Shown: positions 1-64,000 of the stretch, one piece after another
Numbering within the stretch: position 1 is the stretch's first letter
Layout: every line of letters begins with the position of its first letter
From: Rhodothermales bacterium
GTDB lineage: Bacteria; Bacteroidota; Rhodothermia; Rhodothermales; Bin80
Assembly: GCA_951812585.1 (NCBI GenBank)
Contig: OX638318.1
Span: forward strand, 88,819-152,818
Length of the DNA: 64,000 nucleotides
Direction: 5' to 3'
Notes under the pieces: generated by a model
Database searches by the model: none
Seen by the model: only the letters and a program-made list of their open reading frames with translations
What the model was told of the DNA's origin: nothing
Made by a program: the position numbers and the translations under genes

Positions 1-585
1 GTGGTAAAGGAGCGCTGCTGCCAGAGAGCGAACAAGTCAATCCGCACCAATACGATGCTCATCCGACACCTAGGTGCTTCAAGGCCGGGGGCTGCGCGTC
101 ATGTTCGACAGGCTGGTCTCACCGGCATGCACCCCCGCCTTGCCGGGCAGCTGGGTACGCAGTCAGCCCAGGACCATGCGGGCGCAGGTGCCTTGGAGCA
201 CGCAATCAGCCGAGCCACAATGGGCCGTGCCGCAGTCCACTGGGTTGTGAGTCGCACCACTGAGGTGCTTCCAAATCGGGCGGATTGCCTCTGTCACTAC
301 AGGCATTGGGCAGTCGTCGCGTTGCCGCAAAAGAGCGGCGCAGAACCGCCTGGAAGCAGCCCGCCCAGAGCTTAGGCGTGGGCCTTGCACGCCAAATTGC
401 CTGCGGTGGCGGCCCGGACGCGCCATGGCGGGCTGTCGGCGCGGTGACAGGGCAGCTGGGTACGCAGCATACAGGCATTGCCCGTATACTCTCGAGACTT
501 TCCTAGCCGAAACTGCAGGCATGGAGCACCCATGGGGATGATGCAGTCCCTACCTTAACCTTAGCCAGAACCCTATGCGGCAGTC

Positions 586-1386
586 GTGCGTCCACTAATA
601 ACGCTAACGACAGACTTTGGCAGCAGCGATGGCTACGTGGCTGCCATGAAAGGCACAATACTGTCCTTTTGCCCCCGTGCCCAGCTGATTGACATCACGC
701 ACGACATTGCAGCGTTTGATGTCATGGAGGCCGCCTTCGTTTTGCGCCAGGCCGTCCCGCATTACCCGGACAACACCGTCCACCTGGTGGTGGTTGACCC
801 TGGTGTGGGCTCAAAGCGGTACTCCGTGGCCCTGCGGTACCAGGGACACACCTTGGTCGGACCAGACAATGGGCTCTTTTCATTACTGCTTGGTGACCAT
901 GAGCCAGACGCGCTGATCACGCTGGATCGCCCTGATGCGTACCGGCTGCCGAGGCCCAGCGCAACGTTCCACGGACGTGACATCTTTGCACCCGTGGCTG
1001 CGCTGCTGGCCTGTGGACGTACGCTGGACAGCCTAGGAACCCCTTTGGCAGAACTCCGCCCGCTGCACTGGGCGCTTCCTATTGACGACGATCGCGGCAT
1101 TCGGGGATGGATCGTGCACATTGACCGCTTCGGCAATGCCATCACAAACATTCCCCGCAGCCTCGTTGACACGCGAAAAGGCAAACGCACGCTCAAATGC
1201 TATGTGGGCAATGCCATCATCTCGGGCATCACCGAGATTTATAGCGCCGTGGATGTCGGGGAGCCACTATTACTCTTTGGAAGCGATCAGTACCTGGAGG
1301 TGGCTGTGAATCGGGGCAATGCGGCCGAGCTATTCCACATCCGTCGCGGCACGCCAATCCACATGGTGTTTGCCGACGAGCGCTAA
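586..1386 (+). CDS. SAM hydroxide adenosyltransferase family protein (DUF62; chlorinase/fluorinase-like)
   Basis: 266-aa ORF with a GTG start. The N-terminal LITLTTDFG...DGYVAAMKG and VVVDPGVGS motifs match what I recognise from the DUF62 family. Confidence 0.75.
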   Translation: MRPLITLTTDFGSSDGYVAAMKGTILSFCPRAQLIDITHDIAAFDVMEAAFVLRQAVPHYPDNTVHLVVVDPGVGSKRYSVALRYQGHTLVGPDNGLFSLLLGDHEPDALITLDRPDAYRLPRPSATFHGRDIFAPVAALLACGRTLDSLGTPLAELRPLHWALPIDDDRGIRGWIVHIDRFGNAITNIPRSLVDTRKGKRTLKCYVGNAIISGITEIYSAVDVGEPLLLFGSDQYLEVAVNRGNAAELFHIRRGTPIHMVFADER

Positions 1387-2684
1387 GCGGCGGGCAGCTC
1401 GATCCGGAAGGTGGCTCCCTGACCAGATGCCCCGTGAAGCAGCGTGAGGGTGCCTCCGTGATAGTCCTGGATGATGCGCTTGGCCAGGCTTAGGCCGAGG
1501 CCCCAGCCGCGCTTCTTGGTGCTGTATCCCGGCCGGAAGATCTCCTTGCGCAGGTGGCGCTCAATCCCCTTGCCGCTATCTGCACAGTCCACATAGATGT
1601 GCCCGCCTTCCGCAAAAGCGGTAATGCTGATGCGCCCTTCATCGTTCTGGATGGCGTCCAGTGCGTTCTTGAGCAAATTTTCGATGACCCACCCAAAGAG
1701 CTGCGCGTTGAGCGGCGCGGTGAGCGCGGGGGGCACATCCAGGCTGAGCGTCACACCGTGGCGCGGCATGCGGCGGCGGATATAGTCGGCGGTGCCCTCT
1801 ATGGCCGGAGCCAAAGGCTGTACCACAAGGCGTGGCAAGGATCCAATATCGTTGAACCGATGGGCAACCCTGCTTAGGCGCTGGAGGTCGCGTGACATCT
1901 CGTCCAGCGTGGCGACATCGGCCCCATCGCGCTGGCGCATAAGCTCGTTCCATCCCATGAGGCTGGACAGCGGCGTGCCGAGCTGGTGTGCCGCCTCCCG
2001 GGCCATGCCCACCCAGAGCCTGCTCTGCTCGTTGCGCCGGACGTACGAAAACCCCATGTAGCCTACTATGACCAGAAGCCCCACAAAGAGCAGCTGCACA
2101 TAGGGAAAGATGCGCAGCTCCCGAATCAGCCCGGACTCGCCATAGTAGACATGCTGCATCAAACCATCATAGCCTTCCCCCGGCGGGACCTCAATGGTAA
2201 GGGGTTCATATACGGCCGCCATCTTCGGCAGGCGCGCACGCACCTTCGCAGCATCTCTTGCGCTGAGCGACTCGCCTTCCGGCACGCCCAGGTTACGCCA
2301 GGTTACCGGCGCGCCCAAGCTGTCGGTGATGATGGCCGGCACGTCCTGGTAATACTCGCTGATAAGTTCAAAAAAGAAGTTCGTATGCTGACCTGAAGGT
2401 TGACGTAAAGCCCATGCCAGCGCTTCCCTGTAGCGCTGGGAATCGGTGAGATCGCCTTCTTCCAGGGCGCTCGCCAAGCCATCCAGCTCGATCCGGTAGG
2501 GGTTGCTGATCGCGCCGCGTGCGACCTCCTCCCGGGCTCCCGCCCAGATCTCCATCCCGGCGCGCTCACGCTCGCGGAGCCGGTTCACCAGGCCGTTGCC
2601 ATACAGGAGGGATGCCAGTGCAATGATTACGGCAAAGACAATCAATCCGAGCTTCAGATTGACCGCGGTGGGGTAGGATTTCAT
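1383..2684 (-). CDS. Membrane sensor histidine kinase (orphan, no adjacent response regulator)
   Basis: 433 aa with two hydrophobic segments. It has an H-box (AAHQLGTPLSSL), an N-box (LLKNALDA), G1 (DSGKGI) and G2 (GWGLGLSL). Confidence 0.85.
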   Translation of the reverse strand: MKSYPTAVNLKLGLIVFAVIIALASLLYGNGLVNRLRERERAGMEIWAGAREEVARGAISNPYRIELDGLASALEEGDLTDSQRYREALAWALRQPSGQHTNFFFELISEYYQDVPAIITDSLGAPVTWRNLGVPEGESLSARDAAKVRARLPKMAAVYEPLTIEVPPGEGYDGLMQHVYYGESGLIRELRIFPYVQLLFVGLLVIVGYMGFSYVRRNEQSRLWVGMAREAAHQLGTPLSSLMGWNELMRQRDGADVATLDEMSRDLQRLSRVAHRFNDIGSLPRLVVQPLAPAIEGTADYIRRRMPRHGVTLSLDVPPALTAPLNAQLFGWVIENLLKNALDAIQNDEGRISITAFAEGGHIYVDCADSGKGIERHLRKEIFRPGYSTKKRGWGLGLSLAKRIIQDYHGGTLTLLHGASGQGATFRIELPAA

Positions 2685-2699
2685 GGCAGTTCCCCTGGG

Positions 2700-3986
2700 T
2701 CAGGGATTGATGCGGACACGGATCGTCTCGGAGCGCCTGGGGCCCGTGGAAATCATGCCTACCGGCTTTCCGGTGCCGCGGGCTATAAACGCCACAAGGT
2801 CGCGGGCGGTTTGCGGAAGCGCCCCGTAGGTTCGTATGCCGCGGATGTCTTCGTTCCAGCCTGCCAAGGTCGTATAGATCGGTGCCGCGTCCCGAAGCGC
2901 CTGGGCGTCCGTCGGAAATTGATCCGTGCGCTCAGCGCCGATGCGATACCCCGTGCACACCCGAACAAGGTCCAGGCCCGAAAGCACATCGAGCTTGGTC
3001 ACCGCCAGCTCCGTCACGCCATTGATGGCGTTGGCATAGCGCAGCGCAACGAGGTCCAGCCAGCCGCACCGGCGCGGCCGCCCCGTGGTGGCACCGTACT
3101 CTTGGCCATGGCTACGGAGGTGGTCGCCGATCATCCCGCTAAGCTCCGTCGGAAACGGTCCGTTGCCAACGCGCGTGCAGTAGGCTTTGGCGATCCCTAT
3201 GACCTCGCTGATTGCACTTGGCGGGATACCCAGCCCCGTGCAGGCACCGCCGACCGTTGGATGGCTGGACGTGACATAGGGGTAGGTGCCAAAATCCACA
3301 TCGAGCAGCGCGCCCTGTGCACCCTCGGCCAGTATATGCCGGTCGGCGGCAAGTGCGCGCAGGAGCAAGGCGGTGGTGTCGGTTGCCAGCGGCGCGAAGG
3401 CAGCCCTCACCTTGATGACTTCTGACAGGATCGCTTCTGCGTCCAGCTCAGTGCTGCTATGCACATGCCGCAACAGGGCGTTCTTCTCCTTGACGTTGGC
3501 GCGCACCTTGGCTGACAGCGTGTCAGCGCACAGCAGGTCCACGACTCTGATGCCTGTGCGCGCTGCCTTGTCTACGTAAGCCGGTCCGATGCCGCGCCCG
3601 GTGGTGCCAATCGCACGCTGCGCACGCGCCGCTTCGCGGGCCTTTTCCAGTGCTTTATGGTAGGGCAGGATCAGATGGGCACCGAGGGAGATGTGCAAAC
3701 GTCCTTTGACGTGGTAGCCCAGACGCTCTACGGCAGCAATCTCCCGCGAAAGGGCTGCAGGGTCGATTACCACGCCATTGCCGATGACGCAGGTGGTATC
3801 AGCCGTGAATATGCCGCTGGGAATCAGATGCAGAACGAAAGACCGATTGCCCCAGACGATGGTGTGCCCTGCATTGGCTCCACCCTGGTAGCGTGCCACC
3901 ACATCGGCGCGTTGACCCAAAAGGTCAACAACCTTGCCCTTGCCCTCGTCACCCCACTGGCAGCCGAGGATGACTGTTACAGGCAT
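2700..3986 (-). CDS. purA: Adenylosuccinate synthetase
   Basis: 428 aa. The N-terminal GCQWGDEGKGK P-loop and the overall length are typical of PurA. Confidence 0.95.
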   Translation of the reverse strand: MPVTVILGCQWGDEGKGKVVDLLGQRADVVARYQGGANAGHTIVWGNRSFVLHLIPSGIFTADTTCVIGNGVVIDPAALSREIAAVERLGYHVKGRLHISLGAHLILPYHKALEKAREAARAQRAIGTTGRGIGPAYVDKAARTGIRVVDLLCADTLSAKVRANVKEKNALLRHVHSSTELDAEAILSEVIKVRAAFAPLATDTTALLLRALAADRHILAEGAQGALLDVDFGTYPYVTSSHPTVGGACTGLGIPPSAISEVIGIAKAYCTRVGNGPFPTELSGMIGDHLRSHGQEYGATTGRPRRCGWLDLVALRYANAINGVTELAVTKLDVLSGLDLVRVCTGYRIGAERTDQFPTDAQALRDAAPIYTTLAGWNEDIRGIRTYGALPQTARDLVAFIARGTGKPVGMISTGPRRSETIRVRINP

Positions 3987-4071
3987 TGATGATGGCGCGG
4001 AGTATGGGTGCGGATTCCCGCTTTTGCTGCCGTCACGAGCGCCACAAGACGTTTACGGGTGGCAGAAATGC

Positions 4072-4419
4072 TTAGGTGTCTTCCGAATAACTGGCTGCGG
4101 CCTCTTCTACGGTGCCGTAGTGCTTGAAGACGGTGATGAGCTTGGTTACCATGAGCAGAGACTGGATACGTCCGGCCGCCTTGGCCAGACGCAGATCGCC
4201 TCCCGCATTGCGCATGGTCGTCATGCCGCTGATCAGCATGCCCAGACCGCTGGAGTTGAGAAACTTCACACGCCCTAGGTCGACCACGACATTGAGTTTC
4301 TGCTCTTCCTTGAGCTTGTGCAGCCGATCGTGGAGCTTCGCGCCGTCTGGCCCCCCCATAACGTCGCCGGTCAGCTTGATGACTACGGTATTGTAACGTT
4401 CGTTAACAGTGAATTTCAT
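4072..4419 (-). CDS. STAS-domain protein (anti-sigma-factor antagonist, SpoIIAA-like)
   Basis: 115 aa. The pattern VVDLGRVKFLNSSGLGMLI...GGDLRLA is typical of STAS/SpoIIAA proteins. Confidence 0.8.
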   Translation of the reverse strand: MKFTVNERYNTVVIKLTGDVMGGPDGAKLHDRLHKLKEEQKLNVVVDLGRVKFLNSSGLGMLISGMTTMRNAGGDLRLAKAAGRIQSLLMVTKLITVFKHYGTVEEAAASYSEDT

Positions 4420-4452
4420 GATTGCATTATGATTGAGTCCAGGGCTTGCGGC

Positions 4453-5406
4453 CTAGCGCCTGCGCCGCTGCGAGCGGGCAGCCGCACGGGCGAGCCTCCG
4501 TTGGTGTAGCTCCACCACGACGGGCGTGGCTACGAAGACAGACGAGTAGGTCCCGATGAGTATTCCGACGATAAGCGCAAAGGCGAATCCACGCAGCACC
4601 TCGCCGCCAAAGATAAAAAGTGTCAGCACCACAAGCAATGTGGTGCTGGAGGTGATGATCGTGCGGCTCAGGGTGGTGTTAACGGACCGGTTTACGACCC
4701 GATTGTACGGCTCCGTCTTGTACAGGTTGGTGAATTCGCGGATGCGGTCAAAGATGACCACGGTATCATTCAGCGAGTACCCAACGATGGTGAGGAAGGC
4801 CGCAATGATGGCCTGGTCGATCTGAAGCGAAAATGGCATCAGGCCCCGCAGCAGCGAAAAGAGACCGAGCGTGATCGCCACATCGTGAAAGAGTGCAGCC
4901 ACCGCGCCTAGTCCGAAGCGCCATTCAAAGCGGATCATCACATACACGAAGATGACAAAGAGCGAACCGAAGACCGCGTAGATCGAGCCACGCTTGAGGT
5001 CGTCCGCAAAGCGCGGTCCCACGACATCGGTCTTGACCACGCGCGGCGCGGACCCTGGAAAGGCATCGGCAATGCCTTGAACGATGGTATTCTGGATCTC
5101 CGTGGTTTCGCCTTCGCCTGCGCTCCGTACCAGGAGCGCTACGGCGCTACCGGCAGACACATCCGCATAGGTCTTCACCTCGGGAGCCTGGCCGAGCACA
5201 TCGGTCAGTGCGATGCGGGCGTCAGTGGAACTCACCTCCAGCGCCGTCTCCACGACAAACTCCCTGCCTCCCTTGAAGTCAATACCGAGTTCCAGCCCCC
5301 GTAACGCGAACGAGCCCAGGCTGATAAATAGCAGCACGCCGGAGAAGACATAGGCCTTCTGCCGGCTCCCTACAATATTGAAGTTGGCCTTCTCAAATAT
5401 GCGCAT
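4453..5406 (-). CDS. secF: Protein translocase subunit SecF
   Basis: 317 aa, multi-pass membrane protein lying directly downstream of secD. The motif GYSLNDTVVIFDRIRE is typical of SecF. Confidence 0.9.
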   Translation of the reverse strand: MRIFEKANFNIVGSRQKAYVFSGVLLFISLGSFALRGLELGIDFKGGREFVVETALEVSSTDARIALTDVLGQAPEVKTYADVSAGSAVALLVRSAGEGETTEIQNTIVQGIADAFPGSAPRVVKTDVVGPRFADDLKRGSIYAVFGSLFVIFVYVMIRFEWRFGLGAVAALFHDVAITLGLFSLLRGLMPFSLQIDQAIIAAFLTIVGYSLNDTVVIFDRIREFTNLYKTEPYNRVVNRSVNTTLSRTIITSSTTLLVVLTLFIFGGEVLRGFAFALIVGILIGTYSSVFVATPVVVELHQRRLARAAARSQRRRR

Positions 5407-5430
5407 ACGAACGCGTAACAGTTGTTGCGA

Positions 5431-7368
5431 TCAGCCGAAGCTGACTGCGCGGTGCCGCTCGATAACGGCGTAGTCAAAGATGATGCGCGTGAACACGATT
5501 GCGCTGAAGAGCGAGGCCAGAATGCCCGCCATCAGTGTGACGGCGAAGCCCTTGATCGGCCCCACGCCAAAGGAATACAGGATCACGCCCACAAAAAACG
5601 TAGTGATGTTGGCATCTATGATGGCGCTCAGTGCTTTGCTGTATCCGCCGTCAATGGATGCCTTCAGCGTCTTGCCGCTGCTTTCTTCTTCGCGGACGCG
5701 CTCAAAGATGAGCACATTGGCGTCTACGGCCATGCCGATCGTGAGCACGATGCCCGCAATTCCTGGGAGCGTCAGCGTCGCCTGAAAGCCCGCCAGGATG
5801 CCGAGGATGAAGATGATATTGATGAGGAGCGCCAGATCGGCCACGCCACCCGCCCCGCGGTAGTAGAAGATCATGAAGACCGCCACGATGAACAGCCCCA
5901 CCATGATGGAGGTAAAGCCCGCCTGGCGCGACACCATGCCGAGGCTGGGGCCTACCGTGCGCTCTTCCACGATGTTGACCGGAGCAGGCAGCGCGCCGCT
6001 TTTGAGTACGGTTACGATATCCTCCGCTTCCTCGCGAGAGCCGAGTCCCGTAATCTGCGAGTTGCCCCCGGTAATCTTGCCGATGACCGTCGGATACGAG
6101 TACACGACTCCGTCCAGCACGATGGCGATGTTCTTGTCTATGTTGGCGCCCGTCAGGCGTGACCATATGCGTGCGCCTTCGGAATTCATCGTCATGGCCA
6201 CAAGCGGCTGGTTCGTCGTCTGGTCAAAGTCCACGCGGGCATCGGTGATCGTTTCGCCCGAAAGTTCTTCGTTGACGTTGACGCCCAGAACCGTGAAGAA
6301 TTCCTGGCTGGCGTTGGGATCAACGGGTCGCGAGTGGTACAACAGTTCGATATCACGGGGCAAGAGCGCCTGTACATCAGGATCAAGCATGAGCGCATTA
6401 AAGGCCGCCGTGTCTTGCGCCATGACATCGCCGAAGAGGACGCTACCCTGCTGCCTTGGCCGCATCACGTCCAGGAGCGCATTGCCGGCCAGTCCATACT
6501 CGTCGTCTTCCTGCGCCAGCAGCTCGCTCACGTCCAGCGCATCGTTATCTGCTGCAGTGGTTTCTGCTTCTTCGACCTCTGCCACTTGCGGCAGGACTTC
6601 CGGGACATCGCCGGTCATCGTGGTGTCGGCGACCGTCGTATCGGGTGCCGCTATGTCAACCTCAAAGTGCTGAATGATGCGCTGGATCGAATTGTTCAGC
6701 TCACCGGGATCGGCCATCAGCCTGAATTCCAGGCGTGCCGTGCCCTTGAGCAGTCGGCGAACGCGTTCGGGGTCATCCACGCCGGGAAGCTCTACCACGA
6801 TGCGCATACCCCCCTGGGTCTGTATGGATGGCTCGGTGACGCCGAAGCGGTCTACTCTGTTGCGGATAATCTCAATGGCGCGCGTGATGGCATCCGCCCC
6901 CTGCGTGCGCAGGTATGCCATAACCTCGCTGTTACTGGAGCGACGCGTGATTTCGTCGCTGCGGAAATACCGCGACAGCGAGGCATTCGGATCACGGCTT
7001 GCAAACTCCTCTTCGAACGCATCGATCAGTGGTGTCCCTTCGGCGAGCGTTCGCTCCGTGGCCGCCGCCAGTACCTCGTCAAAGAACTCGTCGCGCCGCT
7101 CTCCGGCCAGTCGCTGCACCAGTTCGGACAAGTCGACTTCCAGCGTGATGTGGATACCGCCTTGCAAGTCCAAGCCGAGGTTGAGGGCTTTCTCCTTGTT
7201 GCGCTGCAGCCGGGCGTAGTTATCGTTTTCGTACTCGATACGTTCGATCTCGGAGAGGTTTTCCAGCTTATTGTTGTAGTACAACCTCATCAGGGAGGGG
7301 TACAGGTACCAGCCCGACAGAAGTAGAAAAAAGATGACGGCCGAGACCTTCGTCAGGTTACCTTTCAT
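5431..7368 (-). CDS. secD: Protein translocase subunit SecD (with an acidic periplasmic insertion)
   Basis: 645 aa. The C-terminal membrane domain contains IAGIVLTIGMAVDANVLIFERVREE. It is adjacent to secF. Confidence 0.9.
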   Translation of the reverse strand: MKGNLTKVSAVIFFLLLSGWYLYPSLMRLYYNNKLENLSEIERIEYENDNYARLQRNKEKALNLGLDLQGGIHITLEVDLSELVQRLAGERRDEFFDEVLAAATERTLAEGTPLIDAFEEEFASRDPNASLSRYFRSDEITRRSSNSEVMAYLRTQGADAITRAIEIIRNRVDRFGVTEPSIQTQGGMRIVVELPGVDDPERVRRLLKGTARLEFRLMADPGELNNSIQRIIQHFEVDIAAPDTTVADTTMTGDVPEVLPQVAEVEEAETTAADNDALDVSELLAQEDDEYGLAGNALLDVMRPRQQGSVLFGDVMAQDTAAFNALMLDPDVQALLPRDIELLYHSRPVDPNASQEFFTVLGVNVNEELSGETITDARVDFDQTTNQPLVAMTMNSEGARIWSRLTGANIDKNIAIVLDGVVYSYPTVIGKITGGNSQITGLGSREEAEDIVTVLKSGALPAPVNIVEERTVGPSLGMVSRQAGFTSIMVGLFIVAVFMIFYYRGAGGVADLALLINIIFILGILAGFQATLTLPGIAGIVLTIGMAVDANVLIFERVREEESSGKTLKASIDGGYSKALSAIIDANITTFFVGVILYSFGVGPIKGFAVTLMAGILASLFSAIVFTRIIFDYAVIERHRAVSFG

Positions 7369-7629
7369 GTTTGTGTCGCCTGTTGCGGATCACCTCCTAG
7401 CGTGTACATTCGCCAAGAGCCACGTTTCAACGCTTGTCCGCGCATTCCGTGCCCTCGCGCGCCCTCATTGGCAGCAGCCCCGTAAACGCACAGTAGCGCA
7501 GCGTTGTTGCGATGGCCGTGGCCCCGCGTCGCCGGCAGGAGCCAGGGATGGACCAGAGTGCCCACGCCTGGCGCATCCGGTTGGCTTGGCATGCGCTGCG
7601 ATCAGGCAAGCGCCGCTCGTTCGCGCCGC

Positions 7630-7740
7630 GTCTGTCCTGATGCCGGCGAACTGGGCCGGCCGACCAGACTTCGGGTTCAGGCCGAACGCTTCCAGGTCGT
7701 ACCAGAAGAAATGGGCAGGCGGCCTTTTTACATTATGCAT
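7630..7740 (-). pseudogene. Relic of the N-terminus of exodeoxyribonuclease I (sbcB-like)
   Basis: MHNVKRPPAHFFWYDLEAFGLNPKSGRPAQFAGIRTD resembles the ExoI N-terminus (FLFHDYETFG...DRPAQFAAIRTD, DxE exonuclease motif). Similarity is lost after about 37 codons. Only about 370 bp lie before secD, far too little for a roughly 480-aa ExoI. Confidence 0.45.
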
Positions 7741-7926
7741 CCGGCGTGCAGGCATCGGTGATACACAGACGGTGTTAGCCAGGTTGGCCGGCAAAGCGCC
7801 TCGCGCCCAGCACGCGAATGCCAGAGTGATTCACCGTCGAAGACGCCCGGTCACTTCTCCATAGGTCAAGACACCAATGCTTCATGTAATCTTAACTTGA
7901 CATAGGGTCCTACTATGCCAGGCATG

Positions 7927-9354
7927 CTACTTTGGCTTGCGGACAATGCCACCGGTGTAGGGTTGAAAGTCGAACAGCGCGCCCGCGCCCAATACGCGTG
8001 GATCACCCGACGCGTGCAATTCGCCGAAAAGCTGATTCCAGAGTGCGCGCTTAGCATCAGCGTAGGCTGGGCTTTGGGCTATGTTCACCAGCTGGTCGGG
8101 ATCTGCCCGAAGGTCGTAGAGCTCTTCGCCGGGGCGCTTGTCGAACGCAAGGGCGAACAGCGCGGCATGGTGCTCCGCATGATCCACCATGAAATGCTTG
8201 GTCGGACTGCCATCGATGTCGCTATACCACGCTCCGTGCATGAATGACTGTTCGTCGTTGGGCGTTCCTGCCGGCCACCGGTCCGGCGCAAAATTGTAAA
8301 CGTAGAGATAGTCGTCCGTGCGCAAGGCGCGCATCGGATATCCGCCGCCGAGCGGAGTCTCCTGCGCGGGGGTATGACGCTCCCTTCCAAAATAGACCGC
8401 GTTCCGCGTGGAATCGACGCGGCCTGATCGGTCGGTGGTGAGCTGCGGCATCAGGCTGGCACCGGTCATGGCGTCCGGTACTGGCGCACCAGCCAGTTCC
8501 AGAAACGTAGGAGCCAAATCTGTCAGGCTCACCAGGTCCGTTACGCGGCGGCCGCCGGGGATCTTGCCTGGCAGGCGCGCAATAAGCGGCACGCGCACGC
8601 CCAGATCGTACAGGTTGCCCTTGGCGCGCGGAAAAGGCATGCCGTTATCGCTGGTGATGACAATCAGCGTCTGATCCAGCTCGCCAGCCTCAGCCAAGAG
8701 ATTAACTAGCACCCCCAGGTCCTGATCGATTCGCTGCACTTCGTAGTAGTAGTCTGCGATGTCGCTCCGCACGGTGGGCGCATCAGGAAACGCGGACGGC
8801 ACCGCGATGCTGTCGAGTGCGATGCCGCTACGCACTCCGGACTCAGGGTCGTATCCCCGGTGCGGATCGTACGTGCCGAACCAGAAGTTGAAAGGCTGGT
8901 CTTCATCACGCGTTTCGAGGAAAGCGGCAAAGGATTCATACCGGTCCCCAGCGGGATTGCGCTCGCGATCCCCCAGCCTGCCGGGGCCCCACCCTTTACG
9001 GGTATAGCCTACGCGGTACCCCGCCGCTTCCAGGAGGTCCGGGTATGCGGCATGGTGGGTGGCAAGCGACCCGTAGAGATTGCCGCCCGCGCGCAGTCGC
9101 CAAAACGACTGTCCTGTCAGCAGAGAGGCACGTGAAGGTGTACAAGAAGGCGATGACACAAAAGCGTGCTCAAACACCACACCTTCGCGCGCGATGCGAT
9201 CTATGTTGGGCGTAGCCACAGCGCGGTCGCCGTAGGCGCCCGCATGCAGCCAGCTCCAGTCGTCTGCGATGACCAATAGAATGTTGGGCTGCGCTGTGTG
9301 CGGTGCACCGGCAAAAACCAACGGCAGTATGGCCAGCGGAATAAAATACCTCAT
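7927..9354 (-). CDS. Secreted formylglycine-dependent sulfatase
   Basis: 475 aa with a signal peptide. It has the motifs LLVIADDW and SSPSCTPSRASLLTG (C-x-P-x-R sulfatase signature). Confidence 0.85.
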   Translation of the reverse strand: MRYFIPLAILPLVFAGAPHTAQPNILLVIADDWSWLHAGAYGDRAVATPNIDRIAREGVVFEHAFVSSPSCTPSRASLLTGQSFWRLRAGGNLYGSLATHHAAYPDLLEAAGYRVGYTRKGWGPGRLGDRERNPAGDRYESFAAFLETRDEDQPFNFWFGTYDPHRGYDPESGVRSGIALDSIAVPSAFPDAPTVRSDIADYYYEVQRIDQDLGVLVNLLAEAGELDQTLIVITSDNGMPFPRAKGNLYDLGVRVPLIARLPGKIPGGRRVTDLVSLTDLAPTFLELAGAPVPDAMTGASLMPQLTTDRSGRVDSTRNAVYFGRERHTPAQETPLGGGYPMRALRTDDYLYVYNFAPDRWPAGTPNDEQSFMHGAWYSDIDGSPTKHFMVDHAEHHAALFALAFDKRPGEELYDLRADPDQLVNIAQSPAYADAKRALWNQLFGELHASGDPRVLGAGALFDFQPYTGGIVRKPK

Positions 9355-9413
9355 TATCGTAGGCTTTAGTGGATTCTGATGCCATGCAAGTAAGGCTGAC
9401 GGCTCATTAAATT

Positions 9414-9442
9414 ACTGTCAAACACACTGTGATCGTCACTGT
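9414..9442. promoter_or_regulatory. Three ACTGT direct repeats at an exact 12-bp period in the sulfatase/glnN divergent promoter region
   Basis: ACTGT occurs at 9414, 9426 and 9438, about 70-100 bp upstream of the glnN ATG. The function is unknown. Confidence 0.25.
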
Positions 9443-9512
9443 ACGGACCGAATTTGGCTAACTTGAGGCCCACCTTACTTCCCGTCACTTATACGATTTA
9501 CACGCCATTATC

Positions 9513-11687
9513 ATGAGCAGCATGACTTTTGCCCATCACGTTGCAGCAGCCACGAAGGCCAGCGGGGGTATGCCGCCGCCACTGGAGCCACCGGACCTGG
9601 AGTTCTGCTTTGGCGAACGAACCTTCGGGCCGGTGGAGATGCGGAAGCGTCTGCCCAAGCAGGTATTTCAATCCATGGTGGCTGCCATGGAGAAGGGTGC
9701 AGCGTGGGATTCCAGCGTGGCCGACATCGTAGCACAAGCCATGAAGGAGTGGGCACTGGAGCACGGCGCCACGCACTTTGCGCATTGGTTTCAACCGCTG
9801 ACCGGCGCGACGGCCGCCAAGCACGACAGCTTTCTGAGCCCTTCTATCGGCGGAAAGATCGTCACGAAACTTTCGGGAGCTGATCTGATCCAAGGTGAGC
9901 CGGATGCTTCCAGTTTCCCTGGCGGCGGGTTGCGTGCCACGCATGAGGCGCGCGGGTACACCGCCTGGGATCCGACCTCGCCGGCGTTTCTGGTCAAGAA
10001 CCGCAACGGATGCTACCTGGCCATACCGACGGCGTTTGTATCCTGGACGGGCGAAGCACTAGACCACAAGACGCCACTCTTGCGCTCTATTGATACGTTG
10101 GACCGGCAGGCCCGCCGTGTGCTGAAGCTCTTCGGCATCAATGTCGAGCGGGTATATTCCACCGTGGGGACTGAGCAGGAGTACTTTCTGATTGATGAGG
10201 AGTACTTCTATCGGCGTCCTGACCTGGTCAACTGCGGTCGAACGCTTATTGGCGCCAAACCGCCGAAGGGGCAGCAGCTGGACGATCATTACTTCGGGGA
10301 TATCGAAGAGCGCATGATGGCCTTCATGCTGGCTGCTGAAAAGGAGCTTTACCTGCTTGGCATTCCGGCCAAGACGCGCCACAACGAGGTGGCCCCGGGC
10401 CAGTACGAGATCGCACCGGTCTTTGAAGATTCCAACCGCGCCACCGACCATCAGCACCTGATCATGCGCACGTTAGCGCGCGCCGCACGTCAGTACGGAC
10501 TGGTGTGTCTCTTGCACGAAAAACCCTTTGCGGGTATCAACGGGTCTGGCAAGCACAACAACTGGTCTGTCTCGACGGATACTGGCCTCAATCTGCTTGA
10601 TCCGGGCCCAACGCCGCATTCCAATCCGCTGTTCATGTTCTTCTGCACAGCTGTGATCCGCTCGGTGTTCAAGCATCAGGATCTGCTCAGAATCTCTGTG
10701 GCTTCTGCGGCCAACGATCACCGCCTCGGTGCCAACGAAGCGCCTCCGGCGATCATGAGCGTCTTTCTGGGCGAGCAGCTCAGCAATATCTACGAGCAGC
10801 TCAAGGACGGACCGGCCACCAGCAGCATGCGCGGGTCCAAGATGTTCCTGGGGGTTACGGGCCTGCCCACTTTACCGAAGCACGCCGGTGATCGCAACCG
10901 CACCTCGCCGTTTGCCTTTACGGGCAACAAGTTCGAGTTCCGTGCGGTTGGCTCCAGTCAGTCTGTGTCGTTTCCGAACGTCGTGCTGAATGTGGCGATG
11001 GCCGAGTCGCTCGATGTGATGGGCCAGGCGCTGGCGACCGCACTCGGTGATGGCGACCCTGCCGACGAGTCGGTGCTTTCAGACGCTGTTACGCGGGTGG
11101 TTCGGGAGGTGATGGACGAGGCGCGGCCCATCCTGTTTGAGGGCGACAACTACGACGAGGCATGGCACCAGGAGGCAGAGCGGCGTGGCCTGTTGAATCT
11201 GCGCACCACGGTGGACGCGCTTGAACGGATGACAGACCGGAAGAACATCGACATCTTTGAGTACTACGATGTGCTGAGCGAGCGCGAGTTTCTGGCGCGC
11301 CAGGAGGTATGGCTGGAACAGTACGAGATGAACATCGACATTGAGGCCGAGACGCTGGATGCCATCGCACGCACGCAGGTGATGCCTGCTGCTGTGGCCT
11401 ACCTGAACGCGCTGATCAGCGCGTCGGCGGGCAGTGGATCTCACGGCATCGGCATAGCGAAGAGCGAGGTGGCATCAGGCATCGACGATCTGCAGGCCGG
11501 CCTTGCTGCACTGTCCAAAGCGATGGCCGCCCATGGCGGCGACACGCAGGCCAATGCACGGCACCGCTGCGACCATGTTGTGCCTGCCATGGGCCAGGTG
11601 CGTGCAGCCTGCGATGCCTTGGAGCGCCTTGTACCTGCCCACTTGTGGCCGCTCCCGACGTATCAGGACATGCTGTTTGTGCATTAG
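9513..11687 (+). CDS. glnN: Glutamine synthetase, type III
   Basis: 724 aa, the length class of GSIII. It contains [12 protein letters not shown] (the GS NGSG-H motif) and APGQYEIAP. Confidence 0.85.
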
Positions 11688-12484
11688 TCCGCATCGGTCA
11701 CCAAGGTTTGAATCGCCATACACGCGAGGCGTTTGAAGACATTGGTTCACGGTGTGGGAGCGCAAAGGCTGATTCCCGCCTTCTGGAGCATTTAGCCGGC
11801 GGCAGCAAGCGGTGGTTTGGATACGTTTCGAGCATAACCCCTTCGTGCACCGGTGCTTCTTGGACACACGTATCCAAGAGCCACCCTGTGGCCACCGATC
11901 AATCTGTTCAATCTGTGGAGCAAGTCGGGTCTGGAAGCGCCTATGAAGGCGAGGCGCGCGCACTGGCCGTGGTGGCGTGCAGAGCGTTCCCGTACCACTG
12001 AGGGTCGTACGCAGTCTCCCCCGTAGCGGAGCACTTCGCACTACATTGGGTGACCGTTACAGGCCAGATTGCCTTCCAACGTCCGCCATGTAGTACTCAA
12101 GAGCGGCCAGCCATCCTGGCTTCGCACAGTCAGTTTTCGGCTTACGGGAAGGATGGTGCATCGCGCAGTATTGGTGGCATTGGAATGGTTACGAGTCGTG
12201 CTTCACACCTTGGCTACCCTGCCTTCGCAACGTTGAACGGTGCGCTATGACGCGGAGCATTTCATTTTCCCAAGGCTTCCAGCGCGACCCGCGGCGTTGG
12301 ATGGCCATCAATAGTCCCATGGGATCGCAAGCGGCACGCACACGCATAATGGGTGAAACTTGCCTTTCTTTTCCGACATCTGCAATCGTTCTGCTCTGGC
12401 CGCAGGTTGCAAAAGGATTCGCTTTGCGCAACGTTTCACTTGCCCAATCCCAATGCAACTCACGCAGTCTAGGCGCTCTGGGTG

Positions 12485-13189
12485 CTACGCCGACTCGTGC
12501 CAGGCGGAAATGTCGCAAAGCGGCTTACGGTGAATGTCGGGGACGGTAGCATCCGTGCTTGGGTAACCAACGGGAAACAGCACGTAGGCCCGCTCATTCG
12601 AAGGACGTCCGAGGATGTCGCGCAGAAAGCGCATGGGACTCGGCGTATGCGTCAGCGTAACCAAGCCCATGTGGTGCAGCGCGGCAATGAAGAGGCCGCA
12701 TGCCATGCCACAGCTTTCCTGGACGTAGTAATTCTTGCGGTTTTTGCCATCCGGGCCAAGGCCGTAAAACTCGGCGAAGCAGACAACGATCCAAGGGGCC
12801 GTTTCCAGATATGGCTTGTGCCAATCAGTACCGAGCGGTGCCAATGCCTTCAGCCATTCCGGTGGCATGCGGCGATGGTAACTTTCGTACTCTTCCGCTT
12901 CGGCGGCAATGCGGATCTTGCGCTTTAGTGCCGGATCGCTCACTGCCACGAACCGCCAAGGCTGGCGATGTGCCCCGCTGGGCGCCGTTCCCGCCGTCCT
13001 GATGGCATCTTCAATGAGCTCCTTCGGCACGGCTCGGTCGCTGAATGCACGTACAGATCGCCGCGCCGCCATCAGCCGGTAGAACTGCCGTGCACGCGTA
13101 CGCATCTCCTTTTGCGAGCGCTCCGCGAACTGCAGCGACACATGAGAATACTTGGCCATGAAGTTCGCACCAGTGGATGCAAGGTGCAC
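12485..13189 (-). CDS. Iodotyrosine deiodinase-like nitroreductase-family flavoprotein
   Basis: RRSVRAF...IRTAGTAPSGAHRQPWRFVAVSDPALKRKIR and the C-terminal VGYPSTDATVPDIHRKPL are collinear with animal IYD as I remember it. An alternative start lies at 13159 (MAKYSH). Confidence 0.75.
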   Translation of the reverse strand: MHLASTGANFMAKYSHVSLQFAERSQKEMRTRARQFYRLMAARRSVRAFSDRAVPKELIEDAIRTAGTAPSGAHRQPWRFVAVSDPALKRKIRIAAEAEEYESYHRRMPPEWLKALAPLGTDWHKPYLETAPWIVVCFAEFYGLGPDGKNRKNYYVQESCGMACGLFIAALHHMGLVTLTHTPSPMRFLRDILGRPSNERAYVLFPVGYPSTDATVPDIHRKPLCDISAWHESA

Positions 13190-13261
13190 GCAAGTGGTAA
13201 TAGCTGCAGAAGACTGATTATACCATCGACTGCACGATGCGTCGACAACTAGTCATCAGCC

Positions 13262-14767
13262 CTACGGAGACAGGCGGCCCAACATGCGCGGAAACGGTAT
13301 GGTTTCGCGTATGTGCTCCAAGTGACCGATCCAACCCACCGTACGCTCCAATCCAAGCCCAAAGCCCGCGTGCGGCACCGAGCCGTAGCGGCGCAGATCG
13401 AAATACCATTCGAAGGCTTCTCGCGGGAGCCCATGCTCATCCACCTGTCGCTGCAGGAAGAAAAGATCGGTGGCCCGCTCTCCCCCGCCAATAATTTCTC
13501 CATAGCCTTCGGGAGCCAGGACATCCATGCCCAGCGCCAGCCGGTCGTCCTCAGGGTCACGCTTCATGTAGAACGCCTTGACAGCCGCCGGATACCGGTG
13601 GATAATAATCGGGCGATCAAAGTGCCATGTGAGGAGCGTTTCGTCGCTGCCCCCAAAGTCCTTGCCCCACACAAAGTCGCGTGCAGATTCTGCCCATTGT
13701 GGAAGGTTGCGCTGCGCTTCTTCGATCTCGCCTATGCGCTGATTGATCACAATCCTGCGTGCATCCATCTGGCGCCGCTTCCACTGCTTGACCTGACCGT
13801 ACCGCTTCCCTATTTGAGCCTGCTCCGCTTCAAGTGCTGACCGCTCCGTGTGCAGATTCTCAGCGTGCTGCTGCAGCAGCTCTTGCGTCTTGGGGCTAGT
13901 CAGCAGTTCTACCGCCTCCGAATACGAAATTCGAGGAAAGGGTGCTTGGACACGCGCCAACGGAGCGGTATCGCGCTTCAGCATTGTGAGTTCTGCTTGG
14001 CAGTCACGCAACACATCCTGCACCAGGCGCACGATGAAGTCCTCGGCGAGATCCATGTTCATATCCAGATCATAGAATGCCATCTCCGGCTCTATCATCC
14101 AGAACTCGGTCAGGTGGCGGCGGGTTTTGGACTTTTCTGCGCGAAACGTTGGTCCGAACGTATAGATCTTGCCAAAGGCCATCGCCATCACTTCACCGTG
14201 CAGCTGCCCGCTCTGGGTCAAGTACGCGGGTGACCCGAAGTAGTCAATTTCAAACAGCGTGCTCGTTCCCTCTACTGCGCTGCCGGTGAGTATCGGCGCG
14301 TCCATCTGCACGAAGCCGCGCTCCTGGTAGAACTCGTGGATCGACATGATCACGCGATTGCGAATCCGCAGGGCCGCCCACTGCCGCCGGCTTCGGAGCC
14401 ACAGGTGGCGCCGATCCATCAGAAAGTCGACGCCATGCGCCTTTGGCGTGATTGGATACTCCTCCGCAAGGCTGATCAGCTCCACGCCACTGGCCTGCAG
14501 CTCCACGCCTCCGATCTGGCGTTCATGCGCCACGACCTGGCCTCGGAGCACCAGCGCGCTTTCCTGGGTTGCCTGCGCGGCTGCGGACCAGGACGCGTCG
14601 TCTACTTCACGTTTGGCAACCACGCACTGCACGACGCCACTCCCGTCTCTAAGCTCAATGAAGTAGAGATTCTTCGAGGCCCGCTTGTTCTGGAGCCAGC
14701 CCTGCAGGACAACGGCTTTACCTACATGGGTCGCTAGCGCCTCAACAGCAACTGCCGACTTGTCCAC
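13262..14767 (-). CDS. asnS: Asparagine--tRNA ligase (with a coiled-coil insertion)
   Basis: 501 aa with a GTG start. Class II motifs present: KIYTFGPTFRAEKS, EFWMIEPEMAF, GEIIGGGER and RRYGSVPHAGFGLGLER. Confidence 0.85.
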   Translation of the reverse strand: MDKSAVAVEALATHVGKAVVLQGWLQNKRASKNLYFIELRDGSGVVQCVVAKREVDDASWSAAAQATQESALVLRGQVVAHERQIGGVELQASGVELISLAEEYPITPKAHGVDFLMDRRHLWLRSRRQWAALRIRNRVIMSIHEFYQERGFVQMDAPILTGSAVEGTSTLFEIDYFGSPAYLTQSGQLHGEVMAMAFGKIYTFGPTFRAEKSKTRRHLTEFWMIEPEMAFYDLDMNMDLAEDFIVRLVQDVLRDCQAELTMLKRDTAPLARVQAPFPRISYSEAVELLTSPKTQELLQQHAENLHTERSALEAEQAQIGKRYGQVKQWKRRQMDARRIVINQRIGEIEEAQRNLPQWAESARDFVWGKDFGGSDETLLTWHFDRPIIIHRYPAAVKAFYMKRDPEDDRLALGMDVLAPEGYGEIIGGGERATDLFFLQRQVDEHGLPREAFEWYFDLRRYGSVPHAGFGLGLERTVGWIGHLEHIRETIPFPRMLGRLSP

Positions 14768-16185
14768 TAGAACCTTGTGCTTTGCAGTTCTGTCTCCCAG
14801 TCTGCCAACTTGCGCTCGCCGGACACGGTCGAATGTATCAGCTCGAAGACACCGAAACCGTCCAGGTCTGCGAAGATGAATTCGGCCTGCCCTTCGCCCG
14901 CGATGGTGTTGTAGGACCAGACTTCATAGGGTTTGTATCCCGTTTCGTAGAGGTGCGGATCAATCGATGATGGCTGCCCATACTTGATCAGTATGCGTCC
15001 GCGGTCAGAACGCCATCCTTCCTCGCTGCGTGTCGAATAGCGTTCATTGGCATAGCCCAGAAGCGTGTAGAACGTCTCGCGGTACTCGTTGGCCGGCGTG
15101 CCTGGCTCCGGGTCCCGCTTCAGCCAAAAATCCATCAGAAAACGGCGACGCTCGTTCAGGTCTTGAATGCGCTCCAGTCGCTGGACTTCGGCTTCAGTGG
15201 CCACAATTAGAATATGCTCCAGGCCCGCTGCAAGCTCCTCTGCAGGCATGGTGGCATATTCGCTGGTTTCGAAGGTTTGCGCCACAGGGGCTTCCGGCTG
15301 CTCCGTGATGACCGACGGATTGAATACAAAGAATTTTTGGCTCTGCTCTGCTTGGGACTCGTTGGATTCATCGAGCAAGACGAGCCGCAGGAAGTACGAT
15401 CCTGACGGCAAAGCGTCCAAGCTAAAGGAGCCAGCCAGAACATCCACGGAGCGCACCTGGCGAACCGTTCGTCGCTGCAGCGCTCCAATCGGCATGGGCG
15501 CGTTGGCCTCTGACACAAACGCCAACAGCGTGTAGGAATCATTGGCCGAGGCCGCACAATCAGGATCGTACGCCTCCGCATAGTACCAGAGCCGCGACAT
15601 ACCCTCGCCAAACAGGAGATTGGCATTGGGCTGGATCATGAGCCCGTTCTTGAAGAACGGGCTATCACGATCATCGGTGCGTGCGATGCTGGTGGCCAGC
15701 GTGATGTCGGAGAAGGTGCATCCACCACTGGTGAAGTATGCGGGTACGATGATGTCGCGCCTGACTTCCACGATCTGGCCTGTGGCGGCCTGCGCTGCCA
15801 CGCGCAGTTCGTACTCTCCTGGCGGCGCGGTGATGCGCAGCTGGCGCATGTGGTACTGCCCCTCGGCCAACCTAGTGGTGTCATCGGTGGTGAATTCCAG
15901 CGTGGTGGCGGTACTCCATACCGCGTCCTCGGGTGTCCCCTCCAGGGTTGCATCGCTTGCGCGCCACAGCCCGAACCCTGCTTCCACGGTCGCTGCAAAT
16001 CCCTCTCCCTGCGCGGCATAGTCCAGCGATGCCGCGCCAATGGCCAGGTAGAGTTCCACCATCGACTCGGACTTGTCATACATAAACGTTGCGTACTCGA
16101 CGTTGATGTCAATAGGGAGTTGTGCGACGCATGGAAGCGTGCTGGTGCACAGAATCCAGGTCGAAAATCGGAGTAGGCACTTCAT
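14767..16185 (-). CDS. GWxTD domain-containing secreted protein
   Basis: The C-terminal EEGWRSDRGRILIKYGQP motif marks the family. I place the start at ATG 16185 (MKCLLRFSTWILCTSTLPCVAQ, signal-peptide-like). The ORF-track start at 16539 adds an Arg-rich, non-protein-like extension. Confidence 0.7.
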   Translation of the reverse strand: MKCLLRFSTWILCTSTLPCVAQLPIDINVEYATFMYDKSESMVELYLAIGAASLDYAAQGEGFAATVEAGFGLWRASDATLEGTPEDAVWSTATTLEFTTDDTTRLAEGQYHMRQLRITAPPGEYELRVAAQAATGQIVEVRRDIIVPAYFTSGGCTFSDITLATSIARTDDRDSPFFKNGLMIQPNANLLFGEGMSRLWYYAEAYDPDCAASANDSYTLLAFVSEANAPMPIGALQRRTVRQVRSVDVLAGSFSLDALPSGSYFLRLVLLDESNESQAEQSQKFFVFNPSVITEQPEAPVAQTFETSEYATMPAEELAAGLEHILIVATEAEVQRLERIQDLNERRRFLMDFWLKRDPEPGTPANEYRETFYTLLGYANERYSTRSEEGWRSDRGRILIKYGQPSSIDPHLYETGYKPYEVWSYNTIAGEGQAEFIFADLDGFGVFELIHSTVSGERKLADWETELQSTRF

Positions 16186-16914
16186 TGCTGGCTGTAGCTT
16201 GCTGTAGCTTGGGGTTGAAGTCCGGCTGCTGCCGCCGAGGCGCACGACACGCCCACTACTAAAGTTACGATGCCTAACGCAAAAACTTGTTGTCATTTGC
16301 ACGTTCGATGCACGGTTTCCGGTCCAACGCACCGGTCGCGCGCGCAAGACAAGGTGCTGCCCGGCCCACTGCGCGGCAAGAGAACGCAGCAATGCAGACA
16401 TCGGCGACCCCCAGCGTGACCGGCATCTAACGAGCCGCCACCGCGGGCGTTTTGGCATCGGCACGCGCAGCGCGCAGGCGTTCCTGCCACTCATTACAAT
16501 CAGATGCTTGCTGCCGCGCCAGTAACAGGAGCCATGCACGGCGCAATGAAGAAGCAGTTTCGGCTCACGTCTGGGCGTGCCCGCGGCACTTGGGACGCCG
16601 CCGCTCAGGTGGTTTCTTTAACGGCATTGAAAATGCGCCGCTGCCGTGCATATCAGGACAGACTTTCTGCAAAGCGACTGCAAACCCACGCATCTATCAG
16701 CGGCCATCCCAACCGGTTACGATCCATCCGCGTCCCAGCCTAGCTAATTTTGATACCATGTCTCACGCCTCTTCATTTAGCCTGCGGTAAATCCTTGTGT
16801 ATCCAGATCTTGCTCTCTGCGCGGTATGCGCGCATTTGCCGGTGCCGGTGGTGTAATAGCCACGAGAGACTGTGGCCATGCCATGCTTGCGCCCGGCGGT
16901 GTGCACTGCGCTAA

Positions 16915-16951
16915 ACGAACAAGGCTGCCTGTGCACTGCACAGGCAGCCTT
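16915..16951 (-). terminator. Candidate rho-independent terminator of the autotransporter gene
   Basis: A 13-bp perfect stem (aaggctgcctgtg / cacaggcagcctt, 16921-16951) lies 28 nt after the stop. It is followed on the minus strand by GTTCGTTTAG, a weak T tract. Confidence 0.45.
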
Positions 16952-16978
16952 GCCGCTTGATAGCCGTATGGGGGTTGG

Positions 16979-19900
16979 CTACTTCAGCTTGACGCTGCCG
17001 CGAAGCCCTACCCTGGTGCTGGCTCCCGCATGGCCGCTCACATTCTGCTCGGTAAATACATCAACTGTTACCATCGGCTGGGAACCACCCTGCTGGCCCA
17101 GCACAGCTATGCTCGTACCAGCTTGCACGTTGTATCCGGAGTAGGCGTTGTTGGTCCAACGCCCGAACGGCGCCATGCGCGTGCGCGCGCTGACCGGCAT
17201 CTTGTACCCTATCTGGACGCCGACTCGGTCGGGGCGGGCCTTGACTTCCGAAGAACCTGCCATCGACATCACCTGCCCTAATGTCCCTTCCTGGCGGAAG
17301 AGCGCATCAGCACCGCCATACGCGTTGCCCCAACTGGGCTCTACTGATATCGCCAAGCCCTCGTCGCCGCCTGGCGTCAGGCGCAATGTCAAGCTTGCAC
17401 CCCAGTCACTGTAGCCCTCAGCTTGGTGCACTAGGAGTGTGCGCGCACGGAAGTCCATGCTCAATCCTGAACCGGCATGGGCGTACCCACCGGATACGGC
17501 CGCCTCTGCGCCAACACCATTATCGGCATCGCCGCCATCCACCCGGAGGCCCATCTCAACGCTGCCGCTATACGATGAGGTGGCATTAGACCGCCGCACA
17601 CCCAGTTCAGGGGCAATGCGCAAACGCTGCGCGCGCGCGGTTACCTCTTCTAAATCTGCAGCGAGGTCCGAATCAATCTGGACTGTGAAAACATCGGCCT
17701 TCAAGGCAAATGTACTTCCAATGGCCTGACGCAGGCCGGCTGCTGCCATCGTCATGCTGAGATCCGTTGAGAGATCGTCACCCAAATCCTCGCTAATGTC
17801 AGCAGAGCCGCTGCCGCCACCCAAGACGCCCCACAGGCTGAGACCTGCGGAGGGCGCGTACCGTACGTATGGATGGATGCCCGTCAGGGACGTTTCTATA
17901 CTGCCATCGCCATTAAGGCTGCTCGAAAAATCAACCTCACCCGAGGTTGCAGAGATGGCGACACCTGCCAGGAATTTGCTACCGAACTGGTAGTCGCCGC
18001 CAAAGTAGATCGAAGAGGTGCTCCCTTCCATGGAGAAACCATCATCGGGCGAACCTTCGAATGAGCCTATGTTGCCGCGACCCCATAAGGTTAAGTCCCC
18101 CTTGGCAGCCTGGAAGGAAGAGTGGGACAGCAGCGACTGGTGTTGCAATCCGATTGGGCTGCGTGCGCTGCCAAGCGTCGACATGCCGGCGAGCGCCGCT
18201 GGCGTAAGCATGCTGTGCATGCCACCCTGGGGTCGCGATGCGCGCAGGCCTAGAAGGCTTGCCGCGGTGCCCGCGAAGGTCTGGAGCGAACAGGATTGGC
18301 CGGCGCTGAATACGCCACACGAAAGCGACTGGCCCATCAGCTGGCCATGGCTCCTGGAAGCGTTCATGCGCGATCCAATGACATCGACGGTTTCCGTACC
18401 TATGGTTCGAGCCACGGCCGCCAGCGTGAACTTCAGGGTGCGTGCCCGCTCAGCTACTGATACTTGAATGGTCACGGTAAACTCCTGCGATGCCGACAGC
18501 CCATCGGGGTCCTCCGCCATGACCGTAACGCTGGTGACGCCGATCGCGATTGGGGTCACCATGAGCTGCGTGCCGCTTACGGAAACATCCGCGACACCTT
18601 GGGTGGCAGCACTGGCCGAGTAGTTAAGCGGATCGCTGTCTGGATCACTGAAGTTGGCCTCCACATCCATGGACAACGTGCTTGCATCTACCTGCATGAA
18701 TACGTCATCGAACGTGCCTACCGCCATGGGAGACTCGTTTTCGTCCAGGATTGTGACCGTAGCCTGCGCCGAAGCCGAAAGGCCATCCCCGTCGGTCGCA
18801 TTCACGGTGAACGCGTAGCTGCTGGGACCACCTTCAAAGTCTTCACCTGATCCCACATAGCGAATATTGCCAGCACCATCCACGCTAAACAGCGCTGCTG
18901 TAGCGCCGGAGAGCGAGAGCGCCAGCGCATCATTGTCTGGATCCGACGCATTCACCCTGCCAACCGTGGTTGGGCCGGGAAGGTTTTCTGAAAGGGTGAA
19001 GAAGTACTCCGCTGCATCAAAGGAGGGTGACTCGTTCACATCCGTAACGGTGACCGTGATTTCCGCTGTAGCCGAAAGGTTACCCGTGTCTGTGACGATG
19101 GCAGAGAATACGAACGGTGGCGTACCATCCTCAAAATTTTCTCCGCTTCCAGAGTAAATGATGTCCCCGTCGTCGATGTTGAAGTGCGCGGATCCAGCGC
19201 CCGTCAAGGAGAAGGTCAGATTGTCGCCATCGGGATCAGACGATTCCGTGGACCCAACCACGACTGGACCTGCGTCGTTTTCCTTCAGCTGGAATGTATA
19301 CGATGTCATCGAAAACGTGGGCGCCTCGTTGACATCCATGATGGTGACCTCGACCGCGGTTCGACCTTCCAGTCCGCCCTGGTCGATGGCCAGGGCATTG
19401 AACTCGTAGCGCTGGGGACCGCCTTCGTAGTCTTCGCCCGGCCCTGTATAGGAAACGACCCCGTTGCTTCTTCCAATCCTGAACTGCAACGCGCCACTGC
19501 CTTCCAGGCTATAGCTGATAGCATCTGATTCTGGATCTGTCGCCATCAGCTCTCCGATCTGCACGGGGCCCGCGTCATTTTCGTCCAGCATCAGGTCATA
19601 CTGGCGCTGCGAGAATACGGGCGCTTCCTCCACGTTTACAACGGTTACGGTGACCTCTGCTTCCGTGTACAGGTTGCGGTTGTCAGTCGCCCGCACCTTG
19701 AACATGAAGGCGCGCATTTCAGACTCGTAGTTCTCTCCGCTCCCGGTATAGGACAAAGCGCCAGTGGCGGCAATGCTGAACGACCCTGCATCGGCACCGA
19801 GGAGCTGATACGTGAAGGGTCTGTCTTCATCGTGCGTCGCCGTGGTGTTGCCTAGGAGCAGAGGACCAGCCTTGTTTTCCATGAGATCAAACGCATAGGA

Positions 19901-22291
19901 GCTCTGCTCAAAGCGCGGCAGTTCCACCACATCGGTGATCGTCACCGTGACAGCAGCCGTAGACCTCAGGTTGGCTTGGTCTCTCGCGGTTAGCGTCAGC
20001 GCATAACTGTTGGGTGGCGTTTCGAAGTCTTCCCCGGCACCCGCGTAGGTGATCAAGCCCATTGATGATACGGCAAACCTGTTCGCACCTGTCCCCGAGA
20101 GGCTGTAGGTGATCATGTCGCCGGCATCCGGGTCCATGGCCATCGCCGATCCTACGGTGTCGGCGGCGGCGACACTTTCTGGAATGCTGAAGGCGAAGGT
20201 CGTCTCCGCAAACGTCGGTGCTTCGTTGACGTTCACCACGGTCACGGAGACCGGCACATCCGTATACACCTCATCCGAGGTGCGGGCGCGTACCATGAAG
20301 TTGTACACGTTTGGCAGCGTTTCAAAGTCTTCCCCGTCGCCAACGTAGTCCAAATCCCCTGTGGTGAGGTCGATGCTGAACTTGTCCTCGGGCGCACCCT
20401 CCAGGCTATAGGCTATGGCCACTGGCAACTCGACCGTTGCGGCCACAGTACCCAGCGGTACCGCTGTTCCTTCCGGTGTTGCTTCCTTCAGGTTAAAGGC
20501 GTAGCTCTCAAATGAGAACTTGGGCACATCCGAGCCGCCGCCATCCCCTTCTATCGTCACGGTGACCGTTGTGCTTGCTTGCCGTCTGCCGGGGTCAGTG
20601 GCTACTACTGTCAGGGTGTAGCTTGGGGGATCGCCCGTTTCGCCTGGGCCGATGTAGGATATGGCACCACCGGTGGCTGAAACCGTGAAGCGATCACTGC
20701 CGATCAGGCTATAGGTCAACGCATCGCCATCGGGATCTGTCGCAGATACGGTGCCGACGCTGACGGCCGTATCGTCCCCCGACTGGCCGGGAGCCAAGGT
20801 GAACGCATAATTCAGCGCAGCAAACACCGGCGGCAGGTTGCCACCGCCACCGCCACCGCCACCGCCACCACCACCGCCGCCGCCGCCGCCACCACCACCA
20901 CCACCACCACCGGTGGTGTCGCTGTGCTTGATGGTTACTCCAGCAGTGGACGTTTCCGCTGTGCCCACCTCCGTAGCAGTCACGGTTAGTAAGAGATCCG
21001 GAATTCGCGTTGCGGCTTGAAACAACGGCACAGGAACCGTTCCCGTGTATGTCAAGATGCCGGTGTTGATGCCGACGTCGATGGAGTCTATATAGTGGCA
21101 TAGATCGAGATCTGTAGTACAGCCAGCGTTGCGATCCCCTATAGCCGGCAAACTGTATTCTACCGCTTGCCTCGTTAAGCTTGTTGCAGTGACCTTGCCA
21201 ATCTGGGCACCGGTCGTCCACAGCTGAACAAGATTGAATATGTAACTCTCCTGCTCTGCCGGTACGTCGAATTTGGGGTAATCCACAAAATCGATGGTGA
21301 CTGTCGCATCGAGGCTCTCCTGTCCATCGGTGGCTGTAATTGTAACTTCATGTTTATCATTCATGCCCGTAAAATCCACCCCCGTACCCGTATAAAGCAG
21401 CTCGTCCTCACTACTCTTGATCTCGTACGAGCTTGCATCAGTACCACTCAACGTAAGCTGAAAGTCGGCGCCTTCTGGGTCCTTAACAGTGAACCTTCCA
21501 ACAGACCACGGCACGTCCGCGCCGGAGACAGCTTCAGGCAACGAAAACGTGTACGTAGGAAGAGCAGCAGTACCTCCGGCATCTGTAAATACGGGTGCCT
21601 CGTTTGCGTTCGTCACCTTGACCGTGACGGGGACGGTATCTGACCCTGTGGTACCATTCGGACCTCCAGAGTACGTAGCCCGTAACACCAGGCTGTACGC
21701 ACTGCTGGGATTGGAAAACGACTCGAAGTCTTCGCCATCGCCGGCATAGGTCAGAGCTCCGCCGTCGGCGTTGTATGGGTCAGTACCCGTTGGAGTATCA
21801 GTTGTCCCGCCAAAAGTCACTTCGAATCCCTTGTACTCCTGCTGTCCACTGGCGTTGGTGAAATCCCACCGGACCTGCGATCCACTCGCTGCTCCGCAGG
21901 TTGCAAAATCTGGATTAGTCTCGTCATTGTTATTGAGGGTGTAAGCCAAGCCACCGTCAGCTTCATTTTCCTCTAACGTAACCGTCAGGCTGACCACTCC
22001 AATTAATGCAGGGTCGGTCGCCTGGTCAGCCGGATCCCCGTCACAGTCCGTGTCCGGGTTCGTGCTGGGTCCGAGGACGATCCTGAAACCACTAGTCTGG
22101 GCCTGCGCGGAATTCACAGCGCTTACCGCCAAGAGCGCGAACGTCAAGAGCATGCACAAACCTAAAGGAAGCCAGGTCCCGGACTGGCTGAGGCCCCGCC
22201 TAAGCCGCGGAGCACCAGCAGGTCGCAGGGCAAACGCACGTGACGAAAGAGGTGAAGAAAACAGCGTGGAAGTCGACATATCTGCCACCAA
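16979..22291 (-). CDS. Giant cadherin-repeat adhesin with a C-terminal autotransporter (type V) beta-barrel domain
   Basis: 1,770 aa with a signal peptide (LLTFALLAVSAVNSAQA). It has at least 10 repeats of about 100 aa ending in cadherin-like V(T/V)D/NVNEAP(T/V)F junctions. The C-terminal ~450 aa (LTLWGRGNIGSFEG...YFGGDYQF...GVAIS...) has the alternating pattern of an autotransporter barrel. Confidence 0.75.
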   Translation of the reverse strand: MVADMSTSTLFSSPLSSRAFALRPAGAPRLRRGLSQSGTWLPLGLCMLLTFALLAVSAVNSAQAQTSGFRIVLGPSTNPDTDCDGDPADQATDPALIGVVSLTVTLEENEADGGLAYTLNNNDETNPDFATCGAASGSQVRWDFTNASGQQEYKGFEVTFGGTTDTPTGTDPYNADGGALTYAGDGEDFESFSNPSSAYSLVLRATYSGGPNGTTGSDTVPVTVKVTNANEAPVFTDAGGTAALPTYTFSLPEAVSGADVPWSVGRFTVKDPEGADFQLTLSGTDASSYEIKSSEDELLYTGTGVDFTGMNDKHEVTITATDGQESLDATVTIDFVDYPKFDVPAEQESYIFNLVQLWTTGAQIGKVTATSLTRQAVEYSLPAIGDRNAGCTTDLDLCHYIDSIDVGINTGILTYTGTVPVPLFQAATRIPDLLLTVTATEVGTAETSTAGVTIKHSDTTGGGGGGGGGGGGGGGGGGGGGGGGNLPPVFAALNYAFTLAPGQSGDDTAVSVGTVSATDPDGDALTYSLIGSDRFTVSATGGAISYIGPGETGDPPSYTLTVVATDPGRRQASTTVTVTIEGDGGGSDVPKFSFESYAFNLKEATPEGTAVPLGTVAATVELPVAIAYSLEGAPEDKFSIDLTTGDLDYVGDGEDFETLPNVYNFMVRARTSDEVYTDVPVSVTVVNVNEAPTFAETTFAFSIPESVAAADTVGSAMAMDPDAGDMITYSLSGTGANRFAVSSMGLITYAGAGEDFETPPNSYALTLTARDQANLRSTAAVTVTITDVVELPRFEQSSYAFDLMENKAGPLLLGNTTATHDEDRPFTYQLLGADAGSFSIAATGALSYTGSGENYESEMRAFMFKVRATDNRNLYTEAEVTVTVVNVEEAPVFSQRQYDLMLDENDAGPVQIGELMATDPESDAISYSLEGSGALQFRIGRSNGVVSYTGPGEDYEGGPQRYEFNALAIDQGGLEGRTAVEVTIMDVNEAPTFSMTSYTFQLKENDAGPVVVGSTESSDPDGDNLTFSLTGAGSAHFNIDDGDIIYSGSGENFEDGTPPFVFSAIVTDTGNLSATAEITVTVTDVNESPSFDAAEYFFTLSENLPGPTTVGRVNASDPDNDALALSLSGATAALFSVDGAGNIRYVGSGEDFEGGPSSYAFTVNATDGDGLSASAQATVTILDENESPMAVGTFDDVFMQVDASTLSMDVEANFSDPDSDPLNYSASAATQGVADVSVSGTQLMVTPIAIGVTSVTVMAEDPDGLSASQEFTVTIQVSVAERARTLKFTLAAVARTIGTETVDVIGSRMNASRSHGQLMGQSLSCGVFSAGQSCSLQTFAGTAASLLGLRASRPQGGMHSMLTPAALAGMSTLGSARSPIGLQHQSLLSHSSFQAAKGDLTLWGRGNIGSFEGSPDDGFSMEGSTSSIYFGGDYQFGSKFLAGVAISATSGEVDFSSSLNGDGSIETSLTGIHPYVRYAPSAGLSLWGVLGGGSGSADISEDLGDDLSTDLSMTMAAAGLRQAIGSTFALKADVFTVQIDSDLAADLEEVTARAQRLRIAPELGVRRSNATSSYSGSVEMGLRVDGGDADNGVGAEAAVSGGYAHAGSGLSMDFRARTLLVHQAEGYSDWGASLTLRLTPGGDEGLAISVEPSWGNAYGGADALFRQEGTLGQVMSMAGSSEVKARPDRVGVQIGYKMPVSARTRMAPFGRWTNNAYSGYNVQAGTSIAVLGQQGGSQPMVTVDVFTEQNVSGHAGASTRVGLRGSVKLK
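20841..20912 (-). repeat. 72-bp trinucleotide (CCR on the plus strand = GGY/GGN codons) tract encoding 24 consecutive glycines
   Basis: The run ccaccgccaccgcc...ccaccaccg translates as ...HSDTT-G24-NLPPVF inside the autotransporter gene. Confidence 0.95.
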
Positions 22292-22718
22292 TTGGCTAGT
22301 GAGTAATGAGTAGGTGTACGGACCACCCTGAAAGGCCGCCCGAAGCGGGTAATTTAACGGTCATAAAGCTACCGTGCGCCCGGATTCTGCCAGAATATAT
22401 CGCTGCGCGCTCTCCCGCTGCACGCGCGGCCACACCAATGCCGAGGCAATCCGCGTCTGCTGCTGCGCAGCGCGTTCAGCAAGTTGGCACGGGCACCCCC
22501 GCACGGAAATGGCGCCCTACAAGCCAAGGCCGCGCCTTTTGCCTTCCTAAGCGCCTTCGTGCCCGCAGTTTGGGCTGCATAATGCCCATGCATCAGCGCA
22601 GATTGCACCTTGGCTTGCGCCCCATCCGCGGGCGAATAGCCAGCTTGTTCGCAGTATGACCGTTCAGCTCTGTACATAGCACGTCTTGAGGACCACTGCG
22701 TGTGCGCCCTCTCCCTCT

Positions 22719-22736
22719 GGTACACTATAGTGTACC
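22719..22736. promoter_or_regulatory. Perfect 18-bp palindrome ggtacactatagtgtacc
   Basis: Read directly from the sequence. It is AT-rich for this genome and lies about 430 bp upstream of the autotransporter start, in non-coding DNA. Confidence 0.35.
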
Positions 22737-23400
22737 TAAAGATGCAACCGGCCCGCCGAAGCACTCCGTTTTGGCCCATTTAACGGGCATTACAACTTGC
22801 CTCCATCCGCTTTGATCCCGTAGCTTGCGTTGCCATCCTCGGTATTCAGCTCTTTTTTTTTCACACCGGAATCCTCTGCGCTACCGTCTTGGTGCAGTAA
22901 CGCAGCGGGGCCGCCGGCTACGCCGCCTAAAGACCCTGCGAGCACCCTTCACACAGCCTTCTGCGGCTCACGGCTGCCACGAGGCCTTCCGAATAGCATG
23001 CAATGTGCATAAACGCATCTGCGCAGCCTTCCGCCGTGCTGAGCGGACAATGCCAGGATTCGTGCCCTCCGGCTTTAGCGTATCGCCAGGCAACACGCTG
23101 CGGGTCATGGCACTGCAAGCATGGCAGGTGCCGGTTCGCCGCGCGTCCGCAGCTCAAGGGCCCGCATCCAAATTGTAATCCAATCCACCTGCGCCCCTGA
23201 GCTCTTGCGCCGTCCACGGTGCACGCAAATCTATTGCCTGCCGCATATTATGCGCTGCACAGCGCGAACTGCGCGGCAGGCGGAAACAGCGGGCCGTGCA
23301 CGGACCCGTTGTTAGGTCGTTCTTATGAGTAACAGGCATGGATAGCCGGAATTTCCAACCACGATTTTTGGATGACAGGTTGGCATACTTCTGCGTGTGA

Positions 23401-24170
23401 TCAACGGTATTCGATGACGCGTTGGCGGTCGTGCCTCCAAGGGATTCGGCCTTGGGGTCCAAGGTAGCCTGCGGCGCGCAGCGCGTTGTTGTGCGCTCGG
23501 CGGGCGAGCCGGATTATGACTGGATCTTCACGGGTGATGACCGTGGCGGGGGCGCGGACGAAATGATTGAACAGGATCCGGCTTTTGGCGACCGGATAGC
23601 GTGCGCCCAGACGCTTCGCCAGCCCCTGGTACAGCGTGCTGGCAATCAGCGTAAGCTGCAGCAGGTTCCGATCGATACGCAAAGGCACGGTACTGGAGAG
23701 GCGTCCATAGGGAAGCAGTTGATGGCATCTTCAATGGCGTTTTCGATGAGCATGCGTCTAGCGGTCCATCAGTCCTGCGGGGTGTTCATCCTGTTCATCC
23801 ATGCGATTGATGATCAGGAGCGTCGGTTTGCCTGGGCCAAGCCCCTGGATGGCAAGATGGCGCAGCGGACGCGGAACGTTGCGCAGAGTAAAGACGTCGT
23901 CCAACACGCGGGACGTGGCGTCCTTGCGCCCGATGTTGTACAGTCGGACTTTCTTCCAGCGGTCCAGGGACCGTTGAAGATGCCTGCACTCTTTGACAAG
24001 CTGCTGGCCCTCCATGTGGCGCGCGATCATGGGCAGCATCATTGGATACTTGGCACAGCCGGGCAGTGAACGGGGCCACCAAGCGCTGGTTGGATCGCAA
24101 CAGTGGTCTGAACACGTTTGTGGGCGATTCCTGTGAAGCGATGGGGTCCCTGCACCTTTATCGGGCAAGC
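23401..24170 (-). pseudogene. Decayed DDE transposase (C-terminal two thirds, multiple frameshifts)
   Basis: Fragments in different frames read ...LRHLAIQGLGPGKPTLLIINRMDE..., ...RMLIENAIEDAINCF... and ...VIIRLARRAHNNALRAAGYLGPQGRIPW. These resemble a transposase family I recognise only loosely. Confidence 0.45.
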
Positions 24171-24239
24171 GACCTGCCCGTTGGGATCAGCAAGTCACAG
24201 AATAACACCTCTTACGCAGGCACTGGATCTGCCCGCTGC

Positions 24240-24420
24240 GCGTCCTGCGATCACGTTTTACGATCTGACCCATATCTGGAGGGTACCGGGACCGGCTTAA
24301 AGCAAAGCGTGGTCATTCGAAGGAGCGCCGCCATGAGTGTCCCTTGTTGACCTTGGCTTAGACGGGAGCGGCTTTGTACGCAAGAGCAAGGCGGGTAAGG
24401 TGCACCACACGCTGGAGGAG
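24240..24420 (+). pseudogene. Decayed N-terminal fragment of an IS1634/IS4-like transposase
   Basis: Across three frames: ITFYDLTH-YLEGTGTGL-KAKRGHSKERRHECPLLTLAL. This resembles the DvTxxYFEG...GxSKDxRxD..Q motif block. It needs at least two frameshifts within 60 bp. Confidence 0.35.
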
Positions 24421-24931
24421 ATGCTGGCGGCCCGGCAGGCGAAGGGCGCACCTCCAGTTTGGACGACGCTTCGAAGCATTCTCCAGCGACAGACGCGCAC
24501 GACCCGTGTGTTTCCGTACCGCGTACGCTCCATATGCACACAACCGCACAACCCGATCCCGAGCCCCGGTCGATCTATGACGCCTTGGATATAGATTGTA
24601 AGTTTATCTCTACGAAGAAGACCGTCGTCTGATCGGCGGTGTCCAACGTCCTTCTGCAGTCCATTGCAATGCCAGAACAGGTATTTGGGTGATCTATATC
24701 CTTGAATATCAATGACTTGGAAAATGGGATAGTGAATTTGGGATAAGGGAGCAGCGGCAGTCGCGCCCCGTGCGTCGTAAACCCCCGAGGCGGAAATGCA
24801 GCGGAGCCGTGTGCAACCCTTCTCTGTCCGCGCGGCATAGCGCAACCGCCATTGCGGTTAGCGTAATTGCGCTATCATTGGAGCTGTTCGGACACGCAGA
24901 CAACAGAATCACGCTGGTCTGGCCTCTGCTT

Positions 24932-27664
24932 ATGCAACCGCCGCCCATTCATTTCCTGCTGGTTCCAGACGCTGATGCGGCCCGGCGCGTGCGCCGGCAC
25001 CTGGCTACAAGGCATGCACGCTCCGGTGTGATCGTCGGCATGCTGGATCAGCTGTGGGAAAGCGCCGCGTCCAGGTATTTCGTTGCAGCAGAAGGCGCCG
25101 TTGCCGACGATCAGTTTGTGGAAGCGCTAGGAAGCCTGGAAGACGCGTTCTGGAGCAAGAGCTTCGAGGTCGCACCCACCGAAACCGCCGATGCCATAAA
25201 GTCTGCACTGCGCAACCTGGTTGCCGCGTCAGATCCCTACAGGCTCCTCCGCTTGCAGGACCACACCGCCCAGGCAACGCGTTTCCACAAGCGTGTGCAA
25301 GACCTGCTTCGGCTGCGCCGGGCCCTAAACGGAAGACTCCCGGGCAAATTGGATCTGGTACGCCGCCTGCTGCGCGCTCGCGCGCCTGCTGCAGCGACAC
25401 GGATCCTCGTGTACCATGTCAGGGGACTGCCGTCAACCGCGCGCTGGCATGGAGCGCTTATCCGCAAACTCAATTTGGACGCGGACGGCGCGCATGACGC
25501 TGCACTGCAGCGGGAACTGGAAGCATGCCTCCATGCACCGCCCCGTGCGCCTGCGCGAACCGCACTCCATGCGCTGCAGACGCAGCTCTTCAGCGACAAT
25601 GCCAAGTCACAAGCCATTGCGGATGCCTCGACGCAGTGGATACGTGTGCGGGACTACTACCAGGAAGCCGAAGTGGCCGCAGGCATGGCGCAGCAGCTTC
25701 TCAGCGCCCACCCGGACTGGACACCCGCCGACATAGGGATACTCCTTCCGGATAGCCCTGAATACGCGCTGGCAGTTCGTGACGCCTTCGGGCGCGCCGG
25801 CTTTGCGCTGTCCGGGCTGCCGGGCGTGAATCAATCGCGCGATGTCGGTGCCGAGTTGGTTTTTCACTTCCTGTACTGCCGGCAGCCCTTCAGTCCGGCC
25901 ATGGCCAAGGCTGCCGTGCTGACGTCGCCCCTGATGACCAAGTCATTGGAGGCTGGTGCCTTCATGGCCCAACAGATCATGGATGGAGAAAACCTGGCGA
26001 AGGTGACCGAGAAAATGGACCCTTTGACGCAGGAGCTGGCGGCGCTGCTTGAAGGTAAAGATGTGAAGCGCGCCTCGCTGGGGACCGCCCTGGACTCCCT
26101 TGACGCGCTGCTGGATGGCCTGCACAGCAATGGCCTGCCCCAGCACCTTTTGAAGCACCGGACGCACGCACATCGGACCGTCGAGGAGGTGAAACGAGAG
26201 CTGGAATCAATGCAGGAACTGGACTGGGCTCTTTTGCAGCGAGTTGCAGCACCATCGCCTGACGCAGTTGGCCGAGAGGATTCCCCAGTGCATACCCTCG
26301 AAGGCATCACCATTTGGCGCGAAACCCATGAGCCATGGCGCGACGTAAGGCACCTGTTGGCGCTGGGCTTTGACGAATCACGCTATCCGAAAGCTGCGGG
26401 GACATCTTCCGTGTTTTTCGAGGAAGAGCTGCTCGCCATTAGGCGGCTGCATAGGCTGGCCATGCCGACGCCATCAGAACGCATCGCGCGCGCGCGTGAA
26501 CGGCTCCGCAGGCAGCTGGGCGCTGTGCATGATGCAGTTACCTTCTTTGTTCCGTACAGGAATCCTATCGGCGACCCGGCGGGGCAGTCAGAGAGCCTGG
26601 CCTTCATGCAGCGCCTCATCACGGGGCCGCGCGACGCTGAGCTCGTCGTAGACCTGGACAACACGGACACGCGCCACCGCATCCAGTACCTGGCTACGGC
26701 CGATGCCACAAAACCCTCACCGCCGCGCGTACTAACCCCCGCAGCGCCTCGTATTGAACTGGGGCGCAATCTCTTGTATCGGTTCGATGACCCAAGGACG
26801 TTGCGCAGAGAATCGCCGTCCAGCCTGGAGCGCATGCTGGTTTCGCCCTTGGCATGGCTCCTGCACCGGCTCAACGCCTTGCCGCAGGAATGGGAGCCGG
26901 AATCCGTGGGGCCACTCCTTGCGGGATCGCTGGTCCACAGCGTACTGCAAGACCTGGTCGATGAGGAGTTTCTGCATCGCAGCCCAGACGAATTAGCGTC
27001 AGATGTGAAAAGGATCCTCGAGCAAGCAGCCCGAAAGCAGGGTCAGCACCTACTAGGCCCACTCTGGCGCATTGAGCGGCTGAATCTGACGAAGCAGCTG
27101 GTAGACGCAGTCCAGGAATGGCAAAAAATCCTGATTGCGCTCCGAGCACATTCATTCAAAAGCGAATACACGCTGCGCTCGCCTCCAGGTACTTTCTGGG
27201 AAGGCATCCCTGTGGGCGGTCGTGCAGACGTAATCTTTGACGTTGGCCGTGGTCAGCGCTTTGTGGTAGACTACAAATGGACCAAGTCCAGCCGACGGCT
27301 GGAGCAGATGAAGCAGGGATATGAGCTCCAGGCTAGCATCTATCGCGCTTTGGCCCGGATGCATTTTGGCGACAGCACCCAGCGCACCCACATTGCCTAC
27401 TTCACCATGCGAGATCAGGAATATCTGACCGATGCCCCCGCCCCCAGCGCCAAAGGCATCCCGAATTGGCATGCGCTGGAAGACGATGTCAGTGCGCAGG
27501 CCACGCTCCATGTGCGCGGTCACCTCGATGCGCTGCGCACCGGCACCGTGCCGCTCAATACCGATGCAGATAGGACGCTCTTCGAAAAGCTCAGCATCAG
27601 CCTGTTCGCACTGAATGCCAGTCCTCTGATCGAGTTGTTTGCGTTCAAGAATGGAGACGGATGA
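24932..27664 (+). CDS. AddB-type PD-(D/E)XK nuclease subunit of a helicase-nuclease complex
   Basis: About 910 aa from ATG 24932 (MQPPPIHFLLVPD). There is no Walker A motif. The C-terminal RecB-family nuclease motif is GRADVIFD...FVVDYKWTKS...QASIY. It overlaps the downstream helicase gene by ATGA. I saw no Fe-S cysteine cluster. Confidence 0.7.
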   Translation: MQPPPIHFLLVPDADAARRVRRHLATRHARSGVIVGMLDQLWESAASRYFVAAEGAVADDQFVEALGSLEDAFWSKSFEVAPTETADAIKSALRNLVAASDPYRLLRLQDHTAQATRFHKRVQDLLRLRRALNGRLPGKLDLVRRLLRARAPAAATRILVYHVRGLPSTARWHGALIRKLNLDADGAHDAALQRELEACLHAPPRAPARTALHALQTQLFSDNAKSQAIADASTQWIRVRDYYQEAEVAAGMAQQLLSAHPDWTPADIGILLPDSPEYALAVRDAFGRAGFALSGLPGVNQSRDVGAELVFHFLYCRQPFSPAMAKAAVLTSPLMTKSLEAGAFMAQQIMDGENLAKVTEKMDPLTQELAALLEGKDVKRASLGTALDSLDALLDGLHSNGLPQHLLKHRTHAHRTVEEVKRELESMQELDWALLQRVAAPSPDAVGREDSPVHTLEGITIWRETHEPWRDVRHLLALGFDESRYPKAAGTSSVFFEEELLAIRRLHRLAMPTPSERIARARERLRRQLGAVHDAVTFFVPYRNPIGDPAGQSESLAFMQRLITGPRDAELVVDLDNTDTRHRIQYLATADATKPSPPRVLTPAAPRIELGRNLLYRFDDPRTLRRESPSSLERMLVSPLAWLLHRLNALPQEWEPESVGPLLAGSLVHSVLQDLVDEEFLHRSPDELASDVKRILEQAARKQGQHLLGPLWRIERLNLTKQLVDAVQEWQKILIALRAHSFKSEYTLRSPPGTFWEGIPVGGRADVIFDVGRGQRFVVDYKWTKSSRRLEQMKQGYELQASIYRALARMHFGDSTQRTHIAYFTMRDQEYLTDAPAPSAKGIPNWHALEDDVSAQATLHVRGHLDALRTGTVPLNTDADRTLFEKLSISLFALNASPLIELFAFKNGDG

Positions 27665-30600
27665 ACCGGGAAGAGCACACCATATACCGTGCGGGTGCCG
27701 GGTCCGGCAAGACGTACACTGTTCAGCAAAAGCTAGGCGAATGGATTGCGGAGGGCACAGTCAGACCAGACCGCGTGTTGGCCGTCACCTTTACGGAAGC
27801 GGCAGCTTTGGAGCTGCGCGAACGAATCACGGCCAGGCTTCTGGAGGACGGTCGGCTAGCAGACGCCTTGAAGCTGTCCCAAGCGTACATCTCTACAATC
27901 CACGCCTTTGGGCTCCGCTTGCTCACGGAGTTTGCATTTGAGGCGGGCATCTCTCCGCGTCCGCGCCTGCTGAGTGACGACGAGAAAGGCGCACTGATAC
28001 GCCGCGCACTTGCGCAGTCAACTGCAGCGGACGATGTGGCGCACGACCTGGCAGGCTATGGCTACACCTTCCAGTGGATCACCAAACGTACCGCTGCCGA
28101 CCAGTTCCGGGATCACCTGTTGCGCGCGCTTCGACTGCTTAGGCAGATCGGAATAGCGGACGAGGTGCGTGTTCGGCAATTGGTCGCGGCCATGGAACAG
28201 CGTTTATCCAAGGACTATGGAGACACCAAAAAAACTGCCGCGTTGGAGCAGGCGCTTTTGGGCAGCATTCGCACGTTGCTGCAAGTGTTTCCGCGTTCCT
28301 GGATTGATTTTTTTGACGCGACGAGTCTCGGCAAGGAGCCTGCTAAAGCATTCAGACGGGACTATAGCAACCTCAAAAAGGCGCTTGGCAAGGATGCCTT
28401 GAAGCGCGACTGGACGCTTTGGAACAACCTTCAGAAGCTCCGGACGACATCTACCAAGAAGCTGCCGTTGCCGGCGGAGTACACTGCCTTGGCTGACCGC
28501 GTCAAGGACGCGGCCCACGGCTTGGACGTGCATCCTGGCCCCTTAGAGCAGGCAATAGCGCTTGGGCGCATATTGCTAACCACTGCACACGACATCAAGG
28601 GAGGCTACCAGAAACTGAAGGCTGCCGCAGGACTGGTGGACTACATGGACATGAATGCACGGGCAGAATACCTCTTGCGCACACAAGAAGATGTTCGCAA
28701 GACATTGGCCGCGCGCATCGACTGTCTGGTGGTGGATGAGTTTCAGGACACGAACCCGCTGCAGTTCGCTCTGCTTTGGGCGCTCAAGGAGGCCGGTATT
28801 CCGAAGACTCTGGTGGTCGGTGATCTGAAGCAGGCCATCATGGGCTTTCAGGGGGCGGATCCGCGGCTTTTCCAAGCGTTGGCTACGCAGCATCAAGCGA
28901 AGTCGCTCCCCAGCAACTGGCGCTCGCAGCGCGATCTGATGGCCATCATCAACGCGTTCGGCAGCGTGCTCTTTGGAAAGGAATACGACAAGCTCTCCCC
29001 CGAGGCGAAACCCGGTCGGTTGCCGCCGCTGGAAATCGCTCACTTCCCAACGCGCCCCAGGAAAGATCGGTGCCGGGTTCGCGCGTGGACAATTGGCAAT
29101 CGTATCAAGGCGTTGCTTGCAGACGAGACGCTTCGTATCAAGGACCGCAGCACCAAGAAGTCCCGTGGCCTGCGAGGAAGCGATATCGCCGTGCTCTGTC
29201 CGACGAACTTCATGCTGAAAGAGTATGCCGCCATCTTCCGACAGCTTGGCTTGCACGTTAAGTACAGGGAAGACGGCTGGCTTGCTTCGCGCCCGGTGCA
29301 GATTGTGCTGCAGGCGCTGACTTACCTGGTCAACCCCGCGGACCGGCACGCGGCGCTCTATCTGGCGGCTACGGAGCTTGGCGAACACACGCTGCCCGAC
29401 GCGCTGGCGCACCTGATCGAAAGCCACGAGAAGCCGCCTCGCATCGATGACGCCATCTTGGAAAATCTGGACGACTTGCGCAAAAAAAGCCGTCAAAGCG
29501 ATGGCCGTAACAATGGCGCCGGGGTTGGTGTTGCGTCGCTATCGGTCCACACGCTGGTCGCCCGCGTGCTGCAACGACTGAAGCTGTTTGACCGGGTCAT
29601 GGAATGGCCTGACAGCGAGCAGCATCGGGCCAATCTGATCCACCTCTTGTCGGCCGCTCGCGAGTTCACCAATGCTGAACCCGTGGCTATGGCACATGGG
29701 GGACTTCATGGATCCGGTGTGCCCACATTCCTGTCCTGGCTGCGTGCGCGCACTAAGGATGAGGATCAGCAGCCGGAGAAGAAAGTGCTCGAGCAGGATG
29801 CCATCGTGCTGTCCACATGGCACAGTGCCAAGGGGCTCGAATGGCCCGTTGTCGTAGCCGCGGGGCTTCATAAAACGGTGGAAGGGAGACTACCAGATCT
29901 GGGCTTCGAGTACGCTTCGTTTGATGATCTGTCGCAAATTCTGAGCGCAGCGGAGATTCAGTTTAGTCCCTTGTACGTTTCGCCAACGAAGAACGAAACA
30001 GCTCGGGCGCATCTTGATGCTGCCGCACGTGAGACGGCGCTGCGTCTTTTGTACGTAGTGCTGAGCCGCCCCCGCAACAAGCTGATCATTGAGTGGCCCG
30101 ACTATCTCGCTACGCGCAGTTCCAAGGCGCAAACGTACTGGTCGCTCTTGCGAACCCACCAGTGTTCATTCGATGCCGTACAGCAAGCGTTAAGCATCGC
30201 TGACGTGCCGTACGCATGCCATGTTATCGAGGGCGATGCAGCGCTGCCGGACGAGGACCTGGCCGCCCAAGGTGCGCCCACTCGTCTGCTTTCCGACGTT
30301 GGCCGCCGCGCCATTAGGCCGGGGAACGCGCCTAGGGACTTGACCCTTGAAGCGCTCTATCCGTCCGACCTGGACCAAGTGGCCGGTGCAGAAGCCGATG
30401 AGGACACAACGACCGATGCGCAAACCCACATAGACAAAGCATACGCCGATCTACCTGTCCGCACCATCCGATACGGGCAAGGGGTACAGCTTCCCGAGCA
30501 CGACGTTGCCGCACTCAGGGAGGTGGGACCGAACGCGCTTGGCGTGTTTTTGCATCGCTGCTTCGAGGTGCTGGGGCAACGTCCCGACCTGGCCGATACG

Positions 30601-30999
30601 ATGGAGACCTGGTCCAACCACCTTGCAAGTGGAGCTGGACGGGCCATCCTCAAGGAGGCGGTGGTGCGTTTTGAGGACTGGATGGCTTCGCGGCTCAGTC
30701 CCGCAAATGTGCTGCGCGAGTGGCCACTCCTTGGCGCGATGGACAACGGAACCATTGTATCCGGTGTCGCGGATATGATTGTTGAAACCACGCATGGCGT
30801 CTGGATTCTGGATCACAAGTCGGAGAAAGTCAGAAATATCGAGGATTCCTTCAGGAAGCATGGTGCCCAGCTTGATGCCTATATCCATGTGCTTTCGTCT
30901 CAGGGCAAGACCGTACTAGGCGCAGGCATCCACTGGCTGCGCACCGGCCAGATCACCTGGGGGCAGTTCGCCTCGCATATGGTACTCCCCACCCGCTGA
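27661..30999 (+). CDS. AddA/UvrD-type helicase with a C-terminal PD-(D/E)XK nuclease domain
   Basis: 1,112 aa. SF1 motifs present: AGAGSGKTY, VDEFQDTNPLQ, NWRSQ, TWHSAKGLEWPVV and LLYVVLSRPRNKL. The C-terminal nuclease motif is GVADMIVE...WILDHKSEK...QLDAY. Confidence 0.8.
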   Translation: MNREEHTIYRAGAGSGKTYTVQQKLGEWIAEGTVRPDRVLAVTFTEAAALELRERITARLLEDGRLADALKLSQAYISTIHAFGLRLLTEFAFEAGISPRPRLLSDDEKGALIRRALAQSTAADDVAHDLAGYGYTFQWITKRTAADQFRDHLLRALRLLRQIGIADEVRVRQLVAAMEQRLSKDYGDTKKTAALEQALLGSIRTLLQVFPRSWIDFFDATSLGKEPAKAFRRDYSNLKKALGKDALKRDWTLWNNLQKLRTTSTKKLPLPAEYTALADRVKDAAHGLDVHPGPLEQAIALGRILLTTAHDIKGGYQKLKAAAGLVDYMDMNARAEYLLRTQEDVRKTLAARIDCLVVDEFQDTNPLQFALLWALKEAGIPKTLVVGDLKQAIMGFQGADPRLFQALATQHQAKSLPSNWRSQRDLMAIINAFGSVLFGKEYDKLSPEAKPGRLPPLEIAHFPTRPRKDRCRVRAWTIGNRIKALLADETLRIKDRSTKKSRGLRGSDIAVLCPTNFMLKEYAAIFRQLGLHVKYREDGWLASRPVQIVLQALTYLVNPADRHAALYLAATELGEHTLPDALAHLIESHEKPPRIDDAILENLDDLRKKSRQSDGRNNGAGVGVASLSVHTLVARVLQRLKLFDRVMEWPDSEQHRANLIHLLSAAREFTNAEPVAMAHGGLHGSGVPTFLSWLRARTKDEDQQPEKKVLEQDAIVLSTWHSAKGLEWPVVVAAGLHKTVEGRLPDLGFEYASFDDLSQILSAAEIQFSPLYVSPTKNETARAHLDAAARETALRLLYVVLSRPRNKLIIEWPDYLATRSSKAQTYWSLLRTHQCSFDAVQQALSIADVPYACHVIEGDAALPDEDLAAQGAPTRLLSDVGRRAIRPGNAPRDLTLEALYPSDLDQVAGAEADEDTTTDAQTHIDKAYADLPVRTIRYGQGVQLPEHDVAALREVGPNALGVFLHRCFEVLGQRPDLADTMETWSNHLASGAGRAILKEAVVRFEDWMASRLSPANVLREWPLLGAMDNGTIVSGVADMIVETTHGVWILDHKSEKVRNIEDSFRKHGAQLDAYIHVLSSQGKTVLGAGIHWLRTGQITWGQFASHMVLPTR

Positions 31000-31023
31000 C
31001 GCCGACCATCCCTTCCAGCTTGG

Positions 31024-31108
31024 TGCCTATGCCCATGTGCTTGCTTCTCAGGGCAATTGGGTCTTGGGCACGGGCATCCACTGGATCGCACGGGACCAGT
31101 TACCGTTG
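31024..31108 (+). pseudogene. Degenerate second copy of the last ~28 codons of the helicase gene
   Basis: AYAHVLASQGNWVLGTGIHWIARDQLPL aligns collinearly with AYIHVLSSQGKTVLGAGIHWLRTGQITW (30877-30960). Confidence 0.6.
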
Positions 31109-31252
31109 AGGACGTTGCACCTTGAAGTGCGCTGCTGTACGCAGGTCTGCGGGGGTCAGTCCCTGAGCCAAGGACGCCGGCGCAACTGCGTGATTCCAAA
31201 GTGCCAAAACGTATATTGGCTGGCAACCTCGTGCAACACACACCAATCCGAA

Positions 31253-33094
31253 ATGCAGCAGTCCATGCCCATGCGCAGCGCAGTAAGCCTTATGATGCTT
31301 GGATTGGGACTGTCCTGGGGCACAGCACCAGCGGCAGCGCAGGTATGGGACCTGGTGTGGGCTGATGAATTCGATTACCAAGGCCTCCCGGACGGGACGC
31401 GCTGGAGCTACGACGTAGGCGGGCACGGATGGGGGAACAACGAAGCGCAATACTATACCAGCGCCCGCGAAAAGAATGCCCGCGTGGATGGCAGTGCGCT
31501 CATCATCGAAGCGCACAAGGAATCGTACCAAGGCAAGGAGTACACCTCGGCACGCCTGGTCACCAAGGCCAAGGGAGACTGGGCTTATGGACGCATCCTG
31601 GTGCGGGCCAAACTGCCCTCGGGTCGGGGAACCTGGCCGGCTATATGGATGCTGCCGACCAACAATCCGTACGGCAATGGGAGTTGGCCCGACAACGGCG
31701 AAATAGACATCATGGAGCATGTGGGATATGATGCGGGCCGGATTCACGCCGCCGTGCACACGAACAAGTACAACCACCAGCGAGCCAACGCCCGGGGCGA
31801 CAGTCGGTATGTGGGCGACGCCGAAACAGCCTTCCATGAATACAGCGTGGACTGGACGCCTACGCGGATGGATTTTGCTGTTGATGGCAACGTCTACTTT
31901 ACGTATCACAACGAAGGCGATGGCTGGGTGTCCTGGCCGTTTGATCGCGAATTCCACCTGCTGCTCAACATCGCTATTGGCGGCCGCTGGGGCGGTGCGC
32001 AAGGGATAGACGACTCCATCTTCCCGCAGCAATTCGTCATCGACTATGTCCGGGTGTATCGATACATCGCGCAGCCGTATCTCACATTTATGCCTCCAAA
32101 CGCCTTGGCGGCCGGCGACACACTGCGCTTGGCTGCTGATGCGACAGACGCAGATGGCGTCGTGCATCGCGTGGAGTTCAGACAAGGCGATGCAATCCTG
32201 AGTCAGCACACCTCGCCTCCGTACGAGCACACCATCCAAGGAGTGCACCCAGGCTGCTACAAGCTGACCGCCTTGGCGATAGACGACCTTGGATGGACTA
32301 CCGCTGCCGACACAACGGTGCTTACTGTTGGCCAAAGCTGCGACAAGGCTCCGTACCTTGTCGCTCCGCACGCAGTGCCCGGCAGGATAGAAGCTGAATA
32401 CTTTGATCTTGGCGGTCCGAACATCGGCTACTTTGACCTTAATCCATCCAACTTTGGAGACGGGATCCGGCAGTCCGAAGGCGTGGAAGTCTACCGTACT
32501 ACCGACGGCAGCGGGTACCATGTGCAGAGCGTGCGCCACGAGTGGCTTGCGTACACCGTCCGTGTGGTGGACCCCGGCCTGTATACGTTCTTCGTGCGCC
32601 TATCTACGTATGGTGCCAGAGCAGCGTTCACCTTATCGGTCGATGGCGTCGACCAGGTCCTGTACGATGATGTGGTGACACCCAACCAGTGGGGCATAGT
32701 ATTTGCCACCGATGTAGCACTCGACGAGGGCGTGCGCGACTTGCGGCTGACTGTGCACGAAAACAATACCAGCATCAATTGGCTGCGGTTCATCTATTCG
32801 GGGCCGTTGTCCACAGAGGAAGAGCCAGGCTGGGAGCGCACCATGCTGCACGAAAACTACCCGAATCCGTTTCGTGACGCAACCACCCTCGCCTACACTG
32901 TTACGCACCCGGGCCCTGTGCAGATCGAAGTGTTCAATGCGCTAGGGCAAAGGGTCACGCGGCTGGCTGATCATCATCACAGCGTGGGTCGGCACCGGAT
33001 CCGTTACGATGCAAGCGGACTGGGAGCTGGGCTTTACTTCTATCGGCTCACAAGCGGCGCGACGCAGCAGAATCGCATCATGGTCAAACTGTGA
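31253..33094 (+). CDS. GH16 beta-glucanase (laminarinase-like) with Ig-like and CBM6-like modules and a T9SS C-terminal sorting domain
   Basis: Start at ATG 31253 (signal peptide MQQSMPMRSAVSLMMLGLGLSWGTAPAAAQ). The GH16 catalytic motif is GEIDIMEH. The CBM6-like segment is GRIEAEYFD...WLAYTV. The C-terminal NYPNPFRDATTL...GLYFYRL...MVKL is the T9SS tail. Confidence 0.8.
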   Translation: MQQSMPMRSAVSLMMLGLGLSWGTAPAAAQVWDLVWADEFDYQGLPDGTRWSYDVGGHGWGNNEAQYYTSAREKNARVDGSALIIEAHKESYQGKEYTSARLVTKAKGDWAYGRILVRAKLPSGRGTWPAIWMLPTNNPYGNGSWPDNGEIDIMEHVGYDAGRIHAAVHTNKYNHQRANARGDSRYVGDAETAFHEYSVDWTPTRMDFAVDGNVYFTYHNEGDGWVSWPFDREFHLLLNIAIGGRWGGAQGIDDSIFPQQFVIDYVRVYRYIAQPYLTFMPPNALAAGDTLRLAADATDADGVVHRVEFRQGDAILSQHTSPPYEHTIQGVHPGCYKLTALAIDDLGWTTAADTTVLTVGQSCDKAPYLVAPHAVPGRIEAEYFDLGGPNIGYFDLNPSNFGDGIRQSEGVEVYRTTDGSGYHVQSVRHEWLAYTVRVVDPGLYTFFVRLSTYGARAAFTLSVDGVDQVLYDDVVTPNQWGIVFATDVALDEGVRDLRLTVHENNTSINWLRFIYSGPLSTEEEPGWERTMLHENYPNPFRDATTLAYTVTHPGPVQIEVFNALGQRVTRLADHHHSVGRHRIRYDASGLGAGLYFYRLTSGATQQNRIMVKL

Positions 33095-33676
33095 CTGCGA
33101 AATCGCAACCGCCCTGCACCTGCAAATACAGCCATTCCTGAACGCGCGCAATCGGAGCGGCGTCAAGCGCTTCTGAACGCTGACGCAAGGCCTGTCGCCC
33201 CAAGTCGCCATTCATTTGCCATAGTATGGAACCGCCCGGATGCATCCGCACAGCAGGTGCCATTCAGGTCAGCGAGTCGGAGGCTGATGTACGGCGTGTT
33301 TTCTGGCATTGGAATGCCTACGCCGGGCAGGAATGGCCATCGCAGTGCGCACAGGCACAGTGGCACATCGCTCCGTATGGAGCGGAGGCGGCAAGGTCGG
33401 CGCTTGGGCTAGGCCCGCGGTGCCAAGCGGCACGCCGAGCACTCCTACAACTGAGCTGTAAGGCCTTGCCTGGTGCTACCGTGACCCATAAAGCCATGTT
33501 GACGTTCGCATTTGCGGGCCAATATGCGCCCAGCGTATTCAACGTTATGAGCTTGGCCAGAGGAAGATGTTTGCCTCTTGCATGGTGAATGGGATGGCTG
33601 GGGAAACACAGCGTTGGTCAGTGTAATCTCCGCACAGCGTGCGCACAAGGGGCGTACACAGGATGCTTTCTAAGTA

Positions 33677-33720
33677 GTGATTGACCGACCCCCTCTTTGC
33701 AGGGGTTTTCGGTCAATCAC
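33677..33720. repeat. Strong hairpin (12-bp perfect outer stem plus 5-bp inner stem) at the left edge of the tandem array
   Basis: gtgattgaccga ... tcggtcaatcac, with inner cccct/agggg. It ends exactly where homology between array units begins (33721). Confidence 0.6.
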
Positions 33721-33904
33721 TAAATAAAGCCGGCGCTCAGCGCCGCACATGCCGGGCGCATGGACACGCGCCGCCATGCACCAAGTTGGCCGCAGCTGCA
33801 GCGTGCTCGAATCACTGGCGGCAGAAGCAGAGCTTGCGTGCGGTGGGCGTGGCGTGCGCTTTGAATCCGCAGTCACCAGTCGGATGATATCGACCACTGC
33901 GCCT

Positions 33905-33947
33905 AAAAAGCAAGACGCCCCGGCACCGATTACGGCACCGGGGCGTC
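33905..33947 (-). terminator. Rho-independent terminator of giant gene copy 1
   Basis: A 10-bp GC stem (gacgccccgg/ccggggcgtc) is followed on the minus strand by TTGCTTTTT, about 30 nt after the stop. Confidence 0.7.
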
Positions 33948-33977
33948 TCCCCTATACTCGCTTTGCGAGACGAACCA

Positions 33978-36900
33978 CTACTTGATCAGAACCATCCGAC
34001 CAGTCTCAATGTGCTTGCCGGAGGCACCCGTAGCGACTACTCGGTAGAAGTAGTTGCCCGAAGCCAGGCTTGTTGCATTGAGCTCGACCGTACGGCTGTG
34101 TCCAGCCTCCAGCTCCTGTGCTGGCAGCGTCATCACATTCCGCCCAAGCATGTCAAACACCGTGATGCTCACCTGTGCCGTCTCAGGCAGATCAAATTCA
34201 ATCCGCGTAGACGGGTTGAACGGATTCGGATAGTTGCCCAAGAGCGTAAACTCTGTCGGCAACTCCTCGGTCGCCGCAGCCGTGATGACCTGCGGGAAGA
34301 ACGTGCTACCGTCCATCCCCACGCCCATCATTGTGAGGCCCTCAGCAGCAGATTTGCCAACGCCAGACATGTTAAGCACCAGCGCCTTGTCCGCGTAGCC
34401 ATCCAACTCGAAACGGAAGACCTCGATCTGCGTGGCACCATCAGAGGTTAACACCTCGATGTTGTAGCCGCCCGGATCCAGCGACTTGTACTCGCCCACA
34501 TCGTCAAACGCAAAGTTGTTGATGAACAAGTCGTTGGTCACGCGCGTGTTGTCCACCGGATCCAGCGTGCGGATGTCAATCTCTCCCAATGCGCTCGCAC
34601 CGTGCACCACGTAAAAGTCCACCATGTTGCTGACGCTAGACGCCGTGCGCACATCCTCCCGGATGACCAGACTCACCACGCCGGCCGCCGCGTTACCATG
34701 CGCAATCACATGGTAGTGCTTGTTCCGGTCGAAGCGAACTGGCAGACTCAGTAGCGGCGCGGAGTTGTCCGGCGCAGCAGCAGCGACGATGTCCAGCGTG
34801 TGATTGCCTGCAGCAACGACCCCAAAGGCAAGCGCCGACTGGAACATGAAGTCGTCCGCGACCTTGTTGTCGTCGAGGTAAACATCCACCGTAGCTCCGG
34901 CTACGTTGTGAACGAACTGCACACGCGCCGTGCCTCCAAGGATCGGATCCGCACTGATCGGATTCTGCAGCATGTTCGAAGCAACACCTAGAATGCTGCA
35001 CATACCCAGTTCCAACCCCTCCTGGGTCAGGTTTGGAACGCCGTTGATGAAATCGTTCCCCCGGTTCGAGTCGTCATCCGTCGGGTCGTCGCTAACATCA
35101 TACACGCCAGCCAGACGTGGATTCGTTCCATCGCAGTCCCACTGAACAATACGAAGGCCAGTGATGTCAAAAACGTTCGGCAAATCGTCAGCAACAAGGC
35201 GTACGTTCGGGTCGTGTGCCGGCACAGCATCCAACTCCACCTTCCAGAACATGTCCGCCGCATTATCCAACAACAGATCCGTGCTGTTGCCATTGGCATC
35301 TACATGCCCCACTTCAAGGTTTATCCATTCCATCGAATCCGCCATTGCATCGTGCAGATAGCTCACCGATGCCGTGCCCGTGTTGCCCAGATCGTCAGGG
35401 AACTGCATGATCAGCGGGCGGAAGGAGTCTGGACCATCGCCCTTCGGACTGCCAACAGGGAAGATGTAGCCTGACGTTACTACGCCCCCGGTGGCATCGC
35501 CCTCCTCAATCGCGCGGCTCAGCGTCCCACTGAAGTAGCTGTTACGCGAACCCAACTGGATGACCGCATTGCCACTGCCCGCCGTGATGCGCCCCTCCAG
35601 GGAACTCTCGGGCGACGATTGCGTGATCATCCACCTGTACATTGGATCACCGCCGATGACGCCGTTCTTCAGCATAAGCCTGCCTTCTATGTTCTGACTG
35701 ACATCGCTCATCAGATTCAGCATGCCCGTATCACCGCCTGGATCAGAGGCTACCTCCACATTGCAGAACTGCGACATCGGGCCGCCCATCGATACGTTCG
35801 ACATGCCATTCGTGACAAACCGAACCGTGCCGTTCATGCCCAGCTCATTGGCCGGCATGCTCGCTTCGTCATTCCAGTCACTCGCAGCATCGAAAGCATA
35901 ATCCCCGTACACCGTCAATCCGATCGGTACTGTGTAGCCGTTAATTTCGGTCGATCCGGCGCAATCTCCGGCACTAAACTCGTAGGTAATCATGCTGTCG
36001 GTAGCAACGTGCATTCCGCCCACATGAAAATCGCCCATCGCCATATGAGATCCACCACCCAATGCCACCAGCGAATTGCTTGGCGTCGTCATCGAACCCT
36101 GCATGTAGTCACCAACCACCGACAAGACGTCCCCTGATACGTCCACTTGGCCATCTCCATCCAGCATCATGTCCCCGCCAATCATCAGCGTAACCTGCGG
36201 ATGGCCTCCGCCGCCTCTTCTTCTGCTGTAGTCGATCTCAGACCCGTTGCCAACGGATACGTCCCCACCAATCATCACGTAGTCCACACCCGGGCCAATC
36301 GCTAAGCTGTTGCTCGGCTTCTCGTCGCTGTTTTCTTCCAGCTCGTCGCTGTTTTCTTCCAGCGTAAGACTCGAAAACATCACCTTATCGGCGTTGTTCG
36401 GCGCAATTGGAGCGCTAGTAGTAGTACGAGTACCGCCGGCCAGCACAGTCAAGTGTCCATTGGAAAGAATCATTCCGGGAGGCCACATCCACTCAAGGGC
36501 TTCTTCGTCCGTTCCTGCATCGAGCGCGACCGAGCCTGCAAAGTGGATCATCCCCGCCGTAGCAGTCTTGGCAGCATTCGCTTTAGACGCCTCGTACTCT
36601 TTACGGGCCTCCGCAAACAGCACACGGTGCTCAGGCGTGTCTTCGTAGCGCATCTTGTCCATCGCATCCGCGAGGTCAAAGAACTCGCGGAAGGCCTCGC
36701 CTTTATCTGCGCAGGACACATCGCCCTCGGAGTCACACAGCACAGCGCCGGATGCAACGTCAATCGTGCCGCCGCGGGCTACAAGATCATTGCCCGCAAG
36801 GTCCACCGCGTTACCCTCGGTAACGTTCAGATTCCTGACAGCCGTATATCCTTCGCGCAGCGACAGGGTGACACTCATGCTGGCGGCGCAACTGTTGACA

Positions 36901-39467
36901 TTAACCGTTGTCGGGGTCCGAGCCGCGTCACTTGTGGCAGCCGCAACGGAGGGATACGTCGGAAGAAGATGCTCCGTCGAGGGGTCCATCGTACCCCTAA
37001 ACGTCAGGCTTCCGGTAGTCGCTTCGAATCCACCCTTCGCATCCACCATAGCGTCGCCTACAATCACGCTGCTTGGTGCGGTAAATGGAAAATCGCTTGT
37101 CACAACCAAGGTGCCCCGCTGCAGATTAAGCCTACCCGTGACATTGATACGGCTAGTCAACTCCACCTCGGTAGCCTTGGTGGCCAGGTAGATGTCAAGG
37201 GTTGACAGCGTGATGCCATTATACACTTCATGCCCCGTATCGAAGGAGCCCAAGCTGCCCGTGTACATTACCCTGCTTGGAGTGCGATACGCCCTGGACC
37301 CACTGTCCGTGGTGTATTCCATGTACGCGTTGATCCCCGACCCCCGGTTGATATCGCCCACAGTTCCTGGTGAGCGGTCGATGAGGAGATAGCCCTCATC
37401 TAGATTGAGCATACCGTTGGTGACGAGCTCGCCGCCCATGATGCTGACACCGTCCACAGACACCTCACTGCCCCCAAATATTAGCTCGTTCCTCGTATTC
37501 TTTTTGACTTCCAGCACCAGATTATCCAATGCCAGTGGCATGGGATTGGCGATGGTTTGCGACGTGGAGCCGCTGAATACGATTGCAGCGCCCGAGATGC
37601 CTGGTGCCCCGCTCGAGCAAACATTGGAATAGTCAGGCGAGACCGTACCGGTCGAACGCACCACCTGCTCTGTTGCATCCGTGAGGTCCAGCATACCCCC
37701 TTGCAACTCAAGTGTGCCATTGACCATGGCATGCACTATGGCCACCCCATAGACACCGCCCTGCACAGTCGTCGTCCCGGTCTTGATCGTCCGCCCGTTC
37801 TCGAGCGTCTTCTCGCTCTCGAAGTACGCGCCTCCGTAGCACTGGGGACTCTCTTCTATCTTGTACGTTCCTCCATCGTCCTCGTATCCATCCCCATCAA
37901 CAACCAACTTGTTGGCCATCATCGGCTTCGAGGCATTATTGAGCTCCACGGAGCCTCCTATCGCACCGCCGTTGAAATACACGCCCGTTGTGAGGCCGCG
38001 ACTCGGCAGAATATGCCCGGGAGTGATCGTGCTGTCGCCGGATACTGCATCCACTGCCACTAAGGCTGGATCCACTGTAGGGAGCCGGTTTCCAGAAAAC
38101 CACTTGTCCTCCATTCCGTAGCACTCCACAACAGGATCCGGCAGACTCCTGGTTGTTGTCGCATTTCCGGTTGACGGATCCGTGTAAACAGCAGTTGCAT
38201 CAACCGTGCCAATACCCGTAAGAACAGCGCCTGGCGCGGGGGCTCCCTGACCTTCAATAAATACGTCCCCGGAAATTGTCGTGCGGTCGAATTTCGTCTG
38301 CGCCATACCGCCGCTTCTGAAACTGCCTGAGACGTTGCTGGAGCTCACCCACAGTACGCCGGCCATATTCGTGGACTGGGCACCCGTGCCAAAGTTGGGA
38401 CTGATGCGCACGCCCGCTTGTGTGTCTTTCATCACATCCAAGGCGATCACTCCGTCCCCATTGATCCTGTATGCATGGGAATACTCATTCTCATTCTGCC
38501 ACCCCGAGTACATTGGATATACGTAGACGTAGTCAGCACCATCTTCTTCTGTCTTTATTTCCGTCAGCATCTCCGCCTCCACGCTGATATACAGAGTGCT
38601 GATTCCGTCCGACGTGACCATACCCGAAACGTTGGCTGACGGAAAACCGTCGGGGCCGCCGTAATCGAACATCTCGGCGTAGGCGCTGTCAGCTTCTCCC
38701 ATGGGCCGGGGCGCGTTGAGGTAGAGACCTTTGTCTCCGCTCAGCTCCAGCGTACCCATGACGTCAAGCTCGCCCCAAACCATGATGCCGTTGTCTGCCG
38801 TCCTAGCGGTATTGATAAACCCACCTGTGCATGTGCCCGTAACTTCGACCGTTTTACCTGAGGGGATCTCCAAGCGTTCAAAGTTTGGGCAGGTGCCGTC
38901 GCCGCCGGAGCCGTCGCTTACATCCATCGTCGTGTTCTGATCAATGACGATGTTGCCGCCAAGCGCCGTACGTGTCATATACTCGTTAAACACGCCATAA
39001 ACAGCCTGATCGGTTTCTGTGCCCGCTGGCGCGGTATCACCAAATGCGATCGTTCCAGACCTCAGGTAGAGCGTAGAGCGCTCATATTCCCGATAGAACG
39101 TCAACGAACCAGCGGTGAAGGTCAGGTTGCCCTGTATCGTCAAATCACCCTCGACCATGTGGTACTTGCTATTAGACGAGGTCTTATAAAGCAGCAGCGT
39201 TGTTTCGTCGTTTACAGTGAGGTGTTCCTGAACGAATACGCTGGAGCTTGTACCGCGGATGCGCACGGCTACGGTATCCTCATCCGCCATGCCTTGAGTT
39301 ATCGTCAAGCACGGCGCATCAAACGTGCAGTCCGCGGCAGTACCGTCCCCGTCGGCCGGATCAACGTAAGCAATGGTTTCTACTTGCCCAAACGCTGTCC
39401 CAGAAAACATCCCGCCAAGCAGCATCAGTGCCGCCACGGCAAGACCGAGAGTTGTAAAGTTCTTCAT
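33978..39467 (-). CDS. Giant T9SS-sorted surface protein, paralogue 1 (1,829 aa)
   Basis: ATG preceded by GGAGGGGG. Signal peptide LAVAALMLLGGMFSGTAFGQ. I recognise no domain in the first ~1,400 aa. Two DUF4397-like modules (ARVQFVHNVAGATVDVYLDD..., VDFYVVHGASALGEIDIR...) precede the T9SS tail (NYPNPFNPSTRIEFDL...GNYFYRV...MVLIK). Confidence 0.85.
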   Translation of the reverse strand: MKNFTTLGLAVAALMLLGGMFSGTAFGQVETIAYVDPADGDGTAADCTFDAPCLTITQGMADEDTVAVRIRGTSSSVFVQEHLTVNDETTLLLYKTSSNSKYHMVEGDLTIQGNLTFTAGSLTFYREYERSTLYLRSGTIAFGDTAPAGTETDQAVYGVFNEYMTRTALGGNIVIDQNTTMDVSDGSGGDGTCPNFERLEIPSGKTVEVTGTCTGGFINTARTADNGIMVWGELDVMGTLELSGDKGLYLNAPRPMGEADSAYAEMFDYGGPDGFPSANVSGMVTSDGISTLYISVEAEMLTEIKTEEDGADYVYVYPMYSGWQNENEYSHAYRINGDGVIALDVMKDTQAGVRISPNFGTGAQSTNMAGVLWVSSSNVSGSFRSGGMAQTKFDRTTISGDVFIEGQGAPAPGAVLTGIGTVDATAVYTDPSTGNATTTRSLPDPVVECYGMEDKWFSGNRLPTVDPALVAVDAVSGDSTITPGHILPSRGLTTGVYFNGGAIGGSVELNNASKPMMANKLVVDGDGYEDDGGTYKIEESPQCYGGAYFESEKTLENGRTIKTGTTTVQGGVYGVAIVHAMVNGTLELQGGMLDLTDATEQVVRSTGTVSPDYSNVCSSGAPGISGAAIVFSGSTSQTIANPMPLALDNLVLEVKKNTRNELIFGGSEVSVDGVSIMGGELVTNGMLNLDEGYLLIDRSPGTVGDINRGSGINAYMEYTTDSGSRAYRTPSRVMYTGSLGSFDTGHEVYNGITLSTLDIYLATKATEVELTSRINVTGRLNLQRGTLVVTSDFPFTAPSSVIVGDAMVDAKGGFEATTGSLTFRGTMDPSTEHLLPTYPSVAAATSDAARTPTTVNVNSCAASMSVTLSLREGYTAVRNLNVTEGNAVDLAGNDLVARGGTIDVASGAVLCDSEGDVSCADKGEAFREFFDLADAMDKMRYEDTPEHRVLFAEARKEYEASKANAAKTATAGMIHFAGSVALDAGTDEEALEWMWPPGMILSNGHLTVLAGGTRTTTSAPIAPNNADKVMFSSLTLEENSDELEENSDEKPSNSLAIGPGVDYVMIGGDVSVGNGSEIDYSRRRGGGGHPQVTLMIGGDMMLDGDGQVDVSGDVLSVVGDYMQGSMTTPSNSLVALGGGSHMAMGDFHVGGMHVATDSMITYEFSAGDCAGSTEINGYTVPIGLTVYGDYAFDAASDWNDEASMPANELGMNGTVRFVTNGMSNVSMGGPMSQFCNVEVASDPGGDTGMLNLMSDVSQNIEGRLMLKNGVIGGDPMYRWMITQSSPESSLEGRITAGSGNAVIQLGSRNSYFSGTLSRAIEEGDATGGVVTSGYIFPVGSPKGDGPDSFRPLIMQFPDDLGNTGTASVSYLHDAMADSMEWINLEVGHVDANGNSTDLLLDNAADMFWKVELDAVPAHDPNVRLVADDLPNVFDITGLRIVQWDCDGTNPRLAGVYDVSDDPTDDDSNRGNDFINGVPNLTQEGLELGMCSILGVASNMLQNPISADPILGGTARVQFVHNVAGATVDVYLDDNKVADDFMFQSALAFGVVAAGNHTLDIVAAAAPDNSAPLLSLPVRFDRNKHYHVIAHGNAAAGVVSLVIREDVRTASSVSNMVDFYVVHGASALGEIDIRTLDPVDNTRVTNDLFINNFAFDDVGEYKSLDPGGYNIEVLTSDGATQIEVFRFELDGYADKALVLNMSGVGKSAAEGLTMMGVGMDGSTFFPQVITAAATEELPTEFTLLGNYPNPFNPSTRIEFDLPETAQVSITVFDMLGRNVMTLPAQELEAGHSRTVELNATSLASGNYFYRVVATGASGKHIETGRMVLIK
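36321..36362 (-). repeat. In-frame 21-bp tandem duplication encoding LEENSDE x2
   Basis: ctcgtcgctgttttcttccag occurs twice. The same duplication is at 44511-44552 and 51723-51764 in copies 2 and 3. It lies at the upstream edge of the second hypervariable patch. Confidence 0.9.
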
Positions 39468-40245
39468 GTGTTCAGCCCCCTCCGGGGCGGTTGGTTAACA
39501 CAAACCAGGGCTGGCACCTCCAGCACACCGGCATTCAGGCGGTAGCAGCCCTGGCATTCGGGTCCTACCGCTACGTGTCTACTACACAGCAGTTCGCATG
39601 CATGCGTAACGTGCGCACGAAAAAAAAACCAGCACCCGAATCCTGCAATTCGGCTACGATTCCGTCACGCTTCGTAGCATCAACCCCGCCAAAACCGTTG
39701 GCGCACCAGCTGCAGGCAAGCCTTCGGCCCGGTCACAATGCTGACGCACTACGCGTAGCGCTACTGCAACAGCTAAATATAGGAATCCGCAACAACAATA
39801 CGCCACAGCGCGGATCATCGCACAAGGTATCAACGCACTGGCAATTCCGTTTCACAAGAAATCAACAATCAACAGTGATTAAGCCGCACGCTGCGCGCGC
39901 CGACGAGCACCTGAACGCTCCGTGTGCTGGGAACATTGGCCATCAGCGCGCAAACAGGGCCACTGCCGCGGGCCTATTGACTCTGCTGCTACTTTTCCGC
40001 ACGCTGCTTGCTGTGATGCGCGAACGTTGAAGCTTGTGCCGAAGAGGTTCCGCGTAGCACACAGGGAATCGCCATTCCCCTTGCGCAGCATTTGTGCCTT
40101 GCACAGATCCAGATAGCGCCACGCAGGCAAACGCGCAAAAAGGTGCGCCTGTGTGTGCGCTACCTTTCCTTCGTGAACCGCCTCAGCGGTGTGTGCCAAC
40201 AAAAATGAGACAAATTCGCCTCGGATTTAGTGTAGCGGATGGAAC

Positions 40246-41370
40246 TCATGTGGGCAGTAACTGGTCGCGTGTGACTACGAAGTTGCGGGACTGGCGGCCA
40301 TTGCTCTTGGCTACGAGCTTCACCGCAGCCTGGGGGTCGTCTGGCGGGTTGATCCACACCTTCCGCGGTGGCATGGGTACCTTGGGCATCCCCCGAATGA
40401 ATCGCTCCGGTTCTCGCGCATAGGCTTCCTGCATGACGCGCTGTCGCGCCTTCCATACCTCGCGCGTCTTGCCGTAGTGGATCGTCGAGGGATGCATCAG
40501 CGCAATCCCCGTGTGGTAGAATTCGTTGTTGTACCAATGGAAGAAGAGCCGCGCCCAGCTCCGGGCGTCCTCCAGGGAGCCGAAGCGCACCTCGTAAGTC
40601 CGGTGGTACTTCGCCGTGCGGAAGTGCGCCTCCGAATAGGGATGGTCGTTCGAGCGATACGGACGGCTGTAGGAGCCTTCCACTCCCAGCTCTGCCAACA
40701 GCTGCACATACGTCTTGCTTGTCATCACCGGGCCGCGATCCGAATGGAGGACCAGCTGGTCTCTTCGGACGTTTTGACGCGCGCATGTGGCCAGGACGAG
40801 ATCCTTGGCCAGCGCGGCAGACTCAAACGAGGCAAGGGTCCATCCCACCACGTAGCGGCTGAAGACATCCCGTAGCACGTAGCGCTTGAAGTGCAGGCCC
40901 TTAACCGGGCCCCGAAGCGTGGTGATGTCCCACGTCCAAAGCTCGTTCGGAGCTTGGGCCAACCACTCCGGCTTCGTGTACGGAGGATGTACGCGCTGAT
41001 TCCTGCGCTCGCGTATCGCCCTGTTTTCACTAAGGATACGATACATGGTGCGCCAGTGGCACAGGTAGGTGCCTTCATCCAGGAGCGTGGCCCAGATCTG
41101 GCGTGGCGGCAGGTCCACAAAACGCCTCGCGTTCAATATCGCCCGAATCTCCGCCCGGCGAGCTTCCGACAACCGTCGGCTGCTCTGGCGACGCCGCTTC
41201 GGCTGCTGCTGCGCCGCACGTTGACTTCTGTAATAGGAGGCGCGAGAGATCCCCACGTGGCGGCAGGCCGCCACCGTACCCAGAATCGGACGCAATGCCT
41301 TGACCCTCTCCCTCATCGCTACCCGGCCTCGCTCTCGCTGCTGATGCCAAAGAGCATGCAGACTTTTTTT
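40246..41370 (-). CDS. IS3 transposase OrfB (DDE integrase core; expressed by -1 frameshift from orfA)
   Basis: The slippery run of 8 A on the coding strand is at 41364-41371 (A AAA AAA G). OrfB contains LWTWDITTL..., HSDRGPVMTS and YSEAHFRTAKY..., a DD(35)E-type core. Confidence 0.8.
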   Translation of the reverse strand, partial: KKSLHALWHQQRERGRVAMRERVKALRPILGTVAACRHVGISRASYYRSQRAAQQQPKRRRQSSRRLSEARRAEIRAILNARRFVDLPPRQIWATLLDEGTYLCHWRTMYRILSENRAIRERRNQRVHPPYTKPEWLAQAPNELWTWDITTLRGPVKGLHFKRYVLRDVFSRYVVGWTLASFESAALAKDLVLATCARQNVRRDQLVLHSDRGPVMTSKTYVQLLAELGVEGSYSRPYRSNDHPYSEAHFRTAKYHRTYEVRFGSLEDARSWARLFFHWYNNEFYHTGIALMHPSTIHYGKTREVWKARQRVMQEAYAREPERFIRGMPKVPMPPRKVWINPPDDPQAAVKLVAKSNGRQSRNFVVTRDQLLPT

Positions 41371-41720
41371 TGAACCTCTATGATGGCCTCGGCCTTCTGA
41401 AGCTGCTGCCGGGACTGACCAAGCGCCTTGCGCAGCCGCCGAATCTCCTCGTCCTTGGCCAACAGTTCCTTCCCAGCCTGGGTCGAACCATAAAGCGCTC
41501 CATATTCGCGCTGCTTGCGCCACTGGGCCAGATGAGACGAGTAAAGGCCTTCCCGACGCAAAAGCGCACCGACCTCTCCAGGCTTGCTGCAGAGCTCGGC
41601 CTCGTCCAGAATGCGCATCTTGTAACTGGCCGTGAACCTGCGGCGCTTGGCCTTGGGAACCACTTCAGTCGGAGGGACCTCTGCCGTACCGGTCGTGTTG
41701 GAAGGGTAATCGGATTCCAT
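41319..41720 (-). CDS. IS3 transposase OrfA (HTH)
   Basis: MESDYPS...KRRRFTASYKMRILDEAE...LLRREGLYSSHLAQWRKQ is typical of IS3 OrfA. It ends just after the QKKV slippery site. Confidence 0.8.
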   Translation of the reverse strand: MESDYPSNTTGTAEVPPTEVVPKAKRRRFTASYKMRILDEAELCSKPGEVGALLRREGLYSSHLAQWRKQREYGALYGSTQAGKELLAKDEEIRRLRKALGQSRQQLQKAEAIIEVQKKVCMLFGISSESEAG

Positions 41721-42097
41721 GATTGAATAGGGGAAAATGATGGATTGGTTAAGCAAAATCGCCAGACCAGCCCTGCCGCTTGAACCCCAACGCGGCTACA
41801 CTATTAATGTATTGAACTGTCTCACTTCTTATTGGCACAGAGGGCAGTGACGACTAAGCGACGTCAAAGCGATATAAGGCAAGTGTAGAATTTATTGCCC
41901 CATCTTTGCTGCGTAAATAAAGCCGGCGCTCAGCGCCGCACATGCCGGGCGCATGGACACGCGCCGCCATGCACCAAGTTGGCCGCAGCTGCAGCGTGCT
42001 CGAATCACTGGCGGCAGAAGCAGAGCTTGCGTGCGGTGGGCGTGGCGTGCGCTTTGAATCCGCAGCCACCAGTCGGATGATATCGACCACTGCGCCT

Positions 42098-42140
42098 AAA
42101 AAGCAAGACGCCCCGGCACCGATTACGGCACCGGGGCGTC
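42098..42140 (-). terminator. Rho-independent terminator of giant gene copy 2
   Basis: Same hairpin and T tract as 33905-33947. Confidence 0.7.
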
Positions 42141-42170
42141 TCCCCTATACTCGCTTTGCGAGACGAATCA

Positions 42171-45100
42171 CTACTTGATCAGAACCATCCGACCAGTCTC
42201 AATGTGTTTGCCGGAGGCACCCGTAGCGACTACTCGGTAGAAGTAGTTGCCCGAAGCCAGGCTTGTTGCATTGAGCTCGACCGTACGGCTGTGTCCAGCC
42301 TCCAGCTCCTGTGCTGGCAGCGTCATCACATTCCGTCCAAGCATGTCAAACACCGTGATGCTCACCTGTGCCGTCTCAGGCAGATCAAATTCAATCCGCG
42401 TAGACGGGTTGAACGGATTCGGATAGTTGCCCAAGAGCGTAAACTCTGTCGGCAACTCCTCGGTCGCCGCAGCCGTGATGACCTGCGGGAAGAACGTGCT
42501 ACCGTCCATCCCCACGCCCATCATTGTGAGGCCCTCAGCAGCAGATTTGCCAACGCCAGACATGTTAAGCACCAGCGCCTTGTCCGCGTAGCCATCCAAC
42601 TCGAAACGGAAGACCTCGATCTGCGTGGCACCATCAGAGGTTAACACCTCGATGTTGTAGCCGCCCGGATCCAGCGACTTGTACTCGCCCACATCGTCAA
42701 ACGCAAAGTTGTTGATGAACAAGTCGTTGGTCACGCGCGTGTTGTCCACCGGATCCAGCGTGCGGATGTCAATCTCTCCCAATGCGCTCGCACCGTGCAC
42801 CACGTAAAAGTCCACCATGTTGCTGACGCTGGACGCCGTGCGCACATCCTCCCGGATGACCAGACTCACCACGCCGGCCGCCGCGTTACCATGCGCAATC
42901 ACATGGTAGTGCTTGTTCCGGTCGAAGCGAACTGGCAGACTCAGTAGCGGCGCGGAGTTGTCCGGCGCAGCAGCAGCGACGATGTCCAGCGTGTGATTGC
43001 CTGCAGCAACGACCCCAAAGGCAAGCGCCGACTGAAACATGAAGTCGTCCGCGACCTTGTTGTCGTCGAGGTAAACATCCACCGTAGCTCCGGCTACGTT
43101 GTGAATGAACTGCACACGCGCCGTGCCTCCAAGGATCGGATCCGCACTGATCGGATTCTGCAGCATGTTCGAAGCAACACCTAGAATGCTGCACATACCC
43201 AGTTCCAACCCCTCCTGGGTCAGGTTTGGAACGCCGTTGATGAAATCGTTCCCCCGGTATGAGTCGTCATCCGTCGGGTCGGCGCTAACATCATACACGC
43301 CAGCCAGACGTGGATTCGTTCCATCGCAGTCCCACTGAACAATACGAAGGCCCGTGATGTCAAAAACGTTCGGCAAATCGTCAGCAACAAGGCGTACGTT
43401 CGGGTCGTGTGCCGGCACAGCATCCAACTCCACCTTCCAGAACATGTCCGCCGCATTATCCAACAACAGATCCGTGCTGTTGCCATTGGCATCTACATGC
43501 CCCACTTCAAGGTTTATCCATTCCATCGAATCCGCTATTGCATCGTGCAGATAGCTCACCGATGCCATGCCCGTGTTGCCCAGATCGTCAGGGAACTGCA
43601 TGATCAGCGGGCGGAAGGAGTCTGGACCATCGCCCTTCGGACTGCCAACAGGGAAGATGTAGCCTGACGTTACTACGCCCCCGGTGGCATCGCCCTCCTC
43701 AATCGCGCGGCTCAGCGTCCCACTGAAGTAGCTGTTACGCGAACCCAACTGGATGACCGCATTGCCACTGCCCGCCGTGATGCGCCCCTCCAGGGAACTC
43801 TCGGGCGACGATTGCGTGATCATCCACCTGTACATTGGATCACCGCCGATGACGCCGTTCTTCAGCATAAGCCTGCCTTCTATGTTCTGACTGACATCGC
43901 TCATCAGATTCAGCATGCCCGTATCACCGCCTGGATCAGAGGCTACCTCCACATTGCAGAACTGCGACATCGGGCCGCCCATCGATACGTTCGACATGCC
44001 ATTCGTGACAAACCGAACCGTGCCGTTCATGCCCAGCTCATTGGCCGGCATGCTCGCTTCGTCATTCCAGTCACTCGCAGCATCGAAAGCATAATCCCCG
44101 TACACCGTCAATCCGATCGGTACTGTGTAGCCGTCAAGTTCGATCGATCCGGCGCAATCTTCGGCACTAAACTCGTAGGTAATCATGCTGTCGGTAGCAA
44201 CGTGCATTCCGCCCACATGAAAATCGCCCATCGCCATATGAGATCCACTAACCAAGTCCACCAACGAATTGCCTGGCGTCGTCATCGAACCCTGCATGTA
44301 GTCACCAGCCACCGACAAGACATCCCCGAATAAGTTCACCCTGCCATCTCCATCCAGCATCATGTCCCCGCCAATCATCAGCGTAGTCTGCGGATGGCCT
44401 CCGCCGCGGCCGCTTCTGACCAAGATCGAAGACCCGTTGCCAACGGATACGTCCCCGCCAATCATCACGTAGTCCACACCCGAGCTAATCGTTAAGACGT
44501 TGCTCGACTCCTCGTCGCTGTTTTCTTCCAGCTCGTCGCTGTTTTCTTCCAGCGTAAGACTCGAAAACATCACCTTATCGGCGTTGTTCGGCGCAATTGG
44601 AGCCGTAGTAGTAGAAAGAGTACCGCCGGCCTGCACAATCAAGTGTCCATTGGAAAGAATCATTCCGGGAGGCCACATCCACTCAAGGGCTTCTTCGTCC
44701 GTTCCTGCATCGAGCGCGACCGAGCCTGCAAAGTGGATCATCCCCGCCGTAGCAGTCTTGGCAGCGTTCGCTTTAGACGCCTCGTACTCTTTACGGGCCT
44801 CCGCAAACAGCACACGGTGCTCAGGCGTGTCTTCGTAGCGCATCTTGTCCATCGCATCCGCGAGGTCAAAGAACTCGCGGAAGGCCTCGCCTTTACCTGC
44901 GCAGGACACATCGCCCTCGGAGTCACACAGCACAGCGCCGGGTGCAACGTCAATCGTGCCGCCGCGGGCTACAAGATCATTGCCCGCAAGGTCCACCGCG
45001 TTACCCTCGGTAACGTTCAGATTCCTGACAGCCGTATATCCTTCGCGCAGCGACAGGGTGACACTCATGCTGGCGGCGCAACTGTTGACATTAACCGTTG

Positions 45101-47675
45101 TCGGGGTCCGAGCCGCGTCACTTGTGGCAGCCGCAACGGAGGGATACGTCGGAAGAAGATGCTCCGTCGAGGGGTCCATCGTACCCCTAAACGTCAGGCT
45201 TCCGGTAGTCGCTTCGAATCCACCCTTCGCATCCACCATAGCGTCGCCTACAATCACGCTGCTTGGTGCGGTAAATGGAAAATCGCTTGTCACAACCAAG
45301 GTGCCCCGCTGCAGATTAAGCCTATCCGTGACATTGATACGGCTAGTCAACTCCACCTCGGTAGCCTTGGTGGCCAGGTAGATGTCAAGGGTTGACAGCG
45401 TGATGCCATTATACACTTCATGCCCCGTATCGAAGGAGCCCAAGCTGCCCGTGTACATTACCCTGCTTGGAGTGCGATACGCCTTGGACCCACTGTCCGT
45501 GGTGTATTCCATGTACGCGTTGATCCCCGACCCCCGGTTGATATCGCCCACAGTTCCTGGTGAGCGGTCGATGAGGAGATAGCCCTCATCTAGATTGAGC
45601 ATACCGTTGGTGACGAGCTCGCCGCCCATGATGCTGACACCGTCCACAGACACCTCACTGCCCCCAAATATTAGCTCGTTCCTCGTATTCTTTTTGACTT
45701 CCAGCACCAGATTATCCAATGCCAGTGGCATGGGATTGGCGATGGTTTGCGACGTGGAGCCGCTGAATACGATTGCAGCGCCCGAGATGCCTGGTGCCCC
45801 GCTCGAGCAAACATTGGAACCGTCAGGCGAGACCGTACCGGTCGAACGCACCACCTGCTCTGTTGCAGCCGTGAGGTCCAGCATACCCCCTTGCAACTCA
45901 AGTGTGCCATTGACCATGGCATGCACTATGGCCACCCCATAGACACCGCCCTGCACAGTCGTCGTCCCGGTCTTGATCGTCCGCCCGTTCTCGAGCGTCT
46001 TCTCGCTCTCGAAGTACGCGCCTCCGTAGCACTGGGGACTCTCTTCTATCTTGTACGTTCCTCCATCGTCCTCGTATCCATCCCCATCAACAACCAACTT
46101 GTTGGCCATCATCGGCTTCGAGGCATTATTGAGCTCCACGGAGCCTCCTATCGCACCGCCGTTGAAATACACGCCCGTTGTGAGGCCGCGACTCGGCAGA
46201 ATATGCCCGGGAGTGATCGTGCTGTCGCCGGATACTGCATCCACTGCCACTAAGGCTGGATCCACTGTAGGGAGCCGGTTTCCAGAAAACCACTTGTCCT
46301 CCATTCCGTAGCACTCCACAACAGGATCCGGCAGACTCCTGGTTGTTGTCGCATTTCCGGTTGACGGATCCGTGTAAACAGCAGTTGCATCAACCGTGCC
46401 AATACCCGTAAGAACAGCGCCTGGCGCGGGGGCTCCCTGACCTTCAATAAATACGTCCCCGGAAATTGTCGTGCGGTCGAATTTCGTCTGCGCCATACCG
46501 CCGCTTCTGAAACTGCCTGAGACGTTGCTGGAGCTCACCCACAGTACGCCGGCCATATTCGTGGACTGGGCACCCGTGCCAAAGTTGGGACTGATGCGCA
46601 CGCCCGCTTGTGTGTCTTTCATCACATCCAAGGCGATCACTCCGTCCCCATTGATCCTGTATGCATGGGAATACTCATTCTCATTCTGCCACCCCGAGTA
46701 CATTGGATATACGTAGACGTAGTCAGCACCATCTTCTTCTGTCTTTATTTCCGTCAGCATCTCCGCCTCCACGCTGATATACAGAGAGCTGATTCCGTCC
46801 GACGTGACCATACCCGAAACGTTGGCTGACGGAAACCCGTTGGGGCCGCCGTAATCGAACATCTTGGCGTAGGCGCTGTCAGCTTCTCCCATGGGCCGGG
46901 GCGCGTTGAGGTAGAGACCTTTGTCTCCGCTCAGCTCCAGCGTACCCATGACGTCAAGCTCGCCCCAAACCATGATGCCGTTGTCTGCCGTCACAGGGGT
47001 GCCATCGCCCGGATTGATAAACCCACCTGTGCATGTGCCCGTAACTTCGACCGTTACACCTGAGGGGATCTCCAAGCGTTCAAAGTTTGGGCAGGTGCCG
47101 TCGCCGCCGGAGCCGTCGCTTACATCCATCGTCGTGTTCTGATCAATGACGATGTTGCCGCCAAGCGCCGTACGTGTCATGTACTCGTTAAACACGCCAT
47201 AATCAGTCTGATCGGAAAGGGTACCTATATCTGTGCCCGCTGGCGCGGTATCACCAAATGCGATCGTTCCAGACCTCAGGTAGAGCGTAGAGCGCTCATA
47301 TTCCCGATAGAACGTCAACGAACCACCGGTGAAGGTCAGGTTGCCCTGTATCGTCAAGTTACCCTCGACCATGTGGTACTCACTATTAGACGAGGTCTTA
47401 TAAAGCAGCAGCGTTATGTCGTCGCTTACAGAGAGGTGTTCCTGAACGAATACGCTGGAGCTTGTACCGCGGATGCGCACGGCTACGGTATCCGCACCCG
47501 AAACCGCCATGCCTTGAGTTATCGTCAAGCACGGCGCATCAAACGTACATGCCGTGGCAGTGCCATCCCCGTCGGCCGGATCAACGTAAGCTTGCCCAAA
47601 CGCTGTCCCAGAAAACATCCCGCCAAGCAGAACCAGCGCCGCCACGGCAAAACCGTGAGTTGTAACGTTCCTCAT
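42171..47675 (-). CDS. Giant T9SS-sorted surface protein, paralogue 2 (1,834 aa)
   Basis: Same architecture as copy 1 and an intact ORF. It differs mainly in two patches. Confidence 0.85.
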   Translation of the reverse strand: MRNVTTHGFAVAALVLLGGMFSGTAFGQAYVDPADGDGTATACTFDAPCLTITQGMAVSGADTVAVRIRGTSSSVFVQEHLSVSDDITLLLYKTSSNSEYHMVEGNLTIQGNLTFTGGSLTFYREYERSTLYLRSGTIAFGDTAPAGTDIGTLSDQTDYGVFNEYMTRTALGGNIVIDQNTTMDVSDGSGGDGTCPNFERLEIPSGVTVEVTGTCTGGFINPGDGTPVTADNGIMVWGELDVMGTLELSGDKGLYLNAPRPMGEADSAYAKMFDYGGPNGFPSANVSGMVTSDGISSLYISVEAEMLTEIKTEEDGADYVYVYPMYSGWQNENEYSHAYRINGDGVIALDVMKDTQAGVRISPNFGTGAQSTNMAGVLWVSSSNVSGSFRSGGMAQTKFDRTTISGDVFIEGQGAPAPGAVLTGIGTVDATAVYTDPSTGNATTTRSLPDPVVECYGMEDKWFSGNRLPTVDPALVAVDAVSGDSTITPGHILPSRGLTTGVYFNGGAIGGSVELNNASKPMMANKLVVDGDGYEDDGGTYKIEESPQCYGGAYFESEKTLENGRTIKTGTTTVQGGVYGVAIVHAMVNGTLELQGGMLDLTAATEQVVRSTGTVSPDGSNVCSSGAPGISGAAIVFSGSTSQTIANPMPLALDNLVLEVKKNTRNELIFGGSEVSVDGVSIMGGELVTNGMLNLDEGYLLIDRSPGTVGDINRGSGINAYMEYTTDSGSKAYRTPSRVMYTGSLGSFDTGHEVYNGITLSTLDIYLATKATEVELTSRINVTDRLNLQRGTLVVTSDFPFTAPSSVIVGDAMVDAKGGFEATTGSLTFRGTMDPSTEHLLPTYPSVAAATSDAARTPTTVNVNSCAASMSVTLSLREGYTAVRNLNVTEGNAVDLAGNDLVARGGTIDVAPGAVLCDSEGDVSCAGKGEAFREFFDLADAMDKMRYEDTPEHRVLFAEARKEYEASKANAAKTATAGMIHFAGSVALDAGTDEEALEWMWPPGMILSNGHLIVQAGGTLSTTTAPIAPNNADKVMFSSLTLEENSDELEENSDEESSNVLTISSGVDYVMIGGDVSVGNGSSILVRSGRGGGHPQTTLMIGGDMMLDGDGRVNLFGDVLSVAGDYMQGSMTTPGNSLVDLVSGSHMAMGDFHVGGMHVATDSMITYEFSAEDCAGSIELDGYTVPIGLTVYGDYAFDAASDWNDEASMPANELGMNGTVRFVTNGMSNVSMGGPMSQFCNVEVASDPGGDTGMLNLMSDVSQNIEGRLMLKNGVIGGDPMYRWMITQSSPESSLEGRITAGSGNAVIQLGSRNSYFSGTLSRAIEEGDATGGVVTSGYIFPVGSPKGDGPDSFRPLIMQFPDDLGNTGMASVSYLHDAIADSMEWINLEVGHVDANGNSTDLLLDNAADMFWKVELDAVPAHDPNVRLVADDLPNVFDITGLRIVQWDCDGTNPRLAGVYDVSADPTDDDSYRGNDFINGVPNLTQEGLELGMCSILGVASNMLQNPISADPILGGTARVQFIHNVAGATVDVYLDDNKVADDFMFQSALAFGVVAAGNHTLDIVAAAAPDNSAPLLSLPVRFDRNKHYHVIAHGNAAAGVVSLVIREDVRTASSVSNMVDFYVVHGASALGEIDIRTLDPVDNTRVTNDLFINNFAFDDVGEYKSLDPGGYNIEVLTSDGATQIEVFRFELDGYADKALVLNMSGVGKSAAEGLTMMGVGMDGSTFFPQVITAAATEELPTEFTLLGNYPNPFNPSTRIEFDLPETAQVSITVFDMLGRNVMTLPAQELEAGHSRTVELNATSLASGNYFYRVVATGASGKHIETGRMVLIK

Positions 47676-48486
47676 GTGTTCAGCCCCCTCCGGGGCGGTT
47701 GGTTAACACAAACCAGGGCTGGCACCTCCAGCATACCGGCATTCAGGCGGTAGCAGCCCTGGCATTCGGGTCCTACCACTACGTGCCTGCTACACAGCAG
47801 TTCGCATGCATGCGTAACGTGCGCACGAAAAAAAACAGCATCCGAATCCTGCAATTCGGCTACGATTCCGTCACGCTTCGTAGCATCAACCCCGCCAAAA
47901 CCGTTGGCGCACCAGCTGTAGGCAAGCCTTCGGCCCGGTCACAATGCTGACGCACTACGCGTGACGCTACTGCAACGGCCAATATAGGAACCTGCAACAA
48001 TAACACGCCACAGCGCGGATCATCGCACAGGTATCAACGCACTGGCAATTCCGTTTCACAAGAAATCAACAGTGGTTAAGCCGCACGCTGCGCGCGCCGA
48101 CGAGCACCTGAACGCTCCGTGTGCTGGGAACATTGGCCATCAGCGCGCAAACAGGGCCACTGCCGCGGGCTTATTGACTCTGCTGCTACTTTTCCGCACG
48201 CTGCTTGCTGTGATGCGCGAACGTTGAAGCTTCTGCCGCAGAGGTTCCGCGTAGCACACAGGCATCGCCATTTCCCTTGCGCAGCATTTGCGCCTCCATG
48301 CCACGCTTAAGCGGTATGGAAGGCTGATGCCCGAGCGCACTCCCCTCGGCGCCAGAATGGCTGCGCGCTTCCTGGCTACAATGCTTTCGCCGCCGCGCCC
48401 TCAGGCGTTCGAAACAGCTAAGGACCGTTGGTCGCTCCGGGAAGCTGTCTCATCGTGACGAGACGCTAAACGAATTGCCATGCTTA

Positions 48487-49062
48487 TACCTTGCATCCGC
48501 TCTTCAGTACACGGAAGAAGTCTTCCATGTGCCCTCGCTTGAGGTAATAATCCAGCATCCGAACCGCGGCTCCTGTCCGGTATGCAGTTCCATACGAGTC
48601 AGCAGCACCCACGCAAGCGGCTGCTGGCCCGCAGGCGGATTCGTCTCGCGCACATGAACGCCGTGCATGCGTATCGGCGCGGCCTGCCTTTCCGGGTCTG
48701 GAAGCAGCATGGACGGCAGCGAACCTCCGCGCGCGCTTGGCGGCGCACCGCCTTCGGACATGCCGTCACGCGTGAGAGTTCTATCTGCACTGTGGGTGGT
48801 TACGGGAACACGCTCCAGCGTCACAAACAGCTTCCGACCAGCGACCATGGTGCGCACGCACGAGCACATCCACCCGCTCCTTGGAGCGCTACAAGTCCAA
48901 GCATGCAAACCGGTCAGCCTCCCGATCCATGACGCACACCACAAGGCACTCGGCAAAAAGCACCGCTTGTGCCTTGCACAGATCCAGATAGCGCACACGC
49001 AGGCAAACGCGCAAAAAGGTGCGCCTGTGTGTGCGCTACCTTTCCTTCGTGAACCGCCTCAG
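48487..49062 (-). pseudogene. Relic of an IS4-family (Tn5-like) transposase at the unit 2/unit 3 junction
   Basis: In shifting frames it reads VVCVMDREADRF (DREAD motif), VHVRETNPPAGQQPLAWVLLT and LDYYLKRGHMEDFFRVLKSGCK (degenerate YxxRxxxE...K block). Stops are in frame, and it is truncated exactly at 48487, where the array leader homology ends. An 87-bp piece of it survives in spacer 1 (40099-40186). Confidence 0.6.
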
Positions 49063-49312
49063 TGACGACTAAGCGACGTCAAAGCGATATAAGGCAAGTG
49101 TAGAATTTATTGCCCCATCTTTGCTGCGTAAATAAAGCCGGCGCTCAGCGCCGCACATGCCGGGCGCATGGACACGCGCCGCCATGCACCAAGTTGGCCG
49201 CAGCTGCAGCGTGCTCGAATCACTGGCGGCAGAAGCAGAGCTTGCGTGCGGTGGGCGTGGCGTGCGCTTTGAATCCGCAGCCACCAGTCGGATGATATCG
49301 ACCACTGCGCCT

Positions 49313-49355
49313 AAAAAGCAAGACGCCCCGGCACCGATTACGGCACCGGGGCGTC
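49313..49355 (-). terminator. Rho-independent terminator of giant gene copy 3
   Basis: Same hairpin and T tract as 33905-33947. Confidence 0.7.
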
Positions 49356-49385
49356 TCCCCTATACTCGCTTTGCGAGACGAATCA

Positions 49386-52300
49386 CTACTTGATCAGAAC
49401 CATCCGACCAGTCTCAATGTGTTTGCCGGAGGCACCCGTAGCGACTACTCGGTAGAAGTAGTTGCCCGAAGCCAGGCTTGTTGCATTGAGCTCGACCGTA
49501 CGGCTGTGTCCAGCCTCCAGCTCCTGTGCTGGCAGCGTCATCACATTCCGTCCAAGCATGTCAAACACCGTGATGCTCACCTGTGCCGTCTCAGGCAGAT
49601 CAAATTCAATCCGCGTAGACGGGTTGAACGGATTCGGATAGTTGCCCAAGAGCGTAAACTCTGTCGGCAACTCCTCGGTCGCCGCAGCCGTGATGACCTG
49701 CGGGAAGAACGTGCTACCGTCCATCCCCACGCCCATCATTGTGAGGCCCTCAGCAGCAGATTTGCCAACGCCAGACATGTTAAGCACCAGCGCCTTGTCC
49801 GCGTAGCCATCCAACTCGAAACGGAAGACCTCGATCTGCGTGGCACCATCAGAGGTTAACACCTCGATGTTGTAGCCGCCCGGATCCAGCGACTTGTACT
49901 CGCCCACATCGTCAAACGCAAAGTTGTTGATGAACAAGTCGTTGGTCACGCGCGTGTTGTCCACCGGATCCAGCGTGCGGATGTCAATCTCTCCCAATGC
50001 GCTCGCACCGTGCACCACGTAAAAGTCCACCATGTTGCTGACGCTGGACGCCGTGCGCACATCCTCCCGGATGACCAGACTCACCACGCCGGCCGCCGCG
50101 TTACCATGCGCAATCACATGGTAGTGCTTGTTCCGGTCGAAGCGAACTGGCAGACTCAGTAGCGGCGCGGAGTTGTCCGGCGCAGCAGCAGCGACGATGT
50201 CCAGCGTGTGATTGCCTGCAGCAACGACCCCAAAGGCAAGCGCCGACTGAAACATGAAGTCGTCCGCGACCTTGTTGTCGTCGAGGTAAACATCCACCGT
50301 AGCTCCGGCTACGTTGTGAATGAACTGCACACGCGCCGTGCCTCCAAGGATCGGATCCGCACTGATCGGATTCTGCAGCATGTTCGAAGCAACACCTAGA
50401 ATGCTGCACATACCCAGTTCCAACCCCTCCTGGGTCAGGTTTGGAACGCCGTTGATGAAATCGTTCCCCCGGTATGAGTCGTCATCCGTCGGGTCGGCGC
50501 TAACATCATACACGCCAGCCAGACGTGGATTCGTTCCATCGCAGTCCCACTGAACAATACGAAGGCCCGTGATGTCAAAAACGTTCGGCAAATCGTCAGC
50601 AACAAGGCGTACGTTCGGGTCGTGTGCCGGCACAGCATCCAACTCCACCTTCCAGAACATGTCCGCCGCATTATCCAACAACAGATCCGTGCTGTTGCCA
50701 TTGGCATCTACATGCCCCACTTCAAGGTTTATCCATTCCATCGAATCCGCTATTGCATCGTGCAGATAGCTCACCGATGCCATGCCCGTGTTGCCCAGAT
50801 CGTCAGGGAACTGCATGATCAGCGGGCGGAAGGAGTCTGGACCATCGCCCTTCGGACTGCCAACAGGGAAGATGTAGCCTGACGTTACTACGCCCCCGGT
50901 GGCATCGCCCTCCTCAATCGCGCGGCTCAGCGTCCCACTGAAGTAGCTGTTACGCGAACCCAGCTGGATGACCGCACTGTCACTGCCCGCCGTGATGCGC
51001 CCCTCCAGGGAATTCTCGGGCGACGGTTGCGTGATCATCCACCTGTACATTGGATCACCGCCGATGACGCCGTTCTTCAGCATAAGCCTGCCTTCTATGT
51101 TCTGACTGACATCGCTCATCAGATTCAGCATGCCCGTATCACCACCTGGATCAGAGGCTACCTCCACATTGCAGAACTGCGACATCGGGCCGCCCATCGA
51201 TACGTTCGACATGCCATTCGTGACAAACCGAACCGTGCCGTCCATGCCCAGCTCATTGGCCGGCATGCTCGCCTTGTCATTCCAGTCACTCGCAGCATCG
51301 AAAGCATAATCCCCGTACACCGTCAATCCGATCGGTACTGTGTAGCCGTTAAGTTCGGTCGATCCGGCGCAATCTCCGGCACCAAACTCGTAGGTAATCA
51401 TGCTGTCGGTAGCAACGTGCATTCCGCCCACATGAAAATCGCCCATCGCCATATGAGATCCACCACCCAATGCCACCAGCGAATTGCCTGGCGTCGTCAT
51501 CGAACCCTGCATGTAGTCACCAGCTACCGACAAGACATGACCGGATACGATCACCCTGCCATCTCCATCCAGCATCATGTCCCCGCCAATCATCAGCGTA
51601 GTCTGCGGATGGCCTCCGGCGCGGCTTCTGACCCAGATCGAAGACCCGTTGCCAACGGATACGTCCCCGCCAATCATCACGTAGTCCACACCCAAGCCAG
51701 TCGTTAAGCTGTTGCTCGGCTTCTCGTCGCTGTTTTCTTCCAGCTCGTCGCTGTTTTCTTCCAGCGTAAGACTCGAAAACATCACCTTATCGGCGTTGTT
51801 CGGCGCAATTGGAGCCGTAGTAGTAGAAAGAGTACCGCCGGCCTGCACAATCAAGTGTCCATTGGAAAGAATCATTCCGGGAGGCCACATCCACTCAAGG
51901 GCTTCTTCGTCCGTTCCTGCATCGAGCGCGACCGAGCCTGCAAAGTGGATCATCCCCGCCGTAGCAGTCTTGGCAGCATTCGCTTTAGACGCCTCGTACT
52001 CTTTACGGGCCTCCGCAAACAGCACACGGTGCTCAGGCGTGTCTTCGTAGCGCATCTTGTCCATCGCATCCGCGAGGTCAAAGAACTCGCGGAAGGCCTC
52101 GCCTTTATCTGCGCAGGACACATCGCCCTCGGAGTCACACAGCACAGCGCCGGATGCAACGTCAATCGTGCCGCCGCGGGCTACAAGATCATTGCCCGCA
52201 AGGTCCACCGCGTTACCCTCGGTAACGTTCAGATTCCTGACAGCCGTATATCCTTCGCGCAGCGACAGGGTGACACTCATGCTGGCGGCGCAACTGTTGA

Positions 52301-54875
52301 CATTAACCGTTGTCGGGGTCCGAGCCGCGTCACTTGTGGCAGCCGCAACGGAGGGATACGTCGGAAGAAGATGCTCCGTCGAGGGGTCCATCGTACCCCT
52401 AAACGTCAGGCTTCCGGTAGTCGCTTCGAATCCACCCTTCGCATCCACCATAGCGTCGCCTACAATCACGCTGCTTGGTGCGGTAAATGGAAAATCGCTT
52501 GTCACAACCAAGGTGCCCCGCTGCAGATTAAGCCTATCCGTGACATTGATACGGCTAGTCAACTCCACCTCGGTAGCCTTGGTGGCCAGGTAGATGTCAA
52601 GGGTTGACAGCGTGATGCCATTATACACTTCATGCCCCGTATCGAAGGAGCCCAAGCTGCCCGTGTACATTACCCTGCTTGGAGTGCGATACGCCTTGGA
52701 CCCACTGTCCGTGGTGTATTCCATGTACGCGTTGATCCCCGACCCCCGGTTGATATCGCCCACAGTTCCTGGTGAGCGGTCGATGAGGAGATAGCCCTCA
52801 TCTAGATTGAGCATACCGTTGGTGACGAGCTCGCCGCCCATGATGCTGACACCGTCCACAGACACCTCACTGCCCCCAAATATTAGCTCGTTCCTCGTAT
52901 TCTTTTTGACTTCCAGCACCAGATTATCCAATGCCAGTGGCATGGGATTGGCGATGGTTTGCGACGTGGAGCCGCTGAATACGATTGCAGCGCCCGAGAT
53001 GCCTGGTGCCCCGCTCGAGCAAACATTGGAATAGTCAGGCGAGACCGTACCGGTCGAACGCACCACCTGCTCTGTTGCAGCCGTGAGGTCCAGCATACCC
53101 CCTTGCAACTCAAGTGTGCCATTGACCATGGCATGCACTATGGCCACCCCATAGACACCGCCCTGCACAGTCGTCGTCCCGGTCTTGATCGTCTGCCCGT
53201 TCTCGAGCGTCTTCTCGCTCTCGAAGTACGCGCCTCCGTAGCACTGGGGACTCTCTTCTATCTTGTACGTTCCTCCATCGTCCTCGTATCCATCCCCATC
53301 AACAACCAACTTGTTGGCCATCATCGGCTTCGAGGCATTATTGAGCTCCACGGAGCCTCCTATCGCACCGCCGTTGAAATACACGCCCGTTGTGAGGCCG
53401 CGACTCGGCAGAATATGCCCGGGAGTGATCGTGCTGTCGCCGGATACTGCATCCACTGCCACTAAGGCTGGATCCACTGTAGGGAGCCGGTTTCCAGAAA
53501 ACCACTTGTCCTCCATTCCGTAGCACTCCACAACAGGATCCGGCAGACTCCTGGTTGTTGTCGCATTTCCGGTTGACGGATCCGTGTAAACAGCAGTTGC
53601 ATCAACCGTGCCAATACCCGTAAGAACAGCGCCTGGCGCGGGGGCTCCCTGACCTTCAATAAATACGTCCCCGGAAATTGTCGTGCGGTCGAATTTCGTC
53701 TGCGCCATACCGCCGCTTCTGAAACTGCCTGAGACGTTGCTGGAGCTCACCCACAGTACGCCGGCCATATTCGTGGACAGGGCACCCGTGCCAAAGTTGG
53801 GACTGATGCGCACGCCCGCTTGTGTGTCTTTCACCACATCCAAGGCGATCACTCCGTCCCCATTGATCCTGTATGCATGGGAATACTCATTCTGCCAACC
53901 CGAGTACATTGGATATACGTAGACGTAGTCATCACCATCTTCTTCCGTCTTTATTTCCGTCAGCATCTCCGCCTCCACGCTGATATACAGAGTGCTGATT
54001 CCGTCCGACGTGATCATACCCGAAACGTTGGCTGACGGAAAACCGTTGGGGCCGCCGTAATCGAACATCTTGGCGTAGGCGCTGTCAACTCCTCCCATGG
54101 GCCGGGGCCCGTTGAGGTGGAGACCTTTGTCTCCGCTCAGCTCCAGCGTACCCATGACGTCAAGCTCGCCCCAAACTATGATGCTGTTGTCTGTCGTCGT
54201 ATCGGTATCGATAAAGTTATCTCCTGTGCATGTACCCGTAACTTCGACCGTTACACCTGAGGGGATCACCAAGCGTTCAAAGTTTGGGCAGGTGCCGTCG
54301 CCGCCGGAGCCGTCGCTTACATCCATCGTCGTGTTCTGATCAATGACGATGTTGCCGCCAAGCGCCGTACGTGTCATGTACTCGTTAAACACGCCATAAT
54401 CAGCCTGAGCGGGACCACCAGCACCTACCGGTGGCACGTTAATACCAAATGTGATCGTTCCAGACCTCAGGTAGAGCGTAGAGCGCTCATATTCCCGATA
54501 GAACGTCAACTCACCACCGATGAAGGTCAGGTTGCCTTGTATCGTCAAGTCACCCTCGACCATGTGGTACTTGCTATTAGACGAGGTCTTATAAAGCAGC
54601 AGCGTTATGCCTTCCCTTACAGTGAGGTGTTCCTGAACGAATACGCTGGAGCTTGTACCGCGGATGCGCACGGCTACTGTATCCGCACCCGAAACCTCCA
54701 TGCCTTGAGTTATCGTCAAGCACGGCGCATCAAACGTGCAGTCCGCGGCAGTACCGTCCCCGTCGGCCGGATCAACGTAAACAATGCTTTCTTGCCCAAA
54801 CGCTGTCCCAGAAAACATCCCGCCAAGCAGAACCAGCGCCGCCACGGCAAGACCGTGAGTTGTAACGTTCCTCAT
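49386..54875 (-). CDS. Giant T9SS-sorted surface protein, paralogue 3 (1,829 aa)
   Basis: Same architecture and an intact ORF. The last ~520 codons translate identically to copy 2. Confidence 0.85.
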   Translation of the reverse strand: MRNVTTHGLAVAALVLLGGMFSGTAFGQESIVYVDPADGDGTAADCTFDAPCLTITQGMEVSGADTVAVRIRGTSSSVFVQEHLTVREGITLLLYKTSSNSKYHMVEGDLTIQGNLTFIGGELTFYREYERSTLYLRSGTITFGINVPPVGAGGPAQADYGVFNEYMTRTALGGNIVIDQNTTMDVSDGSGGDGTCPNFERLVIPSGVTVEVTGTCTGDNFIDTDTTTDNSIIVWGELDVMGTLELSGDKGLHLNGPRPMGGVDSAYAKMFDYGGPNGFPSANVSGMITSDGISTLYISVEAEMLTEIKTEEDGDDYVYVYPMYSGWQNEYSHAYRINGDGVIALDVVKDTQAGVRISPNFGTGALSTNMAGVLWVSSSNVSGSFRSGGMAQTKFDRTTISGDVFIEGQGAPAPGAVLTGIGTVDATAVYTDPSTGNATTTRSLPDPVVECYGMEDKWFSGNRLPTVDPALVAVDAVSGDSTITPGHILPSRGLTTGVYFNGGAIGGSVELNNASKPMMANKLVVDGDGYEDDGGTYKIEESPQCYGGAYFESEKTLENGQTIKTGTTTVQGGVYGVAIVHAMVNGTLELQGGMLDLTAATEQVVRSTGTVSPDYSNVCSSGAPGISGAAIVFSGSTSQTIANPMPLALDNLVLEVKKNTRNELIFGGSEVSVDGVSIMGGELVTNGMLNLDEGYLLIDRSPGTVGDINRGSGINAYMEYTTDSGSKAYRTPSRVMYTGSLGSFDTGHEVYNGITLSTLDIYLATKATEVELTSRINVTDRLNLQRGTLVVTSDFPFTAPSSVIVGDAMVDAKGGFEATTGSLTFRGTMDPSTEHLLPTYPSVAAATSDAARTPTTVNVNSCAASMSVTLSLREGYTAVRNLNVTEGNAVDLAGNDLVARGGTIDVASGAVLCDSEGDVSCADKGEAFREFFDLADAMDKMRYEDTPEHRVLFAEARKEYEASKANAAKTATAGMIHFAGSVALDAGTDEEALEWMWPPGMILSNGHLIVQAGGTLSTTTAPIAPNNADKVMFSSLTLEENSDELEENSDEKPSNSLTTGLGVDYVMIGGDVSVGNGSSIWVRSRAGGHPQTTLMIGGDMMLDGDGRVIVSGHVLSVAGDYMQGSMTTPGNSLVALGGGSHMAMGDFHVGGMHVATDSMITYEFGAGDCAGSTELNGYTVPIGLTVYGDYAFDAASDWNDKASMPANELGMDGTVRFVTNGMSNVSMGGPMSQFCNVEVASDPGGDTGMLNLMSDVSQNIEGRLMLKNGVIGGDPMYRWMITQPSPENSLEGRITAGSDSAVIQLGSRNSYFSGTLSRAIEEGDATGGVVTSGYIFPVGSPKGDGPDSFRPLIMQFPDDLGNTGMASVSYLHDAIADSMEWINLEVGHVDANGNSTDLLLDNAADMFWKVELDAVPAHDPNVRLVADDLPNVFDITGLRIVQWDCDGTNPRLAGVYDVSADPTDDDSYRGNDFINGVPNLTQEGLELGMCSILGVASNMLQNPISADPILGGTARVQFIHNVAGATVDVYLDDNKVADDFMFQSALAFGVVAAGNHTLDIVAAAAPDNSAPLLSLPVRFDRNKHYHVIAHGNAAAGVVSLVIREDVRTASSVSNMVDFYVVHGASALGEIDIRTLDPVDNTRVTNDLFINNFAFDDVGEYKSLDPGGYNIEVLTSDGATQIEVFRFELDGYADKALVLNMSGVGKSAAEGLTMMGVGMDGSTFFPQVITAAATEELPTEFTLLGNYPNPFNPSTRIEFDLPETAQVSITVFDMLGRNVMTLPAQELEAGHSRTVELNATSLASGNYFYRVVATGASGKHIETGRMVLIK

Positions 54876-56035
54876 GTGTTCAGCCCCCTCCGGGGCGGTT
54901 GGTTAACACAAACCAGGGCTGGCACCTCCAGCACACCGGCATTCAGGCGGTAGCAGCCCTGGCATTCGGGTCCTACCACTACGTGCCTGCTACACAGCAG
55001 TTCGCACGCATGGCAGTTCGCATGCATGCGTAACGTGCGCACGAAAAAAAAACCAGCACCCGAATCCTGCAATTCGGCTACGATTCCGTCACGCTTCGTA
55101 GCATCAACCCCGCCAAAACCGTTGGCGCACCAGCTGTAGGCAAGCCTTCGGCCCGGTCACAATGCTGACGCACTACGCGTAGCGCTACTGCAACAGCTAA
55201 ATATAGGAATCTGCAACAACAATACGCCACAGCGCGGATCATCGCACAAGGTATCAACGCACTGGCAATTCCGTTTCACAAGAAATCAACAATCAACAGT
55301 GATTAAGCCGCACGCTGCGCGCGCCGACGAGCACCTGAACGCTCCGTGTGCTGGGAACATTGGCCATCAGCGCGCAAACAGGGCCACTGCCGCGGGCTTA
55401 TTGACTCTGCTGCTACTTTTCCGCACGCTGCTTGCTGTGATGCGCGAACGTTGAAGCTTCTGCCGCAGAGGTTCCGCGTAGCACACAGGGAATCGCCATT
55501 CCCCTTGCGCAGCATTTGTGCCTCCATACCACGCTTAAGCGGTATGGAAGGCTGATGCCCGAGCGCACTCCCCTCGGCGCCAGAATGGCTGCGCGCTTCC
55601 TGGCTACAATGCTTTCGCCGCCGCGCCCTCAGGCGTTCGAAACAGCAAGGACAGCTGGTCGCTCCGGGAAGCTGTCTCACCGTGACGAGACACTAAACGA
55701 ATTGCCATGCTTACAGCAACCAAAAGGCCAGGCTGGCCAAGCCAGAGAACGGCAATTAATGCACACGACACGACGGCTTGTTTCAGATTCATGCGGACGC
55801 TGCTCCGGTGCAGGCCACCGAGCTCACCGGAGAAGTGCAGGCTGACGCATTCCACGCTGCATCCTGGAATCTCGACCACCTTGCGCGAGGCCCATGTGCA
55901 GAGCATGGGCCTTGCGGAGCTTAGATCACCTGCGCCAAGCGATGGTGATGTGCGGTGCTGCTGAGCTGCGACACGTTCAGCGGCGCCGGAGTAGCATAAT
56001 GCTGGGTAGTGGGCCCCGCTAAGCCATTACGCCCG

Positions 56036-57841
56036 CTAAGCCATGACGTAGGGGTTGGAATCAAAACGGCCGGCGAAGAAGGCATCGCGGTAGTAACGGA
56101 CCTTGTCGGCAACAACAGGCTGGTACGGACGCACCAACAGGAGCTGTCGGTCCGGGTGGAGACGGCGCAGCTCCTCAGGCCGAAGAAGCGGCCGGCTGGC
56201 CTCGTCATAATCGCGGAGCAGGTGGCTGCCCTCGCGGCGACTGGCCTTGCGCGTGCGACGCTGCCAGACGGTCGTCTGACCAAGCATCTGCGCAACCTTC
56301 TCCGTTGTAAAGGGATCCTGGATGGCAAAGAGCTGAAGAACATCGCTGTTGGCAACAAAACTCTCCCACTCGTCACGGTACTCGCGCCTAAGCTGCGCCA
56401 TGTCCTGCAAGATCAGCCACATCGTAACGCCATACCCGCCTCCAAGCGAAACCGCCTCCTTGATGTTGGACATGTAACCGAGGTTGGCAAACTCATCCAA
56501 AAGAAACAGTACGCGCTCCTGGGGCCGCTGCCGCTGCAGTACGTCATGCGTGCACATGTAGTAGCTGCACGCAATCATCAGCCGAAGCCACGGCGCAAAC
56601 GCCATAAGATGCTCGCGCGGCAAGATGAGGAACAGGCTCAGATTGTCCTGAAGAAGATCCTCCAGCGCAAAATCGGTCTGCGTAAGCACGCGATGCATGC
56701 GCGGACTGCTCAAAAAATGCGTGTATGACTGCGCCGTGGAAAAGACGCCGCTTCGCTCCCGGTCCGACTTCTGCATGATGCGCCCAGCCCCCTCCCTGAC
56801 CTGCCCCACCTCGCTCATCAGCATGGCGTTCAAAACCGGCTTCATGCCCGCGGGTGTCAGCGTCAAGAGGCGGCGCACCTCGATGAGGTTGCGCCGGGAT
56901 GAGTCTGCGCTGTCGGCCACATGCAGAATAAGGCTGAAAAGCAGCGCCTTCCCCTCCAAAAACCAGTGCGACGCTTCAGCACTGCCCCGGCGGGTGATGA
57001 TCATCTCCGCCATGATCATGGCGGTTTCCACAAAGTCATCGCGCTCGAAGTCAATAAGATCCATCGGATTGAACCCTTGCGGCACGGCCCGCGCGATGCC
57101 GAATGGATCCATCGCAACAACCTCCTGTCCGAGCGTATCGCGGCGGTAACGGCCGCTGACATAGAAGTTCTCCCCCTTGGGGTCCGTAACCACCACACTG
57201 CCAGGATGGTTCAGGAGGTTCGGTATAATTGCACCCACACCCTTGCCGCTCCGCGTGGCCGCAATCGTGAGAAGGTGGCCATCGCCGTCGTAGCGCAGCA
57301 TCTTCGCGCCGACCCTGCCCAGCAAAAAGCCGCCCGGCGCAGCCTTAAGCGCCGCTGCTGTGCCCCAGCGCGTGGACCCACGAACGGCGCTGGTGCGAAG
57401 ACGTACCGCATGCATGAGCTGATGCGCCAGGAGCCCCACCAGCGCCGCGCCCAGCACCAGGCTGGATACCACCGCAGTCATCTCGGCAGCACTGCCTGCG
57501 CGCAGCGCGTGCATAAGCGCCCACATAAACAGGAACGGACTGTAGAGGGGCGCGAACGCAAAAACCAGAAGCACCGCCATCGCGGCACCGGCGCAAAGGC
57601 GCCACCGGCGCTTGGCCAAAAGTCCACTGATGAGCACGAGGCCGACCCCGCTCCATGGACGCGAGATCGCCGGCGATACCAGCGGGCTGCCGGCAGGCGG
57701 ACCCCATAGTAGTGACAGCAGGGCCACGGCCAGGACCAGTGCGACGCCGCTGCCACACAAGAATGTGCCCAACACCCCGTAGCTGCCGACATTCAGCGGT
57801 GCATCAGCGCCGTATAGGGTGCTACCGGTACGGCGCTTCAA
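56036..57841 (-). CDS. traG: Type IV secretion coupling protein TraG/VirD4
   Basis: 601 aa with N-terminal TM segments. Motifs: TIAATRSGKGVGAIIPNLL (Walker A), VVVTDPKGE and VLFLLDEFANLG. Confidence 0.85.
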   Translation of the reverse strand: MKRRTGSTLYGADAPLNVGSYGVLGTFLCGSGVALVLAVALLSLLWGPPAGSPLVSPAISRPWSGVGLVLISGLLAKRRWRLCAGAAMAVLLVFAFAPLYSPFLFMWALMHALRAGSAAEMTAVVSSLVLGAALVGLLAHQLMHAVRLRTSAVRGSTRWGTAAALKAAPGGFLLGRVGAKMLRYDGDGHLLTIAATRSGKGVGAIIPNLLNHPGSVVVTDPKGENFYVSGRYRRDTLGQEVVAMDPFGIARAVPQGFNPMDLIDFERDDFVETAMIMAEMIITRRGSAEASHWFLEGKALLFSLILHVADSADSSRRNLIEVRRLLTLTPAGMKPVLNAMLMSEVGQVREGAGRIMQKSDRERSGVFSTAQSYTHFLSSPRMHRVLTQTDFALEDLLQDNLSLFLILPREHLMAFAPWLRLMIACSYYMCTHDVLQRQRPQERVLFLLDEFANLGYMSNIKEAVSLGGGYGVTMWLILQDMAQLRREYRDEWESFVANSDVLQLFAIQDPFTTEKVAQMLGQTTVWQRRTRKASRREGSHLLRDYDEASRPLLRPEELRRLHPDRQLLLVRPYQPVVADKVRYYRDAFFAGRFDSNPYVMA

Positions 57842-58829
57842 AGTGCAGGTCCTCCGTTACGTAAATCAGAAAGCGATAACCCGCGCGTATCGTAACGGTG
57901 GGCATGCGACTATGCCCCGGCTGCAACGTGCTCGCCGCCGAGCGCGAAAGTTCCATGGCCAGCGACGCGCCGACCAGACCGCTGGCAGCACCTGCCTGCG
58001 CGGAAGCGTACGTAGCAGAACCACCCACGAGTGCCATCAGTGCAGCGCTTCCGAAGTTGCGCGCGCGATGCCGGTTCACCGCGTCGCGCAGACCGTGCTC
58101 TCCAGTCTGCTCCATCGCCGGCAGGGCAGGCAGCGGCATCGTGCGCCCATCCGGAAACTCCATCCCCGTCCAGACGACGACCACCTGCCCACCGCGACTT
58201 GCAACGACCTGCTCAACGTAGCCTTTAAGCTTTGTGCCGGCGGGAATCAACACATGCTGCAGGTGCTGACTGTCCCGCACCGGGCGCACCACACGCGCCA
58301 GAACAGGCCCGGGACGCTCGGAGTGAATCGCCGTGGCCAGCGCAGCCTCGATCACCGACGCCGCCCGCACCGTGTAAACGCCCCGGGCCGCAGCTTCAGC
58401 CCGGGCCCGTCCGGGCGCGTTCAGCGCATTGCCAGCGCGCTGGTCCAGCGGCGGCTCCTTGAGCATAGCACCTATGCTGTGGACCAGCGGCCGGGCCCGG
58501 CGCGCCTCATCGAACCGGGCCTGCCTGCGCTCGTCCCTCACCTGACGAAAGGAAGGCTGCACCGGCGCGCCTGCCCACGCAGGCGATGCCTGGACGGATG
58601 TCTCCGCTTCCAGATCCGGCGCACTGATGGTGATCGGGGCCAGATCGGCGTAGCCTGCGGGGTCGGAAACCGGTTTACTGTACCGCGGCGCCGGGCCGCG
58701 GCGGCTGCTGAAAAACAGCGCCAGAATCACGCCCGTGATGGTCAGCACCAGGGCCAGGATGTTCTTCCGCGAAAGGCGGGCCGAGGATGTCGGGTCTACA
58801 AAGTCCGAAGCGCCAGGCGTTTCGCTCAT
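57822..58829 (-). CDS. trbI: TrbI/VirB10
   Basis: 335 aa with one N-terminal TM segment and a Pro-rich linker. The C-terminal PTVTIRAGYRFLIYVTEDL is typical of the family. Confidence 0.8.
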   Translation of the reverse strand: MSETPGASDFVDPTSSARLSRKNILALVLTITGVILALFFSSRRGPAPRYSKPVSDPAGYADLAPITISAPDLEAETSVQASPAWAGAPVQPSFRQVRDERRQARFDEARRARPLVHSIGAMLKEPPLDQRAGNALNAPGRARAEAAARGVYTVRAASVIEAALATAIHSERPGPVLARVVRPVRDSQHLQHVLIPAGTKLKGYVEQVVASRGGQVVVVWTGMEFPDGRTMPLPALPAMEQTGEHGLRDAVNRHRARNFGSAALMALVGGSATYASAQAGAASGLVGASLAMELSRSAASTLQPGHSRMPTVTIRAGYRFLIYVTEDLHFEAPYR

Positions 58830-59717
58830 CTATTCAGCAGCAAAGATGTGAAGAGACCGCTGCACTTGGCGCGTGCGCCGGAGCAGTCGCCGTGCAGGAT
58901 GGCTGACCACCAGGCGCGCATACGCAAAGAGGCCCTCCACAACAAAGTAGCCGTGCTGCACGGTGTAGTTGACCATGCGCTCCTCGCCTCGCCTGCCAAC
59001 CGCCAGCAGCGGATGATCGGTGTCCTGCGCCGCCTGCGGCGACTTGATGTAGACTCGGTGGCCATCATCAAACACCGCTAGTGGCTCCCACGGAAAGCCC
59101 TTGTCCTTGCGCCACTCGTAGCGGTAGTTGAGCGCGCCCAGCCTGAGGCTGGAGGCAACCGCTTCGTGGCCTTGGTTAGGACCGTCCGTGCTCACCGCGC
59201 GGACACCGGCCTCGGGGTAATAGAACTTGATGTGACGCGTGTAATGACTCAGCGGATTGTAATCGTCCTTCTTGGTGCCCCTCGGGGGACTGTCAAGCGT
59301 GATGTGGTAGACGCGCCGGTCCGTGGAAAGCACCAGGTTCGTGGTGATGTTGTAGCTCGTGGGCTTGACTGACACCAGCGGCGTGTTGCCGCCCGCGCCA
59401 GTGGCGGTCGGATCGATAAGCCAGCGCTGATCGTCGCCCGCGATCATGCTGATCAGTTGCTCGCCGGGCTCCAGCTCCACGACGCAGGCGCGGAGCAGCG
59501 TGCAGCTGAGCACAGGCTGGTAGATACCAAACGGATAGATCAGCATATCCGACAGGCGCAATACCTCCGGCCGGCCGCCATCCTTGAAGACCTGCACCTG
59601 CGCATCGATTGCCTGCTGCACGGGCTCGTTGATCTCTCTGATATGCTCGTCAGGTACCTGCTGTGCATATGCGCGCTGAGCACACAAACAGAACGCAATC
59701 AAGAGTATTCGGCTCAT
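58830..59717 (-). CDS. trbG: TrbG/VirB9
   Basis: Start at ATG 59717 (MSRILLIAFCLCAQRAYAQQ, signal peptide). The motif TTNLVLSTDRRVYHITLDS...IKFYYPE matches the family. The ORF-track start at 59966 is an unlikely extension. Confidence 0.8.
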   Translation of the reverse strand: MSRILLIAFCLCAQRAYAQQVPDEHIREINEPVQQAIDAQVQVFKDGGRPEVLRLSDMLIYPFGIYQPVLSCTLLRACVVELEPGEQLISMIAGDDQRWLIDPTATGAGGNTPLVSVKPTSYNITTNLVLSTDRRVYHITLDSPPRGTKKDDYNPLSHYTRHIKFYYPEAGVRAVSTDGPNQGHEAVASSLRLGALNYRYEWRKDKGFPWEPLAVFDDGHRVYIKSPQAAQDTDHPLLAVGRRGEERMVNYTVQHGYFVVEGLFAYARLVVSHPARRLLRRTRQVQRSLHIFAAE

Positions 59718-59826
59718 GGGACAAACATATTGGCTCCGCTCTGTAGCGTACGCGCACTGCGCACAATAGGAGCCATGTGTTCTCTGACGGTTTGCCCAAG
59801 ATTGGGCTGCAGGCAGCGCACCGGTC

Positions 59827-60549
59827 CTACGGCACGCTGCTGGTGCGCGACAGCGTGTAGTCTGTGACAAAGATGCCAAGCGGATTGTCCAGGAGAAGCG
59901 CCTCGGACTCGGGCGCAAGGATGCGCACCTTGAAATGGCCCTCAAAGCCGTGCGTGGCGTGTCCAAAGTGGGCGGATTCGGACTCGCGCCACGATATGCG
60001 GTAGACTCCGGCCTCGCCCGGCATCTTCAGGACACTGGAGATCTCCTCCACGTACCGCGTCTCGCCGCGGCGAAGCATCTGTTCCAGCGCCTCGCGTTGG
60101 CTGCGAACCTCGCGCGTAAAGACAGCCAGGGCCTGGCCCGACACAAAGGCCTGTGCACGGGCCAACTGCACGTTGAACACGCGCAGATCCGTGGGCACGG
60201 TGCGCAGGTTGTGCACAAAACGGCGCAGCGCGACCTGTACGGCGCGCTCGGGCGGCTCGGCTGCCGACAGCTGCGCCGCTGCGCGGACCTCGCCCAGGGC
60301 ATCCACCTCCACCACGTACGGCACGATGGTATGCGCCCGCACCAGCAAGATGAAGCCAATGGTCAGCGCGCCGTTCGTCGCGAGTGCAACAAGCGCCACG
60401 GCCTGCCAGATGCGACGGCCACGGGCCAGGTCGCCGAACAGGCGTTCAAAGGCATAGCGACCCTCCAGGTACGCATGGCTGCCTTCGGGCCGACCGCTTT
60501 CGTCCACAGCCCTGAACCAATGGCGCCATGACGACAGCAGACGCTTCAC
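59827..60549 (-). CDS. trbF: TrbF/VirB8-like
   Basis: One TM segment (IWQAVALVALATNGALTIGFILLV) followed by a VirB8-like domain. I prefer GTG 60549, which forms a GTGA overlap with the trbL stop; the ORF stays open to 60669. Confidence 0.7.
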   Translation of the reverse strand: MKRLLSSWRHWFRAVDESGRPEGSHAYLEGRYAFERLFGDLARGRRIWQAVALVALATNGALTIGFILLVRAHTIVPYVVEVDALGEVRAAAQLSAAEPPERAVQVALRRFVHNLRTVPTDLRVFNVQLARAQAFVSGQALAVFTREVRSQREALEQMLRRGETRYVEEISSVLKMPGEAGVYRISWRESESAHFGHATHGFEGHFKVRILAPESEALLLDNPLGIFVTDYTLSRTSSVP

Positions 60550-61487
60550 AGCTTTTGGAGCACGCCCTTGAGATTGAAAGACATGTTGCGGCTCATCCGT
60601 TCGGCAATGCGGCTGGGGAGCGTTACGCCGAGCACGGCCAGAAGGATGGACACCGCCGTGATAGACCACAAGAAGCCCAGACGCGAAGTGACGGCCTGCG
60701 TGGCACCCCGCGGATCCAGAGCAAAAAGCCTCTCCAGAACCGCCAGCCAGAGATTGTCGTACTGCTTCAGGAGCGCCACCATGTCGTCTCCAATGCTCGC
60801 GGCGACGCTTGCCACCAGGATCAGGAAGAAAAGCTTCACGCCGACATAAACGATGTATTGCAGGTAGCCTTCACCCAGGGGCGCCGTGCCTCGAAAGGCC
60901 ATGAATCCCACAAAGAAGAGGCCGCCCGTGACCACGACGTAGCTTTCAATAAGGGTGACAAGGAGTTGCGCCGCGAGCACCACGAAGCACAATAGAATGA
61001 TGAGGGCCGGCACGAGCGTCATCACGACGATGATGTCCGCAGTTAGCCCCAGTGCCTTGAGCGTGCTGAGGAAAATGCTGAGCCCCACATTCACCAGGTG
61101 CGTTGGCGAAAGCTGCGTCACCACATCGCCGCCAATATGCATCGCGCCCTCTCCAAAGGCTTTGGGCACAAGCGGCAGCCAGTGGTGGTATGTGGACAAG
61201 AGGTCCAGCACAAATGCGAGGATGCCCAGCTTGAGTGCAAACTGCCCGATGAGGTCCTGCTCCCGGGATCGCCGCGTCCAGTAGATGTACCCGGTCACGA
61301 TGATCTCCAGGAGTGCCAGGCTGACAAAGAGCGTCTGCGCCGCGCCCAGCGCCCGGTCAATCCACCCTTCAGTGGTCAGCCGAAAGACCTCCTGTGCACA
61401 TTCGAAAAGCTGTGTCGGCGCGCAGTTCTGCATGACGTTCTGCGGTGCAGACTGCGGCAGCAGACGGGCGCAAACAAAAAGAAGCAC
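60546..61487 (-). CDS. trbL: TrbL/VirB6
   Basis: 313 aa with a GTG start, polytopic membrane protein, in the canonical position between trbJ and trbF. Confidence 0.7.
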   Translation of the reverse strand: MLLFVCARLLPQSAPQNVMQNCAPTQLFECAQEVFRLTTEGWIDRALGAAQTLFVSLALLEIIVTGYIYWTRRSREQDLIGQFALKLGILAFVLDLLSTYHHWLPLVPKAFGEGAMHIGGDVVTQLSPTHLVNVGLSIFLSTLKALGLTADIIVVMTLVPALIILLCFVVLAAQLLVTLIESYVVVTGGLFFVGFMAFRGTAPLGEGYLQYIVYVGVKLFFLILVASVAASIGDDMVALLKQYDNLWLAVLERLFALDPRGATQAVTSRLGFLWSITAVSILLAVLGVTLPSRIAERMSRNMSFNLKGVLQKL

Positions 61488-61495
61488 GGTGCCAG

Positions 61496-61524
61496 TATAT
61501 AGTTATATAGTTGTTATATATTTG
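61496..61524. repeat. AT-rich tandem motif tatatagt tatatagt tgttatatatttg in the 45-bp trbJ-trbL gap
   Basis: Read directly from the sequence. It is a striking AT island in GC-rich DNA, at the position where trbK lies in classical Trb operons. Confidence 0.6.
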
Positions 61525-61532
61525 TGCGCAGA

Positions 61533-62264
61533 TTACTCGCCGGGCATGCGCAAAAAGGCGGCGACCCGATACCTCGACGGATCGCCGAGCCAATCGGTGT
61601 GGCCCACAAAGGCACCGTAGACTGCGCGGCGCTGCGCTTCCCTGTTGAGGGTATGCGCCGCGCGCACAGCTTCCATGTTTGTCAGCGTCATCAAGGCCTG
61701 CCGCGTAAGGAGCGCTTCGCGCGCGGCCAGCACCTGCAGGCTGGCTTGCACATCCATCATCTGCTGCGGCTCGGGGTTGTTGGAGATTTCGAGCTTGAAA
61801 CGCTCCAGCTCCTGATGCGTCAACCCGATTTGCTGCCCGTGCACCGACAGCGACTGCATGGTGTGCGTGATCGTGTTCATGCCGCGCGCTGCCACCGCTT
61901 TGTCGTACGCCAGTGGATCCTCGGGCATGGCATGGAGCACATAGAGCGCGTCCAGCTCCGCGGGATTGAGGTAGCTGACGGCCCCCGACAAGGCTGTCTC
62001 CACATCATCGGCGGCCGATCCCAGGGGCATGGACTCCACCAGGCCGCGCTTGGTGAGCGCGCGCTGATAGCGGCTAAGATGGCGGGTGGTGACGCCGCGA
62101 ATCTGCTTGGCCACCGCCAGATCCTCCTGAAGGAGCCGCACCTGATTCCGTAGTTCTACCAGCTGCGCCACCGCTTTGGCGATGGCGGCCACGTCGATGA
62201 CCGGCAATTGCGCACGCACCGGCGCCGCAAAAAAGAGGAGCGAGAGAAAGAATGCTGATTTCAT
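61533..62264 (-). CDS. trbJ: TrbJ (VirB5-like)
   Basis: 243 aa. A signal peptide is followed by LPVIDVAAIAKAVAQLVELRNQVRLLQEDL, typical of TrbJ. It shares an ATGA overlap with the trbE stop. Confidence 0.8.
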   Translation of the reverse strand: MKSAFFLSLLFFAAPVRAQLPVIDVAAIAKAVAQLVELRNQVRLLQEDLAVAKQIRGVTTRHLSRYQRALTKRGLVESMPLGSAADDVETALSGAVSYLNPAELDALYVLHAMPEDPLAYDKAVAARGMNTITHTMQSLSVHGQQIGLTHQELERFKLEISNNPEPQQMMDVQASLQVLAAREALLTRQALMTLTNMEAVRAAHTLNREAQRRAVYGAFVGHTDWLGDPSRYRVAAFLRMPGE

Positions 62265-64000
62265 GAGTGCAGCATGTCCAGATGGTCAAGAAAGTCAGGG
62301 CCGCACTGATCCATCAGTGCGGTCATTGCGCGCAGGGATGCCTGCGCACTGCGGCCGGGTAGCGGCATCAGCAGCGCACGCGCCTTGGGTCCGAGGTTAA
62401 GCTCAAAGAGTCGGCTGCCGCTCGGACTCTTGTAGTAGTAGTCCCGGCGGCGCTGCGCCGAGGCGATAATGTCAATCTCTCGCGAGCCCAAGTCCAGAAA
62501 TCGGTATACTTCGGCGTGCTCTGCCACGCGCGCTTCCGGGTTCGGCAGCAGGATGCGCGTGGGGCAGGACTCCGTGATGCAGGAGGCATTGGGCAGGGCG
62601 CGCAGCTGACCTGCCGAGTGCGCCACCAGGACGACGGCCGCGTTGTGCTTGCGCAGCGTCAGGAGCCACTGGCGGATACGCGCGCTGAAGGTAGACCGCA
62701 AAAGCGCCGCCCAGGCTTCTTCTATCACAATGAGCGTGGGCGCACCGTCCAGGGAGCGCTCAATCTGACGAAAGAGCGTCATCAAAAGCGGGACCACAAT
62801 CGTGTCACCGAGCGGCAGCACGCTTTGCAGTTCTATGGTGGTGAGCCGGGACGCAGTGATGTCGCCGGCCGTGCCATCGAGCAGCCTGCCGTAGGCCCCC
62901 TGTACTGTATAGGGTGCCATGGCGTCCTGCAGGTGGTGCGGCAGGCATACGTAAAGCGCCGTGAGCGTGCGCTGATCTGCAACGCGCTCGGCCAGCAGGC
63001 GGAGCGCGTTGCTTACACCCTGCCTGTCCGCAGGCGTCAGTGCAACGCGTGCCAGCGCGAAGATGGTTTCGAGCCAGGACTGCGCCCACATGAGATCCTC
63101 GTCGCTGTCCAGGTGCCTGAGTGGCTGCAGTGCGGGCATGATGCCGGTGCCCAAGGCATGGTGCGTGCCCTGGGCCGCGAAGGTCAGCACCTGGTGCGAA
63201 CCTCCGATGTCAAAGACGAAGGCCCGGCTTTTGGCATAGCGCAGGAAGCTCAGCGTGACAAAGCCTACCAGGACGCTCTTGCCTGCGCCCGTTGCTCCCA
63301 CCACCAGGGTGTGGCCAACGTCGCCCTGGTGAAGGTTCAGGCAGAACGGCGTGGCGCCGCATGCACGCGCATAGAGCAAGGGAACACTGCCCTTGGGGAA
63401 GAGCGCGCTGGGGCAGGTACGCTCGCCGGGCCACGGCGTGGTGACCGGAAAGAGATGTGCAATGTTGCGACTGGAAAGCAGCGGTCGCCGCAGGTTGGCG
63501 TAGCCGTGTCCTGGCAGGCTGCCAATGAAGGCATCGGTGGCGTTGATGTCTTCCTGCATCGCGGTGAGCCCTGGTCGCGGAGCGTCTGCAAAAGCGCCTG
63601 GGCGCGTGCCCGCCCTCGCTGCGCACTGGTATCGCGCAGGATGATGCTGTTGGTAAAATAGCCGAAGCGTGCTTTGCCGCTGGAAGCCTCGGCAAGTGCA
63701 TGAGCGGTTTCGCGCTGCATCTCCACGGCATCCTGATCCTCGATGGCCCCGCTTACTTCGTAGGCTGCAAAGGCGCGCAGCCCGCCGCGCTGGTGAAACC
63801 ATCGGTGCTGAAGCTTGCGTATGCGGCGCAGCGCTTCCGAGCGGCTGAGCGCCACCAGGCGCATGTGCCAGCGCGCTTCCTCGCGCAGGCTGTTGAAGAA
63901 GTCTCCCGCCGCTGCTTCGGTATAGGATCCGAGCGAAGTGATGGTCAGGACGAAGGCATGCTGGTGGCCCATGCGCGGCAGGTAGCCGGTAGCAAAATCC
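62261..64000 (-). pseudogene. trbE: TrbE/VirB4 ATPase, frameshifted; 5' end beyond the window
   Basis: The downstream frame has DAFIGSLPG, GATGAGKSVL (Walker A) and LIVIEEAW (Walker B). The upstream part (ARFGYFTNSIILRD...LLQTLRDQG) is in another frame (63337-64000). The frames meet near 63560-63580. Confidence 0.7.

Follow-up and report, generated by a model that had tools for sequence, protein, structure and literature searches.

The open reading frame at positions 16979..22291 (minus strand) of the window, i.e., of the whole 64,000-nucleotide stretch of DNA analysed here, probably encodes a self-anchored surface protein, whose C-terminal beta domain is distantly related to the barrels of type Va autotransporters; the bacterium is a member of Rhodothermales that lives in symbiosis with the sponge Petrosia ficiformis. 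In this protein (hereafter "the adhesin"), a putative Sec signal peptide precedes an array of cadherin-like repeats and a C-terminal module of 493 aa, which is made up of a helix, a low-complexity tether and an all-beta domain. The adhesin is autotransporter-like and not a canonical member of that class, since the position of its helix, its terminal residue and its match to the autotransporter model at full length either depart from the classical pattern or are borderline.

The identity of the host organism was derived from the adhesin gene and from its neighbourhood. A stretch of 21.5 kb that includes the adhesin gene is 99.2% identical to LXNJ01000005.1, which is part of a metagenome assembly from the Mediterranean sponge Petrosia ficiformis (PMC5099237). 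The PurA encoded in the window recurs unchanged in eight metagenome contigs, and its named relatives (61–64% identity) all belong to Rhodothermales or Rhodothermaceae. Other products of the window are T9SS cargo, a GWxTD protein and a glutamine synthetase of type III. Taken together, the identity to LXNJ01000005.1, the relatives of PurA and the gene content of the window therefore point to a symbiont of P. ficiformis from a T9SS-bearing lineage of Rhodothermales. The T9SS tails that the initial annotation had noticed in neighbouring proteins are present in four of them: three tandem giants of 1829–1834 aa, which combine DUF4397 with a Por_Secre_tail (33978-39467, 42171-47675 and 49386-54875; Pfam), and a GH16 enzyme with the same type of tail (31037-33094; Pfam). 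Like the adhesin, these cargo proteins are of large size, secreted or surface-located, and from the same organism, but the Por_Secre_tail is theirs and not the adhesin's: Pfam searches with the full-length adhesin and with its isolated C-terminus detected no such T9SS CTD.

The adhesin gene occupies a single uninterrupted frame, which at its maximal extent comprises 1770 codons and begins with a TTG at 22291. Gene callers chose residue 47 (window position 22153) as the start on two independent contigs of 99% identity (L089 and L090); the codon at this position is ATG in the window gene and GTG in the strain variants. A Sec-type signal peptide, MLLTFALLAVSAVNSAQA, can be read straight from the sequence at 22100..22153 (minus strand, residues 47-64), with QTSG following the predicted cleavage site, and the cleavage context, MLLTFALLAVSAVNSAQA followed by Q, agrees with the start called on the two contigs. 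The adhesin is predicted in this way to carry an N-terminal Sec signal peptide, as type Va autotransporters do. An alternative start, the ATG at residue 5 (22279), would give an extended signal peptide of 60 aa with an RLRRG n-region. The DNA upstream of the gene does not differ between strains. At most ~25 nt past the stop codon begins a hairpin, which is followed by UUCGUUU (16910..16964, minus strand; -39.1 kcal/mol, z=-6.3) and looks like an intrinsic terminator.

The mature protein would begin with a membrane-distal N-terminal region (21602..22099, minus strand; residues 65-230), which includes one partial repeat, and continue with an array of cadherin-like repeats of ~100 aa each (18461..21601, minus strand; residues 231-1277). 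Pfam matches the adhesin to Cadherin (E=3e-45, five stretches), Big_9 (3e-30) and Cadherin_4 (1e-21), and an HMM trained on the adhesin's own five clearest repeats picks up 11 units (residues 175 to 1275), of which seven are strong, one is good and three are weak or partial. The initial count of at least 10 cadherin-like repeats therefore stands, and all of the seven junction motifs quoted with it are found (at residues 228, 687, 787, 886, 986, 1084 and 1183). The array carries D/N-x-N-E-x-P-x-F junctions and DPD/EN motifs, which, judging by sequence, resemble the Ca2+ sites of cadherins. With its tandem ~100-aa repeats and DxNDNxPxF-like junctions, the adhesin can be placed by sequence among the cadherin-like repeat proteins (PF00028 and bacterial relatives). 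A (GGTGGC)12 microsatellite (20840..20911, minus strand) interrupts the array and codes for 24 consecutive glycines; two strain variants have 19 and 21 glycines at this site, which is thus an in-frame hinge of variable length.

Long rods of cadherin- or Ig-like domains of the Ca2+-binding type also serve adhesion in SiiE, LapA and CabC/CabD, which the adhesin resembles in its matches to Cadherin, Big_9 and Cadherin_4, calcium binding being predicted here from sequence. CabC and CabD of Saccharophagus degradans are cadherin-like/Calx-beta adhesins that depend on type I secretion (PMC12153261). Unlike SiiE, LapA and CabC/CabD, which have a C-terminal T1SS signal and neither a signal peptide nor a barrel, the adhesin has a signal peptide and a barrel. 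An assignment to the RTX/Bap-type T1SS adhesins was considered and rejected: T1SS_rpt_143 reaches 14.8 bits compared to a cutoff of 66, LapB_rpt_80 reaches 11.7 compared to 45, and the N-terminal signal peptide and the C-terminal barrel contradict this class as well.

The C-terminal module, which lies entirely on the minus strand, starts with a conserved linker helix (18362..18457; residues 1279-1310; pLDDT ~90), in which R18 and R31 hardly vary across the family. A disordered low-complexity tether follows (18122..18361; residues 1311-1390), which in relatives is G/A/P-rich and 80–170 aa long. The autotransporter-related part of the beta domain (17378..18121; residues 1391-1638) consists of an 'SSF' segment and strands 1-12 and includes the family motif GLRxDGGDAxxG; the match to the autotransporter model PF03797 spans residues 1402-1624. 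The remainder is a family-specific all-beta extension (16982..17377; residues 1639-1770) with six strands, a long variable loop and the terminal sequence GLRGSVKLK.

The initial annotation had proposed that this C-terminal region is an autotransporter beta-domain. The architecture, a PF03797 match at threshold and the structural comparison (Foldseek) speak for this assignment, whereas the Pfam search at full length, TIGR01414 and the last ~50 positions of the PF03797 profile do not. On the last 400 aa of the adhesin, PF03797 scores 26.9 bits (E=4.9e-6; gathering threshold 26), and on the isolated 493-aa C-terminus 25.8 bits (E=1e-5), with no other Pfam family matching there; of the 255 profile positions, 1-203 are aligned. 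The full-length adhesin has no autotransporter match at E<=1 in Pfam. The HMM searches suggested at the outset were thus clear for Cadherin, and gave PF03797 at threshold level on the isolated C-terminus only. NCBIfam, including TIGR01414, yielded nothing on the adhesin or on the seven barrels of alignment A2, searches of PDB sequences with a single domain and two profiles returned neither autotransporters nor other OMPs, and hhalign comparisons of the family to four autotransporter barrels of E. coli K-12 (Ag43, YfaL, YpjA and YcgV) were insignificant. In the wider family, PF03797 matches 20 of 67 barrels at E<=0.01, the best at 2.2e-13; four sampled relatives score above threshold (33.6–42.2 bits), and the alignments of the adhesin and of family members alike end by profile position ~207 of 255. 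We read the module as sharing a real but distant homology with the first ~10 strands of autotransporter barrels.

Structure prediction adds to this picture. The AF2 model of the adhesin module (pLDDT 76, pTM 0.71) is all-beta over the last ~380 residues, and it has the same layout as the model of the module of a typical relative, P0003 (pLDDT 68, pTM 0.58): a 30-residue helix, a disordered G/A/P-rich stretch of 80–110 residues, the 'SSF' strand and 18 long strands, of which strands 13 and 14 are separated by a long low-confidence loop. In an alignment of 67 homologues, the beta strands alternate in hydrophobicity. When the P0003 model is compared to the PDB by Foldseek, the type Va barrels EstA, NalP, EspP, BrkA, Hbp and AIDA-I come out on top, BrkA with a TMt of 0.77 and an rmsd of 4.0 A over 259 columns; the adhesin model reaches a TMt of 0.55–0.63 with the same autotransporter barrels. 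The barrel expected at the C-terminus is compatible with these predictions, both with the all-beta AF2 model and its 18 long strands and with type Va barrels as the best PDB matches. Strands 1-12 of the prediction seem to overlay solved autotransporter barrels, and the ~130 residues (six strands) beyond strand 12 are, according to the models, specific to the family; altogether, the beta domain is ~110–130 residues longer than a classical autotransporter barrel.

The number of strands raises the possibility that the beta domain is instead one enlarged barrel of ~18 strands. It would then belong to a type V-like subclass of a new kind, the pore being wide enough for the helix and the glycine-rich segment to plug it. 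Such a barrel would account for the 18 long strands assigned by DSSP to both AF2 models, all of them alternating in hydrophobicity, for the conserved beta-signal-like terminal aromatic, which closes strand 18 and not strand 12, and for Foldseek matches that include LptD, TonB-dependent receptors and TamA. We nevertheless consider it unlikely, as complete 12-strand autotransporter barrels fit the models over ~250–260 contiguous columns (TMt 0.55–0.77, rmsd 4–6 A), as 18-strand porins of the OprD family reach a TMt of only 0.23–0.26 with the P0003 model (Foldseek), and as a proline-rich junction follows strand 12 (NPTPSTP in P0003, TPGG in the adhesin). Mean-field DCA on 220 barrels (Meff 131), in which the partner of strand 1 was sought, returned gap artefacts and one strand 4-5 contact only.

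The reading preferred here, an autotransporter-related barrel followed by a six-strand extension, implies both likeness to and departure from the type Va proteins EspP, BrkA, NalP, Hbp and AIDA-I. Shared features are the succession of signal peptide, passenger and C-terminal beta domain, a final W or F in most of the family, sequence similarity over about strands 1-10 and the predicted superposition of the first 12 strands. Unlike these proteins, the adhesin family has the ~130 extra residues past strand 12, and its helix is set off from the barrel by the low-complexity stretch of 80–170 aa. In the AF2 model of the adhesin, the helix (module residues 2-33) lies ~80 disordered residues before strand 1, and the position directly before strand 1 is taken by a short conserved beta segment, 'SSFQAAK', and not by a helix; the helical linker that sits immediately before strand 1, in the pore, of autotransporters has no direct counterpart here, given the ~80 disordered residues in between. 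Further differences are that the passenger of the adhesin is an Ig-like array and not a beta-helix, that its clade ends on [F/L]-[K/R/E] and not on an aromatic residue, and that the similarity to PF03797 is at threshold level, with NCBIfam and, for most members, Pfam missing the family. Autotransporters of types Ve and Vc, which are marked by an N-terminal barrel and by a 4-strand YadA-type anchor, respectively, were rejected as classes for the adhesin: the barrel is C-terminal and monomer-sized, and Pfam gave no matches of these kinds.

A plausible route to the cell surface can be drawn from these parts. [quoted passage not shown] If the C-terminus is periplasmic, the strand parity in the AF2 models implies that strand 1 begins in the periplasm, so that the 'SSF' segment, joined to strand 1 on the periplasmic side, would thread the pore from the outside to the inside. 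With 'SSF' in the pore, the tether, the helix and the passenger would be located outside the cell. There, the passenger might form a calcium-stiffened rod of ~11 cadherin-like domains with a poly-glycine hinge, and its variable distal tip may bind host matrix, host cells or other microbes. Strain variation was assessed as pN/pS against two strain variants of 96.9% protein identity, a comparison in which counts are small: the distal part (residues 47-460) evolves fastest, with a pN of 0.037–0.038 and a pN/pS of ~1.0–1.3, followed by the repeats (residues 485-1277; pN 0.008, pN/pS 0.61) and by the linker and barrel (residues 1278-1770; pN 0.001–0.002, pN/pS 0.17–0.34). This pattern is consistent with an anchor that is functional and a tip that is exposed and diversifying.

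It would also be conceivable that the C-terminal domain is a generic outer-membrane anchor without a role in translocation, and that the passenger stays in the periplasm or is exported by other means. Some observations agree with such an anchor, as OMP_b-brl (PF13505) matches 17 of 67 family members on the same strands (the sampled matches are all below threshold) and as autotransporter matches are marginal in many members and absent in others. We regard it as improbable, however, because the order of signal peptide, adhesion array, helix and barrel is kept in thousands of relatives, because the best structural matches are autotransporter barrels, and because the tip evolves as fast as would be expected of an exposed surface; moreover, Pfam detects no T9SS CTD, T1SS or RTX signal in the adhesin that could provide another way out.

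The C-terminus of the adhesin, which the initial annotation had singled out for the missing terminal aromatic residue, indeed reads GSVKLK. The VKLK ending is the same in four independent assemblies, the closest relatives end on VKL or VKLD, and the members of the Gemmatimonadota clade end on IRLK, VHFR, IGFK, VRFR or IVFE; a final W is found in 126 of the 156 family sequences examined. The clade endings imply that the last strand alternates normally, position -2 being hydrophobic, and that a single charged residue has been added to it. The beta-signal of autotransporters with its terminal aromatic is thus absent from the adhesin, the pattern being shifted by one, with L at -2. Because it is conserved across strains and clade, VKLK does not represent a truncation, and the [F/L]-[K/R/E] ending is, to judge from the sequences, a conserved trait of the adhesin clade and not a defect. 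In the same species, a TonB-dependent receptor terminates in SMVLP, i.e., also without a terminal aromatic, and this single case (n=1) hints that the BAM of this organism does not need one. To see in the gene a decaying or mis-assembled remnant, with VKLK as the result of a truncated barrel, is hardly credible: while the usual terminal F/W is missing, and while P0001, the closest database protein, has an aberrant tail, the reading frame is intact in the same four independent assemblies, purifying selection acts on the barrel, [F/L]-[K/R/E] or L is the consistent ending in the nearest clade, the receptor of the same species dispenses with the aromatic residue as well, and a strong terminator-like hairpin stands after the stop codon.

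The module is widespread. At E<=1e-3, an exhaustive profile search retrieved 9,742 representative clusters (50% identity), of which 5,539 also pass E<=1e-30, and in almost all of the 150 family matches listed the domain sits at the C-terminus. None of 36 homologues from an indexed search has a precomputed PF03797 annotation. More than 365 relatives were found in a scan of one genome per species, and the best 80 of these, nearly all from MAGs, belong to Gemmatimonadota/Longimicrobiales, Acidobacteriota, Alpha- and Gammaproteobacteria, Latescibacterota, Nitrospirales, Nitrospinota, Binatia, Thermodesulfobacteriota, Spirochaetia, Rhodothermales and Ca. Entotheonella. The MAG name series 'jk18x' and 'SB06xx' among the relatives lead back to sponge-symbiont papers, and the chromosome-level MAGs with family members look like sponge assemblies of Aquatic Symbiosis Genomics. 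The passengers that were sampled from different phyla consist of repeated Calx-beta, cadherin-type, fn3 or PKD domains, in which no beta-helix model found a match, and the relatives have in common the order of signal peptide, adhesion-domain array, helix and barrel. Judged by these searches, the module is a very large family, mostly without database annotation, in sponge symbionts of more than 10 phyla.

Cadherin, Calx-beta and fn3 domains are among the 'eukaryote-like' domains enriched in sponge symbionts, according to the available passages of three studies (PMC9531527, PMC11706023, PMC10947273), and the sponge's own aggregation factor is built from Calx-beta (PMC5400394). With the 'eukaryote-like proteins' described in these passages the adhesin family shares domain classes, habitat, spread across phyla and suspected lateral transfer (PMC9531527, PMC11706023, PMC10947273). 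The same passages do not tie the domains to an export or anchoring module or to an autotransporter-type anchor, they give no account of the route by which such proteins get to the cell surface, and where one of the three mentions autotransporters, the passage in question concerns an unrelated inverse autotransporter only. The shared C-terminal barrel module identified here goes beyond the counts of 'eukaryote-like proteins' in those passages; what it adds is a large, unannotated, cross-phylum family of sponge symbionts with adhesion-domain arrays on an autotransporter-related barrel plus extension.

The adhesin had further been suggested to be an outlier in its genome and possibly horizontally acquired, for which the evidence is divided. 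In an NJ tree of 67 barrels, which is distance-based and in which the taxonomy labels of MAGs may be imperfect, the adhesin groups with five Gemmatimonadota/Longimicrobiales barrels (38–47% identity), and two barrels from Rhodothermales MAGs fall outside its group (31–32% identity). The barrel phylogeny proposed as a check thus favours transfer as far as a distance tree can; phyla are mixed in many other clades of the tree. The adjoining cadherin repeats are common to the adhesin and to three of those Gemmatimonadota proteins, with ~40% identity over 500–670 aa. As the nearest full-length homologues are found in Gemmatimonadota, lateral transfer of the adhesin gene is plausible on sequence grounds. 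On the other side, family members occur in Rhodothermales and other T9SS-lineage MAGs too, the gene is flanked by LysRS/GWxTD and AddAB housekeeping genes, and its composition deviates only mildly. Its GC3 is 0.64, compared to 0.68–0.75 for housekeeping genes and 0.66–0.67 for the T9SS giants, and its tetranucleotide correlation with housekeeping sequence is 0.85, compared to 0.75 for the giants. Overall, the GC/tetranucleotide deviation of the adhesin lies below that of the native-looking T9SS giants. Composition is therefore uninformative on horizontal transfer, and the comparison with the flanks, which had been suggested as a check, was not decisive in either GC3 or tetranucleotides. No synteny was found between the window and 81 related loci. 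As a whole, the module appears to move among sponge symbionts of many phyla.

It is possible, and put forward here tentatively, that the module represents an unrecognised type V-like branch, which serves sponge symbionts of more than 10 phyla as a common, laterally exchanged platform for confronting the host with arrays of Calx-beta, cadherin, fn3 and PKD domains. A shared barrel module would give the cadherin, Calx-beta and fn3 proteins of sponge symbionts a concrete mechanism of export and anchoring. Moreover, it would serve as a marker by which these adhesins can be found, and would exemplify gene sharing between phyla that is driven by habitat. What the family offers to the study of secretion is a relative of autotransporters whose passenger is Ig-like, whose tether is long and disordered, and whose barrel is followed by an additional extension of six strands.

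Across the whole barrel family, i.e., the homologues of the adhesin's C-terminal autotransporter-related beta domain, the motif GLRxDGGDAETGxG is the most strongly conserved; in the adhesin it lies where strands 9 and 10 meet (residues ~1581-1594; window ~17510-17551, minus strand). The motif is acidic and glycine-rich, as a calcium-binding loop would be. Elsewhere in the adhesin, an in-frame (GGTGGC)n microsatellite (window 20840-20911, minus strand) codes for a poly-glycine run, which is 24 residues long in the window; in two strains with 99% identity its length is 19 and 21.

A protein of 1829-1834 aa with DUF4397 and a T9SS C-terminal domain occurs in three tandem copies (window 33978-54875, minus strand), which share ~95% protein identity and ~97% DNA identity across a 6.4-kb unit; an rve-family integrase (window 40246-41523) is located between the first and second copies. 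The region at window 56036-63802 (minus strand), a block of higher GC (0.62-0.64), is ICE-like and carries genes for a conjugative type IV secretion set, namely a VirD4/TraG coupling protein, CagX/VirB9, VirB8, TrbL/VirB6, a VirB5-like protein and a VirB4-like ATPase. It is 34 kb away from the adhesin gene. At the other end, window 1-13986 is matched at 99.5% by strain contigs (loci L082-L088), which part company directly past locus position 13986, left of window position 1. The content beyond varies by strain: one contig has a TonB receptor, another has TrbL/VirB8, and others have AlpA and an Eco57I-type restriction-modification gene. The sequence just left of the window has the look of a strain-variable island.

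The same species encodes a TonB-dependent receptor (L082:14900-16897, minus strand, in that locus's own numbering) that ends in ...GLSMVLP, without a terminal aromatic residue. In this lineage, the signal for insertion into the outer membrane may differ from the proteobacterial F/W rule. Near the adhesin gene are genes for a sulfatase (window 7927-9354, minus strand) and for a glycoside hydrolase of family GH16 that bears CBM6 as well as a T9SS tail (window 31037-33094, plus strand), a pair that would fit the use of sulfated or beta-glucan-type polysaccharides of host or algal origin.

Follow-up and report, generated by a model that had tools for sequence, protein, structure and literature searches.

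What does a tandem array of three nearly identical giant genes represent in a Rhodothermales genome, and how did it arise? In the window, by which we mean the whole 64-kb stretch of DNA analysed, genes A (33978..39467), B (42171..47675) and C (49386..54875) are intact ORFs on the minus strand, each with an ATG start, and encode 1829, 1834 and 1829 aa. This agrees with the first-pass annotation, which had described three intact, near-identical genes of about 1,830 aa lying head to tail. The self-comparison that it had proposed places them in three units of about 6.6 kb that are 97.2% identical (self-BLAST: 33721-40099, 41914-48295 and 49129-55523), nothing further being repeated in the window. 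The unit cores, all on the minus strand, lie at 33721..40099 (unit A, self-BLAST and alignment), 41914..48486 (unit B, self-BLAST) and 49129..55713 (unit C, self-BLAST with boundaries from alignments), and the similarity of B and C extends over 41845-48486 and, in unit C, to 55713. The exact 7,215-bp period proposed for units B and C holds at the 3' end only (41914 to 49129), and elsewhere indels let it vary from 7,191 to 7,215 bp.

Each gene is preceded by CCGGAGGGGGCTGAACAC-ATG (in leader C, the Shine-Dalgarno GGAGG lies 11 nt ahead of the ATG) and followed by a hairpin with a 17-bp stem and a T-run, then by a second GC hairpin and T-run, confirming the own ribosome-binding site and shared terminators noted earlier. 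The leaders, delimited by alignment on the minus strand, are less uniform than the common length of about 0.8 kb first given: this applies to leader B (811 bp, 47676..48486) and to the non-coding leader C (838 bp, 54876..55713), but leader A (632 bp, 39468..40099) has lost the distal 191 bp. A 16-bp duplication is private to leader C. Leader B has five specific indels in total, with one copy of TGTTGAT rather than two, three deletions of 1 nt and, behind a weak hairpin, T8 instead of GG+T9. No promoter was identified for the array units.

The amplification is associated with insertion sequences, which are present in both spacers, and these spacers are unlike each other. The B/C spacer (642 bp, 48487..49128, minus strand) consists of 69 bp and 95 bp common to the A/B spacer, then a frameshifted fragment of an IS4-family transposase (about 48487-48780, minus strand) ending in ...YYLKRGHMEDFFRVLKSGCKV and a stop. 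A tblastn search of this fragment against plasmids retrieved 450 records (best E about 2e-7), with matches to features annotated as 'IS4 family transposase', and a Pfam search of it gave no match. The A/B spacer harbors an intact IS3-family element of 1658 bp (40187..41844, minus strand), with orfA at 41319-41756 and orfB at 40246-41523, matching NF033516 (163.6 bits, cutoff 160), rve and HTH_Tnp_1. Its terminal inverted repeats are imperfect, and comparison with the uninterrupted B/C spacer reveals a target duplication of 3 bp (CTG). A 95-bp remnant of the A/B spacer (40092..40186, minus strand; equivalent to 48967-49062) borders a deletion: compared with the B/C junction, 671 bp corresponding to 48296-48966 are missing, and the ends meet at an 8-bp microhomology, AGGC(A/G)CAA.

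Directly upstream of the array and on the same strand lies a VirB/Trb-type type IV secretion system (T4SS; 56036..63802, minus strand), with genes for VirB4-like, VirB5-like, TrbL/VirB6, VirB8, CagX/VirB9, TrbI/VirB10 and VirD4/TraG proteins. Unit C is the closest to VirD4, and a terminator-like hairpin (55738-55726) is found just ahead of the repeat boundary. Neither the IS elements nor the T4SS had been reported in the first-pass annotation. [quoted passage not shown]

The gene A product (192.6 kDa) is acidic (pI 4.25) and starts with a Sec signal peptide ending in AFG, before Q. It is followed by a predicted beta-solenoid of about 1,450 aa, predicted beta-sandwich domains, two DUF4397 domains (aa 1514 to about 1720) and a T9SS type-A C-terminal sorting domain (CTD, aa 1746-1814), the last two features corresponding to 34026..34928 on the minus strand in copy A. 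DUF4397 was matched over two stretches (70 bits, cutoff 30.6), and the CTD by Por_Secre_tail (PF18962; 34.4, cutoff 27) and TIGR04183 (33.3, cutoff 23). Pfam and NCBIfam matches are confined to aa 1514-1814, and the first 1,500 aa or so have no match in Pfam, NCBIfam or PDB sequences, so that the earlier description of a recognisable C-terminus after some 1,400 unassignable residues stands. On these sequence signals, export by Sec and the T9SS as surface or secreted proteins is supported. HMM searches and structure prediction, both suggested at the outset, identified the C-terminal domains and yielded a solenoid model, but left the N-terminal part without a named family. AF2 models show an all-beta solenoid (pLDDT 72.6, pTM 0.68), with a helical hairpin at aa 925-963, then beta-sandwiches, and the modelled DUF4397 pair superposes on the paired Ig-like domains in the ectodomain of PepT2 (E 1e-4, TMt 0.66). 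The weak fold neighbours found by Foldseek include tail fibres, autotransporter and TPS adhesins, an S-layer protein and beta-helix lyases, all non-significant (E at least 0.09 against PDB and at least 1e-3 against BFVD). Many adhesins, tailspikes and polysaccharide lyases are built on a beta-solenoid, and an adhesin role is suggested here by this predicted fold class and by the architecture.

Homology over the full length assigns the array proteins to an unnamed family found only in Rhodothermales, with members across genomes of this order. About 20 family loci were inspected, and a tandem array was seen in this genome only, the other members being single or dispersed. The proposal of an undescribed system does not survive, a single gene being present in three amplified copies separated by IS-bearing spacers, and its product belonging to a Rhodothermales-wide family. 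The locus looks instead like an undescribed protein family in a familiar setting, an amplified and recombining repertoire of surface-protein paralogues.

The copies had been called slightly different, which is true overall, but the differences are far from uniform: 91 of the 113 variable residues fall in two patches, aa 1-340 and aa 1010-1190 (chi-square p about 1e-32). The first (38448..39467 in copy A, minus strand) has 57 variable residues and seven in-frame indel sites, with dN/dS of about 1.0-1.2. The second (35898..36440 in copy A, minus strand) has 34 variable residues with dN/dS of 1.2-1.8, and holds the acidic repeat LEENSDELEENSDE. dS is 0.04-0.06 in the patches vs 0.000-0.002 in the centre. 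Substitution site patterns are mosaic, forming 69 runs vs 117.6 +/- 6.2 in shuffles (minimum 92), and variable residues are weakly enriched outside predicted strands (p = 0.08). These clustered mosaic differences have the look of a surface-variant repertoire. A mosaic metagenome 'allele' (L001/L083) was rejected as independent evidence, since it is probably a collapsed short-read consensus.

Such a pattern bears on the strongest competing explanation, a neutral and recent IS-mediated amplification, through gene dosage or hitch-hiking with the mobile element, whose copies drift and form a functionless repertoire. The IS material in both spacers would fit it, as would the uniqueness of the array among the loci inspected and the inactivation by an IS of a family member in another genome (L012). 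The overall dN/dS of about 1 fits relaxed constraint as well as diversifying selection. However, drift after duplication predicts uniform divergence, whereas dS differs at least 20-fold between patches and centre and the site patterns change blockwise. Moreover, the three 5.5-kb frames are all open, and each of the roughly nine indel sites in the coding regions has a net length divisible by 3, vs none of the six leader indels (1, 7, 1, 1, 2 and 16 nt). This difference supports selection for an open frame in the three copies, in line with the earlier argument against decay, and we regard the neutral explanation as unlikely.

It is also conceivable that the solenoid is an enzyme, a beta-helix polysaccharide lyase or glycosidase delivered by the T9SS, the copies of which would differ in substrate-binding loops. 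The weak fold neighbours do include pectate lyase, PL6 alginate lyase, fucoidan lyase FdlA and GH136 lacto-N-biosidases, and the adjacent GH16-CBM6 gene and the sulfatase gene of the window could point in the same direction. Nevertheless, these structural matches are all non-significant (TM 0.07-0.14), no CAZy-type Pfam or NCBIfam domain was found in 10 family members, the proteins have no carbohydrate-binding module, and the closest relatives lie in unrelated, non-PUL contexts. An enzymatic role seems improbable.

By analogy with other conjugative elements, the protein might be a cargo or accessory acting in mating-pair formation, aggregation or exclusion, with three variants that would broaden or specify the recipient range. 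The array starts only 323 bp after the same-strand VirD4 of a complete-looking T4SS, and homologous T4SSs accompany two distant members, one lying between VirB11 and VirD4 (L005), the other adjoining an integrase and VirB4 (L008), bringing T4SS-linked family loci to three of about 15, the present array counted. However, a T4SS is absent within 10 kb of most members, among them the two closest relatives and six paralogues of one genome, and islands and ICEs often hold or adjoin surface-protein genes for unrelated reasons. The GC content of the array (56-58%) is also unlike that of the T4SS (61-66%), and its membership of an ICE is putative, as are the boundaries of the ICE. We consider such a role distinctly improbable.

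The first-pass annotation had likened the locus to a contingency or surface-variation locus. The variants, clustered and mosaic, agree with the second term, but a programmed switch by a diversity-generating retroelement (DGR), a shufflon or invertible promoter, or cassette-based antigenic variation is largely refuted and very improbable. The tight localisation of the variation and the small leader polymorphisms (T8/T9; the 7-bp repeat once or twice) could fit such a device. Nonetheless, no DGR, invertase or silent cassettes were found in the 64-kb window, where reverse transcriptase, template repeat and site-specific recombinase are absent, and neither an invertible promoter nor inverted repeats on either side of the leader were detected. 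The spectrum of mutations is ordinary, with no adenine bias (115 transitions vs 62 transversions; A>G 38, G>A 36). All three copies are complete with leader and ribosome-binding site, and therefore none is a silent cassette; no promoterless cassettes were found either.

Finally, the array is real, because each junction differs and an independent metagenome contig connects VirD4, by way of leader C, to the 5' end of gene C. This contig (L089) matches 64000-54284 at 99.5% and carries the allele specific to copy C, joined to VirD4; metagenome contigs follow the order VirD4, leader C, gene C and stop at the point from which the copies are indistinguishable. Expansion of a single copy during assembly, suggested by short-read metagenome assemblies that collapse the gene to one 5,826-bp contig ending exactly at the repeat boundary, has a negligible probability given that a real multi-copy repeat itself yields such a collapse, that 2.8% divergence separates the copies, some of it in private in-frame indels, and that the IS3 element with its target duplication, the 671-bp deletion and the IS4 fragment make structurally unique junctions.

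Several known systems share part of this organization. The Kgp/RgpA/HagA proteins of Porphyromonas gingivalis are recombining T9SS surface virulence factors with adhesin domains (PMC5266723), and like the array proteins they are cargo with a type-A CTD whose paralogues exchange segments, giving mosaic exposed regions on a conserved scaffold. Unlike them, the array proteins have a predicted beta-solenoid with DUF4397 in place of cleaved-adhesin and protease domains, and no sequence similarity between the two sets was found; the P. gingivalis genes are dispersed rather than tandem whole expression units, with no IS or T4SS linkage. Type V beta-helix adhesins (Ag43, Hap, Hbp/EspP, EtpA, HxuA) and Chlamydia Pmp proteins likewise have a long right-handed beta-solenoid passenger projecting from the outer membrane, as predicted here, and the former rank among the top, although non-significant, fold neighbours (E 0.4-9, TM 0.1-0.19). 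Chlamydia Pmp genes also form tandem paralogue clusters. Type V adhesins have no sequence homology to the array proteins and use a beta-barrel translocator or TpsB partner, whereas the latter carry a C-terminal beta-sandwich CTD for the T9SS. In Flavobacterium, the SprB/RemA-type gliding adhesins combine very large size, dependence on the T9SS, location at the cell surface and several paralogues in each genome (PMC7056307; PMC7807042), features shared by the present family if its adhesin role is accepted. SprB shows no likeness in sequence or repeats. It has a type-B CTD and sprC/sprD partners, in contrast to the type-A CTD (TIGR04183) and monocistronic genes of the array. The Staphylococcus aureus lpl cluster of tandem surface lipoprotein paralogues evolves by segmental exchange (PMC2568036) and similarly shows head-to-tail copies, recombined blocks and alternating conserved and variable segments, but it encodes small Gram-positive lipoproteins, its units span gene ends and intergenic regions, and its spacers have no IS. 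In the same order, the flexible or 'metagenomic' islands of Salinibacter ruber, likewise rich in IS or integrases, carry variable cell-surface traits (PMC2800850; PMC6060240) read as phage evasion, but encode mainly polysaccharide biosynthesis rather than a giant protein in tandem beside a T4SS. PilV of IncI plasmids, with its shufflon, and the aggregation substance PrgB of pCF10 offer no more than an analogy, as surface adhesins whose variant genes are in physical linkage with a T4SS. The array has neither recombinase nor shufflon and no homology to them, its proteins take another secretion route, and its adhesin and mating roles are putative.

On balance, we consider it probable, with modest confidence, that an IS-associated amplification of the 6.6-kb expression unit produced three adhesin-like surface-protein variants beside a T4SS element. 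A self-contained unit would have multiplied into three tandem copies at the end nearest VirD4 of a conjugative element integrated probably in a Rhodothermales chromosome, an event associated with the IS4-family element left as a remnant in one spacer and followed by the IS3 insertion and microhomology deletion in the other. The 193-kDa product would be exported by Sec and then the T9SS, and most likely anchored on the outer surface via its C-terminal end, the two Ig-like DUF4397 domains serving as a stalk from which the solenoid projects outward. Scaffold and anchor hardly differ between the copies, through recency or gene conversion, while the distal N-terminal tip and the internal segment at aa 1010-1190 vary by substitution blocks and in-frame loop indels of mosaic ancestry. 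If the units are independently transcribed, as their layout suggests, the cell could produce one adhesin-like surface fibre in as many as three variants. Any selective benefit would then come from variants that widen or alter the targets bound by the fibre, or its recognition by phage, predators or partners.

Three large intact genes lie in tandem on the minus strand, A (33978-39467, 1829 aa), B (42171-47675, 1834 aa) and C (49386-54875, 1829 aa), all initiated by ATG, as the first-pass annotation had claimed. The self-comparison of the array that it asked for, run as a self-BLAST of the window, recovered exactly three near-identical long repeats (33721-40099, 41914-48295 and 49129-55523; pairwise identity 97.2%), the similarity of B and C being longer (41845-48486 against 49060-55713). 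The sole other repeat in the window is 95 bp long (40092-40186, similar to 48967-49062). Each gene is preceded by CCGGAGGGGGCTGAACAC-ATG, in agreement with the ribosome-binding site already proposed for each, and each is followed by the common terminators expected from the same annotation, namely a hairpin with a 17-bp stem and a T-run, then a second GC hairpin with TTTATTTA. Two of the earlier claims hold in part. An exact period of 7,215 bp is found at the 3' end but drifts elsewhere to 7,191 bp because of indels, and of the shared ~0.8-kb leader 632 bp are common to A, B and C, but a further ~190 bp are present in B and C and lost from A. This leader is non-coding, since its indels break any frame, and has no strong structure (fold z-score -1.9). 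Its polymorphic regions are located at 39599-39874 (A), 47830-48060 (B) and 55020-55290 (C): the 7-bp unit TGTTGAT is present twice in A and C and once in B, a T-run lying after a weak hairpin ~150 nt upstream of the ATG reads GG+T9 in A and C and T8 in B, and a 16-bp duplication is private to C. It may be speculated that such small differences could change expression. No Rfam family was matched in the window, and the promoter candidates, a sigma-70-like match (48048-48019) and Bacteroidota-type leader motifs, were discarded as not above shuffled expectation.

Following the genes from 5' to 3', the stop codon of a VirD4 gene (56036) is followed by 323 bp of unique sequence with a terminator-like hairpin at its end, unit C (55713-49129), a B/C spacer of 642 bp, unit B (48486-41914), a 69-bp spacer piece, an IS3 element (41844-40187), a 95-bp spacer piece, unit A with its truncated leader (40099-33721) and, below 33721, an unrelated chromosomal flank. 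The apparently intact element of 1,658 bp in the A/B spacer (40187-41844) has the features of the IS3 family, i.e. orfA (HTH_Tnp_1, 35.8 bits) and orfB (rve, 68 bits), a match to the IS3 transposase model NF033516 (163.6 bits, cutoff 160), imperfect terminal inverted repeats (10 of 13 positions match) and a target duplication within the 3-4 bp typical of the family. This 3-bp duplication, CTG, can be recognised by comparison with the B/C junction, where the spacer is not interrupted (49060-49062). The B/C spacer harbors a frameshifted transposase fragment on the minus strand (48487-48780) that stops precisely at the upstream border of unit B. Pfam gave no match for the spacer ORF or for the frameshift-repaired fragment, which was assigned to the IS4 family by tblastn to plasmid transposases (450 plasmid records, best E ~2e-7, the matched features being annotated as IS4 family transposase). 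Finally, 671 bp of the B/C junction are missing from the A/B junction, which is joined at an 8-bp microhomology. The three junctions thus have separate histories.

The reading that we favor, by a modest measure, is that a T9SS-displayed, adhesin-like beta-solenoid fibre unit underwent an IS-associated tandem amplification at or in a conjugative element, giving up to three variants. A complete expression unit would have been amplified in tandem, in association with IS, at the edge of or inside the conjugative element; the three intact copies would have a common scaffold, block exchange having made their distal tips and one internal segment different, and the cell would have as many as three variants, in binding or in antigenicity.

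The differences among the copies are concentrated in two segments of the product. The 113 variable residues comprise 57 in aa 1-340, 34 in aa 1010-1190 and 22 in the other 1,309 residues (chi-square p ~1e-32). Synonymous divergence between copies follows the same partition: dS is 0.04-0.06 in aa 1-340 (dN/dS ~1.0-1.2), 0.000-0.002 in aa 341-1010, where changes are too few for dN/dS, 0.03-0.06 in aa 1010-1190 (dN/dS 1.2-1.8) and 0.007-0.02 in the C-terminal third (dN/dS 0.26-0.62). The identity of the odd copy changes blockwise along the alignment, with 69 runs over 177 substitution sites against 117.6 +/- 6.2 in 10,000 shuffles (minimum 92), and one tract groups 10 copy-C-specific changes inside 92 bp. 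Variable residues in predicted strands amount to 13/113 against 39/199 outside, a weak enrichment outside strands (p = 0.08). Transitions (115) outnumber transversions (62), and the spectrum shows no adenine bias, A>G and G>A being counted 38 and 36 times. Coding indels occur at ~9 sites, all net multiples of three, and the six leader indels measure 1, 7, 1, 1, 2 and 16 nt; the open frame is thus under selection, coding indels being in frame and leader indels not. A related-strain contig (L082, ENA ERZ23495228 scaffold_17416) is 91% identical where the three paralogues are ~100% identical, which indicates that slow evolution is not inherent to the core: the triplication must be recent, or else the cores are being homogenised. 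The protein identity of this contig is 81% over aa 164-1040 and 93% over aa 1061-1829 in two frames, due either to a frameshifted related-strain allele or to an assembly error.

Divergence in the variable blocks equals that between alleles of different strains. To judge from these alignments, the two segments carry imported or retained diverged blocks, a signature of segmental recombination, on a scaffold that either evolves in concert or is young. Diversifying selection may be acting, but dN/dS values near 1 fit relaxed constraint as well. A neutral recent amplification would be in keeping with relaxed constraint, and the in-frame coding indels point to selection on the frame; we regard it as unlikely, while giving it real weight.

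The product (~193 kDa, pI 4.25) carries an N-terminal Sec signal peptide, MKNFTTLGLAVAALMLLGGMFSGTAFG followed by Q, with cleavage between AFG and Q as read by eye, and the A-x-x-Q motif is kept in the family consensus. The two DUF4397-like modules and the T9SS tail noticed at first were both found above the Pfam and NCBIfam cutoffs: DUF4397 (PF14344) scores 70.2 bits against a gathering score of 30.6 in two stretches from aa 1514 to ~1720, and the C-terminal sorting domain (CTD, aa 1746-1814) scores 33.3 bits against 23 and 34.4 against 27 (TIGR04183 / PF18962), and all 10 family members match. Nothing besides DUF4397 and the type-A CTD was detected on the whole product with Pfam and NCBIfam, and a PDB profile search with the family profile gave no match at E <= 1, leaving ~1,500 aa with no family or structural assignment in these sources, much as the first reading of the N-terminal part had it. 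With its CTD and Sec signal peptide the product would qualify as a T9SS type-A cargo. A second CTD-bearing protein in the window, a GH16 enzyme (31037-33094), suggests through its type-A CTD that the T9SS is in use in the host. No type V feature (C-terminal beta-barrel translocator or TPS domain) was found in any member with Pfam and NCBIfam; whereas autotransporter and TPS adhesins have a C-terminal beta-barrel or a TpsB partner, here a T9SS CTD is present.

Structure prediction, also proposed earlier, was performed with AlphaFold2 on a 14-sequence family alignment as two models, and gave an all-beta solenoid N-terminal region. In the model of aa 1-1000 (pLDDT 72.6, pTM 0.68) the solenoid coils are built of short strands; three loops (aa 299-328, 410-492 and 515-542) are disordered, and residues 925-963 form a helical hairpin. 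The model of aa 960-1829 (pLDDT 67.7) continues with more solenoid, followed by beta-sandwich domains and the CTD. The DUF4397 pair is modelled as two Ig-like sandwiches and superposes on two Ig-like domains of the PepT2 ectodomain (E 1e-4, TMt 0.66). The models thus suggest an N-terminal functional solenoid, Ig-like spacers and a C-terminal CTD anchor, an order that is usual for T9SS-anchored surface proteins, and surface anchoring may be assumed from what is known of type-A CTDs (PMC4804311, PMC10202324). Every Foldseek neighbour of the N-terminal model is non-significant, and all belong to a single fold class: they include the Agrobacterium phage 7-7-1 tail fibre (E 0.09), Ag43, Hbp/EspP/IgA1 protease, Hap, EtpA, HxuA and RsaA, as well as PL6 lyases, fucoidan lyases and GH136. 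In BFVD the neighbours are giant-virus and phage fibre-like proteins (best E 1e-3). The polysaccharide-active members of this list, as non-significant as the rest, are what would speak for a beta-helix enzyme rather than an adhesin, which we hold to be improbable.

Searched exhaustively with aa 1-1200 as query, a set of 1.84 billion representatives yielded 15 proteins at E <= 1e-3, ~10 of which are full-length relatives (1,600-1,982 aa, 30-40% identity) whose only domains are DUF4397 and the CTD. A genome scan added relatives in Rhodothermales MAGs only; its 80 loci, found with CTD motifs as patterns, mostly share the CTD alone, and the true relatives were sorted by tblastn. Word-index searches, single-sequence or profile, were swamped by generic T9SS CTD matches, with only the product's own cluster full-length, and a JGI metagenome scan with the N-terminal 1000 aa found no relative. 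Both groups of relatives were joined over their whole length by profile-profile comparison (probability 100%, E 4e-175, 1,599 columns), including an N-terminal motif, signal-peptide-Q..Y(V/I)DPxxG..C..PC. No family name was found in any source checked, and the family, a ~190-kDa T9SS cargo found in Rhodothermales only, is undescribed; for annotation, the locus offers for example a new domain family. The two closest relatives (P0014 and P0016) are encoded by single monocistronic genes in ordinary chromosomal neighbourhoods, and the chromosome OZ241874.1 carries six dispersed paralogues, 61-74% identical among themselves. One paralogue on it (L012) is split at 11675-14025 by a 2.3-kb insertion with a DDE_Tnp_1 transposase, i.e. 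an IS-inactivated copy. Among ~20 loci inspected, a tandem array is present in this window only.

The left flank is ordinary chromosome, coding for adenylosuccinate synthetase, SecDF, a type-III glutamine synthetase, a class-II aminoacyl-tRNA synthetase, an AddAB-like helicase-nuclease pair and a GH16-CBM6 T9SS cargo. The last (31037-33094, plus strand; GH16, Big_7, CBM6/CBM35 and T9SS CTD) is laminarinase-like and directly adjoins the array on the opposite strand, and the AddB/AddA-like pair corresponds to overlapping plus-strand genes (24770-30999) for a PD-(D/E)XK nuclease (964 aa) and a UvrD-type helicase-nuclease (1,112 aa). Two further genes on the minus strand code for a 590-aa protein with a GWxTD domain (14767-16539), typical of Bacteroidota-type surface and secretion-associated proteins, and for a giant protein of 1,770 aa (16979-22291; first possible start TTG, pI 4.09) with five cadherin domains, Big_9 and Cadherin_4, part of which matches a myxosortase-dependent M36 repeat region and in which no T9SS CTD was detected.

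On the right, 56036-64000 encodes on the same strand as the array a VirB/Trb-type type IV secretion system (T4SS) with VirB4, VirB5-like (PF07996), TrbL, VirB8, VirB9 (CagX), VirB10 (TrbI) and VirD4; VirB11 is absent between VirB10 and VirD4, and TrbC and VirB3 were seen on the independent contig L089. From its gene content this flank, combining mating-pair genes and a coupling protein, would be part of an ICE; no relaxase, integrase or element end is visible in 56036-64000, and the element continues beyond the window, in which no tRNA gene was found. The [G + C] content is 56-58% in the array, 61-66% in the T4SS and 58-62% in the left flank. The T4SS is present at 99.5-99.7% identity in three unrelated metagenome assemblies (JGI 3300002734, ENA ERZ15614419 and SRR3473501; contigs L089-L091), and its homologues (43-66% identity) occur beside distant family members on two further Rhodothermales chromosomes. 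In one locus (L005, 4757-13697) the family gene lies between VirB11 and VirD4 and has the same orientation as VirB11 and as the genes for a histidine kinase, a response regulator and an S26 peptidase that precede it; in the other (L008, 3511-18702) the defence genes GmrSD and OLD-like are followed by the family gene, an integrase, seen only here, and VirB4 onward.

This linkage, at 3 of ~15 loci, suggests more than chance placement, and it is the argument for a conjugation-associated adhesin; most family members, however, have no T4SS neighbour, and we consider this role improbable, slightly more so than an enzymatic function. Still more doubtful is the stronger proposal that the solenoid family is a T9SS-displayed accessory of a Rhodothermales conjugative element, acting in donor-recipient contact or exclusion, with the array setting the mating-partner range, although if true it would link type IX to type IV secretion functionally, in a way not yet described.

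Programmed diversification is very improbable, the window containing no diversity-generating retroelement (DGR), recombinase or donor cassettes. No reverse transcriptase was found among the ORFs scanned in the window and no template repeat or extra partial repeat by self-BLAST, and transitions exceed transversions with A>G matching G>A (38 and 36), so that a DGR target was rejected. An invertible promoter or shufflon was likewise set aside, as there is no site-specific recombinase in the window and no inverted repeat around the leaders, where short local palindromes only are present. Cassette-based antigenic variation of the pilE/pilS or vlsE type was dismissed because all three copies are full-length with leader, ribosome-binding site and terminators, and no promoterless partial copy was found within the window. 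The protein does not group with type V adhesins, DGR targets, shufflons or cassette systems. The contingency or surface-variation locus imagined at first is retained as a repertoire of three variant copies, and no switching machinery was found in the window.

An assembly artefact is hardly credible: the separate junction histories and the 2.8% divergence of the copies, private in-frame indels included, rule out assembly expansion for practical purposes, and an independent contig agrees. This contig (L089, ENA ERZ15614419) matches window 64000-54284 at 99.5%: beginning in the T4SS, it crosses VirD4 and leader C, enters the 5' end specific to copy C and ends where the copies become identical. 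Another (L090, JGI 3300002734) ends 165 bp inside the repeat, and two of 5,826 bp (L001 and L083) start and finish at repeat boundaries, as expected when short reads from a true multi-copy repeat are assembled. The fourth allele on these two contigs, taken at first as a natural mosaic, was dropped because it ends exactly at the repeat boundaries, and is probably a collapsed consensus; the locus may thus serve as a warning that short-read assemblies collapse the gene. The proposed comparison with metagenomes supports the VirD4-to-C junction but brought no independent match for the left one: exact-protein look-ups of the left-flank purA, GH16 and AddA-like products gave no record, the independent contigs covering the VirD4 side.

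The phenomenon itself is familiar and changes no concept, the protein family being what is undescribed. The Pmp proteins of Chlamydia are comparable tandem or multi-copy surface-protein paralogues. Similarly, the T9SS adhesin and protease genes of P. gingivalis (PMC5266723) are multi-copy paralogues with conserved scaffolds and recombining exposed segments, the lpl cluster of S. aureus (PMC2568036) consists of tandem surface-protein paralogues whose exposed segments recombine, and variable surface islands have already been described in Salinibacter (PMC2800850), a member of the same order. On the favored reading, the locus would show, as a clear natural case, how a small set of surface variants is built in a free-living environmental bacterium, namely by an IS-associated amplification of a whole unit that yields near-identical scaffolds in which two exposed segments gain diverged blocks. 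If the T4SS link is functional, it would also point to T9SS-exported adhesins of conjugative elements.

Follow-up and report, generated by a model that had tools for sequence, protein, structure and literature searches.

The opa loci of Neisseria are paralogous genes for 8-stranded outer-membrane beta-barrels with two hypervariable regions, HV1 and HV2, and they undergo phase variation through a pentamer repeat in the region coding for the signal peptide. Bordetella pertactin, a beta-helix adhesin with polymorphic repeat regions, is the single-copy passenger of a type V autotransporter. In Borrelia vlsE with its vls cassettes, Anaplasma msp2 and Neisseria pilE/pilS, one expression site is combined with many promoterless, partial donor cassettes. 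In Porphyromonas gingivalis, domain rearrangement, allelic exchange, and gene conversion have all contributed to the diversity of the adhesin domains of Kgp, RgpA and HagA (PMC5266723). Finally, it is a general concept that islands of divergence can persist in duplicated genes subject to interlocus gene conversion, PMC3728101 being one example.

The locus analyzed here contains three tandem genes on the minus strand of a 64,000-nucleotide stretch of DNA (the window): copy 1 at 33978-39467 (1829 aa, from the ORF list and its translation), copy 2 at 42171-47675 (1834 aa; 95.5% identity to copy 1 by tblastn), and copy 3 at 49386-54875 (1829 aa; 95.0% identity to copy 1 by tblastn). Self-BLAST and flank alignments placed the repeat units at 33721-40099 (minus strand; the gene with ~257 bp downstream and ~630 bp upstream), 41845-48486, and 49060-55713, with 97.2% identity across 6.4-6.7 kb in the self-BLAST. 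Each copy is full-length and has its own start codon, ~630-bp upstream flank, signal-peptide-like N-terminus, and terminator. For copy 1, the last is an intrinsic-terminator-like hairpin with a 17-bp stem directly 3' of the stop codon (33912-33949, minus strand); because the hairpin falls within the repeated unit, there is one per copy. In flank alignments, the noncoding flanks of the copies differ by 1.3-4.3% upstream and 0-1.9% downstream, and every inter-copy indel is a multiple of 3 nt. The two spacers are unique and unlike each other: the one between copies 1 and 2 holds an IS3-family transposase pair (HTH_Tnp_1 and rve; 40246-41756, minus strand; assigned from Pfam and the unit boundaries), around which a search for inverted repeats found none, and the other holds a separate 480-bp segment. 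By its PurA sequence, the organism lies closest to Rhodothermales, at 63% identity.

The copy 1 protein begins with a signal-peptide-like N-terminus and continues through a long beta-rich body to a DUF4397 domain (aa 1514-1633) and a Por_Secre_tail (aa 1746-1814). Judged from sequence alone, the N-terminus MKNFTTLGLAVAALMLLGGMFSGTAFGQ resembles a signal peptide, with a basic residue, a hydrophobic core, and AFG-Q. The sorting domain of type IX secretion (T9SS) scored above the curated cut-offs in both Pfam (PF18962, 34.4 bits, cut-off 27, aa 1746-1814) and NCBIfam (TIGR04183, 33.3 bits, cut-off 23), and the neighboring GH16 protein (31037-33094) likewise bears a T9SS C-terminal domain by Pfam. 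The ~1,830-aa protein is thus predicted to be a secreted surface cargo of T9SS, type A. Pfam and NCBIfam revealed neither a Pertactin/autotransporter domain nor a C-terminal beta-barrel translocator, the C-terminus being DUF4397 plus Por_Secre_tail; Pfam gave no matches to three body segments at E<=10, and a profile search of PDB sequences returned chance nanobody matches only. Proteins of ~1,700-2,000 aa that share the body homology, DUF4397, and the T9SS C-terminal domain form an uncharacterized family of ~1,800-aa proteins, with 97 representatives at E<=1e-3 and 63 at E<=1e-30 (~100 at the 50% identity level). One representative (P0015) is 43% identical across query residues 13-1200, and the relatives L083-L085 have an identical domain architecture. 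The homologue is single-copy in 3/3 other genomes checked, with the GWxTD/LysS neighbors conserved in one; protein-query scans of genome contig and metagenome contig collections found no relatives, and a word-indexed protein search queried with just the patch recovered no sequence, the source protein included.

The original prediction held that the differences among the three genes are clustered rather than uniformly spread, with a hypervariable patch around a duplicated acidic heptad. A sliding-window count along the DNA alignment of the three genes, in which 216 of 5523 columns vary, bore this out: the differences gather in two clusters, one at nt 1-1080 and the other at nt ~3000-3650. At 35940-36470, 57/531 columns (10.7%) are variable among the three copies. 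As had been foreseen for the ~650 residues upstream, substitutions are few in the core from aa 370 to the patch, where 9/1887 columns vary (0.48%; patch versus core, Fisher p = 1.3e-29), and by codon, 8/641 columns are variable at aa 366-1006. The downstream part is similarly quiet (20/1962 columns, 1.0%; patch versus downstream, Fisher p = 9e-24). Because the differences are so strongly clustered, a uniform spread can be rejected. Within the patch, the variable nucleotides are themselves clumped (19 adjacent pairs versus 6.0 +/- 2.2 expected), and codon columns with replacement versus silent changes number 36:4, whereas the C-terminal third has 11:8 (p=0.012). In copy 1, the variable patch spans 35940-36449 (minus strand, aa 1007-1176); its equivalents in copies 2 and 3 (44133-44639 and 51348-51851, respectively) agree with the anticipated ~44130-44660 and 51342-51872, and every peptide that had been quoted for the three copies was found as written.

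An AlphaFold2 model, built with a 54-sequence family alignment and read as secondary structure and confidence values (mean pLDDT 89.3, pTM 0.90), contains repeated triplets of 3-5-residue strands at aa ~1053-1200, which correspond to stacked three-stranded coils; it supersedes a single-sequence AlphaFold prediction of aa 900-1510 whose pLDDT of 39 made it unusable. According to this model, the patch is about five coils of a three-stranded beta-solenoid. The best Foldseek matches were beta-helix proteins and were non-significant (PDB, E=0.085, TM 0.18-0.24; BFVD, E=0.0066, TM 0.14), and no significant match to pectate-lyase-like, tailspike, or autotransporter beta-helix families was obtained with Foldseek against PDB and BFVD, Pfam at E<=10, or the PDB profile search. 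The structure prediction, which had been proposed as a check, placed the replacements on one face: residues variable among the copies fall in the third strand and turn of successive coils in 22/48 positions versus 2/67 in the rest of the coil (p=1.8e-8). Variants private to an independent, divergent metagenome allele, m2, fall at the same sites (12/48 versus 1/67, p=1e-4). Across the five available alleles (copies 1-3 and the metagenome alleles m1 and m2), 3-4 different residues occur at the same positions. Family-wide, these sites also show lower conservation than the others (0.22 versus 0.34, p=8e-4), and they map to loops prone to indels. The variable residues are best read as one exposed face of the modeled beta-solenoid.

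The patch consists of two sub-patches, aa 1007-1018 and aa 1050-1176, separated by an invariant island of 31 codons (aa 1019-1049) that contains the 21-bp repeat. In the first (36414-36449, minus strand), copy 1 reads TVLAGGTRTTTS and copies 2 and 3 read IVQAGGTLSTTT; copy 1 stands alone among the three and has states in common with m2. The repeat, predicted to encode a duplicated acidic heptad at 36321-36362 (minus strand), was confirmed with Tandem Repeats Finder as a perfect 21-bp x 2 tandem array encoding LEENSDE-LEENSDE (copy 1 aa 1036-1049), identical in all three copies and reported by the program as 2.0 units at 36321-36363, 44511-44553, and 51723-51765. It lies in a low-confidence (disordered) acidic loop, where pLDDT dips at model residues 81-90. 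The suggested check for variation in repeat number was positive: in the DNA alignment, m1 has one unit, compared with two in these copies, and the assembly gap of the m2 scaffold begins inside the repeat. Right after the repeat loop comes a variable strand (36291-36320, minus strand; aa 1050-1059, KPSNSLAIGP) that is insertion-prone in the family (occupancy 0.40). The third strand and long turn of coil 1 (36192-36242, minus strand; aa 1076-1092, SEIDYSRRRGGGGHPQV) form a low-pLDDT loop with nine variable residues and two 3-nt indels. In the third strand and turn of coil 2 (36129-36149, minus strand; aa 1107-1113, QVDVSGD), 5/7 residues are variable, with up to three states among the copies and more in m2, and in those of coil 3 (36054-36080, minus strand; aa 1130-1138, SNSLVALGG), copy 2 carries the variants D, V, and S, of which D1135 and V1137 are common to m2. 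The last variable cluster, the turn and strand after coil 4 (35940-35975, minus strand; aa 1165-1176, SAGDCAGSTEIN), is again a loop that is insertion-prone across the family (occupancy 0.30).

Searches of the window with tblastn and self-BLAST matched the three full genes only and revealed no template-like or partial cassette copy, and a 12-mer scan of the variant segments found no ectopic donors. The non-homologous matches in that scan were chance single ones and a 17-nt self-similarity of the MIGGD coil that arises from one silent GGT>GGC change. A Pfam scan of ~23 larger ORFs of the window detected no reverse transcriptase.

The metagenome alleles allowed the contrast between patch and core to be examined between strains; both are short-read contigs that are possibly chimeric or collapsed (m1, a 5.8-kb contig; m2, a scaffold whose N-gap falls precisely at the repeat). 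Among the copies, silent divergence is far higher in the patch (pS 0.047-0.074) than in the core (36450-38372, minus strand, aa 366-1006; pS 0-0.002; Fisher p=3e-5 and 1.4e-3). At 5-7%, it equals the inter-strain level and is 20-40 times that of the core, where silent divergence over 1.9 kb (0-0.2%) is lower than the divergence of the noncoding flanks (0-4.3%). The same core is ~9% divergent from m2, with omega ~2 and dN/dS significantly above 1 (binomial p=6e-4). Between copy 1 and m2, pS and pN are 0.043 and 0.103 at aa 366-880 (omega ~2.4), 0.075 and 0.101 at aa 1066-1176, and 0.042 and 0.010 at aa 1331-1829. Between strains, the entire body up to about aa 1330 evolves with dN/dS > 1, and the C-terminal DUF4397/CTD part is under purifying selection. 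Among the copies, the dN/dS of the patch ranges over 1.0-1.8, with no individual value significantly > 1, and comparison with m2 indicates no intrinsically higher rate in the patch than in the "conserved" core. Of the proposal of two discrete variable modules forming two functional faces, the clustering and the one-face patch therefore stand, but the intrinsically conserved 650-residue core between them does not, as the core differs from m2 as much as the patch does.

The distribution of the differences along the genes is also blockwise. The identity of the odd copy out changes in 63 runs versus 106 expected, a value that 0/10,000 permutations reached. When m2 is included, incompatible 2-2 splits occur in blocks, grouping copies 2 and 3 against copy 1 and m2 at aa 1007-1092, copies 1 and 3 against copy 2 and m2 at aa 1110-1137, copies 1 and 2 against copy 3 and m2 at aa 1165-1305, and copies 2 and 3 against copy 1 and m2 at aa 1375-1818. 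Such sharing of differences in short blocks contradicts any single tree. The two signs of concerted evolution, near-identity below the neutral baseline by region and blockwise incompatible site patterns, are thus both present.

We consider it probable that gene conversion homogenized the core while old copy-specific alleles of the exposed solenoid face persisted. On this view, the tandem copies would recently have exchanged sequence through interlocus gene conversion or unequal recombination, which homogenized the core together with the greater part of the 3' third, in tracts that three sequences leave unpolarized, and the patch and the N-terminal module would have escaped. The patch may have escaped through selection for three different versions of the face or because divergence itself blocks conversion; instead of selection, a conversion tract may have ended there by chance. 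Short-tract exchange would reshuffle variants among the copies, and slippage would alter the number of 21-bp repeats. As for the benefit, we infer that a cell displaying several variants of a recognition surface might evade phages, grazers, or other binders, or might gain a broader ligand range. On the homogenization reading, the patch would stand out mostly because recombination recently erased the differences in the neighboring part of the gene, and the discreteness of the modules within this genome would therefore be largely a recent gene-conversion footprint and no map of where the protein can vary.

A plain origin by unequal crossover, in which the middle gene (copy 2) would be a hybrid of copies 1 and 3, was rejected. 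It fits the similarity of copies 1 and 2 at the N-terminal end and the identity of copies 2 and 3 at the C-terminal end, but misfits the upstream flanks, in which copy 1 resembles copy 3, and the patch blocks private to copy 2. An unequal crossover with copy 2 as the hybrid is kept solely as one contributing event.

Among the alternatives, neutral relaxed constraint, by which tolerant surface loops would vary through conversion and drift without selection for diversity, is rather unlikely but deserves the most weight. Across the wider family, the variable sites are indeed the positions with the lowest conservation and the greatest proneness to indels, the dN/dS of the patch among the copies (1.0-1.8) is not significantly > 1, and its silent density does not significantly exceed the value for the C-terminal third (p=0.28). 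This reading sits poorly with an inter-strain dN/dS that is significantly > 1 over the body (p=6e-4), with 3-4 residues at the same positions across the five alleles, and with a pN in the patch (0.05-0.10) that exceeds the divergence of the noncoding flanks (0-0.043).

A doubtful extension is that the triplet serves as a working repertoire of surface variation, in which ongoing short-tract conversion among three expressed copies and slippage of the 21-bp acidic repeat, driven by phages or hosts, would place new combinations on the receptor or recognition face of a beta-solenoid fiber. If this were true, the ~1,800-aa family would be a major, positively selected determinant (omega ~2 over >1,000 residues) of who binds these cells.

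It is unlikely that the pattern reflects a recent triplication followed by rapid positive selection on new point mutations in two functional modules, with the core as a constrained scaffold, an account close to the one originally proposed. The excess of replacements over silent changes in the patch (36:4), the two or three nucleotide changes in many of its codons, and the limitation of variation to one structural face would suit such a history, but the patch exceeds the core in silent divergence by a factor of 20-40 (p=3e-5), which is unexpected if all parts are of the same age, and the core is unconstrained relative to m2 (pN 0.10, omega ~2.4). Moreover, several patch variants occur in blocks common to the m2 lineage and so predate the present arrangement of the copies.

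It is very improbable that the three copies or their differences arose from mis-assembly or from strain mixing in a genome derived from a metagenome. The source appears to be a single 3.2-Mb contig that is also present in ENA metagenome collections, and related short-read assemblies break exactly inside the gene, but the three ORFs are intact over 5.5 kb with each indel a multiple of 3 nt, the spacers are unique and different (the IS3 element versus the 480-bp segment), and the differences track protein structure, unlike sequencing or assembly error. Programmed diversification, whether as the target of a diversity-generating retroelement (DGR) or as antigenic variation from an expression site and silent cassettes, can be all but dismissed despite the sharply local variation and clumped multi-nucleotide changes: the substitutions have no adenine-specific pattern (AG 15, CT 12, GT 7, AC 7, CG 6, AT 3) and A is found at the variable sites in none of the copies, so that without A-bias, a template repeat in the 64-kb window, or a reverse transcriptase among the ~23 larger ORFs annotated a DGR was rejected, and silent cassettes are at odds with three complete genes that have their own flanks and terminators.

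If homogenization around old alleles is the right account, the locus would offer a structurally mapped example of an environmental Bacteroidota/Rhodothermia-like bacterium keeping several versions of an exposed face, by means of tandem duplication and of conversion that homogenizes most of the gene, with old alleles surviving on one sheet of the predicted solenoid. Keeping several versions of an exposed surface in this way is already familiar in bacteria. Since the exposed body evolves with dN/dS > 1 between strains, the giant T9SS cargo family is a good candidate for a phage receptor or for an adhesin caught in an arms race. A more general lesson is that a conserved core among paralogues can reflect a conversion footprint instead of functional constraint.

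Compared with the described systems, the locus resembles DGR target proteins in its local hypervariability, which those proteins have in a ligand-binding surface. With vlsE, msp2, and pilE it shares short-tract blockwise exchange that yields mosaic hypervariable regions between conserved flanks; unlike them, it consists of three complete genes, with no partial cassettes in the 64-kb window. As in pertactin, polymorphism would lie in the protruding loops of a surface beta-helix and in-frame short tandem repeats vary in copy number between strains, whereas secretion here would be through a T9SS C-terminal domain and the diversity is held as three paralogues. The likeness to Neisseria Opa is that paralogues share a framework with two discrete exposed variable segments and form mosaic alleles through recombination across loci and strains; in contrast to those small beta-barrels, the present proteins are 1,830-aa T9SS cargo with a predicted beta-solenoid, the loci are in tandem, and the 21-bp repeat is in frame, no frame-shifting repeat having been found in these genes. 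The T9SS cargo of P. gingivalis is similar in being at the cell surface, in having paralogous repeats that break short-read assemblies, in recombination between paralogues and strains, and in carrying differences in exposed loops, which there were proposed to alter binding or immune recognition (PMC5266723). Its cleaved-adhesin/DUF2436 domains are, however, unrelated to the beta-solenoid, and its loci are dispersed and shuffle whole domains, whereas here a single-face patch is set in otherwise identical tandem genes. The divergence islands exemplified by PMC3728101 are a general pattern, described mostly in eukaryotic gene pairs, unlike the bacterial array analyzed here; what the two have in common are paralogues that are mostly homogenized, with islands in which selection for a different function, or divergence itself, would resist conversion.

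Three T9SS cargo genes lie in tandem on the minus strand: copy 1, which holds the variable patch (33978-39467, 1829 aa), copy 2 (42171-47675, 1834 aa), and copy 3 (49386-54875, 1829 aa). Every copy is a full gene flanked by its own sequence and sits within a repeat unit of 6.4-6.7 kb (33721-40099, 41845-48486, and 49060-55713; identity ~97.2%) comprising the gene, ~630 bp of upstream flank, and ~257 bp of downstream flank; a terminator-like hairpin with a 17-bp stem follows the 3′ end of every copy. Only two domains were recognized in the protein, DUF4397 (aa 1514-1633) and a T9SS C-terminal sorting domain (CTD; aa 1746-1814), both above curated cut-offs; judged by its sequence, the N-terminus resembles a Sec signal peptide. 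Copies 1 and 2 are separated by a spacer that contains two IS3-family transposase ORFs (HTH_Tnp_1 and rve; 40246-41756, minus strand), whose overlap is suggestive of a frameshift; a search for terminal inverted repeats (14 bp or longer) found none. Between copies 2 and 3, the spacer instead has a different segment of ~480 bp (48486-48967). We also compared the upstream flanks (39468-40099, 47676-48300, and 54876-55520 for copies 1, 2, and 3). In copy 2, a poly-T tract lying ~130 nt upstream of the ATG is shorter by two T, and one unit of the 7-bp repeat AATCAAC is present, against two in each of copies 1 and 3; copy 3 carries a 16-bp duplication (54997-55028). Such differences could affect the expression of individual copies.

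The original prediction described a hypervariable patch around a LEENSDE tandem repeat, preceded by a near-identical stretch, and this clustering was borne out, with every quoted peptide present in the translations. Alignment of the three genes gave 5523 columns, 216 of them variable, concentrated in two clusters (nt 1-1080 and nt ~3000-3650). Between 35940 and 36470, 57 of 531 columns vary (10.7%), compared to 9 of 1887 (0.48%) in the upstream core, counted from aa 370 to the patch (Fisher p = 1e-29), and 20 of 1962 (1.0%) in the downstream part (Fisher p = 9e-24). The patch itself (35940-36449, copy 1 aa 1007-1176; homologous to 44133-44639 in copy 2 and 51348-51851 in copy 3) consists of two sub-patches, aa 1007-1018 and aa 1050-1176, separated by a fully invariant 31-codon island. 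This island includes the LEENSDE duplication, which TRF confirmed as a perfect 21-bp × 2 tandem repeat at 36321-36363 and at the corresponding sites of copies 2 and 3. The length of every indel among the three copies is a multiple of three. ORFs antisense to the patch, such as 35619-36137, vary in length from copy to copy (172, 173, and 226 aa) and were taken as spurious. The N-terminal variable module (copy 1 aa 1-365, 38373-39467) has 130 variable columns out of 1143 and several in-frame indels of 3-12 nt, with a silent divergence (pS) of 0.036-0.057 and a replacement divergence (pN) of 0.036-0.065 among the copies; its odd one out is copy 3, unlike the C-terminal third. Repeat number, which the original prediction proposed to compare among strains, does differ, with the caveat of a short contig: the metagenome allele m1 (L001, 1822 aa) has exactly one 21-bp unit. 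A second metagenome allele, m2 (L002), comes from a scaffold in which an N-gap begins within the LEENSDE repeat.

Programmed diversification by a DGR was rejected, as all substitution classes are present and none of the copies has A at the variable sites. The annotated window ORFs include no reverse transcriptase, and searches found no extra or partial gene copies within the 64-kb window and no ectopic donors of the variant segments. A second explanation is that the patch is a mere fast-evolving spot in a young triplication. Replacement changes do predominate there (36:4 replacement to silent codon columns vs 11:8 in the C-terminal third, p = 0.012), and pairwise dN/dS in the patch is 1.0-1.8, values that alone are not significantly above 1. 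Silent divergence among the copies, however, is 0.047-0.074 over aa 1066-1176 vs 0-0.002 in the core (Fisher p = 3e-5 and 1.4e-3), and noncoding divergence is 1.3-4.3% in the upstream flanks and 0-1.9% in the downstream flanks, which places the core below the neutral baseline. In the patch, the copies are as far apart as they are from another strain's allele, while in the core they coalesced very recently. On these comparisons, the patch does not appear to be simply a fast spot.

We consider instead that the two-module appearance is probably a within-genome illusion, because recent homogenization covered the central 1.9 kb and the greater part of the 3′ third. The proposal that two discrete variable modules interrupt a protein conserved elsewhere did not survive comparison with m2: the core (36450-38372, copy 1 aa 366-1006) is ~9% divergent from m2 (L002:1-2640) with an omega (dN/dS) of ~2.1-2.4. 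Between copy 1 and m2, aa 366-880 gave pS 0.043 and pN 0.103 (omega ~2.4), the patch segment aa 1066-1176 gave 0.075 and 0.101 (omega ~1.4), and aa 1331-1829 gave 0.042 and 0.010 (omega 0.23). Across aa 366-1006, the two alleles show 129 replacement and 20 silent differences (binomial p = 6e-4). The core is not under constraint, and diversifying selection between strains appears to act on the whole exposed body, beyond the patch. The odd-one-out copy changes along the gene in 63 runs vs 106 expected, a value reached in 0 of 10,000 permutations, and within the patch in 24 runs vs 32 (p = 0.008). In 2-2 splits, m2 pairs with copy 1 over aa 1007-1092, copy 2 over aa 1110-1137, copy 3 over aa 1165-1305, and copy 1 again over aa 1375-1818. 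As no single tree fits these blockwise switches, they are a signature of interlocus gene conversion or recombination.

Single-sequence AlphaFold prediction was unusable (pLDDT 39), but with a 54-sequence family alignment aa 960-1510 were modeled at a mean pLDDT of 89.3 and a pTM of 0.90. The model shows stacked coils of three short strands each from aa ~1053 to ~1200, followed by a beta-sandwich, with low confidence at the LEENSDE loop (aa 1040-1049) and the RRRGGGG loop (aa 1080-1089). Since only secondary structure and confidence were inspected, solvent exposure and handedness are what we infer from the model. The first strands (YVMI, TLMI, VLSV, SHMA) and second strands (VSV, MML, YMQ, FHV) are invariant among the copies, and the third strand with the turn after it (SLAIG, SEIDY+RRRGG, QVD+VSGD, LVA+LGG, TYE+FSAG, STEI) holds the changes: 22 of 48 residues vary there vs 2 of 67 in the rest of the coils (p = 1.8e-8). 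Residues private to m2 in the solenoid follow the same pattern (12/48 vs 1/67, p = 1e-4) and fall at already variable positions (1080, 1081, 1083, 1086, 1092, 1107, 1110, 1111, 1113, and 1167), giving three or four states per recurrent site among five alleles. This single-face mapping and these multi-state sites support the original prediction of a face under diversification. Across the family, variable sites show lower conservation (0.22 vs 0.34, p = 8e-4) and lie where loops are prone to insertion, and conserved motifs (PNxAD, hMhGGD, GGHPQ, GDYxQG, GxHxxMGDFxVG) form the scaffold. Owing to one silent GGT>GGC change in copies 2 and 3, the DNA of the first MIGGD coil matches that of the second over 17 nt (36171-36187 and 36258-36274 and homologous positions, ~87 nt apart), which could be inter-coil micro-conversion or chance. 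Searches of PDB and BFVD gave no significant match in structure or sequence, the weak best matches being generic beta-helices (tailspikes, adhesins, and S-layer proteins).

With only the 211-aa patch as query, a word-indexed protein search gave zero matches, even to the window's own proteins in the collection, so blanks for short queries do not signify a lack of relatives. The same method yielded a single >90% cluster, consisting of the three window proteins (3.2-Mb contig) and metagenome fragments, and exhaustive HMMER searching with aa 301-1500 as query recovered 97 representatives (30-47% identity). Most are 1,700-2,000 aa long and end in DUF4397 and a CTD like the window proteins, and none of the 97 has a functional name. 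This uncharacterized, positively selected family of giant T9SS cargo is the by-product we rate most useful. The homologue is single-copy in all three other genomes checked, and the triplication is therefore lineage-specific. In one of these (L085:10001-18631; 38% identical), it is directly followed by GWxTD-domain and lysyl-tRNA synthetase genes. The window keeps this order (GWxTD/LysS genes at 13262-16539, array at 33978-54875), with ~17 kb between them holding a cadherin gene, an AddAB-like pair, and a GH16 T9SS cargo. The cadherin gene (16979-22291, minus strand, 1770 aa), a second giant surface-type gene with multiple cadherin and Big_9 domains, encodes 25 consecutive glycines; it has the GWxTD/LysS genes on one side and the AddAB-like pair on the other. 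The latter (24770-30999, plus strand), a recombination-repair helicase-nuclease system, encodes a 964-aa PD-(D/E)XK protein and a 1112-aa UvrD-helicase protein with a C-terminal PD-(D/E)XK domain; its position ~3 kb from the array is probably a coincidence. Type IV secretion/conjugation genes (VirD4/TraG-like coupling protein, 56036-57841; VirB9/CagX-like, 58830-59966; both minus strand) begin just past the copy 3 upstream flank, so the array may border an integrative conjugative element. The window PurA is at most 63% identical to PurA of Rhodothermales MAGs, indicating that the organism is a deep relative of Rhodothermales.

We propose that the tandem triplet, encoding a rapidly evolving T9SS surface beta-solenoid, undergoes concerted evolution via gene conversion, with old copy-specific alleles persisting as islands on the exposed face and beside the slippage-prone acidic loop. 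The closest analogues in mechanism are the HV1/HV2 regions of Neisseria Opa, the polymorphic loops of pertactin, and the T9SS adhesins of P. gingivalis, whose diversity is recombination-driven (PMC5266723), although the window proteins lie outside all of these families.

Follow-up and report, generated by a model that had tools for sequence, protein, structure and literature searches.

The window analysed here, a stretch of DNA of 64 kb, carries three intact tandem copies of a giant gene for a putative T9SS-secreted surface protein, and the variants that distinguish the copies are distributed among them as a statistically supported mosaic. The whole pattern appears best explained by a tandem array that grew by unequal recombination and was reworked by homologous exchange between the copies, a reading to which we assign a probability of roughly 0.78. 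From the mosaic we infer the recombination pathway, the direction and timing of the events and any benefit of the variation. The first-pass annotation of this DNA had described ongoing gene conversion among the three copies. The exchange stands, but the data do not establish that it is specifically conversion, that it is ongoing, or that it involves these three copies alone; a word such as "ongoing" would have to be read from a single difference-free tract of 1903 nt.

The three units lie head to tail on the minus strand, are approximately 6.4-6.6 kb long and show 97.2% pairwise identity by self-BLAST. Self-comparison places the three-way homology at 33721-40099, 41914-48295 and 49129-55523, and self-BLAST finds a longer homology between units 2 and 3 (41845-48486 and 49060-55713, 97.3% identity). 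Gene copy 1 (ORF 33978-39467, 1829 amino acids; an exact match to P0008) lies in unit 1 (33721-40099), with about 630 nt of the unit upstream of the gene and 257 nt downstream. Unit 2 (41845-48486) contains gene copy 2 (ORF 42171-47675, 1834 amino acids; exact match to P0011), and unit 3 (49060-55713) contains gene copy 3 (ORF 49386-54875, 1829 amino acids; exact match to P0001). A terminator-like hairpin with a 17-bp stem is located 30 nt past the stop codon of copy 3 (49321-49356, minus strand). Because identical hairpins lie 3' of the other two copies (33913-33948 and 42106-42141), the three genes look like separate transcription units. A scan for sigma-70 promoters returned 5 sites, with 3.5 expected.

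Both inter-unit junctions contain one and the same sequence, as determined by self-BLAST and mapping of the unit ends: positions 48967-49128 between units 2 and 3 correspond to 40092-40186 plus 41845-41913 between units 1 and 2. The match shows that a single original duplication junction gave rise to both. It means that the third copy came from unequal exchange inside a duplication that was already present rather than from a second, independent one, so that at least one unequal exchange went into building the array. Junction 1 is without 671 nt that junction 2 has at 48296-48966, and it is split by an IS3-family insertion sequence (40187-41844, minus strand; transposase ORF 40246-41523). This element has terminal inverted repeats (TGTGTGCCAAC...) and a 3-bp target duplication, CAG; its transposase matches the Pfam rve domain and NF033516 (163.6 bits, cut-off 160), and the empty site of the insertion is found at 49057-49062. 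Short-read contigs of other samples stop exactly at the branch points of the array, L001 and L003 at the equivalent of 33721 and the short-read contig L085 at 41845/49060. These contig ends support the existence of the array structure in natural populations.

Each copy begins with a hydrophobic N-terminal leader, MKNFTTLGLAVAALMLLGGMFSGTAFGQ, judged to be a signal peptide by eye rather than by a predictor. It is followed in every copy by about 1500 residues without a Pfam match, by a DUF4397 domain at residues 1514-1633, ahead of the T9SS tail, and by a T9SS type A sorting domain at residues 1746-1814 (PF18962, 34.4 bits, cut-off 27; TIGR04183, 33.3 bits, cut-off 23). With a Por_Secre_tail/TIGR04183 match over the curated cut-off and an N-terminal signal peptide, the two features by which T9SS cargo is recognised, the three proteins are predicted T9SS cargo. 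The family is very rare. Its detection required an exhaustive HMMER search, which recovered 15 relatives, with 40% as the highest identity, out of 1.84 billion representative proteins; a word-indexed protein search was insufficient, its matches being limited to the source cluster and to proteins with a T9SS tail. No relatives of the giant protein were found in a scan of species-representative genomes. The 90%-identity protein cluster consists of the three window proteins and metagenome fragments, and its only full-length members are the three window copies, from the 3.2-Mb source contig. Two distant homologues, P0013 and P0015, are single-copy genes in ordinary chromosomal settings, so the triplication appears to be lineage-specific among those examined. 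A distant homologue lies on a 255-kb contig that might be a phage or a giant mobile element, a hint that the family as such may travel between hosts and mobile elements. For the homologue P0014, only 2 of 10 neighbouring proteins match PHROGs, both of them families of unknown function, and a phage origin is therefore unproven.

Residues 1-1200 were modelled with AlphaFold from 12 sequences; the model has a mean pLDDT of 74.4 and consists nearly entirely of short beta strands. Foldseek returned no significant match of this model to the PDB (best E=0.026, TM 0.1-0.2). The top entries are mostly beta-helix adhesins and autotransporter passengers, which leans weakly towards a beta-helix adhesin fold class and may serve as a lead only. 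The giant proteins resemble the beta-solenoid adhesins Hbp, Ag43, EtpA and VacA p55 in the short beta strands that make up most of the model and in these best, though non-significant, matches. They differ from them in having a T9SS C-terminal domain instead of a type V barrel, and share no sequence homology with them.

The copies differ at 183 substitution sites, among which the odd copy is copy 1 in 71 cases, copy 2 in 49 and copy 3 in 61. All 19 of the peptide motifs quoted in the first-pass annotation are present in exactly the copies named there, and its two classes of sharing (copies 1 and 3 against copy 2, copies 2 and 3 against copy 1) are both real; it overlooked a third class, in which copy 3 departs from copies 1 and 2 and which is about as frequent as the other two. 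Its argument that no single duplication order explains the patterns does not hold, as any variant in a set of three sequences necessarily singles out one of them, and a star tree or any order of duplication fits. Since every variant is private, signal can come only from the spatial clustering of variants or from polarisation with an outgroup. The methodological point is that sharing patterns among three copies prove nothing by themselves, and that clustering tests and an outgroup are needed.

Clustering was tested by permuting labels while the variable sites were kept at their observed positions, so that uneven rates along the gene are controlled for. The number of runs, 77, was far below the 173.6 +/- 7.6 expected (z=-12.7), and thinning the variants blind to label, to one per 10, 20, 50 or 100 bp, gave z=-6.0, -4.4, -3.5 and -2.6, respectively. 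When neighbours of the same label were merged before the runs test, z was -0.65 for a merging distance of 10 bp and turned positive from 30 bp upwards. Such merging erases the signal by construction and is biased against clustering, for which reason label-blind thinning was used instead. A binned chi-square test on 138 collapsed events, in which indels and adjacent substitutions were merged to single events, gave p=0.0003-0.004; in its first bins copy 2 was odd in 13 events, copy 1 in 10 and copy 3 in 1.

The longest shared tract joins copies 2 and 3, which are without a difference over 1903 nt (41845-43747 and 49060-50962, minus strand). It spans the last 529 codons and the stop, the terminator and the downstream flank, and in GENECONV-style permutation the identity over 1837 aligned nt has p=0.0005, or 0.0018 when variants are collapsed within 20 bp. 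The first-pass annotation had correctly recognised the identity of this C-terminal end at both the protein and the nucleotide level, as well as that of the shadow-ORF stretches within it (42156-43667 and 49371-50882). Copy 1 (33721-35554) departs from the tract at 13 sites, and a related metagenome contig used as outgroup, L002, sides with copy 1 at 10 of them. Copies 1 and 2 are identical over 567 nt (35375-35941 and 43568-44134, minus strand), where copy 3 (50783-51349) differs at 9 sites (p=0.003; 0.019 when collapsed within 5 bp). The same two copies match over 924 alignment columns (37679-38596 and 45869-46786, minus strand), from which copy 3 departs by 6 substitutions and a 6-nt deletion; this tract is not individually significant (p=0.13). 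Tracts in which copy 1 equals copy 3 are by themselves marginal (p=0.037), and their signal is gone on collapsing. In the upstream non-coding region copies 1 (39526-40095) and 3 (54934-55519) agree, and copy 2 (47734-48291, minus strand) accounts for the bulk of the upstream variants.

A dense patch private to copy 3 is found at 54413-54452 (minus strand), with about 14 substitutions in about 35 nt beside in-frame indels; in the GENECONV-style test it gives a 96-column fragment in which copies 1 and 2 stand together against 14 copy 3 substitutions (p=0.0001). Short-word BLAST found no donors for the dense private patches in the 64-kb window. These patches need an outside source or fast local divergence, so part of the mosaic would have come from outside the array or have diverged rapidly in place.

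The outgroup contig, L002, is 91-96% identical to the three copies and about equidistant from them over most of its length. It is a scaffold assembled from short reads, covers a multi-copy gene in a similar sample and may be chimeric or have itself exchanged with the copies; whichever of these caveats holds, some recombination is required. Polarised by this contig, derived states are common to copies 2 and 3 at 19 sites, to copies 1 and 3 at 11 and to copies 1 and 2 at 7, and they lie in blocks. Along the alignment, copies 1 and 3 have the derived state in columns 1366-1576 and 3433-3479, copies 2 and 3 in columns 3740-4035, copies 1 and 3 again in columns 4089-4177, with other relationships on both sides, copies 1 and 2 in columns 4263-4683, where 5 of the 6 sites fall inside the 567-nt tract, and copies 2 and 3 in columns 4895-6368. 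The relationship of copy 1 to copy 3 leans mainly on the 11 outgroup-polarised sites. By our own estimate, rather than by simulation, parallel mutation at such divergence should produce just a few such sites. The related metagenome contigs, too, combine states resembling those of copies 1, 2 and 3; being likewise assembled from short reads of a multi-copy gene, they may also be chimeric or have exchanged sequence with the copies. Segmental exchange is favoured by the GENECONV-style permutation, PHI (p=0.0002) and the four-gamete test, which fails for 419 of 666 informative site pairs, with a Hudson-Kaplan minimum of 11 events (Rm=11). Homologous exchange among the three copies is thus supported by both the clustering and the rooted comparison.

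We propose that tandem duplication of a 7.2-kb segment with a single gene for a giant T9SS-secreted surface protein came first and that unequal homologous recombination then raised the number of copies to three. RecA-type homologous recombination of misaligned, 97%-identical copies would have carried segments of about 0.1 to 2 kb from copy to copy, by non-crossover gene conversion, further unequal crossovers or both, with the outcome that the closest pair of copies switches along the gene. The latest event would be the one that left copies 2 and 3 without a difference in their 3' 1.9 kb. Under such exchange the conserved core and the C-terminal secretion module would be held uniform, and the short variable patches would stay distinct and be reassorted among the copies, some of them having been imported from outside the array or having diverged fast. 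Conversion and repeated unequal crossover predict similar mosaics and cannot be separated with one genome, which gives neither non-reciprocity nor direction. For short internal patches shared by copies that are not neighbours, non-crossover conversion is a simpler account than an array that expanded and contracted repeatedly, although one genome offers no proof of this.

A single unequal crossover, with no later conversion, is an unlikely substitute for this series of exchanges. It would make the middle copy a hybrid that derives from copy 3 in its 3' (low-coordinate) part and from copy 1 in its 5' part. The predicted direction fits, since copy 2 equals copy 3 at the 3' end and in the downstream flank to 41845, and equals copy 1 both at 43568-44134 and at 45869-46786; the presence of one junction sequence at both junctions is also what expansion by unequal exchange predicts. 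However, copy 2 is odd in the upstream ~600 nt and in several internal patches, copies 1 and 3 have a common derived state at 11 sites and in three internal patches, and Rm is at least 11. In a triplet test with a single breakpoint, copy 2 as the child gave p=0.0005 on raw sites but p=0.56 on collapsed events, whereas p=0.006 for copy 1 as the child persisted on collapsing. Taken together, these observations indicate that several events are needed, and the simple single-breakpoint hybrid was not adopted because the significance of copy 2 as child is not robust to collapsing.

It is distinctly improbable that the mosaic came mostly from external DNA, for example transferred alleles from other strains or further paralogues elsewhere in the genome, with exchange between the copies playing a minor part. 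The dense private patches without a donor in the window are in keeping with such a source, as is the conjugative type IV secretion system that adjoins the array. In columns 1201-1600 copy 2 is also nearer to the divergent L002 (7/374 differences) than are copy 1 (14/362) and copy 3 (27/362), and the variable regions are strongly divergent across the population; in columns 3601-4000 the differences to L002 reach 86/353. Import alone, however, cannot equalise two resident copies over 1903, 567 or 924 nt, and just three full-length members of the protein cluster are found, all from the 3.2-Mb source contig. Polishing with multi-mapped reads can falsely homogenise repeats and a mixture of strain haplotypes in a metagenome assembly is likewise conceivable, the source being apparently a single 3.2-Mb contig of an uncultured organism and the related metagenome contigs being mosaics themselves, so that some contribution must be allowed for, but an artefact as the main cause is very improbable given three intact ORFs with coding indels in multiples of 3, tracts each homogenised in two copies rather than three, and independent assemblies that break at the branch points and carry both alleles at variable sites.

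All coding indels that differ among the copies are multiples of 3, and upstream indels measure 1, 2, 7 and 16 nt. Because the ORFs are intact and the coding indels preserve the frame, the variants look biological rather than like errors. Pairwise dN/dS between copies is 1.0-1.2 overall; the last 500 codons have a value of 0.26, the variable regions range from 0.9 to 1.4, and the conserved core has 27 non-synonymous and 3 synonymous differences. Low-confidence blocks of the AlphaFold model contain 1.65 variable positions per 10 residues compared to 0.64 elsewhere (Spearman rho=-0.23, p=0.013); these blocks, modestly enriched for variation, may be loops. If the variable patches are under diversifying selection, cassette-like variation of surface proteins would extend beyond pathogens. 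It is nonetheless doubtful that the array, as three full-length and separately transcribed copies, supplies a free-living bacterium with standing variation in a giant T9SS surface protein, with a core and secretion module made uniform by recombination and with reassorted and imported patches kept under diversifying selection by, for example, phages or grazers.

Cassette systems of antigenic variation are known from Neisseria (pilE/pilS), Borrelia (vlsE) and Anaplasma (msp2). Like them, the array appears to transfer segments between copies of a surface-protein gene and has patchy variation with a dN/dS in the patches of about 1 or above. Unlike them, it is not divided into one expressed locus and silent, truncated or promoterless donor cassettes, all three copies being complete. 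Programmed cassette variation fails as a candidate, as every copy is a full ORF with a start, a signal peptide, its own terminator and a homologous upstream region of about 630 nt, and no dedicated recombination signal or inverted repeat was found at the array. Selection on the mechanisms of antigenic variation in general has been treated elsewhere (PMC3828179). Two other mechanisms of variation were considered and rejected. A diversity-generating retroelement would be expected to leave an adenine bias, which is absent, and no short template repeat was found; transitions and transversions number 114:67, and among the polarised changes the ancestral base is G in 34, A in 25, C in 20 and T in 13 cases. 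Site-specific inversion, as in shufflons or invertible promoters, lacks the flanking inverted repeats, the array having just the terminator palindromes and weak chance pairs.

Exchange between paralogous copies is well documented in bacteria (PMC6053082, PMC12046097, PMC13061034, PMC1762029), with interlocus conversion described for repeat loci of Mycobacterium tuberculosis, duplicated PE_PGRS pairs among them, and long-lasting concerted evolution for prokaryotes (PMC1762029, PMC12046097, PMC13061034, PMC6053082). The array has in common with these cases long identical tracts, mosaic sharing and segment-dependent relationships among paralogues of one genome, features that have been attributed to homologous recombination. 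Three marks of concerted evolution are found here as well: at least two paralogues of high identity, clustered sharing with significant tracts, and rooted relationships that depend on the segment. A fourth mark, non-reciprocal transfer with donor and copy number unchanged, would leave patterns similar to those of unequal crossover. The array differs from those paralogues in consisting of three tandem 5.5-kb orphan genes for T9SS cargo in an uncultured Rhodothermales-like host, and its exchange leaves variable patches unhomogenised, unlike the concerted-evolution cases named above. Tandem arrays expanded and homogenised by unequal recombination have been described for poxviruses (PMC6115191) and Trypanosoma brucei (PMC1855330). 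The present array resembles these in its head-to-tail units, its one junction sequence, and identical tracts and apparent hybrid copies of the kind that misaligned recombination produces; it differs in being located on a bacterial chromosome or integrated element, in having three copies, and in the IS3 element and 671-nt deletion at one junction. The phenomenon itself is textbook and implies no new mechanism; the interest of the case lies in clean, statistically supported recombination between tandem paralogues in an uncultured environmental lineage related to the Rhodothermales.

Directly upstream of copy 3, outside the repeat, is a set of conjugative type IV secretion genes (56036-63802, minus strand), identified by domain matches to VirD4/TraG, TrbI/VirB10, CagX/VirB9, VirB8, TrbL/VirB6, a T4SS protein and a TraG P-loop ATPase. 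The array may therefore lie at the edge of an integrated conjugative element, and it may be cargo of the adjacent element. No tRNA genes were found in the 64-kb window. G+C amounts to about 57% within the array, compared with about 60% on its left side and 62-64% across the T4SS genes. The window also encodes a class II aminoacyl-tRNA synthetase, 65-72% identical to the versions in Rhodothermales and Rubricoccaceae metagenome-assembled genomes, so the host is an uncultured relative of the Rhodothermales without a close species representative.

The centre of the triplicated giant surface-protein gene is nearly invariant between copies. Over about 2 kb (36450-38380 in copy 1, with the equivalent stretches of copies 2 and 3), there are 0-5 differences per 400 columns, whereas the same region is 6-11% different from L002, the metagenome contig that serves as outgroup to the three copies. 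Such a contrast is what concerted evolution predicts. Within codon columns 401-1040 the copies show few differences, and most of these are non-synonymous (27 versus 3).

Between units 1 and 2, the junction is interrupted by an IS3-family insertion (40187-41844). This element has inverted ends (TGTGTGCCAAC), is flanked by a 3-bp target duplication (CAG) and carries a transposase ORF of 425 aa (40246-41523). The same target without the insertion is found at 49057-49062, and the insertion is apparently recent. A segment at 48296-48966 is kept in the unit 2/3 junction but deleted from the unit 1/2 junction, and may represent what is left of an element at the original duplication junction. An ORF of 164 aa in the unit 2/3 junction (48504-48998) has a weak match to IS4 transposases, which at E=4e-5 falls far below the cut-off.

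Directly upstream of the array, and on the same (minus) strand, lies a series of genes for conjugative type IV secretion (56036-63802) that continues past the end of the window. They encode VirD4/TraG, TrbI/VirB10, CagX/VirB9, VirB8, TrbL/VirB6, a T4SS protein and a TraG P-loop ATPase; this series may be an integrative conjugative element. On the other side, unit 1 is adjoined by a plus-strand gene for a GH16 glycoside hydrolase with a CBM6/35 domain and a T9SS sorting tail (31037-33094), and AddAB-like helicase-nuclease genes occupy 24770-30999. The minus strand at 16979-22291 encodes a second giant surface-type protein (1770 aa), which contains repeats of the cadherin, Big_9 and cadherin_4 families; its sequence is unrelated to that of the triplicated gene.

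A distant homologue of the giant protein, P0014 (1600 aa, 39% identical), is encoded in the region 1-24803 of L088 (ctg243866_27x_c), a contig of 255 kb. Around it are some 40 small ORFs, arranged in same-strand blocks, among which Pfam matches are almost absent. In a PHROGs scan, 2 of 10 L088 ORFs matched families of unknown function, and one L088 ORF showed a weak match to Acb2/Tad1. This contig is possibly a jumbo phage or else a giant mobile element. Three neighbouring same-strand ORFs at L088 22511-24774 lack family matches; their near-equal sizes (249-251 aa) suggest that they may form another small tandem array of paralogues.
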